Notes under the pieces: model-generated
Seen by the model: only the letters and a program-made list of their open reading frames with translations
What the model was told of the DNA's origin: nothing
The model's database searches: none
Part shown: positions 1 through 64,000 of the stretch, in pieces
How positions within the stretch are numbered: position 1 is the first letter of the stretch
Layout: every line of letters starts with the position of its first letter
Position numbers and translations under genes: made by a program
Assembly (NCBI GenBank): GCA_036785375.1
Contig: JAWMAR010000346.1
Coordinates: 1,984,001 to 2,048,000 of the forward strand
Direction of reading: 5' to 3'
Source: Leucoraja ocellata
Taxonomy: Eukaryota
Length of the DNA stretch: 64,000 nucleotides

Positions 1-814
1 TAAGACAGGGGTCCTGGAAGAACAAGAAAAAGAAAGGACTATAGTGTGAATGTCTTAGTGAAGAGAACTTTTAAAATAATAAATGTTGGGTTGTGAAGCT
101 GAGTTAGTTTTGTCGCCAAATTGGAGGCATTCCAAATGCAACATCCTCTAACTGGTAGGTACCCTGATTCTAGTCATGATCGATGCTGCAATTATCTCTG
201 TAAGACGGGACGGATAATAATCATTTAAAAGGTGGTTGTCATCCAAAAGGAGCAATAACATTGAAAGATGGATGTTATTCTCACCGTAGACTGTTGCAGC
301 TTTGGTGATTGTCAAGGGTAGCTACTCATGGGCTGAGACATCCAACTGGTGCCAGTTTGTTTTATTTGTTAGTGTTTGGGAGAAGCAGGTTTACCCTTGC
401 CACATCAACAGGGAGTCACTTTTGCTGACACTAGCAGCGTTGCTGGCAAGAAGCTATCCGAGAATCTGATTTACAATGGTTGCAGATCCCAACTAATTAC
501 AATACAATTATTCAATTTTTAAATCAACTGCGGGTTTGGATTACTCCATTATTTGGGGATTAGTCAAATGATTACTCTATCTGCATCTCATGCTAAATTT
601 ATCACAGATTGGTGTTTGGAATGCTATTTCTCAAGGGCACCTGCCTATAATAACCTCTCTGTAAATTCCATACTTTACTCTGTAACAACCTAAATACCCT
701 TTTAACACTTTCATTTAAGACCTGCGACACTTCAATATCGTCGATAGACAACAACACCATCTTCTAAATAGTAAGTTGTAACTTTTTGTTGTGCTTTAAT
801 CAATAAAATGTACA

Positions 815-3800
815 TTAGCTTGAAAGCATCAATTTTATTTAGTTGGTGTCACTGTGTTATTTACAGATAATATACAATGTATAACAGTAGTGTATTAGAT
901 CCTTTAAAAACTACAAATCTTCTTCCAACTTTGAATATTCCCCCACTTTGGCCTTTGCTATGTACATTGCAATTTTCTTCTTCCTGATACTGTGGATGAG
1001 CTAGCCACTGATTGATAGCTTGCCCTTGCTTTCCTATGCTTTGTGACTGACATGATCTGTAAGGGGCATAACCACGATGACACAGGTACCAATGTGCACA
1101 CTGATTGCTCTGTCACCTTTGGCCTTTTCTTTTAGGCTGCTTTTATGCTTCGTCTTCCATTTCACTGCAATGACTCGAACATAGAAGTTGACCGATATCT
1201 TGATACCATAAGCAAGTCGCTCCTCACACTCAGCCTCAAGACTAATTACACCTGCAAGAATTAAAGTGTCAGAAAGAAAAGTCACTTGGTCCATGGAGCA
1301 GCATCAACAAAAGAGGGAAATATGTTGAGTAAAATAAATAACTCTTCCTTTCATTGCACTCTCTCCACTTTATTGGTGACTAAAACAAAGTCATTGAGTC
1401 AGCAAGCCTAGACGATGAATGTCTGTATCTCTGTCGCAACATGGCTTGGCATTTGGACAATTACCTTCTTTAATTACTTAATTCTATCCTCCTGTCTTTC
1501 AAGATGCATTAATCAAATATGCCAGCAACTTTATTTTCTAACCTGTCTAAATCCACAAGAGATGTAATTCTAAATAGTAGTAAAAACCAAGATTTGAACC
1601 AGGACCATGGCATATAAGTGTTCAAATGTCTGTAACAAGACTTACGAGACTTTGATCGCACCCCACTGTTTACAATGCAAGCTATTCTCCCTTTACTTTT
1701 AAAACAAATGCAAATTTTCCTTCACATCCCTTATTTGGTTGCATTGCGAAGAGGTGGCATCTCACTGATATTGCTGGACAGTGCGTAATGTTGCGGATAT
1801 TTTATAACTTCATACACAATACAAAGGAATTATGACGAGAGATGTGTGTGAGCCTAAAATGATCTGAAGGTAGCCAGATAGTTAAAATAACATTTGGTTT
1901 CACATAATCATCTAATCATATTTCTTACTAGTGATGGATTTGCTTTTTAGGAAAAGATAAAATCCATATCTAACTAGGTAATTATTACTTAATGGCCTAC
2001 GTTGCACAAAAAATCCCAAGTACATTTCTAGGCCACCTATATAACACAGAAGATCACACAACTGCTACACTATAGGATCTCTTCCACTTGTATGTAAGTT
2101 CACCACAAGCCATTCAATGACTTAAAAATCATTCCACACTATACAATACATGCCTCAGCAGGCCAGCACTTGTCCAATATTTAAATATAGCTTCAAACTT
2201 GCAAATCACAATTTTCAACACATACTTTGTTTTACAGATCCAGAGGCTCCACCACTTTTGTGAACGGCAGATCTGAATACGTAACATGCTAATCTGTGGG
2301 GGATATCAATTTTCAGATCGACCCCAAGAGTCCTGTGCGCTCTATATATGTTTCTAGTTATTCTGAATTCCACCATTAGATTGTGCCTGTGTGCTCACCA
2401 CTGCACTGCATGTACAGGTGAGTGTACAGGTGCCTGGCCAACCTGGACCATTCGCAGCTTCACTAGTACTCTAGGGGAAGCAAAGTGAGCAGGAAATGAG
2501 GAGGAGAACGTGTCAGAAAACTGAAGAACGATGAATGCATGGGGTTGCGTTCTAAACATGAATAACCAATGTTTCACAGAAGAATAAATACTCTGAACAA
2601 AAAAGTACATAAATATAAGCGAAGCAGGATGGGAAAGATAGAACATGGAACATGGAACACGACAGCACAGGAACAGGCCCTTTGGCCCACAATGTCCATG
2701 CCACACACAATGCCAAGTTTCCCGCTAATCTCCTCTTCCAGCACATGGCAGAATACAAGAAAACAATGCAACTTGGCATTCATGACATTACAAATGGATA
2801 AACTCTGTTTCCTCCACCTTCTATGGTTTGCTAAAACTTTAACGTCTGCATGCCTGAAAGCTCTTGGCTACCACCACTCGGTGATTAACATAAACAAATG
2901 ATTAATCTTTGTCGGGTTCACTTCAAACCATCACTAAGCTTGGCTCTTTGGCATGATTAGTGACTTCAACGCCTATCTGCGTGGCATTTCATGTGTCAGA
3001 AGCAAACTTGCGAATAATGCATGAGATTTAAAAAACTAAGTTCGGCAAGTAATATCGTCCCAGGTTGAAAGATCCATTTACAGAGTCCCATGCTCATGAA
3101 ATAAACTTATTATCTTGTAAGTGCTGCAGATTTCTTGGGAATTCGTACACTCCGTATAAAAACTCGTACCATTGAGAGAGGAAAAAAAACATATAACTCG
3201 TTACACTTATCGGAAGTGGCAGAGATATGCTCAATGGTGCAATTTGTATTCTCTCTATAATGAAGCTATTTCACCAACCCTAGGCCTGGAATTCTAAGCA
3301 ACCATTCCAAGGGGCAAAAATTAAAGCATGGAAGAAAAGCCAGCTCTGCCCCTCATTTATGTTATGAATTGGTTGCCTATGCGTGGTCTAATTGAATTTT
3401 ACTGTACATGCTTAGAAGATGGACTTTTTTTAAAACACACTATTCGGGATGATATGGTATCCTTTACTTTTGTTGAATTAACCCAAAAATTCTAATTACC
3501 AAATTAATTATCCATCCCTTCCAACACAAATAATTTCAATTTCCGAGAGTAGCAATTGGCTAGAAATTCAACCCTTGATTTTGTTGCTCTAAGCTCATTC
3601 AAGTGATGACCATACCAAATGGCTTCCTTTGATAGAAACTGTCAGGTGACCTGGTTGGTTCACCGCCCTCTGTTGTGCTAATGTACCAACTAAAATGAAA
3701 ACCTTGAATAAAACAAGGAATTGATGGTAAGTTTCTCTGAAAAGACTGAAGCCTTGTATAGTATGCCATTTTGTTTAGATACAAATACACTTGCCTAAAT

Positions 3801-3920
3801 AACATATCAGAAATTAGAGTGCGGGTAGTTAGTGTAGTCTGACAGAGCCATTGTCCTTTGGCTAACTGGCAAACCCTCCACACTCTTGTTATTGTAGAAT
3901 CGGCGATGGGCTTTTTACCA
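815..3920 (-). other. SHISA6: Probable long 3' UTR of SHISA6
   Basis: Follows the stop codon at 3921-3923 and is almost repeat-free, unlike the introns. An AATAAA lies at 834-839 (minus). The end position is inferred. Confidence 0.5.
834..839 (-). terminator. Candidate polyadenylation signal AATAAA
   Basis: Plus-strand tttatt. The minus context ...TGTAAATAACACAGTGACACCAACTAAATAAAATTG is typical of a 3' UTR end. Other AATAAA exist at about 1368 and 1530. Confidence 0.4.
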
Positions 3921-4507
3921 TCAAACAGTTACTTCTGTTTTGCTGGCTGTATGGTAGTTACGATGATGTCCAGGGATATAGTGGAGCTGCTCCACCGTGT
4001 TGTGTCGACGAGAAGCAAAGGCATGTCGCTTAGCAGCAGTGTGATTCGTCTGATTTGTACTTAAGGTATTGGACGAAGAGTTTGAGGCACTGGGATGTGA
4101 GTGCATTTTTGTCATCTTATAACGATCTAAGATGGGTGTGGATACAAAGATATCTGTGTGGGATTGAGACAGGGCCCTGGACATGGCCCTCTCGTGGAAT
4201 GCGGTGCGTTTGAGGGACATGACTTTGTCCGGAGAGAGCAGAGGGTCCTGGGACTGGAGGCGGTCAGCTGACAAGAGTTGTTCATCAGACAGGATGCGCT
4301 CATAAGACATGATACATTCTTGAGGCAGGTCTCTCTCTGGAGACAGGACCCTGTCCTGTGACATGGCCCGTATTGGCCGTCTAGGCCTCTCTCTATGGTT
4401 ACTGTGTTCCTGATTCATTTTGATAACATGGAGAGGCAGAGTCCCTCTTGCTGCCAAGTCTGGAAGATGCCTTCTCTTCATGTAGTACTCGTCCATCTCC
4501 TTCTCAC
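3921..4507 (-). CDS. SHISA6: SHISA6 last coding exon (intracellular tail, C-terminal PDZ-binding motif EVTV)
   Basis: Acceptor ...ccctgcag|GT GAG AAG (phase 1). Translation (S)EKEMDEYYMKRRHLPDLAARGTLPL...RRHNTVEQLHYIPGHH...TASKTEVTV* matches the vertebrate Shisa-6 C-terminus as I recall it. Confidence 0.95.
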
Positions 4508-4689
4508 CTGCAGGGTTGAGTTGGAAGCACATTTTAGATTGCAATCTCAAAAACATTCGACATTTCTGAATAGTTTTAATGTACAATTAAGGCTGCTACA
4601 TATCCAACTTTCAGCTGGGTGGTTGAAATTTCAAACAAGGGGCCGTCAAATTCCAAGGATATAAACTAGATGCCAATTGTCAGAAGAAG

Positions 4690-4790
4690 AGAGACACAAA
4701 ATCGTAGAGTAAGTCAACGGGACAGGCAGCATCTCTGGAGAGGAGGAATGGGTGAAGTTTCGGGTCGAGACCCTTCTTCTTCAGAAGAGA
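4690..4790 (-). mobile_element. Penelope terminal-repeat fragment with degenerate hammerhead motif
   Basis: Minus strand CTGAAGAagaagggtctcgacccGAAActtc followed by the family sequence ccattcctc...ccagagatgctgcc. Confidence 0.65.
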
Positions 4791-5414
4791 TCTCTGTTCA
4801 TCATCTTTTGCCGTGTCATATATAATGTTTGTAGTATTTTCAATAGCACTGAAAAACCGTTCTTGCCTTAAACCCACTTTTTCACACTAACTAGCAAGCC
4901 AGTTCTAGATGCAGTAAAGAAAAAAAGCAGCTTTATTTGCAATTTTATTCAGAACATTTAATAACACTGTATTAAGCAACACATATGACATGTATGAATT
5001 GTTGCTGTAATGCAGCAGTCAATTGTGATTTAATTAGCATTGATATTCATGCAGCATTGAGTGTATTTGATCGTGAGATGCATGAGCTACCTTTCCACCA
5101 GATAAATACTGACAGGAATGTTTCCTATGAGGGCAGATATATACGAAAAAACATAGCCGATGCAGTCAGGCATCAGCAGCATAACTACCACCCCCCTGCT
5201 GTGTACATCTCCCTTGACTCAGATGTCCAGCATGAAAGGTGATCAGCCTATTTTTTTTCCAGCTCATTTTTTTCCATACAAATACCAAGATGTTTGGTGT
5301 CATGTTCCAGGGTAAAGCAACATTTGTACTGCAAGGTTTGCTGGTCTTGTGTGCCAGCTCATCCCCTCTCAGCAATACATCCGAATGAATGCGCATCTAT
5401 GGACAGATTGCGGG

Positions 5415-5620
5415 CACAGAAGGCAGTGGAGGCCAATTCACTGGATGGTTTCAAGAGAGAGTTAGATACAGCTCTTAGGGCTAATGGAATCAAGGGATAT
5501 GGGGAGAAAGCAGGAACGGGGTACTAATTTTGGATAATCAGCCATGATCATATTGAATGGCGGTGCAGGCTCAAAGGGCTGAATGGCCTACTCCTGCGCC
5601 TATTTTCTATGTTTCTATGT
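5415..5620 (+). mobile_element. CR1-type LINE 3' end
   Basis: Encodes AVEANSLDGFKRELD, then the CR1 3' UTR (gggctgaatggcctactcctg) and a (TTCTATGT)n tail. Confidence 0.85.
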
Positions 5621-5908
5621 TAACGTTGCTTTCTTTCAGATCATTCTGCTCATACCAATTAGAGAATTGAAAACTTTACAATTAAGCCACAATTCAGAAA
5701 GTTGTGGTTGCATTATAGCACAATAAAGAAGTTATTTCTATGTCATTAGCAGCTCAGATTACACCATACCTGGCCTATTAGTGTGGTCTAATTTGTTATA
5801 TCTGTTAGAACCTGCAGGCATCTTTCTTTTATCGTCTATTCATTTGGGGATTGTGCAACTGTGGGATAATCTTATCTTAAAAAAGTAAATATCTAATTTT
5901 TGATTTTG

Positions 5909-6720
5909 TTTAAGAAGGAACTGCAGATGCTGGAAAATCGAAGGTACACAAAAATGCTGGAGAAACTCAGCGGGTGCAGCAGCATCTATGGAGCGAAGGA
6001 AATAGGCAACGTTTCGGGCCGAAACCCTTCTTCAGACTGATGGGGGTGGGGGGTGGCGGGGAGAAGAAAGGAAAAAGGAGGAGGAGGAGGAGCATGAGGG
6101 CTGAGGGATGGGAGGAGACAGCCCGAGGGCTGAGGAAGGGGATTTGATTTGTCTTCTTTCTATATATTTAAGATTTTCTTTTAATTTCCTTTTTATTTCC
6201 CCTAAAATTTCACATGTTGAAGATTTTGCTGCAGTTCCAACATTTCCTCCAGTTCTTTTCCTATTTATTAAACTGAACATTTGAAGTCTTTAACTTTTGA
6301 AGTTTGCCTTCTAATTATTCACTTGAGTGTCTTCGGTTTTTTTCTTTATAGTGCTTCAGTTCTCTACGACAATTATCTTTGGTTTTATGTCGCATTTCAT
6401 TTATATAATGTTACATTTCCTTCTCTTGATTACATTCCTCTTATTTTATGCTGTTTATTGTTAATATTATTACACCTGAATTCCTGGAGACACTTTAGCT
6501 AATATATGTTGACTCATTATTTCAAACTTGTTCGATTCAGTAATGAGTATAAGTAAATATATTTGACCAAATGGAACTACAGAAGGGTTCTGGAGAAGGG
6601 TTTCGGCCCGAAACGTCGCCTATTTCCTTCCCTCCATAGATGCTGCTGCACCCGCTGAGTTTCTCCAGCAATTTTGTGTACCTTCGATCTTCCAGCATCT
6701 GCAGTTCCTTCTTGAATACA
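5909..6720. mobile_element. Inverted pair of Penelope terminal repeats flanking an AT-rich insert
   Basis: 5909-6040 is the reverse complement of about 6588-6720. Purine-rich Penelope 3' UTR at 6040-6142. Confidence 0.75.
6007..6035 (-). ncRNA. Minimal hammerhead ribozyme core (sense to SHISA6)
   Basis: CTGAAGA-a-gggt-TTCG-gccc-GAAA-cg-TT with a palindromic AACGTT in place of helix III. Helix I is weak. Confidence 0.55.
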
Positions 6721-6809
6721 TTAAGGAAAGTTGGTTTTGTAAAATCCTAAAATAACTCAATCCAAGCAAAGGGATTCATTCACATTGTAGAATGGACTCC
6801 ATCATGGGA

Positions 6810-7142
6810 GACCCCTTCCACCCCTGCAACGGACTGTTCCAGCTGCTACGGTCAGGCAAACGCCTCCATTGCCATGCGGTGAGAACGGAGAGGTTGAGAA
6901 GGAGTTTCTTCCCAGAGGCAATTCGGACTGTAAACGCCTATCTCACCAGGGACTAACTCTACTGAACGTTTTTCCTTCCATTATTTATTATGTAAAAGAA
7001 TATGTGTGTTATGATTGTGTTTATAATTTGTTTGGTTGTTTTGTTGTTTGTCTTTTGCACAAAAGTCCGCGAGCATTGCCACTTTCATTTCACTGCACAT
7101 CTCGTATGTGTATGTGACAAATAAACTTGACTTGACTTGACT
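6810..7142 (+). mobile_element. Rex1/Babar-type LINE 3' end
   Basis: ORF2 C-terminal remnant (HPCNGLFQLLRSGKR...SFFPEAIR), then gtgacaaataaa(cttga)n tail. Confidence 0.75.
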
Positions 7143-7978
7143 CGTACACCGTAGTCAGAGACATGGATCCTCACTGGTTCTACCTCAATGGCTAGAATCA
7201 GGGAACCATGTCCCTAATCTCTTTAAGGCGATGGGAACATTAACTTATCCGCCCCTTGAACAACAAGTGCTTCTGGAAATACCGTTGTGTACTATTAACG
7301 AGGGGCCTTTCAGTGGTATGCTCTGAGCAGCCATGCCTCAGTTACCTTGCAAGACGGGTGACAAAATGGGAGCTCAATCAATAGTATAGGAAGAAACTGC
7401 AGATGCAGAAGGAACTGAAGATAGACACAAAATGCTGGAGTAACTCAGTGGGACAGGCAACATCTCTGGAGAGAAGGAATGGGTAATGTTTCGGGTCGAG
7501 AGCTGGAACGTCAACCATTCCTTCTCTCCAGAGATGCCGGAGTTACTCCAGCATTTTGTGCTCAACCAGCAGTGCTGCAAATAAAAGGTGACTCAACGTG
7601 AACTAAGACCACATTTAAAAACAGATAATGCTGGAAACACTCATCAGATCAGGCCGCATCTGTGGAAAGAGAAACTGAGTTAACACATCAGATGGAAAAC
7701 CCTTTATGAGAATGAAGAATTTGACAAATGGTCTTCAACCTGAAATTTGAATTCTGTTTCCCTTTCCACTGATGCTGCTTGACCCGTTGAGTGTTTCCAG
7801 CATAACCCTGTTTTTATTTCAGACTACCAGCATCTGCACCTCATTTTAAATCCATTTAACCACATTTAGCATAATTCTGACCTGCTCAATTACACTGCCT
7901 TGAGGGCTTTATAATGGAAATATGACCTTAGCCATCTATGGAAAATGGGTCACCATGAAGTTGAACGGTTGCTCCTCA

Positions 7979-8329
<351 letters not shown>

Positions 8330-9544
8330 TTAATAACAAAATACAAGGTACTGGAAGAAAAGGATGGTGATGCATTGGTATTCTTCCTTCATCCCGAGTT
8401 CCGATCCTCAGCTAGACTTCCCTGCCAACATTTGCCTCTGCTCTACATGCAGTTGAATCATTTTACCATCCTTTCAACCTTTCATTCACTTTGTGCTCAG
8501 GACATTTTTAAATCACTTTATGATTTTTATTTGTAAATCAAAAGGGAGAATGGTTAAATTAATCTGTGGCATGAAATCCATCTTAACACTTGCATTTATT
8601 TAATTAATTTAAAATGTCATTAAGATACTACTAACTGCAACCATTGTATAACAAAGTTAGGCAGTACCTTCTGAATCTGCCAATAACAAATATCAGTCCA
8701 TCACCAACTCAGATGGATATCCACTTCAGGATGAAATACTGTAAATTGATGTCACCCTTCTACAGGGTTGCTGCAGCATGAAAGAACATAGTAGGTACCA
8801 AAAAGCTTAATTCTTGATGGCCTCACAAAATACTTCTAACCAAACCTGCCAAGCAGCAATCAACTATGGCAGAGTGTTGCAGCTTTGAGATCGCATGTTC
8901 TCCCAGTGACTGCATGGGTTTCCTCCGAGTTCTCCAGATTCTTCCCACTTCATGAATACACGCAGGTTGGGAGGCTAATTGGGCATTGTGAATTGTCTCT
9001 TGTGGGTCAGTGAATGGTAGATCCCGGAGGAGTTGATGAGAAACTTCCAGCAACACAGCTTCCACCAATATGCTATACTAACTGCAATCATTGAATGACA
9101 AAGATGGGCACTGCCTTCAGTATTCCAGCTACTCATCACTCTCTGGGTGAAAAGGACCTCCCCCCCTAAATGATGATCCCACACTCTGAATCTATGGCCT
9201 CTGGTTGTATCTCCTTCTCATGCAGATAATCTTTCTTGCCATCTATCCTGTCTGTGTCGCTCACAGCTTTATACATCTCAGTCATGTCCCCTCTTAACCT
9301 CTTCTGCTCCAGGGAAAACAGACCTAGCCCCTCTAGGAAATAAAATACTTGTTGAAAACCAAATCATAACCTATGATTCAATTGAACGTTGAGATATTTA
9401 AGTGTTGGCATTGGTAACTAATCTGCAGATAGATGAACAGAAACTATCAAGGTAAGCCGCACTCTGGAATTCAATATTATCTTGCATTGTGTCATTAGGA
9501 TGAATGAGATTTATACTTGATATATACCAAAGCAACCTCCAAAA

Positions 9545-9890
9545 CCCCACACTGACCTTTCTGTCCTGGGCCTCCTCCATTGTCAGTGTGAGGCCCAGCT
9601 CAAATTGGAGGAACAGCACCTCATATTTTGCTTGGGTAGTTTACACCCCAGCGGTATGAACATTGACTTCCCTAACTTCAAATAGCCCTTGCTTTCCCTC
9701 TCTCTCCATCCCCTCCCCCTTCCCAGTTCTCCCACCAGTCTTACTGTCTCCAACTACATTTTTACACCGTACCGCCCACTCCCCTGACATCAGTCTGAAG
9801 AAGGGTCTCGACCCGAACCGTCACCCACTCCTCTCCAGAGATGCTGCCTGTCTGTACGGCTGAGTTACTGCAGCATTTGGCGTCTATCTC
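9545..9890 (+). mobile_element. Penelope-like element 3' fragment (GIY-YIG C-terminus, UTR, hammerhead-bearing terminal repeat)
   Basis: LSVLGLLHCQCEAQLKLEEQHLIFCLGSLHPSGMNIDF, then CTGAAGAagggtctcgacccGAAC near 9795. Confidence 0.85.
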
Positions 9891-11634
9891 CTAAAACTCT
9901 CCTTGTATAACGCAATTACTGCAATGTGATAAGGACCAGCATGTCAAGTGCATTGGTGCACAAACAGCAAAGGATTCACAGAGGAATGTCTGCATCGCGA
10001 CATCACAGCCACTTACTAAATATCGGAATATTTGTATCTGATACTGACTGTCATCAGATAGTTGCCATCGTACCATTGTGCATCTGTCCAATGCACAGCA
10101 TTTAAAAATGTCCATGGCTGAAGTTATAGATAACAGCTTTTGTTTTGATCCAAAAGGAAAACAACCAGACAATGACAAATGGATCCGATCTACAGTAGAG
10201 ACAACAAGGTTCTCTGGTGACCATGGGGATTAGGATACTATATCCATAACTCAACGAGGTGAGCAAAGCAAACAATCTATCATAATAACATGCTGCTCAG
10301 GGCAGACAACCAGGATTAGGATTTCTTCTGTCATGCCTTATGGTGCCAGAGACCCCGGTTCAATACTGACCATGGATGCTGTCTGTACGGGATTTGTATG
10401 CGTTCTATGTGACCATGTGGGTTTTCTCTGGGTGCTCTGATTTCCTCACACATTCCAAAGACATGCAAGTTTTGCAGGTTAATTGGTTAATTGTAAATTG
10501 TCATAGATAGGGTAGATAACCAGACTTCGTTCCCCGTTTGTCTAAAACTCGAGGATATAGGTGCCTGGAATGCACTTCCAGGGGAAATGATATGTTATCA
10601 AATGGCAATAGATAGCAACGTTTAAGAATCATTTAGACAGACACATGAAAAGACAATAGAGGGATATGGATGTGCATTCAGACAGGATTAGTTTAAATTG
10701 GCATCTTGTTCAGCATAGTCATGATGGCCAAAGGGTCTGCACCAAGTCTCCACTGGTTTATATTCTAATACATTTACAGCTTTCATTGTGATTTATTTCT
10801 CTCTGCAGTACAACATTACAAATACATACCAACTGTGAATGACTATCTACGATGCCTGTATTGTATTTGATGGGATACCAGGTTGCGTGCTGGTGAATAA
10901 CACCATATGCACTGATTAGATGTTTTGTTACAGAGGCATTTGAACAAAATAGTATTCTATCACTTAATTAGCGCACCTGCATGCTGTAATTGTAATTGTG
11001 TTACAGAAAGCAAACACATTGTTATCTCTCTCCAGGAATCCACTTCATTACATAAGTGAATGTTTAGAAGATATTTGATAAAGTCTCTCATATGAGGCTG
11101 TTAGCTACACCTAACACTCATCAAACTGAAGACACACATGTGCATAGATTCCCAATGTTAATTCCAAGAGTTTGCTTACTTTATTAAATGCATAATAAAT
11201 AACTTTAACTTTCTGGAATCTGAAAAGGAGATTAATATCTTCAGGTAGTCCAGATGGTCATGCCCAGCCTCGAAGCTAATCCTGATAATAATTCAGGTGA
11301 GGGATTCCGTCTGGGAAGATGACAATATATATTGAGGAGAAAGACAAAGAAATGATTTCCCAAAACCTGACATCTAAAGTAGTCTATCCTTCACCCATGC
11401 TTTAAACATAAAATTAAATTATTAATAATAAAAGCCCAGCTATGGCAAAATGGATTTTGTGTTTGGACTGTGGAGTGTGGAGGTTTACGGATTACGAAGC
11501 TCTCAAAAGTGAACACATCTACAGAAGATGCCTCCACCTCCAATCTATCTCTAGTAGATGTCTCCACCTTCAACCTCTCCAGCTCGAATGAAAGGAGGTA
11601 TTTCATTCCGGAGAGAGAAAAATAGAAAGCGACA

Positions 11635-12410
11635 AGTAAAGGGGGGATGTGGGGGAAACCGTTTAATCTCTTCCCTGTACGGGGACCCGACTTTTTCCCT
11701 GTCGGGTCTCCGGTGTCGTTGGGCCTGACATTGAGAAGCCGGCGGCGACCTCCAGCCGGGACCAACCTGAGGGGTCCAGTCATGGAGCCTACGGACCTGA
11801 CATCGCGGAGCTGGCCGTCTTCAGAGCGGGGAGAGCTGTGGTGGCGTTCGGCTGCGACCCGACTTTGGAGCTTCGGAAGCTCCGGCTGCAGGCCCGGTGG
11901 ACGGGAACATCGGGAGCTCCAGGTTGAAAGGACACGGAGCGTGGCCTAACATCGCCCGTGCGGGTTAGTGGCCACGGGGATTTACCATCGTCACCGGGGG
12001 CTCTAACATCGGAGCCCCAGTTCGCCTAGACGCTGCAGTTGGACTGCTGGACAGCTGGTTGGTCTGCTTGATCCGCGGGGTTTAAAGGACACGGAGCTGG
12101 TGCCTAACATCACCCGGCGTGGCTAAATGACCAGAGGACTTACCATCCTACCAAGCGGGGGGGCTTTAACATCGGAGCCCCAGTTCGCCTCGACGCTGCA
12201 GTTGGACCGCGGGGTGAAGAATAAAGGGAAGAGATAAGACTTTGCCTTCCATCACAGTGAGGAGGTGTTGGAGACTCACTGTGATGGATGTTTATGTAAA
12301 CTGTGTTAAGTGTGAATCTTGGGTTTTTTTGTAATGTAAAAAAACTGTAGTGAATATAATTTCTTTCAAACCTAGGTTTGAATGACAATAAATAGCATTC
12401 CATTCCAAAA
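11635..12410 (+). mobile_element. GC-rich non-autonomous retroposon, copy 1 (internal ~160-bp direct repeat, 3' hairpin)
   Basis: Homologous to 14535-15365 and 17220-17945. Ends atgacaataaatag(cattc)n. Confidence 0.7.
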
Positions 12411-12540
12411 CATCGGTGCAGGAGGATAGATTTGCGGATGTAGTCCAAGTAAGAACCATTAAATAAACAGAGAAAATTGAATGTACTGGTCATCTTGATG
12501 GGTGGGATAAGGTGACCATTAGTGATGCATTCCCAATTAC

Positions 12541-12870
12541 CATTCCCAATCTGACCTTTCTGTCCTGGGCCTCCTCCATAGTCAGTGAGGCCCAGTGCAA
12601 ATTAGAGGAACAGCACCTCATGTTTCGCTTGGGTAGTTTACACCCCAGCGGTATGAACATTGACTTCTCCAATTTCAGATGACCCTTGCTTTCTCCCTTC
12701 TTCCCATCCCCCTTCCCAATTCTCCCACCAGTCCTACTGTCTCCGCCCACTGTCTATCTTTTTCCCACCCCCAACCCCCAGACATCAGTCTGAAGAAGGG
12801 TCTTGACCCGAAACGGCACCCATTCCTTCTCTCCATTGATGCTGTCTCGCCCGCTGAGTTTCTCCAGTTA
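12541..12870 (+). mobile_element. Penelope-like element 3' fragment
   Basis: GIY-YIG C-terminal remnant (KLEEQHLMFRLGSLHPSGMNIDF) and a hammerhead-like motif at about 12790-12816. Confidence 0.85.
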
Positions 12871-13279
12871 ATATTATAACATGAAGAAATAAAAGCTTTA
12901 CTGATCAGAAGGAAAATAAAACAACCACAAAATTAGGATCAAATTAAGTAAAGGATTCATAAACTAGCACAAACGTTGACGATGGAGAGACACGAGGAAC
13001 AACAAAAGTGGATCAAACATATCAAAGATCGACACAATATGCTGGAGTCACTCAGCGGGACAGGCAGCATCTCTGGATAGAAGGAATGGGTGACGGTTCA
13101 GGTTGAGACCTTTCTTCTATCCAGAGATGCTGCTTGTCCCCCTGAGTTACTCCAGCATTTTGAGTCTATCTTCGGTGTACACCAGCATCTGCAGTTCCTT
13201 CCTACTCAAACATGTCAAGATCTGTTTGGGGTATTAAATCAACAGATGACTTTGATATTAGGGAAACAAGGTTCTCATA

Positions 13280-14310
13280 AACAACATGAAAACTGATAAT
13301 GGTGATATTGTACGTGAAAATAATGCCAAATGTCTGGAGAATTACTTGACCTCAATAGTGACCATCGAGAAAGAAAATAACAAGCTGAACACCCCAAGTT
13401 TGTTATTGAAACAGGGATCATCCATTTCCATGCAATCAAAATATCGGTGATGAAGAAAGTAATGCCACTAAAGAGCAATAACTCCCCAAGGCCAGTTAAT
13501 ATCAACCTGGAAATTAAAAACAGCAGTTACTCACATTGCCAATTCCTTAATGTGATTTCAGAATTATTAGTTTAGTCTGAAATATGTACGTGACACGCAC
13601 TCATTAAAAGAGGGAGAGAAAGTGAATTATAGACCAGTTTGCTTAACATATACTAGTCTATAATTAAGCATTGAAAAGCTGAACACCTTGAATATGTTCA
13701 GCTGATCAGCCAGCATGGTTTGTATAAGTCATATCATGATTTGTTTAAACATATGACAGAATTTTGTATTTCTAAACATGTGACAACTTATGTATGTTAT
13801 GCAAGTGAAATTGCAACACTTTTTATAGTTACATCATCTTTTTTAACACTGCTAATAGCTACACCTAAAGTTCATCAAACTGAAGGCATATTATTGACCT
13901 GGTTAGGGAATTGGCTGAGAGTTAGAGAAGAGAGATGTACTGACTTGAGTTGAGGCAAGATGTAACCAGATATAACTCAGCAGTGGGCCATAGCAATTCA
14001 CCATGCGTATAAACTACCTGCAAAAATGGATAGTAAGAAACTTGTCGGAGTTTACAAATGATGCAAAATGGGTGGTACTGTTTATACCGCACGTGGTAGC
14101 GTTACATTACAGAGTATTCATTGATTAAGCAAATTGAAAAAAATGTGCTGAATACATTTTAATATTGGGAAATGAGAGGTCATGCATTTTGAGCCAATAA
14201 AGAATAGAGTGCTTTCTAAATGGTGAAAGGCCACAAACCGTGGAAGTTCAAACCAATTCATGGTTGTAAATCATGGACATCTTTAAGCAAAAAGGTTATT
14301 AGTGAACAAG
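13280..14310 (+). mobile_element. Old degenerate CR1 ORF2 fragment
   Basis: Remnants of SPGPD, NYRPVSL (aattatagaccagtttgctta), WIxNWL (tggttagggaattggctg) and KCEVMHF motifs with many stops. Confidence 0.6.
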
Positions 14311-14387
14311 CCCTTTGTATTTGGTGGTACACAAAAATGCTGGAGAAACTCAGCGGGTGCAGCAGCATCTATGGAGCGAAGGAGATA

Positions 14388-14420
14388 GGTAACGTTTCGG
14401 GCCGAAACCCTTCTTCAGAC
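14388..14420 (-). ncRNA. Minimal hammerhead core in a Penelope terminal fragment (14325-14420)
   Basis: gtCTGAAGA-a-gggtTTCGgccc-GAAA-cg-TT-ac. Core intact, helix I only 2-3 bp. Confidence 0.55.
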
Positions 14421-14534
14421 ACTATTTGTTGGACTGGAATGCTATGAGAATGGTCCAAGTGTGGTCCAACGATGTGACCTCCATGTTAAACTTAAACAGA
14501 AGGACCATACGCAGAGCTGACCATGAGATCTTAG

Positions 14535-15365
14535 GTTTTCGGTGGGCGGGGTAACTCACGTCACAGCGGCCTCTGCAGTCCATCTGTCTTTTTTTATTTT
14601 TTGTCTCGTTTAAATGTAGTTATAGTGGCTTTTTTTAACTGAGTATGTGTGTGGGGCGCGGGGGGGGGGTGGGGGAAACGTTTAAATCTTTTCCCTATAC
14701 GGAGAACCCGACCTTTTCTTTGTCGGGTCTCCGTTGTCGTTGGGGCCTAGCACCGTGGGCGGCCTCCAACCGGAACAACCTGGAGCTCCAGTTGCGGAGC
14801 CTGCGGACGTATCCACCAACTGGCCGAGTTCGGAGCGGGAGGAGCTGTGGTGGCGAGCTGCTGCGGCCCGACCCCGGAGATTCGGAGGCTCCAACTGCAG
14901 GTCTGGTGGACAGTGACACCGGGAGCCCGCGGGTCCCTGGTGGGAGACCGCTTTTCGGGGCTTCCGCAACGGCGACTTCTCCCGCCCGAGTTGCGGGGTT
15001 GAAAATTACCTGGAGCAGGGCCTTATATCGCCCGCCGTGGCTTTAACGGCCGTGGGACTTGCTAGCGCCCGCCGGGGGCTTCAACACCAGGACCCAGAGC
15101 GCGGCCTTGCATCGCCCGGCGTGGCTTTAATGGCCGCGGGACACTTACCATCTCCCGCCGGGGACTTTGACTCTGACATCGGGAGGAATGCAGGGGAGAG
15201 ATTAGACTTTGCCTTCCATCACAGTGAGGAGGAGATTCACTGTGATGGATGTTTGTGTAATTGTGTTGTGTCTTGGTTCTTTTTCTTGTGTGTATGACTG
15301 CAGAAACCAAATTTCGTTTGAACCTCAAGAGGTTCAAATGACAACAAATAAATTGTATTGTATTG
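14535..15365 (+). mobile_element. GC-rich non-autonomous retroposon, copy 2
   Basis: Shares tttaaatct...tccct.tacgg.ga.cccgac and the tccatcacagtga hairpin with copy 1. (TTGTA)n tail. Confidence 0.7.
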
Positions 15366-16771
15366 TAGAAAGGCTGTCTTGGCCTTTGAGAGAATTTAGT
15401 GCAGTTGTACTGAAAGGATGTAATCTCTTTCCACAAATTAATCTTGGACTTGAAGAGAAATTAAAAAACTAAGCTTTCACTCCCTGTAATGTAAATGTTT
15501 ATATTCTGCTTTGCTCAATATCTTCAAGGAACTGTGGGCAAATGAAAGGGTGGGACAAAAACTACTGCTGCCTGTTGGAAACTTCAAGGCATGCTATAAT
15601 ATTTGGTCCCATATCTTTTTAGGAGGGAATTTGTGAAATAATTCAAGAAACAAAAAGCTGGTGGGTGCCTGGATTTATCTTCTATCAATGGCAATTATTG
15701 CATTGTATAGGGAACACAACCCTAGTGCTTATCATTCTCTCTCCTTGAATGCAAAGAGTTTTGAAGTACTACATGATTTATTCTAGTACATTGAATCAGA
15801 ATCATTACTGGAAAAATTGAAACTCACTGCACAGAAGAGGGCCATTCTGTCCATTGTGTACAAGCCAAGCAAGAAACACCGTGTTATACTAATCCTACAA
15901 GGTCTGTTGCCCAGCAGACAATGACAATGACAACTTCTCACCAATGAAGACCTAAAATGCTGTAGTCTATAGGGATTAGACTTTCAGTCTGCATTGCATT
16001 TTTAATAAGTAAACTATTTTGTTTTTTTGTTTTTTTTCATCTCTGGCTTTTTCTAACCACCTGCCTATCAAACCCCTCTCATCTATATCCACCTATCGCT
16101 TGCCATGCTTTGTCCCGCCCCCTCCTATCTTCCAGCCTGTTCTCTAATGGTGCTGCCTGAACCGCTGAGTTACTCCAGTATGTTGTGTCTTTTTTTTTGT
16201 GATTTCCTGTATTTGTCTGATTCAGCTGAAGACAGCAAAGCCTTTGGACATCTTAGCACAAGCGTTTGAAATGCTTTGCCAGTTCGTCATCCTTTGTCTT
16301 GCTGTGGTTAAAACCAGCCTTCCCCACCGCTTCTTCAAAGCAGTAAATATTTCAGTCTAGGATCACGTCTGTGAAGCATCTTGAAAGTCCTTACAGTTTT
16401 AACAGCTGCTCAAGTTTATAGCCCAGCTGTTCTTGATTGGTTATGGAACATTTTCTTTATCCATAAAAGATCACCCTGAGAGAGATATGTAATTTGAAAG
16501 GAAAGATTTACAGCCACATCACCACAGAATTATTTAATTGAACTTCCAGTCCCCATCGACACAGGAAAGTGGTCTCAAACCTCAATTCTACCTGCATTTT
16601 TCAAACCCAAAACTCACGTATTTCATTACATACCTTCCCAATTCTTCTGATCTTCCCAACTCATATTGCTGAATCTCGATCTCTCTGCTACTGAACTTTA
16701 CGTAGCAGAGATATTTTTAGGGTGGGTTTGGCAAAATGCTCCTGGTTACAATGATTACATTTAAGTGGTAT

Positions 16772-16990
16772 ACAAAAATGCTGGAGAAACTCAGTGGGTG
16801 AGGCAGCATCTATGGATTGCTGGAGTAGGTGACGTTTTGGGTTGAGACCCTTCTTCAGTCTGAAGAAGGGTCTCGACCTGAAATGTCACCTATTCCTGCG
16901 CTCCATAATTACAGCCTCACCCGCTGAGTTTCTCCAGCATTTTTGTCTACCTTCGATTTTTCTAGCATCTGCAGTTCTTTCTTAAAAATG
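16772..16990. mobile_element. Palindromic Penelope-terminus element with back-to-back hammerhead motifs
   Basis: Arms of about 85 bp centred on cttcagtctgaag. Direct repeat taagtggtat at 16762-16771 and 16991-17000. Confidence 0.8.
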
Positions 16991-17219
16991 TAAGTGGTAT
17001 TCTCACTTGCCAAGTTGCTGGGTCATAAATAAATATAATCTGCTCTTTGACACGTGTAGAACACCTTTCAGTCCTTCACACCATATTCTACTGGTACTTT
17101 TTTCCATCGTACTTTCTCATTCCGTAATCCTATATAACCTATGTTCTTCCATTTAGTTGTGCTTTATTAAACCTAACCACGGAATCACGGGACACGGGGA
17201 GAAAGCAGGAATTGGTTTT

Positions 17220-17945
17220 GGATGGCGCCAGTAATGGCTGCCTCGCCTACAGTCTGTCTGCCCTTTCCTTCTTTGTGTTTAAATAGTATGTGTTAAAAGA
17301 ATGTTTTTAGTGTTCTTTCGCTTGTTTAATGTGGGGGGGTGGGGGTTGGAGGAGACATTTTCTAATGTCTTACCTCAAGGGACATATGATTTTTTTCCGT
17401 ATGGTATCTCCGTCCGCACTGCAGCCTAACATCGAGGAGCTGGAGGCCTTTCCAGAAGACCGAGGTTTGAGAGCTCCACCGCGGTTGCCTGTGGACTTGC
17501 CATCATGGAGTCCGCGATCCGTTTGCCAGGGATTGACCTCTGAGCTCCAACCATGGGCGCTTGCGGACTTAACATCACGGAGCCCGCGGTCTCTGGTCAG
17601 AGACCGACTTTGGGAACTCCAAGCCGCAGGAACTTCAACCGCCCAGACGCGGGAGTTTCGATCGCCCCGACACGGGGGCTTCGACCGCCAGCTGCAGGAG
17701 ATTTGATCGCCCCGACAAATGGTTCGACTGCCCCGATCGCAGGAGAATAAAGTGGAAGAAGATTGGACTTTATTGCCTTCCAGCACAGTGATGAATGTGG
17801 GGAATCCACTGTGGTGGATGTTTATGTTAACTTTTTATGTAGTTGTGTGTCTTGTTGCTTTTTTTTTGTATGGCTGTATGGTCATTCACATATCACTGTA
17901 CCTTAATTGGTATATGTGACAATAAAAGACCTTTGAACCTTTGAT
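17220..17945 (+). mobile_element. GC-rich non-autonomous retroposon, copy 3 (diverged), inserted in a CR1 tail
   Basis: Starts gatggcgcc, has the 3' hairpin at about 17779-17818 and ends gtgacaataaaag(acctttga)n. CR1 3' UTR flanks both sides. Confidence 0.65.
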
Positions 17946-19004
17946 CATATTGAATGGCGGTGCTGCCTTGAAGGGCCGAATGGCCTACTCCTGCACCTAT
18001 TTTCTATGTTTCTATGTCTATGTTTCCATCCAGTGTCGGACAGAACTAAGGTCCCATGCTATAAATACAATAAATGATGAAAGATTGGCCATGTATTATA
18101 TGGTCAATCTTCACTAGCAGTTTGGGGCATTAGAGATCAAGGGATTATTACATTCGTACAACAATCCTCTCATACTATTTGTTAGTTTCCATATTATTGA
18201 TGTCAATGTCAGATTACATCAGTGCTCATCAATTTATCCCTGTGTCTACTCAAGATGATGTAAGAAATTCCTTCGTACAAGATAAGAAATCAGAAGTTCT
18301 CTCGGTATCTTGGACTACACTTACCCCTTAAACTAACATGACTTCAGCTGATTATCTAGCCAATTATACTAATAGATGCTTGTGGATGTTTACTCTGGCT
18401 CCCATTGTTTACACATCTTCCAAAGAAATGGGAAAAGCAATATAGACGCAGGGAATCTAAAATCAAAATAAAAATGAGCTGCAAATACTTAACACTTCAG
18501 GCAGTATCTGTGGAAAGGAGGAAAAAAAAGACAATATCTGTGTTGGTGACCTTTCAGCTCATTGAGATGAAATATTAATTCTGCTTTTTCCCACCCTAGA
18601 TCTGATGAATAATTTCAATATTTTCTTTTTAATCCAACAGTTATTAACCAAATCCAATGTGGTTCAAAACACTTATTAGTTCTGAAAGACATAACTTGAA
18701 AGTCCTTCATTAAAATGGTGAACAGAATATTATGTTCTTTGCAGAGGAATTTGAAGAAAGATTATTGGAGCTTTCTCTCGTAATATAAATGTATGTTTTA
18801 CCTATGTTCATCAAGACGTTCAGCTTTTGCTCATCGTCTAATTTTGCCCCCTCTCTTATTCTCCACCTAACTCAGTGTACCCCAATGAGACCCTCAAATG
18901 CAGTACTCAATCTTTGCTGAAATCCCTCTGGTGTTGTTTTGACTGCAAAGGTTATATCTCTTTAATGACATCTACCAAGTAATGTGTGTAAATGCGTTAA
19001 ATGT

Positions 19005-19520
19005 GGTCTCCGTAATGGTGCAGCAGCCGTAGACTTGCTGCCTTATGCCCCTGTCCCACTTAGGAAACCTGAACGGAAACCTCTGGCGACTTTGCGCCCC
19101 ACCCAAGGTTTCCGTGCGGTTCCTGGAGGTTTTTTGTCAGTCTCTCTACCTGCTTCCACTACCTGCAACCTCCAGGAACTGCACGGAAACCTTGGGTAAG
19201 GCGCAAAGTCTCCAGAGGTTTCCGTTCAGTTTTCCTAAGTGGGACAGGGGTCTGGCTTCAATCCTGGCTGCGGGTGTAAGGAGTTAGTACGTTCTGCCTG
19301 GGACTGTGTGGGTTTTTTCCAGGTGCTCGGGTGTCTCCCCCCTCCCCTCCCCCCCCACATTCCAAAAACGTGCAGGTTCGTAGATTAATTGGCTTCTGTA
19401 AATTGCCTCTAGTATTCAGAACGCAAAAGTGGGATAACATATAACTAGTGTACGGGTGATCATTGGTCAGCATGGACTCGGTGGGCTGAAGGGCCTGTTT
19501 CCATGCTGTATCTCTAAATT
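19005..19520 (+). mobile_element. tRNA-derived V-SINE (HE1-like) interrupted by a MITE
   Basis: A-box-like tggtgcagcag, V-domain gtgggttttttccaggtgctcggg, CR1-like tail gggctgaagggcctgtttcc. Confidence 0.7.
19046..19250. mobile_element. PIF/Harbinger-type MITE family A
   Basis: Long TIR tgcccctgtcccacttaggaaac...gttttcctaagtgggacagggg, preceded by TTA. Confidence 0.8.
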
Positions 19521-19699
19521 AAAGATCTATATGAATGCAGGACACCATTCACGTTGGGAAAATATCTTAAATCATCTTCAAATGGTAATGGCTCCTCTTC
19601 GGAGCTTTGTTCACTCCTTGGAAATCTTCAGCTTGCCACTTGATTTCTTAACATTCACTGCCTCCGAAAATAGCACTATTGGGCTATAATCATGGGTTG

Positions 19700-21060
19700 A
19701 AAGCGTCTCCACAACTAAGTTTTAATTTTCTCTTTGAGAACATTTGGACGATGATATGAAGATGCACTGTCACCAACTTCCATGTAACACAATTGTATAT
19801 TCATCAGAGTTGCGGTACTCAAGTAGTTGGTTGAGTTCAAGCAATGTCGTGATGCAGCCTCGATCTATATTTGTCCTCTCATCAGCCATACTGTAATATT
19901 TTAAAGTGTGGTTACAACAAGAGCTACTTCTCAGTTCTCTTGATTCTTTGCTTCACCATCATTGGAGAGCATCTTCCTGCTGCAGGAGCACATGACTCAC
20001 TGGATTTAGCCAAATGCCATGAAATTGATGGTTGATTTTGGGAGGACATTGCATATTGCACCCAATTTAAGTTGAAGTAACATTGTTTTTTTCCTGCTCC
20101 TTCAACAGAATGACCTCATCTGATTACAGGCACATCGTGTTCAGCTGTTGTTCCGATTCGGACCCTGGTACAAACTCATCTCATCCACCCCATACCCTGT
20201 TCATTGCAAATGCAGTTTATCCCATAAGCAGTTTATTTGATTCCCAACTAATCAAGTTGCTGTTCACAATACTCTAATTAGTATTCAGATCACCTTTGCT
20301 ATACATGGCCTATTCTGCACCCTGCACTTCATTCACTTCCTGGAGTTCTTCTTGTAGACTACCTGTACAGTACACAGTTGACACCTGTACACAACCTGTA
20401 CTTCTTCTTAAAGCCTAGCTTTAGATAGGTTTCCATGCCATTCACGATTTCTAGAATTAAATCTATCTCATAGCTAGGCAATTCCTCAAGCTAGTTTCCA
20501 CTACTAATCTGGAGCCAACAGGCATTGCAGATGCCGAGCTTACGAAAAAAAATATAAAATGCTGGTGTATCTATCTCAGCGGGCCAGGCAGCATCTCAGG
20601 ACAGCATGGATCCCGACCTAACCATATCTCCAGAGATGATGCCTGACCCACAGAGTTACTCCACCACTCTGTGGCTTTTTTGGCCACAAATAATCTGAAT
20701 TCTTCTAAATCGGTTGTTCAAATTGGCAAAATTGCAATTATCTGCTAATAGGCATTGCTCCATTTGGAAAATATTAAAGGATTTTCCCTACCCATGGTTG
20801 CATGATCAACTGTTTCATTGCATTCAATGTGCTTGCATTCTTGGGCCTCATTTGAGGCCTCTGTGGTTTGATGCAGCTCTTTGCCTGTGTGACCAACTAA
20901 GTATAAACACCTTCATTGTCTCCTGTTTTGATTTGTCTGGCATGGTCGTGATACAGCATAAACTCTTCCGTCCACTCTTTCAATTCTTCAGATAAGTGAC
21001 TTGCTCGAAAGTCCAGCAACTTGGGTGCTTTCATTTGTTTTGCAGTGTATTTTCTCAATT
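19700..21060 (-). mobile_element. Possible highly decayed Gypsy-type LTR retrotransposon relic
   Basis: MKAPKLLDFRASHLSEELKEWTEEFMLY resembles the gag N-terminus of fish Gypsy elements. Downstream similarity is weak and boundaries are uncertain. Confidence 0.3.
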
Positions 21061-21734
21061 GAATCACACAGCTTGCTGCCTGATGTATATTATCTGAATT
21101 GAGAGAGAGACACAACATGCTGGAGTACAGTAACTCAGCAAGTCGGGCATCATCTCAGAGATGCTGTCTGACCCGTTGAGTTACTCCAACATTTTTGTGT
21201 CTCTCTTCGGTATAAATCAGTATCTACACTTCATTTTTATTACAACTTGTCTGCTCCATCTGAATTGAGAGGCTAGACTGGCAGTAATTCAGAATTCTGA
21301 TTCAGATACTGTGTCTAAGTTTCATAATTTCACCAATCAGCAATTCTGTCACTCTGATTCGGTATTTTGATCGAACATCCTGTCGAATAGGAAGTAATTA
21401 AATAGCAACAAAGATATTTTAAGTAAAAAAATGTACAGGAGCAACATTCCTTACTTTGTGTTTCTGTGCCGTTTTTGAACTGCACAAATTAACATTGCAA
21501 TCACACTAAGAACTGTCAATCACACACAACAGCAATTAAATAATTATTTGACCCCGACCAATATTACATATACCCTATTTCCTGTTCACTTTCAAATGTA
21601 ACCAGCTTTTCTTTGAAACTCTATCAATATTTCAAGGTTTCCTCATGCACTTATCTGAAGAAAGGTCTTGACCTGAAACGTCACCTATTCCTTTTCAACA
21701 GAAATGCTGCCTGACCCACTGAGTTATTCCAGAA

Positions 21735-22440
21735 AGTCCCTGCTTCAACTATCTCCTCTGGCAGCTTGTTCCATACCCCCACCACCCCTTGTGTGAAAAA
21801 ATTACCCTTCGGATTTGTATTAAATCTTTTCCCCATCACCTTGAACCTATGTCCTCTGGTCCTCGATTCACCTACTCTGGGCAAGAGACTCTGTGCATCT
21901 ACCCAATCTTTCCTCTCAGGATTTTATACACCCCTATAAGATCACCCCTCATCCTCCTGTGCTCCAAGGAATAGAGTCCCAGCCTACTCAACCTCTCCTT
22001 ATAGCTCAGACCCTCCAGTACGGGCAACATAGAAACATAGAAAATAGGTGCAGGAGTAGGCCATTCGGCCCTTCGAGCCTGCACCGCCATTCAATATGGC
22101 CATGGCTGATCATCAAAGGATCATCCAATATCCTTGTAAATCTTCTCTGTAAATTTCTCTGTACGCAGATTGGTCTGAAGAGGGGTCTCGACCTGAAACG
22201 TCACCAATTCCTTCCTTCCAGAGATGCTGCCAGTCCTGCTGAGTTACTCCAGCATTTTTTGTCTATCTTCGGTGTAAACCAGCATCTGCAGTTCCTTCCT
22301 ACACACTCTGTACCCTTTCCAGCTTGACATCTTTCCTATAACATGGTGCCCAGAACTGAGCACAATACTCTAAATGCGGCCTCACCAATGTCTTATATAA
22401 CTGCAACATGACCTCCCAACTTCTATACTCAACTGACCTC
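21735..22440 (-). mobile_element. CR1 LINE 3' fragment with two nested insertions
   Basis: LEGLSYKERLSRLGLYSLEHRRMRGDLI and RTRGHRFKV...FFTQGVVGVWNKLP. Confidence 0.9.
22169..22208 (+). ncRNA. Type I minimal hammerhead ribozyme with complete helix I
   Basis: attggt-CTGAAGA-g-gggt-ctcg-acct-GAAA-cg-TC-accaat. Predicted cleavage after C22202. Confidence 0.7.
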
Positions 22441-24544
22441 CCAATTTCTAACCTTGCCCCGTTTCAAAGAAAGGTCACTGGCCTGAAAAGTGAATTCTGT
22501 TGTTTTTTTTTGTCTCCACAGATGCTGCCTGGCTTGCTGAATATATCCACTATTTCATGTTTAAATTTAGATTTCCAGAATCTGCAATGTTGTGCTTTAG
22601 GATTTCACACTGACTGTTCATCCTTCTTATTTAAAATGCAAATAAGAAGCATTACTATTTGATCGGTTACATGGCACTTAAAAATAACATAGAATTTTCT
22701 TCTGAGCCGTTGAAATTATTACAGGTCGAGTTAGTAAAACAAAGAACTGAAATTGTCTAAAACCCCATGTAACACCGAAGTGAAATAATGTTATGAACTT
22801 AATATCAAAATATTAATGGCCTGTCTTCGCAAAAGGAAATTACATATTGCTTGCTTTTTACATGAGTGATTTGGTGTTAATCAAACTGTCTGATGGACAT
22901 TTAATTAGTTCTATGTACAACTTGCTGCCACATTAAGCTACACACAATTTTGCTGCATAATAAATGGAAGAAAAAAAATCTCATGTGGAGCTTCTGAGGG
23001 CTTTAAACCATAAAGGAAACAGGTTTATATTATGTGTAGGAAGGAACTGCAGTTGCTGGTTTAAATCGAAGGTAGACACAAAAACCTGGAGTATCTCCAG
23101 ACTTCTGAAGAAGGGTCTCGACCCGAAACATCACCAATTCCTTCTCCCCAGAGATGCTGCCTGTCCCACTGAGTTAATCCAGCTTTTTGTGTCTATTTTC
23201 AGTTTTATGGAAATAGGAAATATGGATATGGAAATTCATTTCACTCGTCTTAATTCATCTGAAAATCAAAACACCCCACCGCATCTTTTAAATATGTAGT
23301 GATATGAAATTATTCATTTCTTAACCTAATATTTCATGTGTTCCAATTTCCTCAGTGGTCATGTTGGCAAACAGACTGCTGTTGAACATTTACGGTTGGT
23401 TCAAGAACATAGTTACACTACTACACCAGCCCTTGTCTTGGTGCCTTTGGACAATTTTGGACAAAGTCATTCGAAGATATGAAGCATGATTTCTATTTAG
23501 AACATTTCAATTTTATGATCACCCTCCCTGATATATTTGTTGCCATCTATTGTTGGCCGATTTAAAAAACGTCACAAAGTGCAGGAGTAACTAAAGGATC
23601 AGGCATCATATCCGGCAATATGTTTCCTAATCCGCTGAGTTACTTTAGCACTTTGGAAACCAGCATCTGCCATTCCTTGTGTCTACATTGTCTGATTCAT
23701 TTTCTGAAGAATTCCAGAACCATTGTACATTTAAACTGCTATATAAATGCAAACTATTTTTAGAAAATAGAGTATTTTATAGGTACATCATTTAGTTAAT
23801 GTGTGCTCATTTTGTACATGGTTTGAATTCAATTACCTGATCATTTTAAGAATAACATTGCAGTGGGATCTTGTTCCCAAGTAGTTCATTTGTTACAATA
23901 GTCGGTTGTCTTAATAAGAGCTAAAGTAAAAGATACTCATAATTTTTATTGACTTTTGGTAGTAATGTTATTATTGAAAAATAGGGGCATAATGATGTCA
24001 AAGAAATGTGTAGGTAAACGATCTTAACCTTGACATCTTATTAATTTCTGGCATAGATTGCAACCAATGTGTGTTGAATGCATTCTGAAATGAACCATTC
24101 ATCAGAACAATGGGTTGATCCTTACTAATACACAGCAGGAATACTAATAAAGAAATGAGAAGTAACCACTTATTTTGATTTATATCGGGGTGAATTGAGT
24201 GAATTAATTTGTTTCTTGTTTCGAGATGTTAATGAGCGGAATGGGTCATCTGGTTTTTTCCTCACACTTTCATGATAAAACAAATCTGACAGAGGAAAGG
24301 AGAAGATGCCTGCTCTTAAAAATAATGAGTGGAATGGACTTAGACTGAGTTCCACTGTAATCTCCCGGACTCCTTACAGTGGGATCTGTAGTGAAAGTAA
24401 GGACAGGCTTCCTCAATGTCCGTAGAAAGTCAAATTCTCAAGGATTTGCTCATCATAAAAAAATCTGACATATATTGCATTGATACATTTGCAAGGAATC
24501 ATATTCTATCTATACATTGAAGGCGATCAAAACCCTTCCAATTG

Positions 24545-25870
24545 AGGACACAAAGTGCTGCAGTAACTCAGTGGGTCAGGCAGCATTTTAGAGAACATGG
24601 ATAAGTGACATTCCTTCTTCAGACTGGTTGCAGTGGGGAGAGGGAGGGATGGAGAAAGCTGGAAGAGGTGGGGGCAGGACTTAGCCTGGCATGATAGGTG
24701 GATAGAAACGGTTCACATTTTGTATCCCGGGGAAGGAATATAAGCGGAAGGAGACAGGGGGAGAGGGAAGGAGAGGAACAGGTGTGAATCCAAGTGGGGG
24801 ACAGAGAAGTGAAGAGGGGTGGGGAGGGGGGGGGGGGGCAAGGGAGCAAGGGTGTGGTTGTAACTTGAAATTGGAGAACTGAATGTTTATACTGTTAGGC
24901 TGCATGTCACCCAAGTGAATTTGCATGTGGCCTCACTCTAGTAATGGAGGACAGTAGATGAGGTGAGATAGAAGTTCATGAACCATATCTTCTGCATGAG
25001 GTATTCCTGATGTGGCTTCCTTTCTATCAGTGAGACCAAGCGTAGAATGATACAGTGTGGAAACACGCCCTTTGGCCGAACTTGCTCACACTGGCCAACA
25101 CGTCCCAGCTACACTAGTCCCATCTGCCTGTGCATGGTCCATATCCCCCCCCAAACTTGTCCTATCCATGTACCTGTCTAACTGTCTCTTAAACATAGGC
25201 AACAGTTTTGTTGGCCATTTGTGCTCAATCCACCAAGGCCTACTGTATCTCCAAGTTGCGAAAATATTTTAACCCCCATTCCCATTTCTATACTGTCCTT
25301 TCTGTCTCCTCCACTGCCAGAGTGAGGCCATATGCAAAGTCCTCATTCCTCATGGGGAGCTTCCATCCTAACATTATGAACATTTAATTCTCCAATTTCA
25401 GGCACCTAACCTATGAACAAATCCCTCATCTTTCTCCCCCCTACCTCTTTGCTGTGCTCCTGTTAGATTCACACCCATTTCCCCCCTTTCCCCTTCCTTG
25501 TCCCACTCCACTTTATATCCCATCTTCTAGCTTCACAATTCTCACCTCTTCTATCCTTATCTCACACATTTTGTCCCTTCATCTCAGGTTTATATCCATC
25601 CTTCAACCTATCCACCCCCACCCCACCTTCATCTGTATTCACCTATCACTTCCCAGATTTTATTCTGTCCAAGTTTCTTTCAATATTCTCCCCCCCCCTC
25701 CCCCCCCACCCCCTCCCCCTCCCCCCCCCCCCCCCACTACCACAATCAGTCTGAATAAAGGTCCCAACTCAAAAAGACACACATCCATGTTCTCGAGAGA
25801 TGCTAGCTGGCCCGCTATGTTATTGCCCCACTTTGTATCTTTTTTTTTGTAAACCAGTATCTGCAGTTTC
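24545..25870. mobile_element. Two older Penelope fragments in opposite orientation (minus 24545-24950, plus about 24990-25870 with a CR1 tail at 25025-25195)
   Basis: YISETKRR...FVGHLCS remnant, cagagtgaggcc motif and family terminal repeats at both outer ends. Confidence 0.6.
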
Positions 25871-26079
25871 TTGAGCTTCTAGTTGAGGGGTTGGTCACAT
25901 AACAGCGTGGGTATCCTTAGGTGACACTGCACTATTCCTCCAATTATAATATTTGAAAATTGAGCATTGAATTCTCAGTAGCGTCAGAATGTATAAAGAA
26001 ACTTGAGAAAGTTAGTTGTCAACAATGACTGCTTGTCAGTCACATCAGGTCAAGCAGCAAGAAAATATTTTACGCAATA

Positions 26080-26555
26080 ACCATATAACCATATAACAAT
26101 TACAGCACGGAAACAGGCCATCTCGGCCTTACAAGTCCGTGCCGAACAACTTTTTTCCCTTAGTCCCACCTGCCTGCACTCATACCATAACCCTCCCTTC
26201 CCTTCTCATCCATATGCCTATCCAATTTATTTTTAAATGATACCAACAAACCTGCCTCCACCACTTCCACTGGAAGCTCATTCCACACCGCTACCATTCT
26301 CTGAGTAAAGAAGTTCCCCCTCATGTTACCCCTAAACTTCTGTCCCTTAACTCTGAAGTCATGTCCTCTTGTTTGAATCTTCCCTATTCTCAAAGGGAAA
26401 AGCTGATCCACATCAACTCTGTCTATCCCTCTCATCATTTTAAAGACCTCTATCAAGTCCCCCCTTAACCTTCTGCGCTCCAGAGAATAAAGACCTAACT
26501 TATTCAACCTTTCTCTGTAACTTAGTTGTTGAAACCCAGGCAACATTCTAGTAAA
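26080..26555 (-). mobile_element. CR1 LINE 3' fragment
   Basis: MLPGFQQLSYRERLNKLGLYSLERRRLRGDLIEVFK...FFTQRMVAVWNELP, with an (ATATGGTT)n tail. Confidence 0.92.
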
Positions 26556-27297
26556 TCAAGTGAAAAAACAAAATGAAAAAACAAAAACAGGCATTCAATG
26601 TAATGTTCAGTTTCGTACACAGGGCAACTTGAACTCTAATATAAAATCCTTTTAGAGTAATTTATATGAAATTGGCCACAGAATACAATCTAGCCTTTTT
26701 GAAAAGGGCTCTGTAATCTCACAAATAGTGCAATTGACCACAAACTTACAATTTTAAATACATAAGGCCTTTTGTAAAATGTTAGCTGTATCTGTTGGAA
26801 GGAACTGCAGATGTTGCTTTAAACCGAAGACAGACACAAAATGCTGGGGGAACTCAGCGGGACAGGCAGCATCTCTAGAGAGAAGGAATGGGTGACACTT
26901 CAGGTCGAGACCTTTCTTCAGACTGATCTCTAACCTTATCTGAGCTATATGTCTTTCACTTTGCTTTCATAGTGTTCAAATTGTTAGTCTAAATATAGAT
27001 GCACAGCTTCACTTTGAAGGCCTTAATTTATCTTAACTGAATAAGACTAATAACATTGCATTGATTAGTGATCCACAATTTTGGGGACAACAAGTGCTGT
27101 GGGTATGGTCAGGGATGCCTAATACTATCCAATGTAACCTCAAAGGGAAAGGGCTTTGTGACTGAAAAAAGTTCTAGAGTTCACTCAGTTGATCTCACAA
27201 TATGGACATTTATCTCAGAACTGGGTCCCCTCTTTCACCACAAGGCACCCGAAGCACTTGTGAACAAGATGGGCAATGGGGAAGTTGTTATTTAATT

Positions 27298-27567
27298 ACA
27301 TAGAAACATAGAAACATAGAAAATAGGTGCAGGAGTAGGCCATTCGGCCCTTCGAGCCTGCACCGCCATTCGATATGATCATGGCTGATCATCCAACTCA
27401 GTATCCCATCCCTGCCTTCTCCCCATACCCCCTGACCCCTTTAGCCACAAGGGTCACATCTAACTCCCTCTTAAATATAGCCAATGAACTGGCCTCAACT
27501 ACCTTCTGTGGCAGAGAATTCCACAGATTCACCACTCTCTGTGTAAAAAATGATTTTCTCATCTCGG
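27298..27567 (-). mobile_element. CR1 LINE 3' end (young subfamily)
   Basis: MRKSFFTQRVVNLWNSLPQKVVEA and a (TTTCTATG)n tail. Near-identical to 61720-61990. Confidence 0.92.
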
Positions 27568-28384
27568 AATGAGACCCTTCTTCAGTACCCGAAACATCAC
27601 CCATTCCTTCCCTCCAGAGATGCTGCCTGTCCCGCTGAGTTACTCCAGCATGTTGTGTCTACCTTTGGTTTAAACCAGCATCTGCAGTTCTTTCCTACAC
27701 AACCTCTTGCTAAGATCTAGTTCTGCCAAGACATGGAGTATTTATGCATTGTGTATTTACGGTAGGAAATTGCAAAAGTGAGATTAATCATATGTTATCC
27801 AGTTTCATAGTTTGCGCATCAAGGATTTTTTTTTTTTTTTTTGCAGTATCTGAAAGCAATTGGGTTTAAGATAAAAATCAGTTGCAGAGAGCTATGAAAA
27901 GTTGCAGTCAGATTTTTAGGCTAAAGAAAAGTTCTCATCAAAGCTACACAACATTAGCCTACACCATGACTTGTTTAATCAAAGATGCAGTGAAGCTGTA
28001 AATGAGATACAGTATATTGTAATATATTGCATCTCAGTCAATTCAGCTTCCGAGAATAACCAGTTTTGTATTTTTTACTCACTTACTGATATAATTTACG
28101 AAACTAGCATTCATGCTGATATATGAGGAATAGGAATTGCAGAATTGTGAACATAAAGCACTGAAAATCTTTCCAAAGTGTAGAATATTACTCAATTTGC
28201 TGCATTATTCATGTATGAAGTCCCTTTTTTTTAGCTCAGCTATAATGTTCCCTGGCAGTTATTGTTTGAACAAGCTTTGGGAAATGTGAAAGCATCACGG
28301 TGACATTAGCAGATGATTATTTGGGGAAGAGCGCCAAGGAAGCAGGAGAAATGTAAGTAAAAGGCAACATCCCCTCTAATGGAA

Positions 28385-28885
28385 GCACACCAACGCATCT
28401 ACTTCCTTAGAAGGCTTAGGAAGTTCGGCATGTCCTCAACAACCCTCACCAACTTCTACAGATGCGCCGCAGAAAGCATGTTATCGGGAAGCACCGCAGC
28501 TTGGTTTGTGAACAGCTCCATCCAAGACTGCAAGAAATTTCTGCGAATTGTGGATGCAGCTCAGACCATCCTTCCATTGGCTCCACTTATACCTCACGCT
28601 GCCTCGGCAAGGCCAGCAGCATAATCAAGGATGAGTGGCATCTAAACCATCCTACCACAACTAGAGAGCAGTCCTGAACTACTATCTACCTCATCGGGGA
28701 ACCTCGTACTATCTTTGATCGGACTTTACTGGCTTTATCTTGCACTGCGTTATTCCCTTATCGTGCATCTGTACACTATGAATTGTTCAATTGTAAACAT
28801 GCATTGTCTTTCCACCGGATGGTTAGCATGCACCAAAAGCTTTTCACTGTGCCCCAGTACACATGACACTAAACTCAACTGAATA
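28385..28885 (+). mobile_element. Rex1/Babar LINE 3' fragment
   Basis: AHQRIYFLRRLRKFGMSSTTLTNFYRCAAESMLSG. Confidence 0.85.
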
Positions 28886-29350
28886 GAATTGGTTACGGAG
28901 GAACTCCAGATGCTGGTTTACACCGAAGGTAGACACAAAATGCTGGAATAACTCAGTGAGACAGGCAACATCTTTGGATAGAAGGAATATGGGACATTTT
29001 GGGTCAAGACCCTTCTTCGGAGACTGGGGTCACCCATTCCTTCTATCCAGAGATGCTGTCTGAACTGAAGTGGAACAGGTTAAAGGATTTTCAGCAGAAA
29101 AGGAAAGTAGTATAAAGGTTATGATGGATGCTATTTAGTTAAACAAGGTAAGGCAGCTGAACAAAATGATGAGTGCATGTAATTGCAGGTAACATAGGAA
29201 CATAGAATGTGGAACTGTTAAGAGATTGGATACAGAGAGTGAAGGTAGAATCCTTCCATTTGCTGCAGGTAGACAAAAATGCTGGAGAAACTCAGCCGGT
29301 GAGGCAGCATCTATGGAGCAAAGGAACAGGTGACGTTTCGGGTCGAGACC

Positions 29351-29494
29351 CTTCTTCTTCTTCTTGCGTATGACGTGCACAGCCTAAAGTTGTAGGACAA
29401 CTTGTTCTATTTGATCTCATTTGATTGGGCACACCGGGTTGATTGCATTTGTCGAAACAGGGCGGACCACGTGAAGGTTGCTATCTCCCACCCC
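29351..29494 (-). mobile_element. Short non-tRNA retroposon with ribozyme head and CATACGCAA(GAA)n tail
   Basis: About 140 nt, starts GGGGTGGGAG, ends ...gcacgtcatacgcaagaagaagaagaag. No A/B boxes and no TSD visible. Confidence 0.7.
29441..29494 (-). ncRNA. Compact HDV/CPEB3-like self-cleaving ribozyme
   Basis: P1 GGGGTGG/CCGCCCT (G1-U), P2 GATAGCA/TGCAATC (one A-A mismatch), P3 ACC/GGT, L3 TTCACGT, GT after P1, vestigial P4, J4/2 CAAA. Confidence 0.75.
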
Positions 29495-29509
29495 AAGAGG
29501 AGTTGGAAT

Positions 29510-30060
29510 GTTAGGAGTTGGAATGTTACAGTCACACAAAACATTGGTTAGGCAGCACTAAGAATATTGCATGCAGTTCTGGTTGCAGTGCTGGAGAATG
29601 GATTTGATTGTGCTGGAGTGGGTGCAGAAAAAGTTCCCCAAAGGGGGGCTTGAGTTACGAGGAGAGATTGGATAGTCTGGAGTTATTTACCTTGGAGCAA
29701 AGGAGGCTAAGGGTTTATATAATTATGAAGGGAATAGATATGGTAGATAGTCACAGTATTTTATCCAAAGTAGAGTAGTGTAAAACTAGAATGACAAGTT
29801 TTCTAGTGAAAGGAGAAAGTTGTAACAGGAATCTGCGGTACATTTTCACACAGAGATCGGTATATGGAACACACTGCTAGAGGGAGGTAGAGGTACACCA
29901 TTTTAGAGACATTTGGATGGGTACAAATAGAAAATGTTTAGATGGGTATGGGTCAAATGCAAGTAAATAGGATTAGCGTAGATAGGTATCTTGCCAACAT
30001 GGGTGATTTGGGCTGAAAGGCCTGTTTCTGATCTGTGTAACTCAATGAATCTATGAATCT
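29510..30060 (+). mobile_element. Old CR1 3' fragment
   Basis: LVRQH*EYCMQFW and LSYEERLDSLELFTLEQRRL remnants, CR1 UTR. Confidence 0.75.
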
Positions 30061-30772
30061 TAGCATTGAATTTGATCTCTATACCATAGTTCAATTCTTT
30101 TCACCTTTATTTAACTACGGTTCACACTAAGTGTTTAAACTGGGAAGATCAAATAAACAATTTGAGAGTAATACCTCAATAAAAATAGATACGATACATC
30201 AACCTGTACAGAAATTTACTGCATAAACATAAAAAATAAAAGCTAAAGTGTGAAGTGATCTCTAAATGATTATTAACATTACACTGAACATCATGAGGTT
30301 CTGAATCAGTTTCCAATTATTATTTTTGAACGAAAGTTAGACTTCATCAAGAACATTAGAAATGCGTGGCTTGGTACGGACACAAATCCATCAATGCAGA
30401 AAGCTGTAAATATTCCACCAGAAAAAAAAATCAACAAGTACATAGTGCAATGAACTTCCTGGTAATTTAAGACGGGCAATTTAGAGACATCATTCTTCTA
30501 CCTTAATGTGGCTGTCTTTGTATTAGTTTCACTGTTGTTCTCCATACTTGCTATGTACAAATGGGTTGCTAAGTTTTCCTGCAATTTCCTGCAATAATAA
30601 TTTGACTTCAAAATGCAATGATTTGGCTGTAAAATAAATTGGGACACAGTGAGGATGGTGCAGCTCATTCTTCATTTATTGCCGATGATACTTATCCAAT
30701 TCGAGCACAAGGATATGCTGAAGTGGCTGAGTTGGAAAAAAAGAGACTATTTAGCCAACACTGATATATTAT

Positions 30773-30931
30773 CGGGTGCAGCAGCATCTATGGAGCGAAG
30801 GAAATAGGCAACGTTTCGGGCCGAAACGTTGCCTATTTCCTTCGCTCCATAGATGCTGCTGCACCCGCTGAGTTTCTCCAGCTTTTTTGTGTACCTTCGA
30901 TTCTCCAGCATCTGCAGTTCCTTCTTAAACA
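30773..30931. mobile_element. Palindromic Penelope-terminus element
   Basis: Near-perfect arms 30773-30867 centred on aacgtttcgggccgaaacgtt. Flanking near-duplication aacac(t/g)gatatat. Confidence 0.8.
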
Positions 30932-31170
30932 CGGATATATGCATTTCGTTGTCTCTGTACTGTACACTGACAATGACAATTACATTGAATCTGAATCTGG
31001 ATATTATCAATGCACAGCCATTGTTTTAATTGTAATATGAGATGAGTTGATTAGTCCATGGGTCCACTCAGTCCCCAGACACCAATACATCAACATCTCC
31101 TCACCTGCCACAAAGAACAAGGAATGAGGAAAAGCCCTAGCCTTCAGCACGCTAAATACTTTGCACTTAC

Positions 31171-31233
31171 CATTGGTGGGGGTCTGAGTGGGACTGATCA
31201 ATCCCAAGTGATTGTAGTTATGGTGATGGTTAC
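31171..31233 (-). CDS. SHISA6: SHISA6 small 63-nt coding exon (probably alternative)
   Basis: Strong pyrimidine tract ttttttctttatttcccag|GT AAC ... ACC AAT G|gtaagt. Encodes (G)NHHHNYNHLGLISPTQTPTN, similar to the mammalian GDHQYNHPILSSATQTPTH that precedes EKPRM. Phase 1-1. Confidence 0.85.
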
Positions 31234-31628
31234 CTGGGAAATAAAGAAAAAAAGAGGTAAAGCAAAAATACATTCTGGCAACTTATTCCCCCGAACAAAC
31301 ATTTTAATTGTTTAAAATTTCCAGATTTTTACAGAAAATATACTGTGCTTTTGCAGGTACTAAATGTCATAACTGAATGTAGTCAACAGAGCCATGTTAA
31401 CAATTTGTTGATGGTTGTATTAATGTTGTGACATGTGTAAATGAGTGCAAAAGTAAGTAAAAAATGAGTGATTTTTCTCTCTACCGAATCTCGGAATATG
31501 GCTGCTACGAGCTTGCTTTGTGTGACGTACAGTAAGTGTTTATTCAGATGGAATGGCTGACAACGCTGTAGACAATTTGGGTTTGAAGTCCCTTGGCTGG
31601 TTACAGAAGTGGGAATACCAGCATCTGA

Positions 31629-32600
31629 CAATAGACAATAGACATTAGGCAATAGACAATAGGTGCAGGAGTAGGCCATTTGGCCCTTCGAGCCAGCACC
31701 GCCATTCAATGTGATCATGGCTGATTATCCCCAATCAGTACCCCGTTCCTGCCTTCTCCCCACATCCCCTGACTCCGCTATTTTTTAAGAGCCCTATCTA
31801 GCTCTTGAAAGCATCCAGAGAACCTGCCTCCACCGCCCTCTGAAGCAGAGAATTCCAGAGCCTCACAACTCTCTGTGAGAAAAAGTATTTCCTCGTCTCC
31901 GTTCTAAATGGCCTAGTCCTTATTCTTAAACTGTGGCCCCTGGTTCTGGACTCCTCCAATATTGGGAACATGTTTCCTGCCTCTAGCGTGTCCAAACCCT
32001 TAACAATCTTATATGTTTCAATGAGATCCCCTCTCAGCCTTCTAAACTCCAGAGTGTACAAGCCCAGCCGCTCCATTCCCTCAGTATATGACAGTCCCAC
32101 CATCCCGGGAATTAACCTTGTAAACCTACGCTGCACTCCCTCAATAGCAAGAATGTCCTTCCTCAAATTAGGGACCAAAACTGAACACAATACTCCAGGT
32201 GTGGTCTCACTAGGGCTCTGTACAAATGCAGAAGGACCTCTTTGCTCCTATATTCGATTCCTCTTGTTATAAAGGCCAACATGCCATTCACTTTCTTCAC
32301 TGCCTGCTGTACCTGCATGCTTACTTTCATAGACGGATGAACAAGGACCCCCAGATCACGTTGTACTTCCCCTTTTCCCAACTTGACGCCATTTAGATAG
32401 CAATCTGCCTTCCCGTTTTTGCTACCAAAGTGGATAACCTCACATTTATCCGCATTAAACTTAATCTGCCATGCATCTGCCCACTTCCCCAACCTGTCCA
32501 AGTCACCCTGCATTCTCATAGCATCCTCCTCACAGTTCACACTGCCGCCCAGCTTTGTGTCGTCTGCAAATTTGCTAATGTTACTTCTAATCCCTTCATA
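31629..32600 (-). mobile_element. CR1 LINE ORF2 3' fragment (RT C-terminus)
   Basis: KFADDTKLGG, FNADKCEVIHFG, LVRPHLEYCVQFW and RLRGDLIETYKI, with one frameshift. Confidence 0.95.
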
Positions 32601-32693
32601 TGAACACCACTTACAATCTGAATTAAAATGGCCCTTCTCCGAAAGCTGCTTCCTTTCTCTTTAGCTCAGTGTATGGACACATTCAAATAATAA

Positions 32694-33707
32694 AACAGAA
32701 CCTGTCCTCCACTATCACTCTGAGCACCGGCACACCACAGGACTGTGTACTGAGCCCCATGCTCTACTCCCTCTTCACACACGACTGTGGTCCTGCATTC
32801 GACACCAACACCATCGTCAAGTTCGCAGACGGCACAACTGTGATCGGGCTGATCACCTGCGGTGGTGAAACAGACTACAGAGCGGTGGTGCAGAACCTGG
32901 GGGACTGGTGCTCACATAACAACTTGTCCCTGAACACCTCCAAGACCAAGGAGCTGATTATCGACTTCAGGAGGACACAAAATGGAGAACATGCCCCAAT
33001 CTCCATCTACGGGGACAGTGTGGAGAGAGTGTCCAGCTTTAGGTTACTGGGCACACACATTTCGGAGGACCTCACATGGTCCACCAACACCGCTGCGCTG
33101 GTCAAGAAGGCACAGCAACGACTGTTCTTCCTAAGAACATTGAAAAAGACTGGTCTGCCCCAACAGCTGCTGACAACCTTCTACCGCTACACCACACAGA
33201 GAGCATATTAACGTATGGCATCTCTGTGTGGTATCTCAGCTGCACGGAGGCGGAGAGGAGAGCTCTTCAGCGCGTCGTCCACAGAGCGCAGAGGATCATT
33301 GGGACAGAGCTACCAGCCTTGGAGGGCATCTACCACACACGGTGCCTCAGGAAGGACGTCAGCATCCACAAAGACTCCTCACACCCTTGTAATAGCCTGT
33401 TCGAACTACTTCCCTCCGGCAGACGTTACAAGGCCTTCTACGCCCACACCTCCAGACTCAGGAACAGCTTCATCCCCAGAGCTATCGCTGCTCTGAACTG
33501 GCCCTGCTGAATGGCCCACCCCCATGAACTGGATTTACTCACGTCGACCTGGCACAGACATATTTGTACTTTAGACTGTTTTACTGTACTTTTTTATAAA
33601 ACATGTTTCTCGGCGTATTTAAATATTATTAGTTGTTTAAGTTCTGAACATCGGATGGAAGCTGCATAGCAAATCTCGTTGCACCTATGTGCAGTGGCAA
33701 TAAAATA

Positions 33708-33760
<53 letters not shown>
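32694..33760 (+). mobile_element. Rex1/Babar LINE, 5'-truncated, with (TTA)n tail
   Basis: LSTGTPQDCVLSPMLYSLFTHDC...VKFADGTTVIGLI...KTKELIIDFRR...KKAQQRLFFLR. Frameshift near 33190, then AATAAA and (TTA)n at 33709-33760. Confidence 0.9.
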
Positions 33761-34671
33761 GAACACATTAATCTGCCAAAAAAATCTTGCAAACCAAATT
33801 CTACAAATTCACACACATACAGTGAAGCCATATATTAACTAGAGACCAATAAATTATCTTTGTTGTCCATTGCAATTGCTACCTAGTGAATCCAGCTTAG
33901 TTGAAAAATCATTAATGTTTAACCATGGTAGATCATTCAAACCATAAGGAGCTAAATGATCAACTGAGTCTTTCAACATTTTGATACAACATGAAAATTT
34001 CAAATTTACTCAACAAATGCAACTATTATGATGTTACAATCATCGACTTCGTTCCTCGTTTTTAATTTTCTCTGTAAAATTCTACAGAAGACAAGGCTAC
34101 GTCAGATCATTCAGACAATATACCGCTGTGCTTTACACGCCCTCATCTCTGCTCTTCTCGTACATTACCAGTTTTGGTCATTTGTCAGCAAGTTACCAGT
34201 CAATTGAGATTCCTATCTCAGCACTGTTGAAACATCCTGGTTCTTCCTAATACTAAGCCAATCTTCTTTCCAGGTGCACAAGAGATCGTCCATAAAAGGA
34301 GAAGGCCACGCAGCAAAGTGATTAGCTCTGGGGCAAGGTTAACTACCTTTAGACCTTGCAGTTTATCGCAGCACGAGCGATTACAGGTATAATGGCGATT
34401 AAGTTAATTCAGCCAGGAATGTATGGAATCCACAAAATATCAACGTAAAAGTAATAAGAGATGATGGCCAATGTTCACAAATGTTGCACTGACTAAAGCA
34501 TCAGCCATGGCTGGGTGACAACATTCCCTCTTCAGTGATGTATCTTGTCTCCTGCATTATAGGAGTTGATGTCCAATTGATGAGAATAATGGCCAGCCTC
34601 TTCTTCCTCTGAACTTGTTTTGTGGAACAGTTCATGATGTATTTCAGTTAGATCCAGGATAGGAACTGTGA

Positions 34672-34822
34672 CAAGAATATGTGTGTTATGATTGTGTTTA
34701 TAATTTGTTTGGTTGTTTTGTTGTTTGTCTTTTGCACAAAAGTCCGCGAGCATTGCCACTTTCATTTCACTGCACATCTCGTATGTGTATGTGACAAATA
34801 AACTTGACTTGACTTGACTTGA
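34672..34822 (+). mobile_element. Rex1-type 3' UTR fragment
   Basis: Reads identical to about 6996-7142 and ends in (cttga)n. Confidence 0.8.
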
Positions 34823-35269
34823 ACTAAGAATTCATTCAACCAAATAAAGAAGATTAACTACAAGGGTGAAGAGTAAATGTAGGATAATTCATTTCTATAA
34901 AAATAAATATAATGTGTGTATCTAATTGTTCTCCTGAGATGCTGCCTGAGCTATGCCAACACTCTGCTTCTTCTTTTGTAAACTAGCATCTGCAGTTCCT
35001 GTTTCTAGTGAATTTAATTGATTTTAAGTGTTTTTTTTAAATATCTTTCAAACCATTTTAAAGAATTAAAAAGGTCTATTTTTAATGTTTTTATTTTTAA
35101 TGAATGTTCGTGACTGTTCGATATTCAAACACATTCTAATTCTTTTTACAGCTGCTAAGCTTGGTCATGTGTCATAATTGGCTATCAAAGCATGGGTTTT
35201 GATGAAAAATTGATAAGACTGGGCTAGCTTCACTAAGGACACTCACATAAGGGGTGCACTAAGAGTTGG

Positions 35270-35555
35270 TTTAGAGTTTAACAATACAGTATGGTAACAA
35301 GCCCTTCGGCTAACTGAGTCCAAGCTGACCATCGATCACCCTTTCATGCTAATGCAACGTCAAGCCATTTTCTCACCCACTCCCTACACACAAGCGGCAA
35401 GATATGTAGGCCAATAAACCAGAACACTCAGAAAAAGCCCACATGGTCACAGGGAGAACTTGCAAACTCCACACAGATAGCAACCGACATTGGGATTGAA
35501 CCTGGGTCTCTCGAATTGTGAGGCAGCAACTCTACCCGCTGCATCACTCTGCCAA
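35270..35555 (-). mobile_element. V-SINE (HE1-like)
   Basis: Minus strand gtgatgcagcgggtagagttgctgcctcaca...ccaggttcaatccc...tgtgtggagtttgca. Confidence 0.75.
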
Positions 35556-36399
35556 CCCTAAGCATAAGAATAATGGCGACACTCTTCATCCCAGGAATTG
35601 TTTATGGAATTGGAGAGTTTACTTGGCAGATGAATAGTGAAGCTGAGCTTTGAATTAATTAGTGGAGATTCTGGGACAAGATAAATGCTGCTTTTTTTAA
35701 AATATTGCAAATAGCTATATTCCCCTGAAATAAACCAATTTGAAGGGAATTATTACTATATTTGTGAATTTTAATATCAGTTCACACGTTGGAGATTTAA
35801 CAAAAGTCAATGATAGAAAAGCTTACTGTAAATATTGCTCGGTTTAGCTCATAGAATGTGCACATATGGAGGAGTTTTGAAATGTCTTTGCATGAAATGA
35901 GAAAATCAGCGCAAGTATAATTGGTGAGTCAATAATATATCAAGTCACTGAACGAGTAATTGCACAAGCATTCGTTCATAAGCTTTTGTGTTAACTAGAG
36001 TGAAGACATGCAATCAATGTCTTGATAACTAATTAATATGTATATTATTTTATGTTTAATTGTGAGGAATAGATAGAGGAAAATTTAAACGGTTGTTGGA
36101 CAATACCTACAATACCTTTCACTGGACTGGTTATTCACTTGTCTGTTACCCCATATTCTGGACTACGAGATGCTCCCCATTCAGACTGTTGGACAATGGT
36201 CCCTTGCCCACCAGGCTGTGTGTCCACACAGCCCATCACCACCACCAATACAATATATGATCATCTACATGCCATTACACTGTTGGACTAGAGCCCCCAG
36301 TGGCCACAGTGAGCAGGAGTGAGGAACCACGTGTGCTACTTTGATGTCCAATGGCAAGAGTAGGGTGTTGAGCTCCAATGCTCTGATATGTGATTCTGG

Positions 36400-36700
36400 T
36401 GAACAGGAGAGGGAGAGGGAAACAGAGAAGAAGATGAGGGGAAGATGTTGTGAAAGGCTGAGGGGAGGGGCGGGGAGAGGGAGGGAGAACAAAAAGAGAG
36501 GAAGAGCAGAGGAGAGAGGGAGATGTGAAGCGTGGTGCTTCAGAGAATGTAAGAAAAAGGTAGGAAAGAAAAAAATGGAGAGATATGGGGAATTGAGGAG
36601 AAATGAGAGAGAGGTGAAAGACAGAAGGGAGAGTGGGGTAGGGTGGTGGGGGTTGTGAAGAAAGGATGAGAGAGAGTACAAGAAGAAGGAAACAATCTTG
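36400..36700. repeat. Purine-rich (GA) low-complexity tract
   Basis: About 300 nt almost entirely G/A on the plus strand. Confidence 0.8.
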
Positions 36701-37060
36701 AGGAGAAGACCTCAATGTTATAAAACAATGATAAACACAATTTATTTTTAAATGTTCTATTAATTGACAATCTAATGATAACTTTTTGAGTAAAAGTACT
36801 TTCAGGAGTTGGCTCAGAATTGCCTGGGACAGGAAGGCAACATTAAAATATCAGCCTTCAATGCCCTAATAATGGTGCATAGCAGTAATCCAGTGACAGA
36901 GAAGTCGCAAGCATGTGTGAGGACACAGAGTTGGAGGAAGCCACTCATGCAGGCATGGAGCATGGGATGCTGAGGTTCGGCCCATTAAATCTGTGCTGGC
37001 CATCACCACTCATTTGTCTATAAATTCTATATTATTCTTCCAACATTCTCATCAACTCAG

Positions 37061-37283
37061 TACAGTGACGCAACAGTAGGAATGCTGCCTTACAGCTCCA
37101 GAGACCCATGTTCGATCCTGACTACAGGTGTTGTTTGCGCGGAGTTTGTACGTTCTCCCCGTGACCTGCGTGGGTTTGCTCCGAGATCTCCGGTTTCCTC
37201 CCACACTCCAAACATGTACAGGTTTGTAGGTTAATTGGCCTGGTATAATTGTAAATTGTCCTTAGTGTGTGTGGGATAGCATT
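37061..37283 (+). mobile_element. V-SINE (HE1-like), truncated by a MITE
   Basis: B-box gttcgatcc, V-domain cgtgggtttgctccgagatctccggtttcctcccaca. Confidence 0.85.
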
Positions 37284-37284
37284 A

Positions 37285-37445
37285 AGGGCCTGTCCCACTT
37301 TCACAACCTAATTCACGCCCTTTTTTACTCGTGGACATTTTTCATCGTGCTAGAAAAAACGCCCCGACCTACTTGATGCCACGCGTACCCACGACTAACA
37401 TCACGGCCTGCTATGACATACCTATGGCCTCGTGACGACCATGCT
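37285..37445 (+). mobile_element. Harbinger-type MITE family B, left part
   Basis: TTA|agggcctgtcccactttcacaacctaattcac, homologous to 62988-63214. Confidence 0.75.
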
Positions 37446-37961
37446 TCATAAGTTTCTTTCTTTTCTGCAAATGATTTGAATCTTGGCAAAATACATTAAT
37501 TCAAATCATTACAGTGCCTTTTATCTAACTATTCTGGCCAAAATCATGTCTAAATTCAAGGTTGCTTGTGCTTATTCACTATCTACGGTAAAACAGGTTC
37601 CTGATATTATTTAACTTTTGCTCGCATGAGGCATTAGGGCAGAATTAAGACATTACGATACTTTAATATGTGTGATTAATCAAATGAGGTGTGCAGAGCA
37701 ATTAAAGGAAAGCTTTTACAATAATGTTGCAGAATAGATTATCCTCATTAACAGCTGAGGCATGGATAGTGAGCTCATCCACCTTTCTCAATCTGATGCC
37801 ATTTGCTAATTTAATATATATATATTTTTTACATAAATATATATTTTTTAACATAAACCGAGGTAATGATAGTGGTATCTCTTCGATTGCCATCAGGTGT
37901 GGTGGAAAAAGCATCAGATTTGCGTATTGTTTCCAGATTTTTATCTAAAAGGATTCCAACA

Positions 37962-38552
37962 ATGACCCTGACTCCCATGGCTATCTGGACTACCTTTTTC
38001 CCACCCTGCTTCCTGTAAGGACTCCATCCCCTACACCGAATTCCTCCGTCTACGCCTCATCTGCACCCACGATGAGGTGTTCCACACCAGGGCATCGGAG
38101 ATGTCCTCATTCTTCAGGGAAAGGGGGTTCACCTCTTCTACTATAGATGAGGCTCTCATCAGGGTCTCTTCTATGCCGCATGACTCTGCTCTCACTCCGC
38201 ATCCCCCCACTCGTAACAAGGGCAGAGTCCCCCTTGTCCTGACCTTCCACCCTACCAGCCGTCACATACAACAAATAATCCTCCGACATTTTTGCCACCT
38301 CCAACGTGATCCCACCACTTGCCACATTTTCCCATCTCCCCCCCCCCCTGCCTGCTTTCTGCAGAGACCGCTCCCTCCGTAACTCCCTGGTCAATTTGTC
38401 CCTTCCCACCCGAACCAACCCCTCTCTGGGCACTTTCCCTTGCATCCGCAGGAAATGCTACACTTGTCGCTTTACCTCCTCCCTTGACTCCATTGAAGGA
38501 CCCAAGCAGTCTTTCCAGGTGTGGCAGAGGTTCACCTGCACCTCCTCCAACC
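37962..38552 (+). mobile_element. Penelope-like element internal fragment (RT thumb/linker)
   Basis: YLDY...HPASCKDSIPYTEFLRLRLIC...RVPLVLTFHP...FPCIRRKCYTC...FTCTSSN. Confidence 0.9.
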
Positions 38553-38554
38553 AG

Positions 38555-38830
38555 TGATGGAAATGGGGGGGTATGCAGGGGTACGGCGTTCCCCTAGTTT
38601 TCAATTTCCAGCTCGGGTTTAATGAGTACTGCAGAAAGATTTGAGCTGTTTCCCCCTTTATTCAACTCAGACGAAAACGATTTGTTAATGGCCACTGTTA
38701 GCACATTAACAGCCAGTAGTTAACAGGTAGTTATACAATGTGTCATCAATACATCGATCCACATTCCTCAGTAAATGTAATTGTGTTTTAACACCGCGTT
38801 CCTTTGTATAAAATTCAAGGGAGAATTTCT
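38555..38830 (+). mobile_element. Possible DNA-transposon end (hAT-like CAGTG terminus)
   Basis: Abrupt start cagtgatggaaatggggggg...ggggtacggcgttcccc that truncates the Penelope fragment. The other end is not seen. Confidence 0.3.
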
Positions 38831-38832
38831 TA

Positions 38833-39184
38833 CCTTCCACTACCTACAACCTCCAGCAACCACCTGCAACCTCCAGCAACCACCTGCAACCTCCAGCAAC
38901 CACCTGCAACCTCCAGCAACCACCTGCAACCTCCAGCAACCGCCTTCAACTAGCATCGCAACCGGCTTTGACTAAAAAATTACCGATTTTTAAAACGGCA
39001 ACCTATTTTTAGTCGCAGTCGTTTTTGAATTTTTTGTAATAATCGCCGGAACATAGAAGAAGCGGAAACCACTTTCGACCATTAGGGAGACTGACAAAAA
39101 CCTCGGGGAACCGCACGGAAACCTTGGGTTGGGGCACAAAGTCTCCAGAGGTTTCCGTTCAAGTTTCCTATGTGGGACGGGGCA
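38833..39184. mobile_element. MITE family A, longer variant lacking the left terminus
   Basis: Right TIR ...gtttcctatgtgggacggggca|TAA, plus internal sequence absent from the other two copies. Confidence 0.75.
38841..38940 (+). repeat. 20-bp tandem repeat x5 (cacctgcaacctccagcaac)
   Basis: Four perfect units at 38861-38940 plus one variant unit. Confidence 0.95.
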
Positions 39185-40169
39185 TAAGTCTGATTAAAAA
39201 AACTTTAGCATCACAAAATATAAATTTTGTTTAAAAATGTATGAAGTTGTGAATGAACAAATTCGTAAAGCAGGTTTTGTGCTAGGTGTTTAATATCTAG
39301 ATGGTGCCTCTGTGTAGAAATCTAATTGTTGATGTTAACAGATGGTTTTGGCATGATGCTCGCCTCAATACTAAATGGGAAGAGGTCCATTTGCAGATGT
39401 TCATCATCAAACACGGGCTGGTTTATGTTGGTTCAAAGCCAGCTACCATCCCCTGGAGGCTATCATGTGAAATATTGTGTGCAACCATTGCCCTTCTGCT
39501 CACATTGTTCATTAAACCACAGCGGCAAAGCCTACCTGCCTTGACGTTTGGATGGCAGTCAAGGCAATGGCAACAGATGTTGAAAAAATCAGACCAAGGT
39601 TTTTTGTTGCTTTTGAAAAGTTTCGAGTGCAACTGGTAGCTTGTTAACCAATGTAAAGCACTTTGGCCAACGAGAGTTGTTTTTTAAATGTGCTATATAA
39701 ATAAAAATGACTTGACTTGACTTGACTTAACAGAGCTCCCTTGGTCCTGCTAGAAGCAACAAGCCTGAAATGCAGCCTGCTGTTCCTTCTCAATCTAAAA
39801 GAAGGCAGGAAATGGATAGAAAGGCCAGTAACTGCAGACTTCTCCCACTTTGAAGTATCTAACTTCCCCTACATTATTACCGAGTCCAAATGCAGTCAAT
39901 AACATTGTTAGAATACATTTACTCCATGCACTGCAGTGGTTCAAGCAAGTGGGCCATCTCCACAATCAAATAAGCAATTGAGCACAAGTGAATCAATGCT
40001 GTGTTTGTCATAAATGAATATGAAACGAGTATGTACAGCCTTTCTGATTTAAATTATTCCAATATCAAAAGAGCCGATTATAAACTTTGTGGCCAAGCAC
40101 TTACTCCTTTCATAGGTGTGGAGAATACTAATATGCAAGGGCAATTTGGAATCAAGAAGGGGGTGGTGT

Positions 40170-41790
40170 AAGTGCATTTGAAGGGCATCAAGGTAGATAA
40201 ATCTCCATGCTTAATACGATATGATAGTACTTTGATAAGATCTATCCCAGATCATTTGGAGGAGCAAGAGAAGAGGGCAGGAGGGCAAAGGGCACGAGCC
40301 TTGGCAAAGATCTTTGCATCTTTTCCCGTCACAGACAAGGTCCTGGAGGACTGGACAATGTTGTTCCTTTGTTTAAAAAAAGGGGAAAGCTGAGGGAATC
40401 TGGGGAATTGCAGCCTCATATCAGTAGTAATGATTAATGAATCATGAAGCTATTGGAGGGGATTATTTGGGATAGAATTTACTCTCATTTGGAAGTGAAT
40501 GGGCTAATTAGGGACAACCAGCATGGGTTTATACCTGACAATCAAGGTCTTTGTTTTTTGAGGAGGTGACAAAGGTGATCGATAAGGATCAGGTGGTGGT
40601 TATTGCCTGCGTAGATTTTAGTAAGGCAATTGATAAAGTTCCTCATGATAGGCTGATCCAGAAGATTAAGAAGCATGGGATTCACAGTGACTTGGTTGTA
40701 TGGATTCAGAACTGGCGCACTGATGGAAGACAAGAGGTTTGAGATGGAGGGTATTATTCAGGCTGGCCAGTCAAGTTCCGCAGGGATCTGTGCTGTGACC
40801 TCTGTTGGTTGTTCTTGGTCCTCCAAAATATTCCAAATGGAATTTAAACTGGAGGTGGGATATATACAAATGGATTGGACATAAATGTCGATGGGTCAGT
40901 TAGTAAGTTTGCAGATGACATCAAGTTTGTTGGAGTTGGAGACAGTGAGGAAGGCTGTCAAGCTATCCAGTAGTATAGATCAGCTATAAAAATGGGCAGA
41001 GAAATGGCAGATGATGTTTAATCAGAGCAAGTGTAAGGTGAGGTCTATTTGAAGGAGAAAATATACAGTTAATGGCAAGAACCTGAACAGCATTATCGTA
41101 CAGAGGGTCTAAATCCATTCCTCCCTGAAAGTGGCAACACAGGTAGGTAGAATGAGAAGTTGTGTGGTATGCTTGCCATCATTTGTTGTGGAATTGTGTA
41201 TCGGAGTCAGAAATTCATGATGCAGCTTTATAGGGCATCGATTAGGGCGGATTTGGAGTATGCATATATTTGGGGTCACCCCATTACAAAAGGGTGTAGA
41301 GTCATTGGAGAGGGTGCAGACAAGTTATTACCAGGAAACTGCATGGATTAGAGGCATCGGCTAAAAGTAGACACTGGGTAAACTTGGATTGTTTTCTCTG
41401 GCGTGTCAGAGGCTGGAGGGGAGACTTCATACCAGTATATAAAATGATGAGAGGAACAGATAAGATATGCTGTCAGAACCAGTTCCCCAGAGTGGAAATG
41501 TCAAAGACTGGGTAACATAGCTTTAAGGTGAAAGGGGCAACATTTAAAGGTGATGAACGGGATGTTTTTTACACAGCGGGAAGTGTAGGCCTGGAATACA
41601 CTGCCAGGGGGTGGTGGTTGGCCCAGATATGATAGTTAGTGATGTAAGAGACTTTTAGATATGCGCATGGATATTCAGGAATGGAGAGGCATGGATCAAG
41701 TGCAGGCAGATAAATTAGTTAACTTGGCATCATGTTTGGCACAAACATTATGGGCTGAGGGTCCTATTCCTGTTCTATTCTTTATCAAGT
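40170..41790 (+). mobile_element. Degenerate CR1 ORF2 (RT) fragment
   Basis: NQHGF, FFEEVTKVID, DFSKAIDKVPHDRL and SKFADDIK remnants, CR1 UTR. Confidence 0.9.
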
Positions 41791-42204
41791 TACTATGTTC
41801 TGTGCTCTATGTCATTCACTTAAAACTAATACACAAGATGAATGACGTCATACAAGTCATGTGCCACAAGGCAACAACATCATTGTGCAAATGAAGAAAT
41901 ATTAATTGCATGCACTGTTAGTTGATAAAAGTCACTCTGTTAAATTCTACGTCATTTATTGCTCTCATGAGATAATTGGGCAGGAGCACAAGAAATTGAA
42001 CATATGCCGGTTTGGAATGATGAATGAGAATGATGTGGAAGGAATATATGATTCCACTATGGATATTGACAGGTCTGGCAGTATCCATTCAACCACAATG
42101 TTTTGAAATATGAACCCTATTTCTCTCTCTCCAGATGCTGCCTGGTTTGATGAGCATCTCCAGTATCTTTTTTTCAATTTCAGTGGTCACATGCCTGCAT
42201 TTAA

Positions 42205-43227
42205 AAAAAAATTCTTTAACATAGAAATACCCACAACTGATGGAATTAGAAGAGACTGGGAACAAGAATTAGCTATAGAAATTCCAAAAGAGAGCTGGGA
42301 TAATTACTTATTACAGGTGCATAAATGTTCGATCAACGTACGACATACTCTCATCCAATTCAAAACATTACATAGACTATATTATTCAAAAATTAAAATA
42401 AATAAATTCTTCCCTAATGTCTCACCCATCTGTGATAAATGTCTGTGTCAAGAAGCTACCATAGCGCATTCTTTTGTTTTTTGTACAAAAATACAAAAAT
42501 TCTGGAATGAAATATTTGACATATTTACAAAATTAATTAAAATAAAACTGGTACCAAAACCAGAATGGATTATTTTTGGAATATCGGAAGGTAACCCTGG
42601 ACTAAACGTGTTTCAGAAGAATTTACTCAATTACGGGCTAATAACGGGAAAAAAGCTCATACTTAAATTCTGGAAAAATGCGCCCACACCAACAATAAAA
42701 ATGTGGATATCAAATATGTTTGAAACACTACATCTGGAAGAGATGAGATTCCTCTCAGCAGGCAAACCAGACCACTTCCAAAAGACGTGGTCTACGTTTT
42801 TGGAATTATTACAAGCATAAGGTGCAATAGTGATTTTTAAAATAAATAAATAAATAAATAAATAAATAAAAGGTTCCAGGATCTGGTAATAAAAAACAAA
42901 ACACCAAAAACAGACTTGGTTGGTAGTCCCCTTTCTGCGGAGTTTAATGTTATAATAGAGTGATTGTTTCTCCTCTCTTTTTCCTTCTTTTCTAGGGTCT
43001 ACTTTCTTTCTTTACTTCCTTCTCTAACTTCTTTTCTAAGGGGCTTTCTTTTCTCAACACTCTCCTGCACATTCACGACTCTTGCGCACTTTCCTTACTT
43101 CCTTTACTTCTATCTTTTTCTCAAAGCTCAAAAAATGAAGCGGTAAAAAATGTAGTAAGACATATGTGTTGTGTATTATTGTAATTTACCGTACTTCTAA
43201 TAAAAATTAAATTAAAAAAAAAAAAAA
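42205..43227 (+). mobile_element. L1-clade LINE 3' end with open ORF2 C-terminus and poly(A)
   Basis: IQFKTLHRLY...CDKC...IAHSFVFC zinc finger, stop at 42820, pyrimidine-rich UTR, AATAAA and A-tail. Confidence 0.85.
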
Positions 43228-43829
43228 TGCAGTTCTATATTAGGTTTCTGTAGATGCCTCGTGGGAGGTTTATTATTCCGAGGAGCCTTGATTGGCATGC
43301 GTCATATTTCATATTGCAAAAATTCCTTCCTTTGCTTATGAATTTTGTTCCATCATTTAAGTAAGATAATTATAACCGGTGCTTCAGTGAGTTGAGATCT
43401 TTTTCGTTGTTATTCCTTTGTCTTTTCGGATTGCAAGCGAAAACGTGCTTGCACAGGTGTCTTGTTCATGCAGTTGGCTGCTAACATGCAGAGCTGTACC
43501 TGGGTACCACTCATCATTAGCACATAGAAACAAAGAAAATAGGTGCAGGAGTAGGCCATTCGGCCCTTCGAGCCTGCACCGCCATTCAATATGATCATGG
43601 CTGATTTGGATAGTCATTTTCCCAAGACCCATTTCATAAATCCAAGCCATTGCCTAAAAAGTATATTTGTGCAAACCGTGGAGAAGTTGGTGGTCTCTCT
43701 TTGACCTTTGTGTTTATGCCTGGGAATTGTGGAGTGGTGCATGAATTAGAGGAGGAGCAGTGGTCAGTATGCAGTGGGGAAGCCATAATAATGGAACAGT
43801 CTCAGCTGCCAGTCTTTGCTGAATGCTTG

Positions 43830-43980
43830 TTTAAGGAAGAACTGCAGATGCTGGAAGAATCAAAGGTAGACCAGAAATGCTGGAGAAACTCAGCGGGCAA
43901 TGCAGCATCTACGGAGAGAAGGAATTCCTGCCTAGATGCTGCCTCACCCGCCGAGTTTCTCCAGCATTTTTTGTCTACCA
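43830..43980. mobile_element. Palindromic Penelope-terminus element
   Basis: Inverted arms. Flanks ttgctgaatgcttg / ttgctggatgcctg form an imperfect TSD. Confidence 0.75.
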
Positions 43981-44229
43981 TTGCTGGATGCCTGGCATGG
44001 TTGAAGCAGGAATCTGAGATTTGTTATGCAGTAGTGAGCATTAAACTGACTGATTGTGGGTAAACCATCAACCACTGTCTGGTACAGATCTATTGTGCAA
44101 ACATTGCAAGCCACAAGCATTTACTGCTCGCGTCATGCTGAGCTAAGGGATCAATGTGTTTGCAAATCTGTTTCAAGCTGATAGTACACATTCATTATTG
44201 CTTCCCTGTACAGATACAACTTGCTTAAA

Positions 44230-45200
44230 AGACTGGAGACACAAGAGACCCTAGAAGCAACAAAAAACAAACTGCTGGAGCAACTCATCGGGTCTGGCAT
44301 GGGGAAAAAAGCAATGGGATTTGGGACCCCTTGTTCAAGACTGGAGTAGAGGGGAGATAGCTGGCAGAAAGGGCTGAGGGGAATGGGTAGGACGAGAGCA
44401 GGTGAGAGGTGGATCCAGGTAAGGAGGCGTAAATTGGCAGATTAGTCAAGTGGAGGAGAGAATGGTAGAGAAAGTCACAAAGGCTGGAGGGGATAAGTGG
44501 AGAAGCCAAGGAGCTGATGGTGGCATCTTCTTGTCCGACTCCTCCATTGCCAGTGTGAGGCCACATGAGAACTGGAAGACCAGCACCTCGTATTCCACTT
44601 GGGGAGACTACAACCTAAAAAAGGCGTGAATATTGAATTCACCAGTTTCAGGTAAACCCTCCAGATCCTCCCACCTCTAACCTTCTGATGTACCCAGGTG
44701 TTGTCACACAAACCTTTCTTTTCACTCGCCCCGTGACCTTGCTTCTCTATCACCAAAGATCATAGAGCTTTGTCTATCACTTAGTTCCTTTCCTCTCCTT
44801 CACATCCTCCCTCTGCTCATCACCCCCCCTCCCCTTCCACCCCCCCCTCTGTTCCACTACTCACTACCACCATCGTTCTCAACCACATTCGAGCCTCAAC
44901 TTCTTTACTTATCAGATTCCACCGTCTGCAGCCCTTTGTTTCTGCACTCATCACCTCCAGCCTTTCAACCAATCTCCACCTTTCTCTCCCTCACCTGCCA
45001 AAGACCCCCTCCTTAACTTGATCTACCCATCAACTGTCAGCTCCTGGCTTACCCTCTCCCCTCACCATTTTCTGTCTACTGTCCATTCTGGTCTTGGAAA
45101 AGAGTCTCCTGAGAAGGATTCCAACCCAAAATGTCACCTGGTCCTTTTCTCCAGAGATGCTGCCTGACCCGCAGAGTTCCTCCAACATTTTGCCTATATC
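44230..45200. mobile_element. Old Penelope 3' fragment (plus 44530-45200) preceded by an inverted terminus (minus 44230-44520)
   Basis: LLHCQCEAT*ELEDQHLVFHLG remnant, with family terminal repeats at both ends. Confidence 0.65.
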
Positions 45201-45984
45201 TCCCGTGCTGAGATGTTGTCTGTTCGATTGCTTTGACAGATGACGTATGGCGTGCCGAGTTCTTTGTTTTTTTGCTTAAACTCTTTGTTGGATGAAAGGC
45301 TTCTGGAACAGTTGATGTAACATGTGAATAATGTTGGCACTCCGGCACCTACATTCAATGGCATTCATGCTTTCATGTTGCCAACTTCTATTCCTCTTTT
45401 AACCAACAACTCAATGTTGATGTATAGAGCTACCATGCAGCAATGAAGGCAATAATATATAGAGTGTACAATGTAAAGATGAAATAATCTGTACAATTAT
45501 TTGAGCTGTGATGTACGTTATATCCCACCTAAAAATATGGCCTTTATTGGAATTAACTGCAGTGTTTTGATTAATAACCCAGCCGGCAGGGAGGAGCATT
45601 GTAGACTTTTGTTTAATTAAATCCTTTCACCTTATTCCTGACTTTGGCTGAGGGTTAAAAATCATTAACAAAGGAATATTTAGTCACATTATCAGACTGA
45701 AAATGATCCAAACTCTCCCTAGAGGTCCGTCTGTAAATTCAGATGTTGAGGCAATCCAATTGTTTTATAATTTCAAATTATAAATGGTTCAAAAACATTC
45801 ATGATCCCGCATATATAAATCTCATTTATATTCTTAATTTTTTCTACACTAAATATTTGAACTTCATTGACATGCAGGAATTCTCCTAATCAAATGGAAA
45901 CTGTTCATTGCCGCCTGAATCTCTGATCTGCAGTGAATCGGAGAATAATTCCTGATGATCAGAAGCAGGATAATGTGTTTTAAT

Positions 45985-46380
45985 TTAGTTTACGTTAGTT
46001 TACACAGCATGGAAACAAGCCCTTAGTCCCACCGAGACCAAACCATCCCTACTAATTCAATGTGCGGACACTGGTTTATACTTTAGATGGGCACAAAAAG
46101 CTGGAGTAACTCAGTGGGTCGGACAACATCTCTGGAGAAAAGGAATAGGTGATGTTTTGGGTCGACCCAAAACAGTCACACAAATTCTCTGTTACTCCAC
46201 TTTCTCATCCACTCCCTATACACCAGGGGATAATTCACAGAGGCCAATTAATCTACAACTCCGCATGGATTTGGGATGTGGGAGAATAAGGGAGCACCCA
46301 GAGGAAACACATAGGAGAACATGCAAACTCCACACGGACAGCACACGAGGTCAGGATTGAACGCAGATTTCTGGCGTTGT
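45985..46380 (-). mobile_element. V-SINE with nested Penelope-terminus fragment (46085-46170)
   Basis: Minus strand gttcaatcctgacctcg...cgtgtggagtttgcatgttctcc. Confidence 0.7.
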
Positions 46381-46579
46381 GAAGAAATACCATCATGTTC
46401 TTCTGATCCCACCCTTCACCAAGAAACTCAGTGGTAAGCTTCTCAAAATGTTGCATCCTATCATTTGACAGCAATACAGATTAGAAGCTGAGCACATGGT
46501 CCCACTGTGCACTGTACTGCATGCCTTCATTTATTCTCAGTTATTGCTATGGCTATGTGCCAATATGCCTCTACTCTAA

Positions 46580-46805
46580 TACCCCTGTCCCACTTAGGAA
46601 ACCTGAACGGAAACCTCTGGAGACTTTGCGCCCCACCCAAGGTATCCGTGCGGTTCCCGGAGGTTGCAGGTGGTTGCCGGAGGTTGCAGGTAGTGGAAAC
46701 AGGTAGGGAGACTGACAAAAACCCCCGGGAACCACACGGAAACCTTGGGTGGGGCGCAAAGTCTCCAGAGGTTTCCGTTCAGGTTTCCTAAGTGGGACTG
46801 GGGCA
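46580..46805. mobile_element. PIF/Harbinger-type MITE family A, complete
   Basis: TIRs of about 80 bp with TAA on both sides (46577-79 and 46806-08). Confidence 0.88.
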
Positions 46806-47254
46806 TAAGGCTGTCTCCAGGGTTGGAGGATAATCTGCTTTCCCGATGTTGTGTTGGTTCTGAGGTCGGGGAAGGAGCAGGGGGCAGCTGAAGGGGGCGG
46901 GTGGGTGTATAGTTTGCAAGGCGGACCGTTCCTTTCACTGCTTCGTTGTCAATGCATGATCTTCGGTTTCTCAATACAGTGCACGCACACCCATGTCACG
47001 GCAGCACCAGTAATGGAATTCGCCCTTATGGAATTCAGAAAACGCTACCAAAAATTTGAGATACAAAATAAAAATTCACCCTCCACTGAGTTCAGGTGTG
47101 AAGAAAAAACTAAACAAATGCACAATGATATGGAAGCAAAGAATGGTGTCCATTTTGTTGAGGTCTCGCGTTACGGGAAATCACTATATGGATGATTTAC
47201 TACAAATGCAACCTGTCCATAACATGGCAGTGTACAGAACCATCCTGATTGTTC

Positions 47255-47610
47255 ATATGTTATAGGAGCAGGATTAGGCTATTCAGTCTATTGTCTACTC
47301 TGCCTGATTCAATCATGCCTGATCTAACTTTCCCTCTCAACCACAATCTCCTGTCATTACCCCTGACACCCATTATAATCAAGAATCTAAGAATTGCTGG
47401 CTTAAAAATATCCATGGACTTGGCCTCCACTATCTTCTGTGGCAATGACATCCATAGATTCACCACCCTCTGACTAGAGAAATTCCTCCTCATCTCCTTT
47501 CTAAAGGAATGTCCTTTTATTCTGAGGCTATGGCTTCTGGTCCTAGACTCTCCCACTAGTGGAAACATCTTCCACATCCACCCTATCAAGTCCTTTCACT
47601 ATTTGTTAAG
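47255..47610 (-). mobile_element. CR1 LINE 3' fragment
   Basis: MFPLVGESRTRSHSLRIKG...FSSQRVVNLW. Confidence 0.88.
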
Positions 47611-47779
47611 TCTCAACTTTCTGTAAAACACTCATTATATGTTAACCCAATCATTTCTAGGATCATTCTTGATCATTGTGTCTCCTCCACTCTGGTTGGT
47701 CTGGTATGGAGTTGGTGGTGGCCTGGGGAATGGGCAAGTGTGTGTCCAGATCCCAGGTTTGGGAATGTGGGTCTGGAGC

Positions 47780-48130
47780 CTAATGTGCACTCTGCAGCAC
47801 ACACACTCTAACCCGCAGTCGTACTGCACTCTCTATAATAGGCAGACTTTAATTCCCTATCCCACTGTGCACTCCGCAATGGGCAGACTCAAATTCACCA
47901 GTTCACTCTTCAATATGCAAACTCTAATTCACTGTCTCTCTGTGCACTTCACTGTGGGGCAGTTTTCTAATTCATTGTCCCATTGTGCAACATGCTCTCG
48001 GCTAACTCTCTAATGCACTGTCCCACTGTGCACTCTGCTGTTGGTGGGCACTAATGCACTGTCCCATTGTGCTTCTGAATGGTTCCCTAGAGCACTGTCC
48101 CGTCGTGTTAGAGCCTGGTTCTCTAATTCA
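47780..48130 (+). repeat. Degenerate ~41-bp minisatellite
   Basis: About 8 units resembling ctctaattcactgtcccactgtgcactctgcaatgggcaga. Confidence 0.7.
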
Positions 48131-48309
48131 TTAACGAGCAGTGCAACCTTTAACCGTAGATATCTTTAGTGCCAATTATGAGACAGATCCTCACTGTAAG
48201 GTGACATTCCCAAAGTAAACAGCATGGGACTAATTCCCAATCTAGCTGCTGTGGGTGAGTGTGACTATCATGGCATGCATAAGTGATTTAAGGCAGGGCG
48301 ATGAAGCCT

Positions 48310-48760
48310 GTCGGTTGCCAAACACTTTAATTCTCCTTCCCATTCCCACACTGTCCTAGGTCTCCTCCATTGTCAGAGTGAGGCTTAATGAAAATTGGAG
48401 AAACAGCATCCCATTTTTCGCTTGGGCAGCTTCCAGCCCCGTGGTATGATATTGATTTCTCTAACTTCAAGTAATCCCTGCATTCCCTCCCTCTCCATCC
48501 CTATCCCACCCAAGTTGTACCAGCTTCTCATTCTCACCTAGCACACAGCTAACAATGGCCTGTTTCCTTTATCATCGGGTTTTTTTGCATATCTTTTATT
48601 CGTTTGTTCTATATCTCTCAACATCACCGTCTACATTTCTCATTTCCCTTTCCCCTGACTCTAGTCTGAAGAAGGGTCTTGACCCAAAACTTCAGCCATT
48701 CCTTCTGTCCAGAGATGCTGCCTGTCCCACTGAGTTTAGTCCGGCATTTTGTGTCTATCA
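48310..48760 (+). mobile_element. Penelope-like element 3' fragment
   Basis: VAKHFNSPSHSH...KLEKQHPIFRLGS remnant and a mutated hammerhead at about 48666-48692. Confidence 0.85.
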
Positions 48761-48830
48761 AGGTTCTCTACAAGCTGTGTTTGTTGAGAAAACTTTCCCT
48801 AAGGTTCCATCAACGTCACGTTACAACAAT

Positions 48831-49335
48831 GGCGGCATTGTGGCACAGCGGTAGAGCTGCTGGCTTACAGTGGCAGAGACTCGGGTTCCATCCCGACCAC
48901 GGGTGCTTGTCTGTACGAGGTTTGTACAGTCTCCCTGTGACCTGCATGGGTTTTCTCCGAGATCTTTCTCCGAGGTTTCCTCCCACACTCCAAAGACGTA
49001 CAGGTTAGTAGGTTTAAGAAGGAACCGCAGATGCTGGAAAATCGAAGGTACAAAAAAAAGCTGGAGAAACACAGCGGGTGTAGCAGCATCTATGGAGCGA
49101 AGGAAATAGGAAACGTTGCCTATTTCCTTCGCTCCATAGATGCTGCTGCACCCGCTGAGTTTCTCCAACTTTTTTGTGTACTTTCGGGTTAGTAGGTTAA
49201 TTGGCTTGGTGCAAATGTAAATTTGTCCTTAATGTGTATAGGCTAGTGTTAGTGTGCGGGATGATCGCTGGTCGGTGCAGACTCGGTGGGTTGAGGGGCC
49301 TGTTTCTGCGCTGTATCTCTAATCTAAACTAATCA
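48831..49335 (+). mobile_element. Full V-SINE (HE1-like) interrupted by a palindromic Penelope terminus
   Basis: tggcacagcggtagagc A-box, gggttccatccc B-box, V-domain and CR1-like tail. Confidence 0.88.
49015..49186. mobile_element. Palindromic Penelope-terminus element
   Basis: Arms centred on ggaaacgttgcc. Perfect 12-bp TSD ggttagtaggtt at 49003-14 and 49187-98. Confidence 0.85.
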
Positions 49336-50094
49336 AATGGCAGCACCATACAGATATACAATCACTTCTAATTCTGTGAACATTTTTATTCCAGTATGCA
49401 AAACTGCCTTTCCCTTTTCCCAGGGCAGTGCTTCTATCTGTCTTGGTGGGACTCAATGAAGTGTCAACAAATGCTCACTGTGGGCAATGTATTTGCAATG
49501 ATCATTAGCTGTGTTAAGCCCTCACCAGGTTCATTCTATCCGGTAGCAGAAGGACAACAAAGCTGCAGTTAGATGCCCTGAATCATAATTCACTGCAGGT
49601 TCATGTCCAGACCACTGAAGCAAATGAGAGACATAGAAATGCATTCTCTCCTAAACCTGAGCTGTGTGATTAACCATATCACATCATGCTGGTATATCTG
49701 GGAAGCAGGATTGTTGGCCCCATGTGGATATGTTAGCTCAATTTGAGCATGTACAGGCTTATTGTGTCAACAATGCCTGGTCAATAGAATGCACGTCTCA
49801 AGGCAAACATACCGTTTGAAGCCACTTGTCTACTAGGTTAGGGCGCTGCTGTGAATTGAAATGTTTCCAGGGGATATTTTGCAGGGGAAGTTGTACACCT
49901 CATGCTTCAGGTTTAGCACGATCCATGTGAAAAAATGTCTTACAGGAAGCGAATCCCAAGCAGCAGGTGACCAATGAAATCATATTTAAGAGTGAACCCA
50001 CATTGATCTGGAAATAGCCACAGAGCAATCCCACAACTTAACCTGACAAGGTGTCCTGTGTCTGCTTTCTACAGGCGAAGCATGTTTACAGCCG

Positions 50095-50450
50095 ACACAC
50101 ACACACACACACACACACACACCCACGCACGCCCACACGCCCATGCCCACACGCACACCCATACCCAGGTACATGGACACAAGGATATACACACATGCAC
50201 ACAGACACATGCATACAGACACTTGCAGAGATACACACACATGGACAGATACAAATGCACCTAGAGANNNNNNNNNNNNNNNNNNNNNNNNNNNNNNNNN
50301 NNNNNNNNNNNNNNNNNNNNNNNNNNNNNNNNNNNNNNNNNNNNNNNNNNNNNNNNNNNNNNNNNNNNNNNNNNNNNNNNNNNNNNNNNNNNNNNNNNNN
50401 NNNNNNNNNNNNNNNNNNNNNNNNNTATACGCACACAGATATACACACAC
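50095..50450. repeat. (CA)n-rich microsatellite region spanning the assembly gap
   Basis: Pure (AC)n near 50095-50122, then degenerate CA-rich sequence. Confidence 0.9.
50268..50425. other. Assembly gap (N run)
   Basis: Run of N bases. Confidence 0.99.
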
Positions 50451-51524
50451 AGGCGCACGTGAAGATAGACACAGAATTCTGGAGTAACTCATCAGGAGAG
50501 GCATCATCTCTGGAGAGAACGAATGGGTAGCATTTCAAGACGTTACCCTCTTAAGAAGGGTCTCAACCTGAAATGTCACCCATTCCTTCTCTCCAGAAAT
50601 GCTGCCTGTCCCGCTGAGTTACTCCAGCATTTTCTGTCTATCTTCGGTGTAAATCAACATCTGCAGTTCCTACCTACATGTACACACACACGTACGCACA
50701 CACTCACACACCAGGCATGTTGCAGGTGAATTTGTCTGGGTTTTTAAACTGCCCTGTTACATGCCTCATCCCCTTCTTTTCAAATGTAACCGCACAATCA
50801 CAACAAACAAAATCACCCGGTCTTTTTCTCGTGGATGAGGAGCACTCTGCGAGAGGGAAGAGAGGGACAAAGTTCTCTGCTCCTTACACCCACTGGCACG
50901 AGATGAGACGTATATTGCAGACAGCACAGGACTTGTTCACACATAGAGGCAGCTGGTAGCAGGCTGCTGTTCGGTCAAGGGAATTGGGATGCAAAGGTCA
51001 AAGTTGTATCTCATTACTGCTCAGAAGGACCTGGGTGAAAACGCTGATCAGTAGCACACACGGCAAGTCTGGAGTGTGAAAGAATTGATGCCTTCTCTAG
51101 GCTTTCAGACAGCCTTTCAGAGAAGTCAGAAAGAAGTGCAGTCGATGTGGCATTTACTTCCATTCTTTACACTGGCGAGGCTCAGAGCATTTGGGCACTT
51201 GGTTTGTGTAGGACTATCATGCTATTTGTGCCTTTGTTATGACATTGAGCCACCAGAGTGTAAGAACTGACACAAAAGTCTCATACTTAGTGTTCCCTCT
51301 AACAAGAGATATGTCAGGGCTGGGCGATGCTTCTCTGAAACAGTACATGCCTGCAGCAATAAGCTCTGTCAGTGTGTTAAAGAGGGCTATGAACCAAGGT
51401 TTCCTGCTGTCAACAAAACTGGGAAAGTCAGTTTATGGGTGCTAGTCGAACTGCAAGTGTCGGAACTTCTGTTGCATCCGTTTTGTCCAAGGACCTCAAC
51501 AAAACCAGTTATAGAGTCACAATG

Positions 51525-51850
51525 AAACAATAGACAATAGACACTAGAGAACAGATGCAGGACTAGGCCATTTGGCCCTTCGAGCCAGCACCACCATTCA
51601 ATGTGATCATGGTTGATCATCCACAATCAGTACCCCGTTCCTGCCTTCTCCCCACATCCCCTGACTCCACAATCTTTAAGAGCTCTATCTAGCTCTCTCT
51701 TGAAAGTATCCAGAGAGCCAGCCTCCACTAAGGCAGAGAATTCCACAGACTCACAACTCTCTGTGTGAAAAAGTTTTTCCTCATCTCCGTTCTAAATGAC
51801 TTACCCCTTATTCTTAAACTGGGGCGCCTGGTTCTGGACTCCCTCAACAT
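51525..51850 (-). mobile_element. CR1 LINE 3' end
   Basis: Same subfamily as 31629-31960, with a (TTGTCTA)n tail. Confidence 0.88.
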
Positions 51851-52154
51851 CTTTTTCTAATCTAATGTACTGTATTTGGTGTCTACAAGATGGCCTTGTC
51901 CACGTCTGAGGAAACAAATCCAGATTTGGAATCATTTTGTGCAGCAGTGCAGGACCCTGGCCATCTGGTTGCATTCCATGTTAGTTTTCCATCCAACGTC
52001 CATCCTGACCATTCTATCTGTGCCCTCCTGCATTGCTCGCAACAAGGTCCAATGGAAACTTGAGGAACAGTATCTCACCTGAACACATTGCAGCCTTCTG
52101 GACTCCATATCAAGCAGTCCAACTTAAATAAGTTGGACATTTATGTTACTCCCA

Positions 52155-53115
52155 ATTCCTCTTTCTACGCTGGAGTACCAGGATGAGGTGTTCCAAACCA
52201 GGGCATCAGAGATGTCCTCATTCTTTAGGGAACGGGGGTTCCCCTCTTCGACTATAGATGAGGCTTTCACCAGGGTCTCTTCTATACCCCGTAACTCTGT
52301 TCTCACTCCCCATCCCCCTACTCGTAACAAGGGCAGAGTCCCCATTCTCCTCACCTTCCACCCTACCAGCCGTCACATACAACAGATAATCCTCTGACAT
52401 TTTCGCCACCTCCAACGTGATCCCACCACTGGCCACATCTTCCCACCTCTTCCGCTGTTGGCTTTCCGCAGAGGCCGCTCCTTCCGTAACTCCCTGGTCA
52501 ATTCGTACCATCCCACACAAACCACCTCCTCCCCGGCACTTTCCCTGGCAACCGCAGGAAATGCTACACTTGTCGCTTTATCTCCCCCCCTTGACTCCAT
52601 CCATTCTTTCCAGGTGCGGCAGAGGTTCACCCCGCACCTCCTCCAACCTCACCTATTACATCCGCTGCTCTAGGTGTCAGTTGCTCTACATCGGTGAGAC
52701 CAAGCGTAGGCTTGGCGATCGCTTCGCCCAACACCTCCGCTCGGTTCGCAATAACCAACCTGATCTCCCGGTGGCTCAGCACTTCAACTCCCCCTCCCAT
52801 TCCGAATCCAACCTTTCTGTCCTGGGCCTCCTCCATGGCCAGAGTGAGTCTCACCGTAAATTGGAGGAGCAGCACCTCATATTTCGCTTGGGTAGTTCAA
52901 GCTCCCCAGCTGTATGAACATTGACTTCCAATTTCAGGTAATCCTTGCTTTCTTCCTCTTTCCCCTCCCATTCCCAGCTCTCCCACAGCCCACTGTCTCT
53001 GCCTTCCTTTCTTCTTCCCACCCCCCCCTCCCCCCATCCCCAAAACATCACCCATTCCTTCGCTCCACAGGTGCTACCTCACCCGCTGAGTTTCTCCAGC
53101 ATTTTTGTCTACCTT
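52155..53115 (+). mobile_element. Penelope-like element 3' half with GIY-YIG endonuclease (disrupted)
   Basis: SSNLTYYIRCSRCQLLYIGETKRRLGDRFAQHLRSV...PVAQHFNSPSH...KLEEQHLIFRLG, with stops and frameshifts upstream. Confidence 0.93.
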
Positions 53116-56100
53116 CTTGCCCAACTTAAATAATTTGTTCTTTCTTCTTGTCTGAATGAGGTGGCCATTTCTGCCTGTCATCGTTTACTCCATTTTCCTT
53201 GCCTATTAGTGCCGTTTATGTTGTAGCACCTGTTCTAAAGACTCGCTGTTAACAACACATTACACAGGTGCAGAAACATAAAATCTTTCACTGCCCATAA
53301 GCCCATTTAGTCTCACCCTATCAGGCACATCCTCTTTGTTCTATCCACCCCTTCCCCACTGTCCCTTCTCCTAAAAGTCATTTATTACCCCACCCCCCTT
53401 CTCTTTCCGCCAATATTATCTAACATTCTGCATGTTTCTGATATTTTCTGTTCTTATTTCATACTTACAACCAAATTAATGTATTTTTAACAGATCTGTA
53501 CGATTTCTGCCTTACGTATTAAACTATAGACCGATTGCATAAGAACATATGCCTGAAATGTATGTTGAAGTACAGTAGAAAAGGACTTTTGTTGGATACT
53601 TTAAACACACCCACTTTTTTTAATCATTCAATGCATGCCGGAGATATGTTTGAATTTGACCCTCAGAATGCTGTCGAATTTTATTTCATGGAATTATTCA
53701 GATGTGTTGATAATGTTGTAGAATTTGAGTCTGTATATTGCTGAAGGGGAAATACACCATTAGCACCTTTTTGCATTCTGAACATTGTTTTCAGATGGGG
53801 GTGGGGTGGGATGGGGGGTGGGGGTGGGGGGGCTTGGGGGGGAGGTGAGGAAAGAAGGTGGAGGTGAGGTCATGGGAGTTGAGAAATGTAACATACCAAG
53901 GGTTCCAAGTTCTCTGTATCTTTGGGGAAACCTCTGATCGTTTTTGGCCTCCCAGTCCAGATATGCAATTTTTTCCTTATGGCTTGTTGGTTTGGAATAT
54001 TGGAAAGGATCTCGGAAACAGTCTAGAAAAGAGGAAAAGGAGTGGAGTCAATTCTGCCCGTCACGGAAGACTGGCACATATCAGCAGAAAATGGACCTTG
54101 TGTGAGAATCGAACCTTTGGTTTGAAAATCCGTCATTCGGACACACTTATTTCCGTTCCCTTACCAAATAATGTCATTTGACACTGAGAGGTGAATCAGC
54201 TTTAGATGTGAATCTACCAGCCTTGCTGATTTTCCATTTGCTTTTACAGGATTACTAAGCAGTTGATTTATGTTTCCTTTGGGAACACTTGCATCGCCCA
54301 TCATTAATCAGCTTGAGAGCCAGATCACATAGCAGTTGCCCTACTTTGAGATTTGTTGCATATTTATAATTTAACGAAGCAGGTTGTGATTTATATGCGC
54401 TGAGGGCACCATGTTATATTTGCATATTTTTGTGGCCAAAAAAAAAATCGTCAATTTGTAAATTATCACGGAAAATACCAAACTGAAGTAATGTATATGT
54501 TAGCACGTTTCATTCTGAACATAATTACAACCTTCCTATCATTGTTGAATCCTCTTGCCTCCCAGCATCAGATACACGTGTTCAGTCAATGCCTCTGACT
54601 GACATAATGAATTTCCATTTGACCACTGCTGTGATGCTGCCCACATTTTTGGCATCTAACAGGTTGTATTATTCAAGACCAGAGCTCTAAGAGTGTTATA
54701 TATCCGCGTCAGCAATGATGCCAGGAGACGAGGTTGAATTTTCGAATCAACTTTATTTAATGTTTGAGAAGGGTTGGAGTCCTATTTCTTACATTCACAC
54801 AATATATTTTGTCGGATACCAACTCTCTGGGTTCTTTGGATGCCTACTACAAATGTAGTTATATTTAAGTTACAGATACTCATCTCCCGAATAATTAGTT
54901 GAAGTTGTGGAGACATTTGCTAACAGGCTGAAGCTCTTGTTGCCTTGCCCATTGTGAAGCAACACAAGGGAAAGCTGTATGGACGAAGCAATCCTTAAAG
55001 GGGAAGATGCTTTGGACTGGCTTTTTCATGTTTGATTTTTTATTCACAATAGAAAATTATGAAATATTATCACTAGCTGCACCATCACACCTTTTGTTCC
55101 AATGTCCACTAACCTCAGTTTGGTAGAGAGCAAATTCTTTATCATTTGCACTCAACTTATGATGTAAGCATGTCATGGAAATTAAGACCTGCACCTACAT
55201 GATCTTTTTCTGGCAGGCTACCAATTAATAGACTGCCAACATGCATCAGCAAAGGGCTCCGCACACACTGAATAGTGTAAAGGCAGTACTGTTGTGTATC
55301 GCACACTGCTGCTTGTGAGAAAGATCGTGGAATGGCTGAGGTTAAGCGTGGCAGCATCTGATGAAGAGATTCTAGTCCTTCTACCAAGTTCATCTTGCCC
55401 TTCCCACTTCCACCTCAACAAGTGTCACCAAGCTCACTAAGTGCCTCGTCCTAGCTGTGTGTGGCTGTGCATGTGATGGCTAACCATGGTGACGTGTGCT
55501 GCTGCCACAGTCCAGCCCATTGGTGTTCAAAGACTGGAGTCCAAGCCTACAATGACACAAAGATAAAAGTATTAGAAAGCTTGCCACCAGTCATGGCTTC
55601 AAAGAGAGACCACATTACGAAGTATGATGTTCAGTGTTTGTGCAGATGCGTTTGTTGGAGTTAATGAAAATTGAGGCAAGGTGTAAGAGAAGGATTGTCC
55701 TACCCCTCAACTTGAAATGACCTGGTGTTTTAATCCCTTTCCGTGTTCTCCAATGCCACCATGTGCAGGATGGCTTCTTGCAAGGATGTTTGAACCTGGC
55801 TCCAGGCTGAGCCCATTCTTCCTGTGCCCTCTAGAACAAGTAGAAATATACACTTGAGATGCTGTCAATGGAAGAGCTCAACTGGTAGATGTTCTACATA
55901 AACCACACCAATGTTGCCGAGGGAATATGCCAATAAACAGCCTCCTTGCATCCTCATCACATATTCAGCTGAAACAGGGTCCTGACCCAAAATGTTGCCT
56001 ATCCATGTTCTCCAGAGATGCTGCCCGACTTGCTGAGTTACTCCAGCATTTAGTGTCTTTTTTTTTTGGTAAACCAGCATCTGCAGTTCATTGTGTCTAC

Positions 56101-56536
56101 ATATATGTTCAGCATGTTGCTTTTCACTAGCAGCATATGCCATGTGGCTCCATCTTTCACTCACAGAATGCACTGGCTGGAACCTACTGGGAATTTCAGC
56201 AGCTCCTCTCTAGAATAGGAACAATTATTTTCTGCTAGGCTCAGCAAGGATGGACCTCCCATATGAACATACAAGTACCAAATTAGACCTGCACCCCACT
56301 GGCAATTTCCCACCTGCAACATTCAATTCTAGATGAAGTCGAGTGATGGAACACAAGCCTCATGAGTACATCCATTGGAAAATCTGCATTTTAAACTTGG
56401 TTTAGATTAGACTATCAAATGAAATTGTTTAGTAAAAGTATAAGCAAATCTAAAATTCCTTTAATTATGTTTATTTTAATGACTTAATTAATTCAAAGCG
56501 TTTTTATATTTTTAAATGACTTCAATTTTTATTTTG

Positions 56537-56931
56537 GAGAAAGTCAGCGGGTGGGTTTATGAGCATCGATGGAGCAAAGGAAATAGGCAACGTTTCGGGT
56601 CGAAACCTTTCTTCAGACATAGAAACATAGAAACATAGAAATTAGGTGCAGGAGTAGGCCATTCGGCCCTTCGAGCCTGCACCGCCATTCAATATGATCA
56701 TGGCTGATCATCCAACTCAGTATCCCGTACCTGCCTTCTCTCCATACCCCCTGATCCCCTTAGCCACAAGGGCATAGAAACATAGAAATTAGGACCCGAA
56801 ACGTTGACCCGAAACTATCAGACCCGAAACTAGTTCCTTCGCTCCATCGATGCTGCCTCACCCGCTGAGTTTCTCCAGCATTTTTTTCTACCTTCGATTT
56901 TCCAAATGTTTAAGTTCCTTCTTAAACATAA
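56537..56931. mobile_element. Composite: inverted Penelope termini with a CR1 tail inside
   Basis: 15-bp TSD tcaatttttattttg at 56522-36 and 56932-46. CR1 3' end at 56618-56772 (minus). Confidence 0.8.
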
Positions 56932-58379
56932 TCAATTTTTATTTTGTTTTTTTAATGATATTTTCTGCACCTTTAAATTATTTTAATTGGATTTTGAGTA
57001 TTGACATTCAAAGTTTTAGAATCATTGACAGCTGACAAAGCTGAGAAGGTGATTTTACCAATGGTAAGTTTATTTTTAAGTCTACCTAATATCAGGATGG
57101 GACTGTCCCTGTGGGTGGGGAAGGTGGTGAAGGAGTTTGCAGTTGACAGCCGATTCTGGCCTTAAGCGTCACTTTATATTTGCTTGGTGTGCAAATTATT
57201 TGCAAAGATATACGTTGCGTTTTAGCTTCCATGCATCATTTTTTGGTGCAAAATGGCAGCAATACTTGAAGTTGAGTTGCTGCTGCTTTGGAATTCAGGT
57301 GTGCAACCACATATGCCTCTAGGTCCAATTAAAAACTTTGCCGCCAGAGCAGTAATCCATACGAAGAATCATTAAATGAGCTGATTCTTTGATTTATTCT
57401 TTCACCCGATGTGGGCATTAATGACAAGGCTTGCATTTATTGGTCCTCCATAATTGCCTTGAAAAGACAGTCAAATGCTGCTTCCATTAACAGCTTATGG
57501 TGGCTTGGTGCAATCTGAAATGTTAACTCTTCTTTCCACAGATGCTGCCTAACCAACTGAGTATTTCCAGCATTGTGTGATTTATTTCAGAATTCCAGCA
57601 TCAGCAGTTTTATATCATATTTTAATTTACTAAATGGCTATTTCAGCAGATGGATAAGAACTGAACATGTTACTCTGGGTCTGAAGTTACAATTTTTGCA
57701 ACAGAAGGTAAGGAAGGGAGGGTTAGGATAAGTCATTGTTTTGTTATATAAGTAGTAAGCTTGTGCTGAACTCATGGGAAATTGGATTCCACTGTTCTCC
57801 ACTCTTTTCACATTCTGTTTTATCTCTGATTCTATATTCTGTGCTGCATTGTCTTGGGATGGAGTCTGAAATTGAATTCTGTATACTATTCATGCTTCAA
57901 GGTATGGTACCTACATCCCACATTGCTATCTGCGTCAGCTTTAGACTTTGGTGTTCGAAATCACAGATCCATTCTTAGTGCTTGCACTGACAAGGATGTT
58001 ATCTCTGCAGCAAAAAATATATACACTTGTAGGCAGATACAACGTGAACTTTGATACTTACATCTCACATACTGAGTCCACAATTTGCAACCAGGGACAA
58101 CTTTATTTTAGTCTTTGAATTATTAATTGAGGAGCTACTATATGAAGGGGGTGGGGGGAGGGGGGTGGGGGGTGGGGAAGGATGTGAAGCAAAGCTGCAT
58201 CACGATCTTTGTTTTAGAATGTAAATCCAAACAGGTGGTTATATTTAGTTCTGGATTTGTTTAACCCTTTCCTCGGCTCGGCTATGAACTATCTTCTTTT
58301 AGTTTAGTTTAGAGATACAATGTGGAAACATGCCCTTCGGCCCACCGGGTCGGCACCGAACAGCAATCCCCGCATATAA

Positions 58380-58762
58380 TAGCACAAGCCCATTGGAAAC
58401 AACACCAACTGAAGCTCACCTCCAGATGTGGAGGAACAGAATAGCCACTGTCCCTATTTCCACAGAGATGGGCATACCAGCGGCAGAGTGCTTACCACCA
58501 GGTGCTGATGAACACTGGCTGAAGTGGAGATGTCTCAACCGACTGCGAACCTGAGTCGGGCGGTCATGGGTGACAATGCTACATCGAGGGTACAACAACC
58601 AGTGACTGTGGCACACAGACCCAGACAATGCAACACCTACTGCAATGCCCATTGCTGGACAATCCATGTACTACTGCAGACCTTGCACTTAACACCGCAA
58701 CAGTGCAACGATGTGTACAGCAGTGGCGACCCACTATATAGCATAAGGACACGAAGGAAGAA
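58380..58762 (+). mobile_element. Vingi/Ingi-like LINE 3' fragment
   Basis: WRCLNRLRT*VGR ... DCGTQTQTMQHLLQCPLLDNPCTTADL...WRPTI*, then a short UTR ending ggacacgaaggaagaa. Confidence 0.6.
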
Positions 58763-58844
58763 TCGCAAGGCTACACACACTAGGGACAATTTGTATGTGA
58801 CAAATAAACTTGACTTGACTTGATTTATACTTCTACCAAATACA

Positions 58845-58995
58845 CAAACCCAACGGCAATTAACCTACAGACCAGTTCGTCTTTGGAGTGTGGGAGGAAA
58901 CCGTAGATCGCGGAGAAAACCCACGCGGTCACGGGAAGAACGTACAAACTCCATACACACGGCACCGTTAGTCGGGATCGAACACAGATCTCTGA
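58845..58995 (-). mobile_element. V-SINE 5' part (its tail lies at about 58300-58375)
   Basis: Minus strand gttcgatcccgac...tggagtttgtacgttct...gcgtgggttttctcc. Confidence 0.8.
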
Positions 58996-60539
58996 CGTTA
59001 ATCCCCCCCCCCCTTAAACAACCCTTGTCGCATTCCCCTGGATGTCTCTGCCTTGCCCATGTGTAATCTATTGAATTGTAATGGTCCCACCTTCACCAGA
59101 ACCAGTTCCCATGTCTTTGGAATCTTAAATCTCCTGCCCCCACATCATCACTTCTGCCACATACTCATCGAATATATCTTCCTGTTCCTACTTGCGAATT
59201 AATTCAAAAAAGCAGAAATTATTTTGAGACCTCAAAACATGACATTTTCTGGAGTGAAAACTTGCAAAGTCATAAATACAGCATGGAATCTGCGCTGTTT
59301 TTTTTATGTGCAAGATGATAACAGGTTTTGAAAAATGTGCAAGAAAAATCTATCATTTTTTCCTGTTTTATTATTAGCATTCTTCCTCTGCCTAGTCAAT
59401 TTGTCTAGGCTGCATATTGTGAGACTGCCGTTCCCAACAGAATGAGGATGATTGAGTCATTCCGGGCTGAGCAAGTGCACTTGTGTAAGTGCCTGATATT
59501 GATTTTACACATATAATTTGTATTGTGTACCTGCCATTCACTCACTGGCGATGAATTACAGCATGATACAGCTTGCTGTTTCTCAGTCCTGAATTCAAAG
59601 ATTCTTTTAAATCAAACTATTGATTTCTAATCTCACTCTCATTTAATTACTGACGATGTGCGATCGATATTCACCTTTGTTTTATGTGGAACAATTCTTC
59701 CTCCCGGCAACTTTAAAGGATGAGTGTGAATTATTTTGCTACAATTTTCTTCTCTCAGACTTACAGCTGTCAGGTCAAGCCAGGATTTCAGAACACTCTA
59801 CATATTAGCTCTTCAATGTATTGGTGAGGGAACACTGAACTGTCAGCAAAACCAATCTTCAAATTAAACTACAAAACAAGGTTCATTCTGTTTTTTTTCT
59901 GATAACTGGGATGGCTATTGAACAATCAATAGAAATCTGCAAACAGTCATATGGATTCCTCCTAATATATTGGTGAACCTTGCTCTTTCAATCAAATGTT
60001 ACTGGGATAAGTATGCTGGATTGCACACTGTCTATGTAACCTTGTGTACAATGTAACTGCCTACATAAACTATGAAAGGCTTGTCCTATAATGAATGTTT
60101 AACATTTATTTGTGCATCTCAGAAATCAGAAAAATGAGAGATGATCACATAGAAATGAAGAAGATCTTGGGTGGGATTGATAGATCAAAACTTGTTTTAA
60201 AATGTTCCTGTTAGCTAGCTAGCATTAGACTTTGAGGCAAAATAAAGAGCTGGTACATCTAAAACTCTAATGAGAAGAAATTCCTTGCACAAAAAGTTGC
60301 ATGTCTTTGCTATTTTTCTAATTGGGCTGCAATTGCAAGATCGTGTATTTTTGAGGTTGGTGTAAAAAATGTTCTGGACATTAAAGGATTCAGAATATAT
60401 ATGGACCTTGTGAGCAATTGCATTTGGGGCACAGAATGAGCCATGAACTAATTAGCTGACAAAGCAAACTTGAGAGGTGTGTGGCCATCACCGGCTTCTA
60501 GTTCTTATATTCTTATTGCATGTGGATTGCTTAGAGATT

Positions 60540-61100
60540 TACGAGATAGAGTCATAGATAGAGTTATAGAGTGATATAGTGTGGAAATAGGCCCTTGGCC
60601 TAACTTGCCCACACTGGCCAACAATGTCCCAACAGCGCTAGTTCCACCTGCCCACCTTTGGTCCCTCCAAACCTGTCCTATCCAGGGTTTCGGCCCGAAA
60701 CGTTGCCTATTTCCTTCGCTCCATAGATGCTGCTGCACCCGCTGAGTTTCTCCAGCTTTTTTGTGTACCTTCGATTCTCCAGCATCTGCAGTTCCTTCTT
60801 AAACACTATCCATGTACCTGTCTAACTGTATCTTAAATGTTGGGCTAGTCCCAGCCTCAACTACCTCCTCTGGCAGCCTGTTCCATACACCCACGTGAAA
60901 ACGTTACCTCTCCAATTCCTATTAAATCTTTTCCTCTTCACCTTAAACCTATGTCCTCTGGTCCTCGATTCCCTACTCTGGGCAAGAAACTCCGTGCATC
61001 TACACAATCTATTCCTGTCATAATTTTATACACCTCAATAAGATCATCCCTTATCCTCCTGAGTCCCAGACTACCCAACCTCTCCCTATAGCTCAGATCC
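60540..61100 (-). mobile_element. CR1 3' fragment with nested Penelope terminus (60685-60805, TSD ctatcca)
   Basis: CR1 UTR and ORF2 remnant. Direct repeat at 60678-84 and 60806-12. Confidence 0.85.
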
Positions 61101-61719
61101 TCTGGATGATGTAATTAGATGCCACAAATGCAAGTCCATAAACATAACTTGATTATTAAATAATAGAACGGTGAGGATACATTTGTAATACTCACAATAA
61201 CACCTTTCAATTTAATGTTTCCCTGATTGCTATAGATAGATATTCGTTTCCAATGGCAACAATACTAATTGAGAAATCAAAAAATATTTCCAGAAAGAAG
61301 CATCAAATAGATTATTTACTTCATTGTACTCTGCACTGGAACTTATTCCACTGATGTTAATAGAAATGAATTTTGGAAGTGAACTGTATTAAACTGGCAC
61401 AATTACATAGCGGGAATGTAATTACACAATTACATACGAATGAATTTTGAGGGTTGTTTTCCCCCCTTTCTAACATTTCCTTTTTAAAAGCTGTTGGAAT
61501 ACAGTTGTTAATACCAGCACAATTCAAATGTATGATAATCTTATTATTTATCAGCAACAGAAACAACCAAATTCAGAAATCTGTAATTTATCACCATCAG
61601 TACTTGCATTGAGGGTTCTATCCGCAAAGCTTTCCCGAGTTACTGTGCCCAATTCTGCCTTTTTCTCCAATTTGTCAGTGTTTTATGCACAAGAAGCAAT
61701 TGCAAGCAGTTAAGTGCAA

Positions 61720-62068
61720 CATAGAAACATAGAAACATAGAAATTAGGTGCAGGAGTAGGCTATTCGGCCCTTCGAGCCTGCACCGCCATTCAATATGAT
61801 CATGGCTGATAATCCAACTCAGTATCCCGTACCTGCCTTCTCTCCATACCCCCTGATCCCCTTAGCCACAAGGGCCACATCTAACTCCCTCTTAAATATA
61901 GCCAATGAACTGGCCTCGACTACCCTCTGTGGCAGAGAGTTCCAGAGATTCACCACTCTCTGTGTGAAAAAAGTTCTTCTCATCTCGGTTTTAAAGGATT
62001 TCCCCCTTATCCTTAAGCTGTGACCCCTTGTCCTGGACTTCCCCAACATCGGGAACATCGGGAACATG
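61720..62068 (-). mobile_element. CR1 LINE 3' end (young subfamily)
   Basis: MFPMLGKSRTRGHSLRIRG...FFTQRVVNLWNSLP and a (TTTCTATG)n tail. Confidence 0.92.
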
Positions 62069-62159
62069 CAGGGAAAGGGATATTTGAAACATCTTAGCAA
62101 GTAAATAAACCACATTGATCCCCATTTACTTGAGGAAGGAACACTATTTAATGCAAGGG

Positions 62160-62428
62160 ACGGTCACGGTGGTGCAGCGATACAGTTGCTGCTTTACAGC
62201 GAATGCAGCGCCGGAGACTACGGGTGCTGTCTGTACGGAGTTTGTACGTTCTCCCTGTGACCGCGTGGGTTTTCTCCGAGATCTTCGGTTTCCTCCCACA
62301 CTCCAAAGATGTGCAGGTTTGCAGGTTAATTGGCTCGGTAAATGTAAAAATTGTCCCGAGTGGGTTAATACGCGGGGATCACTGGTCAGCGCGGACCAGG
62401 TATTTCCGTGCTGTATCTCCAAACTAAA
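62160..62428 (+). mobile_element. V-SINE (HE1-like)
   Basis: ggtcacggtggtgcagcg head and V-domain cgtgggttttctccgagatcttcggtttcctcccaca. Confidence 0.85.
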
Positions 62429-62987
62429 AGAGGTAAGTCGCAACTCATTAAGATTCAGTAAGGATCAAGAATAGCAATAATAGAAAACAAAGACTAATGT
62501 AGGGAGGAGGATGGTATCAAAGACTGATATGGAAATTATAAATGGCTTGTTGAAAAAGTTGGATGACCCTTTGCATCTGTTTAGATTACAACAAAGATTA
62601 CTTGTGTCTCCTTATGCACTGGATCAAAATCTTAATTGGTTTCTAGCGGGTAACAAAGGGCATTGTGTTAAATACATCAAAGAGATCAAGGACGACAAGG
62701 CAGTTGGGTGTGAATTAATTTATTCCAAGCTGCTGAAGAGATGGCAGATGTAATAGTGTGTAATGGATAATTTTTTACTGGCTCTGTGACAATTGGTGTA
62801 ATTTGGAGATAGATGCATATGATCAATGTTAAATGAAGGAAGTTGATGATCTGCACTACAGTGTTAGGAACGTTTATAGAAGATACTACAAGAGATGCTG
62901 TGAATCAGTACATAGAACAAATAGGAATGATAGAAATCACCCACAATTACGTCAAGTTCCACAGAAAGGTACAAAGTATTTGAGTAA

Positions 62988-63214
62988 AGGGCCTGTCCCA
63001 CTTTTACAACCTAATTCACAACCTTTTTTACTCGTGGATATTTTTCATTATGCTAGAAAAACGCCCCGACCTACTTGATGCCACGAGTACCTACAACTAG
63101 CATCACGGCCTGCTACAACCTACCTACGACCTCGTGTCGACCATGCTGCGAGTATGAGTCAAGGGCAAACTCGGCAGAGGTCGTGAATTAGGTTGAGAAA
63201 CTGGGACATGCCCT
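62988..63214. mobile_element. PIF/Harbinger-type MITE family B, complete
   Basis: TAA|agggcctgtcccacttttacaacctaattcacaacc...ggtcgtgaattaggttgagaaactgggacatgccct|TAA. Confidence 0.85.
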
Positions 63215-64000
63215 TAACCCAGTGGGTCAGGCAGCATCTTGGCAGAACATGGCTAGGTGACGTTGTGGATCAGAACCATTCTTCGGTCTGAAAAAGTGTC
63301 CCAGCCTGGACCGTTGCCTGTCCAAATTCTCCACTGATGCCACCTGACCTGCGGAGTACTTTGTATCTTTTTTGTAAGCAAGCATCTGCAGTTCCTTGTC
63401 ACTCAAAAATCAAAGGGCACGTTCGACACAGCTCATCTAGTTTATTGAAAAGGAATTAGAATCCCAGATGAAGCAAACAAAAGTAAAATACCTGGCATGG
63501 AGTGGATGATATTTGCTTAACTAATGTAAACTTCATAAGGAGAAGCTCAAGAACTAAAAATTAACCTCAGCAAAGAGTGGTTTTAAATTAAATGGCCCAC
63601 ACAGTGGAATCTGTCTAATAAACCCAGGAGTTCCAGAGGAAGGGAGGAAGAGGGAAAGAGAGAGAGAGAGAGGGAGAGAGAGAGTGAGAGACAAGCTAAA
63701 AAATCTACTGGGTCATATCCCACTTTCTGCCATTTATTCATAGTTTATCCAGTTGAAATATCCGTGATATTTGGTCTCTACCACTCCGTCAGACAATTAA
63801 TTGTAGATTGGGTGAAGGTGTTTTCCCTCAGTTTCCTTCCATTGCATCTGCCTATTATTAACATAAACCTTGTTGTCGACATCTGCCAAGGGAACTCGGT
63901 CTTTCTTTCTTATCCTATATAGACCACTAATTCCTTCTGCCACTTAGAGACGTTAGAGATGTAGCACGGAAACAGGCCCTTCGGCCCACCGAGTCTGTGC

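What the first reader, a model, noticed from the sequence alone, without database searches (positions are those of the whole stretch)
4752..63320. About 20 hammerhead-ribozyme motifs dispersed through the SHISA6 introns
Seen: recurring CTGAAGA-a-gggt(ctcg/ttcg)(a/g)ccc-GAAA-cg-T(C/T). Plus copies start near 6590, 9795, 12790, 16860, 21655, 22175, 23105, 48666 and 50550. Minus copies lie near 4785, 6035, 14418, 16858, 26921, 29350 and 56616, with more decayed ones elsewhere. Stem II varies compensatorily (gggt/accc, aggt/acct, gggt/gccc). At 9795, 12790 and 48666 the motif follows a GIY-YIG ORF end. Established: Penelope-like elements carry minimal type I hammerheads with a palindromic helix III that work as dimers. 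Inference: many copies here are stand-alone 100-220 nt units, a retrozyme-like non-autonomous family at high density. Minus-strand intact cores (6007-6035, 14388-14420) are transcribed in SHISA6 pre-mRNA.
Basis: partly seen in the sequence, partly recalled or inferred. Interest (0 to 1): 0.7.

Follow-up and report, generated by a model that had tools for sequence, protein, structure and literature searches.

The report
Penelope retrotransposon ends carrying decaying hammerheads
These intron repeats are short pasted end-pieces of a very common, known kind of jumping gene in a skate-like fish; they carry a known self-cutting RNA motif that is broken in most copies and is predicted not to cut the host gene's RNA, so the finding is real but ordinary.

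Summary
The motifs are real: 24 in the window, none in shuffles, but only 5 keep every core feature. Each begins a 95-130-nt unit that follows the GIY-YIG stop of a Neptune-type Penelope-like element (76 of 83 loci) and runs on into the 5' leader and ORF of full-length copies. The genome holds 86,566 exact cores, so SHISA6 is not special. Stand-alone units are true insertions: two are haplotype-polymorphic with 14-17-nt target duplications. They are not retrozymes: tandem junctions are rare (151), and 5' ends pile up just before the core (78 of 202), not at the cut site (2 of 202). Copies decay neutrally (core 9.8% vs flank 8.5% mismatch), and stem II shows no compensatory change. A sense-strand deficit of intact cores in SHISA6 (11/83 vs 20/67) did not replicate in a second gene (19/57 vs 13/55). 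Best reading: short cDNAs copied from internal priming sites to the element's likely transcription start. This scan already reported the same family on other shark/ray DNA.

The parts
3924..4505 (-). SHISA6 last coding exon (host gene context)
   Evidence: 97% identity to a skate shisa-6-like protein
8120..8272 (-). SHISA6 exon (approximate bounds)
   Evidence: tblastn
31165..31234 (-). SHISA6 exon (approximate bounds)
   Evidence: tblastn
53886..54030 (-). SHISA6 alternative exon (approximate; in 1 of 4 query isoforms)
   Evidence: tblastn with P0046
5904..6140 (-). Element end with pyrimidine-rich 3' UTR, intact minimal hammerhead core at 6035-6008, unit and tail; sense to SHISA6; helix I 2 bp
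   Evidence: helix II probability 0.00 in folding
14319..14420 (-). Solo 100-nt unit without tail, intact core at 14418-14391; sense to SHISA6; helix I 2 bp
   Evidence: helix II probability 0.00
16763..16989 (.). Head-to-head inverted pair centred on 16859; plus arm core intact (16860) with tail, minus arm core broken and tail-less
21655..21733 (+). Solo unit, core intact but helix I only 1 bp; antisense to SHISA6
22168..22306 (+). Solo 130-nt unit, core intact; flank gives a 7-bp helix I; antisense to SHISA6
9550..9894 (+). 5'-truncated element: GIY-YIG C-terminal remnant (start approximate), 3' UTR, unit with broken core (GAAC) at 9795
12540..12867 (+). 5'-truncated element: GIY-YIG remnant, 3' UTR, unit with broken core at 12790
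48317..48775 (+). 5'-truncated element: decayed GIY-YIG remnant (start approximate), longer 3' UTR, unit with broken core at 48666
52147..53136 (+). Longest element piece in the window: RT-EN linker with Cys motif, GIY-YIG, 3' UTR, unit with 5' part of the core deleted
4668..4781 (-). Solo unit, core decayed
6590..6719 (+). Solo unit with tail, first core box mutated
7382..7561 (.). Inverted pair, tail on one arm
12995..13211 (.). Inverted pair
21099..21240 (.). Inverted pair lacking the core, 12-nt flanking direct repeat
23031..23207 (.). Inverted pair; plus arm core at 23105 with helix III broken
26789..26921 (-). Solo unit with tail, GAAA box mutated
28889..29063 (.). Inverted pair, decayed core
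29250..29359 (-). Solo unit, first core box incomplete
30771..30932 (.). Inverted pair (fold-back scoring weakly as a miRNA precursor)
43825..43984 (.). Inverted pair lacking the core
49010..49189 (.). Inverted pair lacking the core, flanking direct repeat
50438..50680 (.). Inverted pair, both cores decayed
55969..56095 (+). Older-subfamily solo unit, decayed core
56534..56616 (-). Solo unit, core boxes intact but first helix II pair mismatched
60684..60806 (+). Young unit truncated inside the core
63215..63408 (.). Old inverted pair, decayed cores

Best explanation
The repeats are the terminal segment of a very abundant Penelope-like retrotransposon, inserted as 95- or 130-nt pieces that are likely short cDNAs copied by the element's own reverse transcriptase, and their hammerhead motif is decaying cargo predicted not to cut SHISA6 RNA. 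SHOWN: element order is ORF (RT, Cys linker, GIY-YIG), stop, 110-300-nt pyrimidine-rich UTR, TCAGT, hammerhead core, about 65 nt, a 35-nt tail, then in tandem or full copies the rest of the leader and the ORF start. Also shown: two fixed 3' ends, one sharp 5' boundary 1-7 nt before the core, and target duplications at polymorphic insertions. INFERRED: transcription starts at the initiator-like TCAGT. The enzyme primes internally about 95 or 130 nt from that RNA end, as shown in vitro for the anole element, so an RNA begun at its own start yields only a short unit. Only read-through RNA from an upstream tandem copy yields ORF-containing insertions. Fold-back or template switching at the RNA end gives the inverted pairs and rare dimers. 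The hammerhead fold is kept in the master lineage but is unselected once inserted.
For: The unit follows the EN stop in 76 of 83 de-duplicated EN-selected loci; 2 of the 76 look like spurious alignments by eye. It continues into leader and ORF in L106, L119, L124 and L128, with L119 and L128 as partial tandems. A 909-aa open frame has RT (PF00078 E 7e-6, under cut-off), the DKG motif and a C-x4-C-x2-C linker. 5' ends: 78 of 202 at -7..+2, 31 extend further upstream, 2 at +26..+30; stop rate 0.116 vs 0.002 per nt. 3' ends: 55 of 214 at model positions 95-104 and 91 of 214 at 125-134. The same ends recur as loose ends in 4 runs of related organisms. Two clean presence/absence insertions (114 and 140 nt, 14 and about 15-17-nt duplications) among 33 haplotype indels. 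Flanking repeats of 10 nt or more at 7 of 40 window units vs 5 of 400 controls. Core vs invariant non-core mismatch 241/2470 vs 464/5434. Helix II probability 0.00 for both sense cores. Double-hammerhead fold is 15 and 28 kcal/mol above the minimum in 2 natural dimers. Literature: tail, inverted copy and 5' truncation are PLE signatures (PMC8557442, passages). Internal RT initiation defines the tail and cleavage is not needed for insertion (PMC11167929, parts 1-2 of 4).
Against: No direct transcription-start data: one search found no place where many molecules begin or end, in fragmented libraries from other organisms. 'Initiator-like' is a recalled consensus; an Inr in PLE pLTRs is described in PMC3846280 and PMC2377424 (passages). 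5' boundaries from local alignment are fuzzy by several nt. In EN-selected young copies the core had fewer mismatches than other columns (32/760 vs 429/5610, p=0.0003), though that comparison includes subfamily-diagnostic columns. SHISA6 alone showed fewer intact cores in sense (11/83 vs 20/67, p=0.015). Folding models ignore protein help, and the anole ribozyme cleaved only with protein (PMC11167929).
Confidence: 0.85

Rival explanations
1. A distinct non-autonomous retrozyme-like family: short units are cut out of tandem transcripts by the hammerhead, circularised, and reinserted in trans.
For: Short units greatly outnumber ORF-linked ones (31 of 109 core-reaching copies extend upstream). 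They insert with target duplications. Some dimers and trimers exist. Retrozymes related to pLTRs are reported, including in one chondrichthyan (bioRxiv 2026.07.22.740005, parts 1-3 of 5).
Against: Only 151 head-to-tail junctions, with variable spacers. In the 30 loci viewed, arrays had 2-3 units, often of two subfamilies. Unit ends are not at the cleavage site. The two young subfamilies both occur directly behind GIY-YIG. Described metazoan retrozymes have canonical hammerheads in 150-450-nt tandems (PMC7229834, passages).
Confidence: 0.06
2. The sharp 5' boundary is a splice acceptor (pyrimidine tract then CAG|T), as in Drosophila virilis Penelope, and templates are spliced or intron-released RNAs.
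For: The pyrimidine tract and CAG directly precede the core. In D. virilis the intron end maps to helix I (PMC4209133, parts 1-2 of 4).
Against: No shared upstream exon among 71 solo copies; composition fades to background beyond -6. A donor-like GT at the EN stop is not conserved (G in 35 of 97), and none of the short UTRs among 97 EN ends is an exon-exon junction. No GT..AG joint among the 15 joints shown of 168.
Confidence: 0.06
3. Intact sense-strand cores are active in host pre-mRNA (as trans dimers or with the element's protein) and affect SHISA6 expression.
For: Two intact sense cores in the window. Deficit of intact sense cores over 380 kb of SHISA6. Four of four subfamily-level variable positions are fold-compatible.
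Against: The pre-specified replication in 400 kb of a large CUB-domain gene went the other way (19/57 sense vs 13/55 antisense; pooled p=0.31). Helix I is 2 bp and the G-rich arm prefers a downstream pyrimidine tract. Single minimal hammerheads showed no cleavage in PMC4209133.
Confidence: 0.05

Closest known systems
Minimal type I hammerheads in pLTRs of metazoan Penelope-like elements (Cervera and De la Pena 2014, PMC4209133; parts 1-2 of 4 read; 2 supplement files searched, file 1 not searchable)
   Same: CUGANGA/GAAA/UH core, bulged A before helix II, G10.1-C11.1, loop-less palindromic helix III; mostly single dispersed motifs or opposite-strand neighbours attributed to truncated PLEs; Neptune elements of fishes named.
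   Different: Helix II is 4 bp and helix I only 2 bp (paper: typically 7-8 and 4-5 bp in Schistosoma; 2 bp in D. virilis). Copy number is about tenfold above its largest vertebrate counts (4,000 and 9,000). No shark or skate term was found in the searched supplements.
EN+ Penelope-like elements, Neptune/Nematis type (Craig et al. 2021, PMC8557442; passages)
   Same: C-terminal GIY-YIG, Cys linker motif, partial tandems forming pLTRs, inverted 5'-truncated copy, 30-40-nt tail at one end.
   Different: Here the extreme short form dominates and has a sharp 5' boundary. Clade not confirmed by a tree.
Poseidon element of Anolis carolinensis (Frangieh et al. 2024, PMC11167929; parts 1-2 of 4)
   Same: Two internal RT starts bounding the tail, about 100-130 nt past the hammerhead; no RNA ends seen at the cut site.
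   Different: There the ORF starts in stem II; here the in-frame ATG is about 165 nt after the core. Different PLE clade.
Metazoan non-LTR retrozymes (PMC7229834, passages; bioRxiv 2026.07.22.740005, parts 1-3 of 5)
   Same: Short, non-coding, type I hammerhead, related to PLE pLTRs, many monomers.
   Different: Defined by tandem arrays with a hammerhead in each unit and by circular RNAs. Arrays are rare here, the hammerhead is minimal, and the unit is part of the autonomous element.

Membership tests
EN+ Penelope-like element | Single ORF with RT followed by GIY-YIG endonuclease | tested here: met
   909-aa open frame in L081/L082; RVT_1 E 7e-6 and GIY-YIG E 2e-4, both just under Pfam cut-offs
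EN+ Penelope-like element | Partial tandems forming pLTRs | tested here: met
   L119, L128: EN end, UTR, unit, then ORF start
EN+ Penelope-like element | Inverted 5'-truncated copy and optional 30-40-nt tail | tested here: met
   13 of 40 window units inverted; bimodal 3' ends 35 nt apart
EN+ Penelope-like element | Target-site duplication on insertion | tested here: met
   2 polymorphic insertions with empty sites; 7 of 40 vs 5 of 400
Neptune clade | Zn-finger-like CX2-5CxxC linker between RT and EN (shared with Nematis) | tested here: met
   C-x4-C-x2-C before the GIY-YIG in L082 and at window 52390-52914; motif as given in PMC8557442
Neptune clade | RT phylogeny groups with Neptune references | not tested
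   No named reference set fetched
Minimal type I hammerhead | Core boxes, helix II, palindromic helix III in the family majority | tested here: met
   Column counts in 190 copies; met by only 5 of 24 window copies
Minimal type I hammerhead | Helix I of 4-5 bp | tested here: not met
   2 bp; third pair is A-C in 129 of 190. A 2-bp helix I has precedent in D. virilis
Minimal type I hammerhead | Compensatory base changes in helices | tested here: not met
   Only one-sided U-A/U-G changes; double changes at chance level. One genome only
Minimal type I hammerhead | Self-cleavage as dimer or with protein | not testable with these tools
   Folding disfavours it
Non-LTR retrozyme | Head-to-tail tandem arrays with a hammerhead in each unit | tested here: not met
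   0 of 40 window units; 151 junctions genome-wide, 2-3 units in the 30 loci viewed
Non-LTR retrozyme | Non-autonomous unit distinct from the autonomous element | tested here: not met
   Same sequence lies behind EN and before the ORF
Non-LTR retrozyme | Abundant small circular RNAs | not testable with these tools
   Only polyA and single-cell libraries of other organisms were laid

The most novel reading that the evidence does not exclude
Tens of thousands of intact minimal hammerheads sit in host pre-mRNAs, and when the element's protein is expressed, or two cores pair in trans, some cut host introns such as those of SHISA6, making the retrotransposon a switchable, transcriptome-wide RNA-cleavage system.
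Probability: 0.05. Interest if true: 0.7.

Novelty: new member of a known kind. Interest (0 to 1): 0.2.

Why it matters
As a SHISA6 feature it does not matter: it is genome-wide repeat debris. Its modest value is mechanistic. The very large number of short insertions records, in a genome, where a Neptune-type element begins reverse transcription (two sites) and where its template RNA likely begins (just before the hammerhead, not at its cut). That fits the in vitro result that cleavage is not needed for insertion and bears on the open question of what PLE hammerheads do. Haplotype-polymorphic copies and long open ORFs suggest a recently active family that could be studied.

Tried and rejected
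Rfam scan: no hammerhead family among 13 matches; the miRNA hits, all below gathering score, are mostly fold-backs of inverted pairs. Sense depletion of intact cores: not significant in the first 264 kb (9 vs 13), nominal over 380 kb, failed in replication. The replication covered 400 kb of one gene; about 1 Mb from three genes was planned, so power is limited, and the gene's extent rests on same-strand CUB exons. Excess core conservation was rejected because subfamily-diagnostic columns inflate the background; against invariant blocks it vanished. Splice-acceptor model: no shared exon and no conserved donor. Search for an older CUGAUGA-core subfamily returned 82 matches that look like point variants of the main families (those loci were not analysed further). 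Clustering into older subfamilies left 251 of 440 copies unclassified and was not used for statistics. Run search: no RNA holder listed on record. Read lay: 83-94% of RNA reads run on into unrelated sequence and no begin/end pile-up was listed, but the libraries could not show cut ends. A degenerate Shisa motif search found nothing in the window; exons were then found by homology. Lunse et al. on dimer cleavage could not be read; only its citation was seen. Paper searches for skate or shark PLE hammerheads listed no dedicated paper; this library lacks most subscription journals and Repbase.


Full report
Observation. A strict box search found 12 CTGANGA..GAAA hits. A degenerate 28-nt core found 24 motifs, against 0 in 3 shuffles. 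All 16 named copies are there, but only 5 of 24 keep all core features: 16860, 21655 and 22175 on plus, 14418 and 6035 on minus. The motif begins a longer repeat. A profile finds 56 pieces; the 53 scoring 20 bits or more merge into 40 insertion units, 13 of them head-to-head pairs. SHISA6 is confirmed on the minus strand with four exons in the window. The closest named protein hits are from skates and rays.

What the unit is. GIY-YIG remnants precede 9795, 12790, 48666 and 53034. In the own genome, first-look candidates numbered 131,174 for the endonuclease piece, 15,971 for an RT piece and 1,068 for a 5' DNA piece; these are not copy numbers and the methods differ. In loci chosen by protein similarity, the unit follows the endonuclease stop in 76 of 83. 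Walking upstream gave 909-aa open frames and then copies where the unit runs on through a leader into an ORF starting about 165 nt after the core. L119 and L128 are partial tandems. So the unit is the start of the next tandem copy's leader, which forms the terminal repeat of every insertion. A Cys linker motif between RT and endonuclease points to the Neptune type (PMC8557442 passages); no tree was built.

Not special to SHISA6. One exact intact-core pattern occurs 86,566 times, with 0 for the reversed control; the assembly appears to contain duplicate haplotigs, so the haploid number may be lower. That is one per 40 kb, and the window has 2. Copies per 10 kb were 6.9 in the window, 5.35 in 200 kb of other SHISA6 introns and 3.15 in 20 arbitrary 10-kb stretches.

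Ends and mechanism. In 464 kb not selected for the repeat, 3' ends are bimodal: 55 of 214 at model positions 95-104 and 91 of 214 at 125-134. This matches the optional 30-40-nt tail that marks two internal RT starts in the anole element (PMC11167929). For 5' ends, 202 of 209 copies could be scored: 78 stop at -7..+2 of the core, 31 extend upstream, and 2 stop around the predicted cut at +28/29. Reads and contigs of related organisms show loose ends at the same places. Comparing two haplotypes over 200 kb gave 33 indels of 40 nt or more. Two are clean insertions of the short unit with target duplications: 114 nt at about G000:C346:2349490 and 140 nt at about G000:C361:2394690. Short units are therefore inserted as such, and recently. 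I infer that the template RNA starts at the initiator-like TCAGT (consensus recalled; Inr elements in PLE pLTRs are described in PMC2377424 and PMC3846280, passages) and that copying from the internal sites to this end yields the short unit. Cut RNA is not the usual template. A splice-acceptor reading lacks a shared exon or conserved donor.

Retrozyme test. Tail-to-start junctions number 151. The 30 loci viewed, several being haplotig pairs, hold two or three units with variable spacers, often of different subfamilies, as expected from template jumps or neighbouring insertions. The defining arrays are lacking.

Is the ribozyme selected or active? Among 190 copies only four positions vary at subfamily level: a loop base, 11.4, 17 and 1.1. 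All four are compatible with the fold, modest support for selection on the master element. Double changes are at chance level (p=0.65, 0.34, 0.40). One search gave lower core mismatch (32/760 vs 429/5610), but that background includes subfamily columns. Against invariant blocks the core is no better conserved (9.8% vs 8.5%), even though copy selection favoured intact starts. Helix I is 2 bp. Helix II has probability 0.00 in both sense cores; only antisense copy 22175, whose flank gives 7 bp, folds hammerhead-like (0.34-0.39 in 55 nt, 0.13-0.15 in 175 nt). Double-hammerhead folds in two natural dimers cost 15 and 28 kcal/mol; a third could not be evaluated. Across SHISA6, intact cores were rarer in sense (11/83 vs 20/67, p=0.015). 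The test fixed in advance gave 19/57 vs 13/55 in a second gene, and the pooled p was 0.31.

Comparison with what is known. Cervera and De la Pena describe minimal hammerheads in fish Neptune elements, widespread as single or opposite-strand motifs and probably from truncated PLEs, with no monomer cleavage. Eight earlier notes of this scan describe the same family on other shark or ray DNA. My reading was written before seeing them; they prompted the target-duplication check. bioRxiv supplements were closed and one supplement of PMC4209133 could not be searched, so a published description of this exact family may exist there or in Repbase.

Verdict. A real, abundant, recently active Penelope-like element end carrying a known minimal hammerhead. 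It is not a retrozyme family, and there is no replicable sign of an effect on SHISA6. Interest 0.2.

Noticed in passing
window 22168-22210 (+): The flank happens to extend helix I to 7 bp, and the minimum-energy fold is hammerhead-like. It is the only such case among 22 strict cores in 380 kb, and it is antisense to SHISA6.
   Followed up: partly
L160:~477-556 (-): Two intact cores 36 nt apart by direct duplication, a compact natural double hammerhead candidate.
   Followed up: no
L183/L184:~1650-1950; reads: 33-nt tandem amplifications of the stem II to helix III segment form a minisatellite; reads that go back 33-34 nt also occur.
   Followed up: no
window 22026, 27305, 31641, 43521, 51533, 56624, 61726: Another dispersed family with short tandem-repeat ends, likely LINE/SINE 3' ends (label recalled); one copy is a 402-nt haplotype-polymorphic insertion.
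   Followed up: no
window 32627-33208 and 42107-42817 (+): Fragments of other retroelements: RVT_1 with ALKBH8_N-like domain, and a weak zf-RVT match.
   Followed up: no
window 53886-54030 (-): Alternative SHISA6 exon matched only by one stingray isoform among four queries.
   Followed up: partly
G000:C346 vs C361: Two contigs hold the same SHISA6 region at about 97% identity, so the assembly retains both haplotypes and repeat counts are inflated.
   Followed up: yes
P0003, P0009, P0011: Annotated ray and skate host proteins include this element's endonuclease piece, suggesting exonisation or annotation read-through; the unit also holds a pyrimidine tract plus AG that resembles a splice acceptor.
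   Followed up: no
L101-L130 (5' part of the ORF): The element's N-terminal coding region contains a variable-length GC-rich tandem repeat.
   Followed up: no
window 38819-38970: 10-nt-period minisatellite, also matching near 19138.
   Followed up: no

Follow-up and report, generated by a model that had tools for sequence, protein, structure and literature searches.

Structure of the element and its surroundings

The window, a stretch of 64,000 nt of Leucoraja ocellata DNA, contains on its minus strand a 144-nt element (29494–29351) that consists of a 129-nt body and an (AAG)5 tail, with G29494 as base 1; this copy has no target-site duplication (TSD). The original prediction of a ribozyme-headed element of ~140 nt on this strand holds, and the sequence from 29494 to 29351 is as it described. 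The ~75 nt that it treated as a spacer behind the fold do have this length; they are not featureless, being made up of LINE 5′UTR, a 13-nt linker, last codons, and a 3′UTR. Nucleotides 1–81 (29414–29494, minus strand) are a piece of the 5′UTR of a LINE, here termed family H, and stop before its ORF. The linker (29401–29413) fills the gap between the two LINE matches at the deletion junction and mostly repeats the bases preceding it, and the following piece (29366–29400) comes from the 3′ end of the LINE, comprising its last codons, the stop codon at 29386–29384, and a short 3′UTR ending in CATACGC. The (AAG)5 tail occupies 29351–29365 and overlaps the start of a neighboring repeat. On the 5′ side, a 16-bp direct repeat adjoins the element at 29500–29530, inside a decayed LINE fragment.

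The neighboring repeat (29267–29357, minus strand) lies outside the element and represents its insertion target. It is an abundant sequence of ~90 nt with a minimal-hammerhead-like core, found in ~40 further places of the window (including 6033–5942, 14416–14326, 22177–22268, and 23107–23195), and four window copies fit the pattern of the minimal hammerhead core. Such cores are described for Penelope-like elements in the available text of PMC4209133. A composite of the element and the hammerhead-like repeat was considered and rejected: it has only five matches genome-wide, three of which are junctions of the element that differ in their left flanks, and one of these has a normal TSD. The hammerhead-like repeat is instead a recurrent target of the element. 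While no TSD was found at the flanks of the window copy, another copy (L517) has a normal TSD at the same target; the window copy was therefore probably inserted at a GAAG site and lost the left side of its target. A later deletion may alternatively have removed the TSD. A scan of 51 of the 55 long ORFs in the window for a host gene returned only two retroelement remnants, an RT fragment with an ALKBH8_N-type C terminus (32627–33208, plus strand) and a weak GIY-YIG match (52390–52914, plus strand).

The element is an internally deleted LINE

No tRNA gene was detected in the element by ARAGORN, and no Rfam family reached its gathering score anywhere in the 64-kb window, with merely six weak and unrelated chance matches, far under the cut-offs, between 28900 and 30000. 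Likewise, a B-box-like motif had no match inside the one copy scanned (L051). These searches bear out the expected lack of a Pol III promoter and of any tRNA, 5S, or 7SL likeness. Pol III SINEs have an RNA-gene-derived head with A and B boxes, whereas the head of the element is a LINE 5′UTR. Because it shares nt 1–81 and 95–141 with the ~3-kb LINE family H, the element is, judging from its sequence, an internally deleted LINE of the SIDE/RIME/NARTc type and no Pol III SINE. Both of its ends come from one autonomous LINE whose interior has been deleted, it has no ORF, and its copies are independent insertions with a TSD of 7 to 15 bp and a tail. It had been called SINE-like; the label of an internally deleted LINE suits it better than that of a SINE.

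Predicted ribozyme fold

An HDV-type descriptor (a 7-bp P1 starting with G·U, P3, L3, G, C-N-R-A, and P2) matched the window once, at 29494–29441, and had one match in 30 shuffled 64-kb windows. Together with column counts in aligned copies, this match delineates a predicted minimal HDV-like ribozyme at 29441–29494 (minus strand, nt 1–54) whose cut would fall immediately 5′ of G29494. The nested double pseudoknot of P1, P1.1, P2, and P3 can be formed, with a purine–pyrimidine pair at the cut site; the numbering P1 to P4 follows the usual convention. The 5′ strand of P1 (29488–29494, nt 1–7) pairs with 29459–29465 (nt 30–36) and places a G1·U wobble at the cut site, and that of P2 (29479–29485, nt 10–16) pairs with 29441–29447 (nt 48–54). 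P3 (ACC and GGT, nt 17–19 and 27–29) encloses L3 (TTCACGT, nt 20–26) at 29466–29478, P1.1 is reduced to a single pair between C22 of L3 and G37 (G29458), and P4 (29452–29457) is a vestige in which one U–A pair closes a UUCG loop. The predicted catalytic C (C44, C29451), to which this role is given by analogy, is the first base of the J4/2 segment C-N-A-A and is kept in 21 of the 24 copies aligned. The near absence of P4 may lower the activity of such a ribozyme.

The window copy is slightly damaged. An A at 29482, where all 24 aligned copies have T, creates an A·A mismatch in P2, and CpG decay is seen beside the intact C44. All core features are retained in 6 of 26 copies located through their tails; L093 and L094 are examples of intact copies. 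Minimum free energy folding of the element gave a z score of −1.4, a value uninformative for a pseudoknot.

Copy number, 5′ ends, and target sites

In the genome assembly of 3.44 Gb, a 30-mer from the head had 3155 exact matches and a 25-mer from the tail had 3428, with none for the reversed controls; these counts contradict a single-copy sequence, which the original prediction had named as speaking against it. As 16 of 78 head sites coincide with the 92 tail sites on contigs C1–C3, we estimate ~17,000 to 18,000 copies in the assembly, a rough figure in which near-duplicate regions are counted. Ranking by BLAST score is misleading, since 25 of the 30 top loci share both flanks; we therefore sampled by position, taking the first 30 loci from the head search and the first 30 from the tail search. 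These yielded 25 and 26 distinct sites, respectively, and ~15% of the positionally sampled sites are near-duplicates. The tail-anchored set is unbiased for the head.

TSDs were found at 23 of the 25 head-search sites and 22 of the 26 tail-search sites, versus 8 of 60 for a null of mismatched flanks. Their called lengths range from 7 to 19 bp, mostly 10 to 13 bp, the targets often begin with AG/GAAG, and the copies carry a (GAA)n tail. Among the tail-anchored copies, 17 of the 22 TSDs end no more than 1 nt from G1; 16 of the 26 copies align from G1 and 22 from nt 1–4, two start at nt 11–12 (one of which was split by an insertion that came afterward), and the remaining two are strongly truncated. 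No sequence common to the copies was seen 5′ of G1 at the sampled sites. Thus, the uniform 5′ ends at the first ribozyme base and the TSDs that had been proposed as checks are both present, and the extension of copies 5′ beyond G29494 that would have counted against the proposal was not seen. The median non-CpG divergence of 24 copies from one consensus is 4.6%, with some copies merely 0 to 2% away.

The 25 loci with shared flanks (L002, L003, L006–L027, and L029) belong to a dispersed repeat of at least 3 kb, 92 to 96% identical, that carries one copy of the element in 75 places. This repeat is likely a DNA transposon; a coding fragment in it looks THAP-like by eye. An insertion of ~1.1 kb, likely a short DNA transposon, splits one copy of the element (L041/L098), and a similar start lies near L061 and L062. 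At L133, an inverted near-complete copy abuts a tail remnant, possibly through inversion during integration. The stretch or part of it is contained in 20 public sequencing runs (10 studies, six organisms), and in the four of these runs examined many contig pieces end at 29494–29495. Contigs of two runs, which we guess to be of RNA, cover the element and are uninformative on strand, start, and level.

The parent is a Vingi-like LINE

Pattern searches for a LINE that has the head or tail of the element (30, 12, and 30 loci read) returned mutated or interrupted elements and one family H 3′ fragment (L124). A search with PF14529 led to Nimb-type elements in 38 of 38 loci read, and a metagenome scan gave one chance match. 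The parent was reached through an RT motif with 112 matches in several LINE families, and then through the endonuclease of one of these, family A, with 150 scored sites, of which 40 outside family A were read. Five of the 40 (L376, L378, L379, L396, and L398) share the ends of the element and constitute family H, so that the partner LINE with both ends in common that the original prediction called for does exist. Nucleotides 1–81 recur at 81 to 85% in three of these loci (L396, L378, and L398), nt 95–141 or part of them at 87 to 89% in four, and L378 has both ends together with a TSD around the LINE. In the genome, 61 candidates for the family H 5′ region and 979 for its 3′ end were counted, and 29 of the 30 3′ ends read run on into the terminal sequence of the element. 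Only family H shares both the head and the 47-nt 3′ end, and it displaced family G, which had been considered as the partner.

Family H is a decayed LINE of ~3 kb with a single ORF for an endonuclease and an RT. The ORF starts ~110 nt from base 1, which leaves no room for an ORF1, and is frameshifted in all five copies read through; no intact family H copy was seen. Pfam searches of 11 family H segments detected the endonuclease and RT and no RNase H, whereas the Nimb control has RNase H. The best of 80 database relatives is an intact protein of 1019 aa (P0001, 67%) that aligns along the whole LINE, has no RNase H among its precomputed domains, and ends in the C-terminal codons that the element retains. 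A compact single ORF with an APE endonuclease and RT and without RNase H is the architecture of Vingi, which lacks RNase H, unlike Ingi, according to the accessible part of PMC13708176. In an unrooted RT tree, which had no reference Vingi, Ingi, or RTE proteins and from which the CR1 and Rex rows dropped out, family H lies among RNase H-less families (43 to 53% identical) and apart from Nimb (support 1.0), and one family near it is Vingi-2_Gav-like at its 5′ end. Given this architecture (PMC13708176) and the likeness of two further families, I and M, to nt 2–74 of Vingi-2_Gav in the available sections of PMC5786205, the parent appears to be a Vingi-like LINE. Of the Vingi/Ingi or RTE enzyme envisaged earlier, the Vingi-like partner is retained and RTE is dropped; mobilization in trans by its protein would fit the shared ends and the overlapping ages. 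The age ranges of element and parent overlap: against the 4.6% of the element, the median non-CpG divergence is 5.4% for 16 family H 5′ regions (four exceed 14% and are probably misaligned) and 3.6%, which is biased low, for the 26 top-scoring 3′ ends. Several positions distinguish the main subfamily of the element from family H.

The genome is home to about ten Vingi-like LINE families (L224–L302, L303–L332, and L363–L402). Family A is young, with copies ~97% identical; an 11-nt word in its 3′UTR (L225–L251) equals nt 8–18 of typical element heads (29487–29477 in the window), probably by chance. For family G, 1512 candidate 3′ ends were counted and no 5′ end turned up; family J has an A/T-rich tail in place of GAA. 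A protein annotated from eel (P0028) matches family H with 75% identity across 41% of the query, hinting at a possible horizontal transfer between fish lineages. The genome also holds young and abundant Nimb-like two-ORF LINEs of the I group (L173–L210) with open frames of 1246 to 1268 aa and RNase H.

A putative helix between the two ends

In the predicted fold of the element, nt ~59–69 pair with nt ~114–124. In the window, the 5′ strand of this predicted helix lies at 29426–29435 (minus strand) and pairs with 29372–29381, and two changes weaken it in this copy. When the 60 nt after the ribozyme were paired with the 45 nt before the tail (one copy per family, windows chosen post hoc, family J left out), the best 5′–3′ helix was 7 to 9 bp long and ended 8 to 15 nt before the tail in six of seven Vingi-like families. 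Cognate end pairs did better than permuted ones, at p = 0.001 for energy and p = 0.046 for helix length. In addition, 24 of 29 counted copies of the element have a G where family H has an A, which adds one pair. The pattern is suggestive of an end-to-end helix shared by Vingi-like families.

HDV-like heads of Vingi-like families and the CPEB3 ribozyme

Upstream of Vingi-like endonucleases, the strict descriptor found a match in 14 of the 40 regions, compared with 0 of 240 flank windows. The matches belong to four families that differ in the sequences of P1, P2, and P3, so the HDV-like pairs are kept by different sequences. Of 600 Nimb windows, 28 had a match as well, probably at a single site that recurs among near-identical copies. 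By eye, partial or looser fits were seen in families A, B, K, and M; the heads of family A (L274–L294) have P1 and P3 and no clear catalytic C before P2, and may be inactive or folded differently.

When 14 loci were searched with Rfam, four heads of families I and M (L364, L365, L370, and L377) reached 64, 59, 56, and 46 bits with RF00622, the model of the CPEB3 ribozyme (cut-off, 35), and one M, two J, and one K head stayed under the cut-offs. The heads of the element and of family H matched no Rfam HDV-like ribozyme model, RF00622 included. Genome-wide, 56 of 59 scored sites lie above the RF00622 cut-off (sites L463–L512 among those read), and a Vingi-type ORF follows in 17 of the first 30, two of which were read in the wrong orientation, and in 2 of a further 20. 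An older group of heads (L493–L495 and L497–L502) closely matches the P1 and P4 stems of RF00622, and two of these (L495 and L502) run on, by eye, into a Vingi-like C-terminal fragment. Like the heads described here, the CPEB3 ribozyme has a one-pair P1.1 and the same L3; however, it is single-copy, intronic, and conserved, and the element's own head falls below its model.

We think it likely that Vingi retrotransposons as a rule start with an HDV-like ribozyme, that the element carries a natural P4-less version present in ~10⁴ copies in an animal genome, and that the mammalian CPEB3 ribozyme is a domesticated Vingi 5′ end: most of the core of RF00622 is matched base for base by Vingi-like heads, and the older family shares P4 as well. 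The CPEB3 ribozyme has been reported as not detected outside mammals. Its ancestral reconstruction was limited by missing outgroups, as stated in the accessible text of PMC8233481; the match found here supplies such outgroups and makes the origin of the CPEB3 ribozyme testable.

Proposed mechanism and alternatives

With a probability of roughly three in four, we propose that the element, in which the first 81 and the last ~50 bases of a Vingi-like LINE from this genome are joined, has a head that self-cleaves at base 1 from a longer host transcript, and that the freed RNA is copied by the enzyme of that LINE. A copy would be transcribed by read-through from an upstream host promoter, and the double pseudoknot would cut 5′ of G1 and then may shield the uncapped end. 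The piece of 5′UTR behind the ribozyme would pair with the piece of 3′UTR before the tail and present a handle to the Vingi protein, which would explain why both LINE ends have been retained. The family H protein, acting in trans, would nick a GAAG-like target, where the tail would pair and prime reverse transcription, and at ~140 nt most copies would be completed to base 1. As no intact family H copy was seen, the element family is probably no longer moving.

Uniform 5′ ends would equally fit transcription that starts at base 1. The 81-nt head could be an internal Pol II promoter with its start at or near this base, as is Pr77 of L1Tc/NARTc, in which case the pseudoknot would serve as end protection or a protein handle and cleavage would be dispensable. 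Pr77 is both promoter and ribozyme in the available sections of PMC4035085, a dispersed LINE requires some reliable transcription, and the vestigial P4 fits this view as well. However, in four sequence-divergent families P1 starts at the element boundary and C-N-A-A precedes P2, a promoter has no need of a catalytic C, and several heads of sister families fit the model of an active ribozyme family; we regard a promoter with dispensable cleavage as unlikely. It is also improbable, in our judgment, that the element, after arising from family H, owed its main burst to a different Vingi-like LINE, for instance family G (tail CATTCGCAAGAAG) or the younger family A. The terminus of family G, with its 1512 candidate 3′ ends, is one base off that of the element, family A copies are ~97% identical, no intact family H copy was seen, and some element copies lie 0 to 2% from consensus; yet the head and the 47-nt 3′ end are found together only in family H, whose divergence overlaps that of the element.

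We give very little credence to spread at the DNA level, with the element as a passenger of a larger repeat or duplication and the fold incidental. The flanks shared over up to 3 kb by 25 of the 30 best-scoring loci and the ~15% of near-duplicates would be accounted for in this way, but the shared host site makes up 75 of the 3155 head matches and has a 12-bp TSD itself, and the two positional samples of 30 loci each comprise 25 and 26 distinct sites, the majority of them flanked by a TSD of their own. If release by the ribozyme and copying by a Vingi enzyme are what happened, Vingi would join the LINE clades with 5′ ribozymes, and minimal P4-less HDV-like ribozymes would gain a role in an animal. 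The predicted RNA-cutting motifs number in the thousands, roughly one in four being intact in the sample, and could cut host pre-mRNAs. The element would also define a natural minimum of ~130 nt for a template of the Vingi enzyme, with a ribozyme, an end-joining helix, and a GAA tail; Vingi proteins are under development as gene-insertion tools whose templates carry the Vingi UTRs on both sides (PMC13708176, in the part available).

Relation to known systems

The literature searched, including that on sharks and skates, held no description of the element, of a Vingi ribozyme, or of a CPEB3–Vingi link; Repbase, Dfam, SINEBase, patents, and some papers lay outside the search. The architecture as such is already known from NARTc/RIME and R2 SIDEs. 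Of the vertebrate example proposed originally, the multicopy nonautonomous retroposon with a predicted ribozyme head is supported; short Vingi derivatives of vertebrates had already been reported, as Vingi-1_EE in the accessible parts of PMC5786205. The hedgehog Vingi-1_EE derivatives and the Vingi-derived parts of SINE2-1_ACar and SINE2-1_AMi are likewise bipartite, and nt 2–74 of Vingi-2_Gav have the same L3 as the element and closely resemble families I and M (PMC5786205, same parts). The minimal HDV-like ribozymes drz-Mtgn-1 and theta, in the available text of bioRxiv 10.1101/2023.06.13.544163, have the same double pseudoknot without P4 and a catalytic C as the first base of J4/2; they occur in metagenomes and gut phages next to tRNAs, whereas the fold described here heads a high-copy animal retroposon.

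The R2 SIDEs and R2/R1 hybrid SIDEs of Drosophila likewise combine a ribozyme and a 3′ end through internal deletion and are mobilized in trans there, according to the accessible part of PMC3414825; however, they are rare and specific to rDNA, whereas the element is dispersed, APE-type, and present in ~10⁴ copies. NARTc and RIME, the trypanosome derivatives of L1Tc/ingi with a Pr77 head, also join an HDV-like ribozyme at base 1 to a LINE 3′ end without an ORF, and share TSDs of ~12 bp and an Ingi-related driver (PMC4035085 and PMC6765202, in the sections available). In contrast to them, the element described here has an animal host, a driver without RNase H, a (GAA)n tail, and a one-pair P4 in a ribozyme that is predicted.
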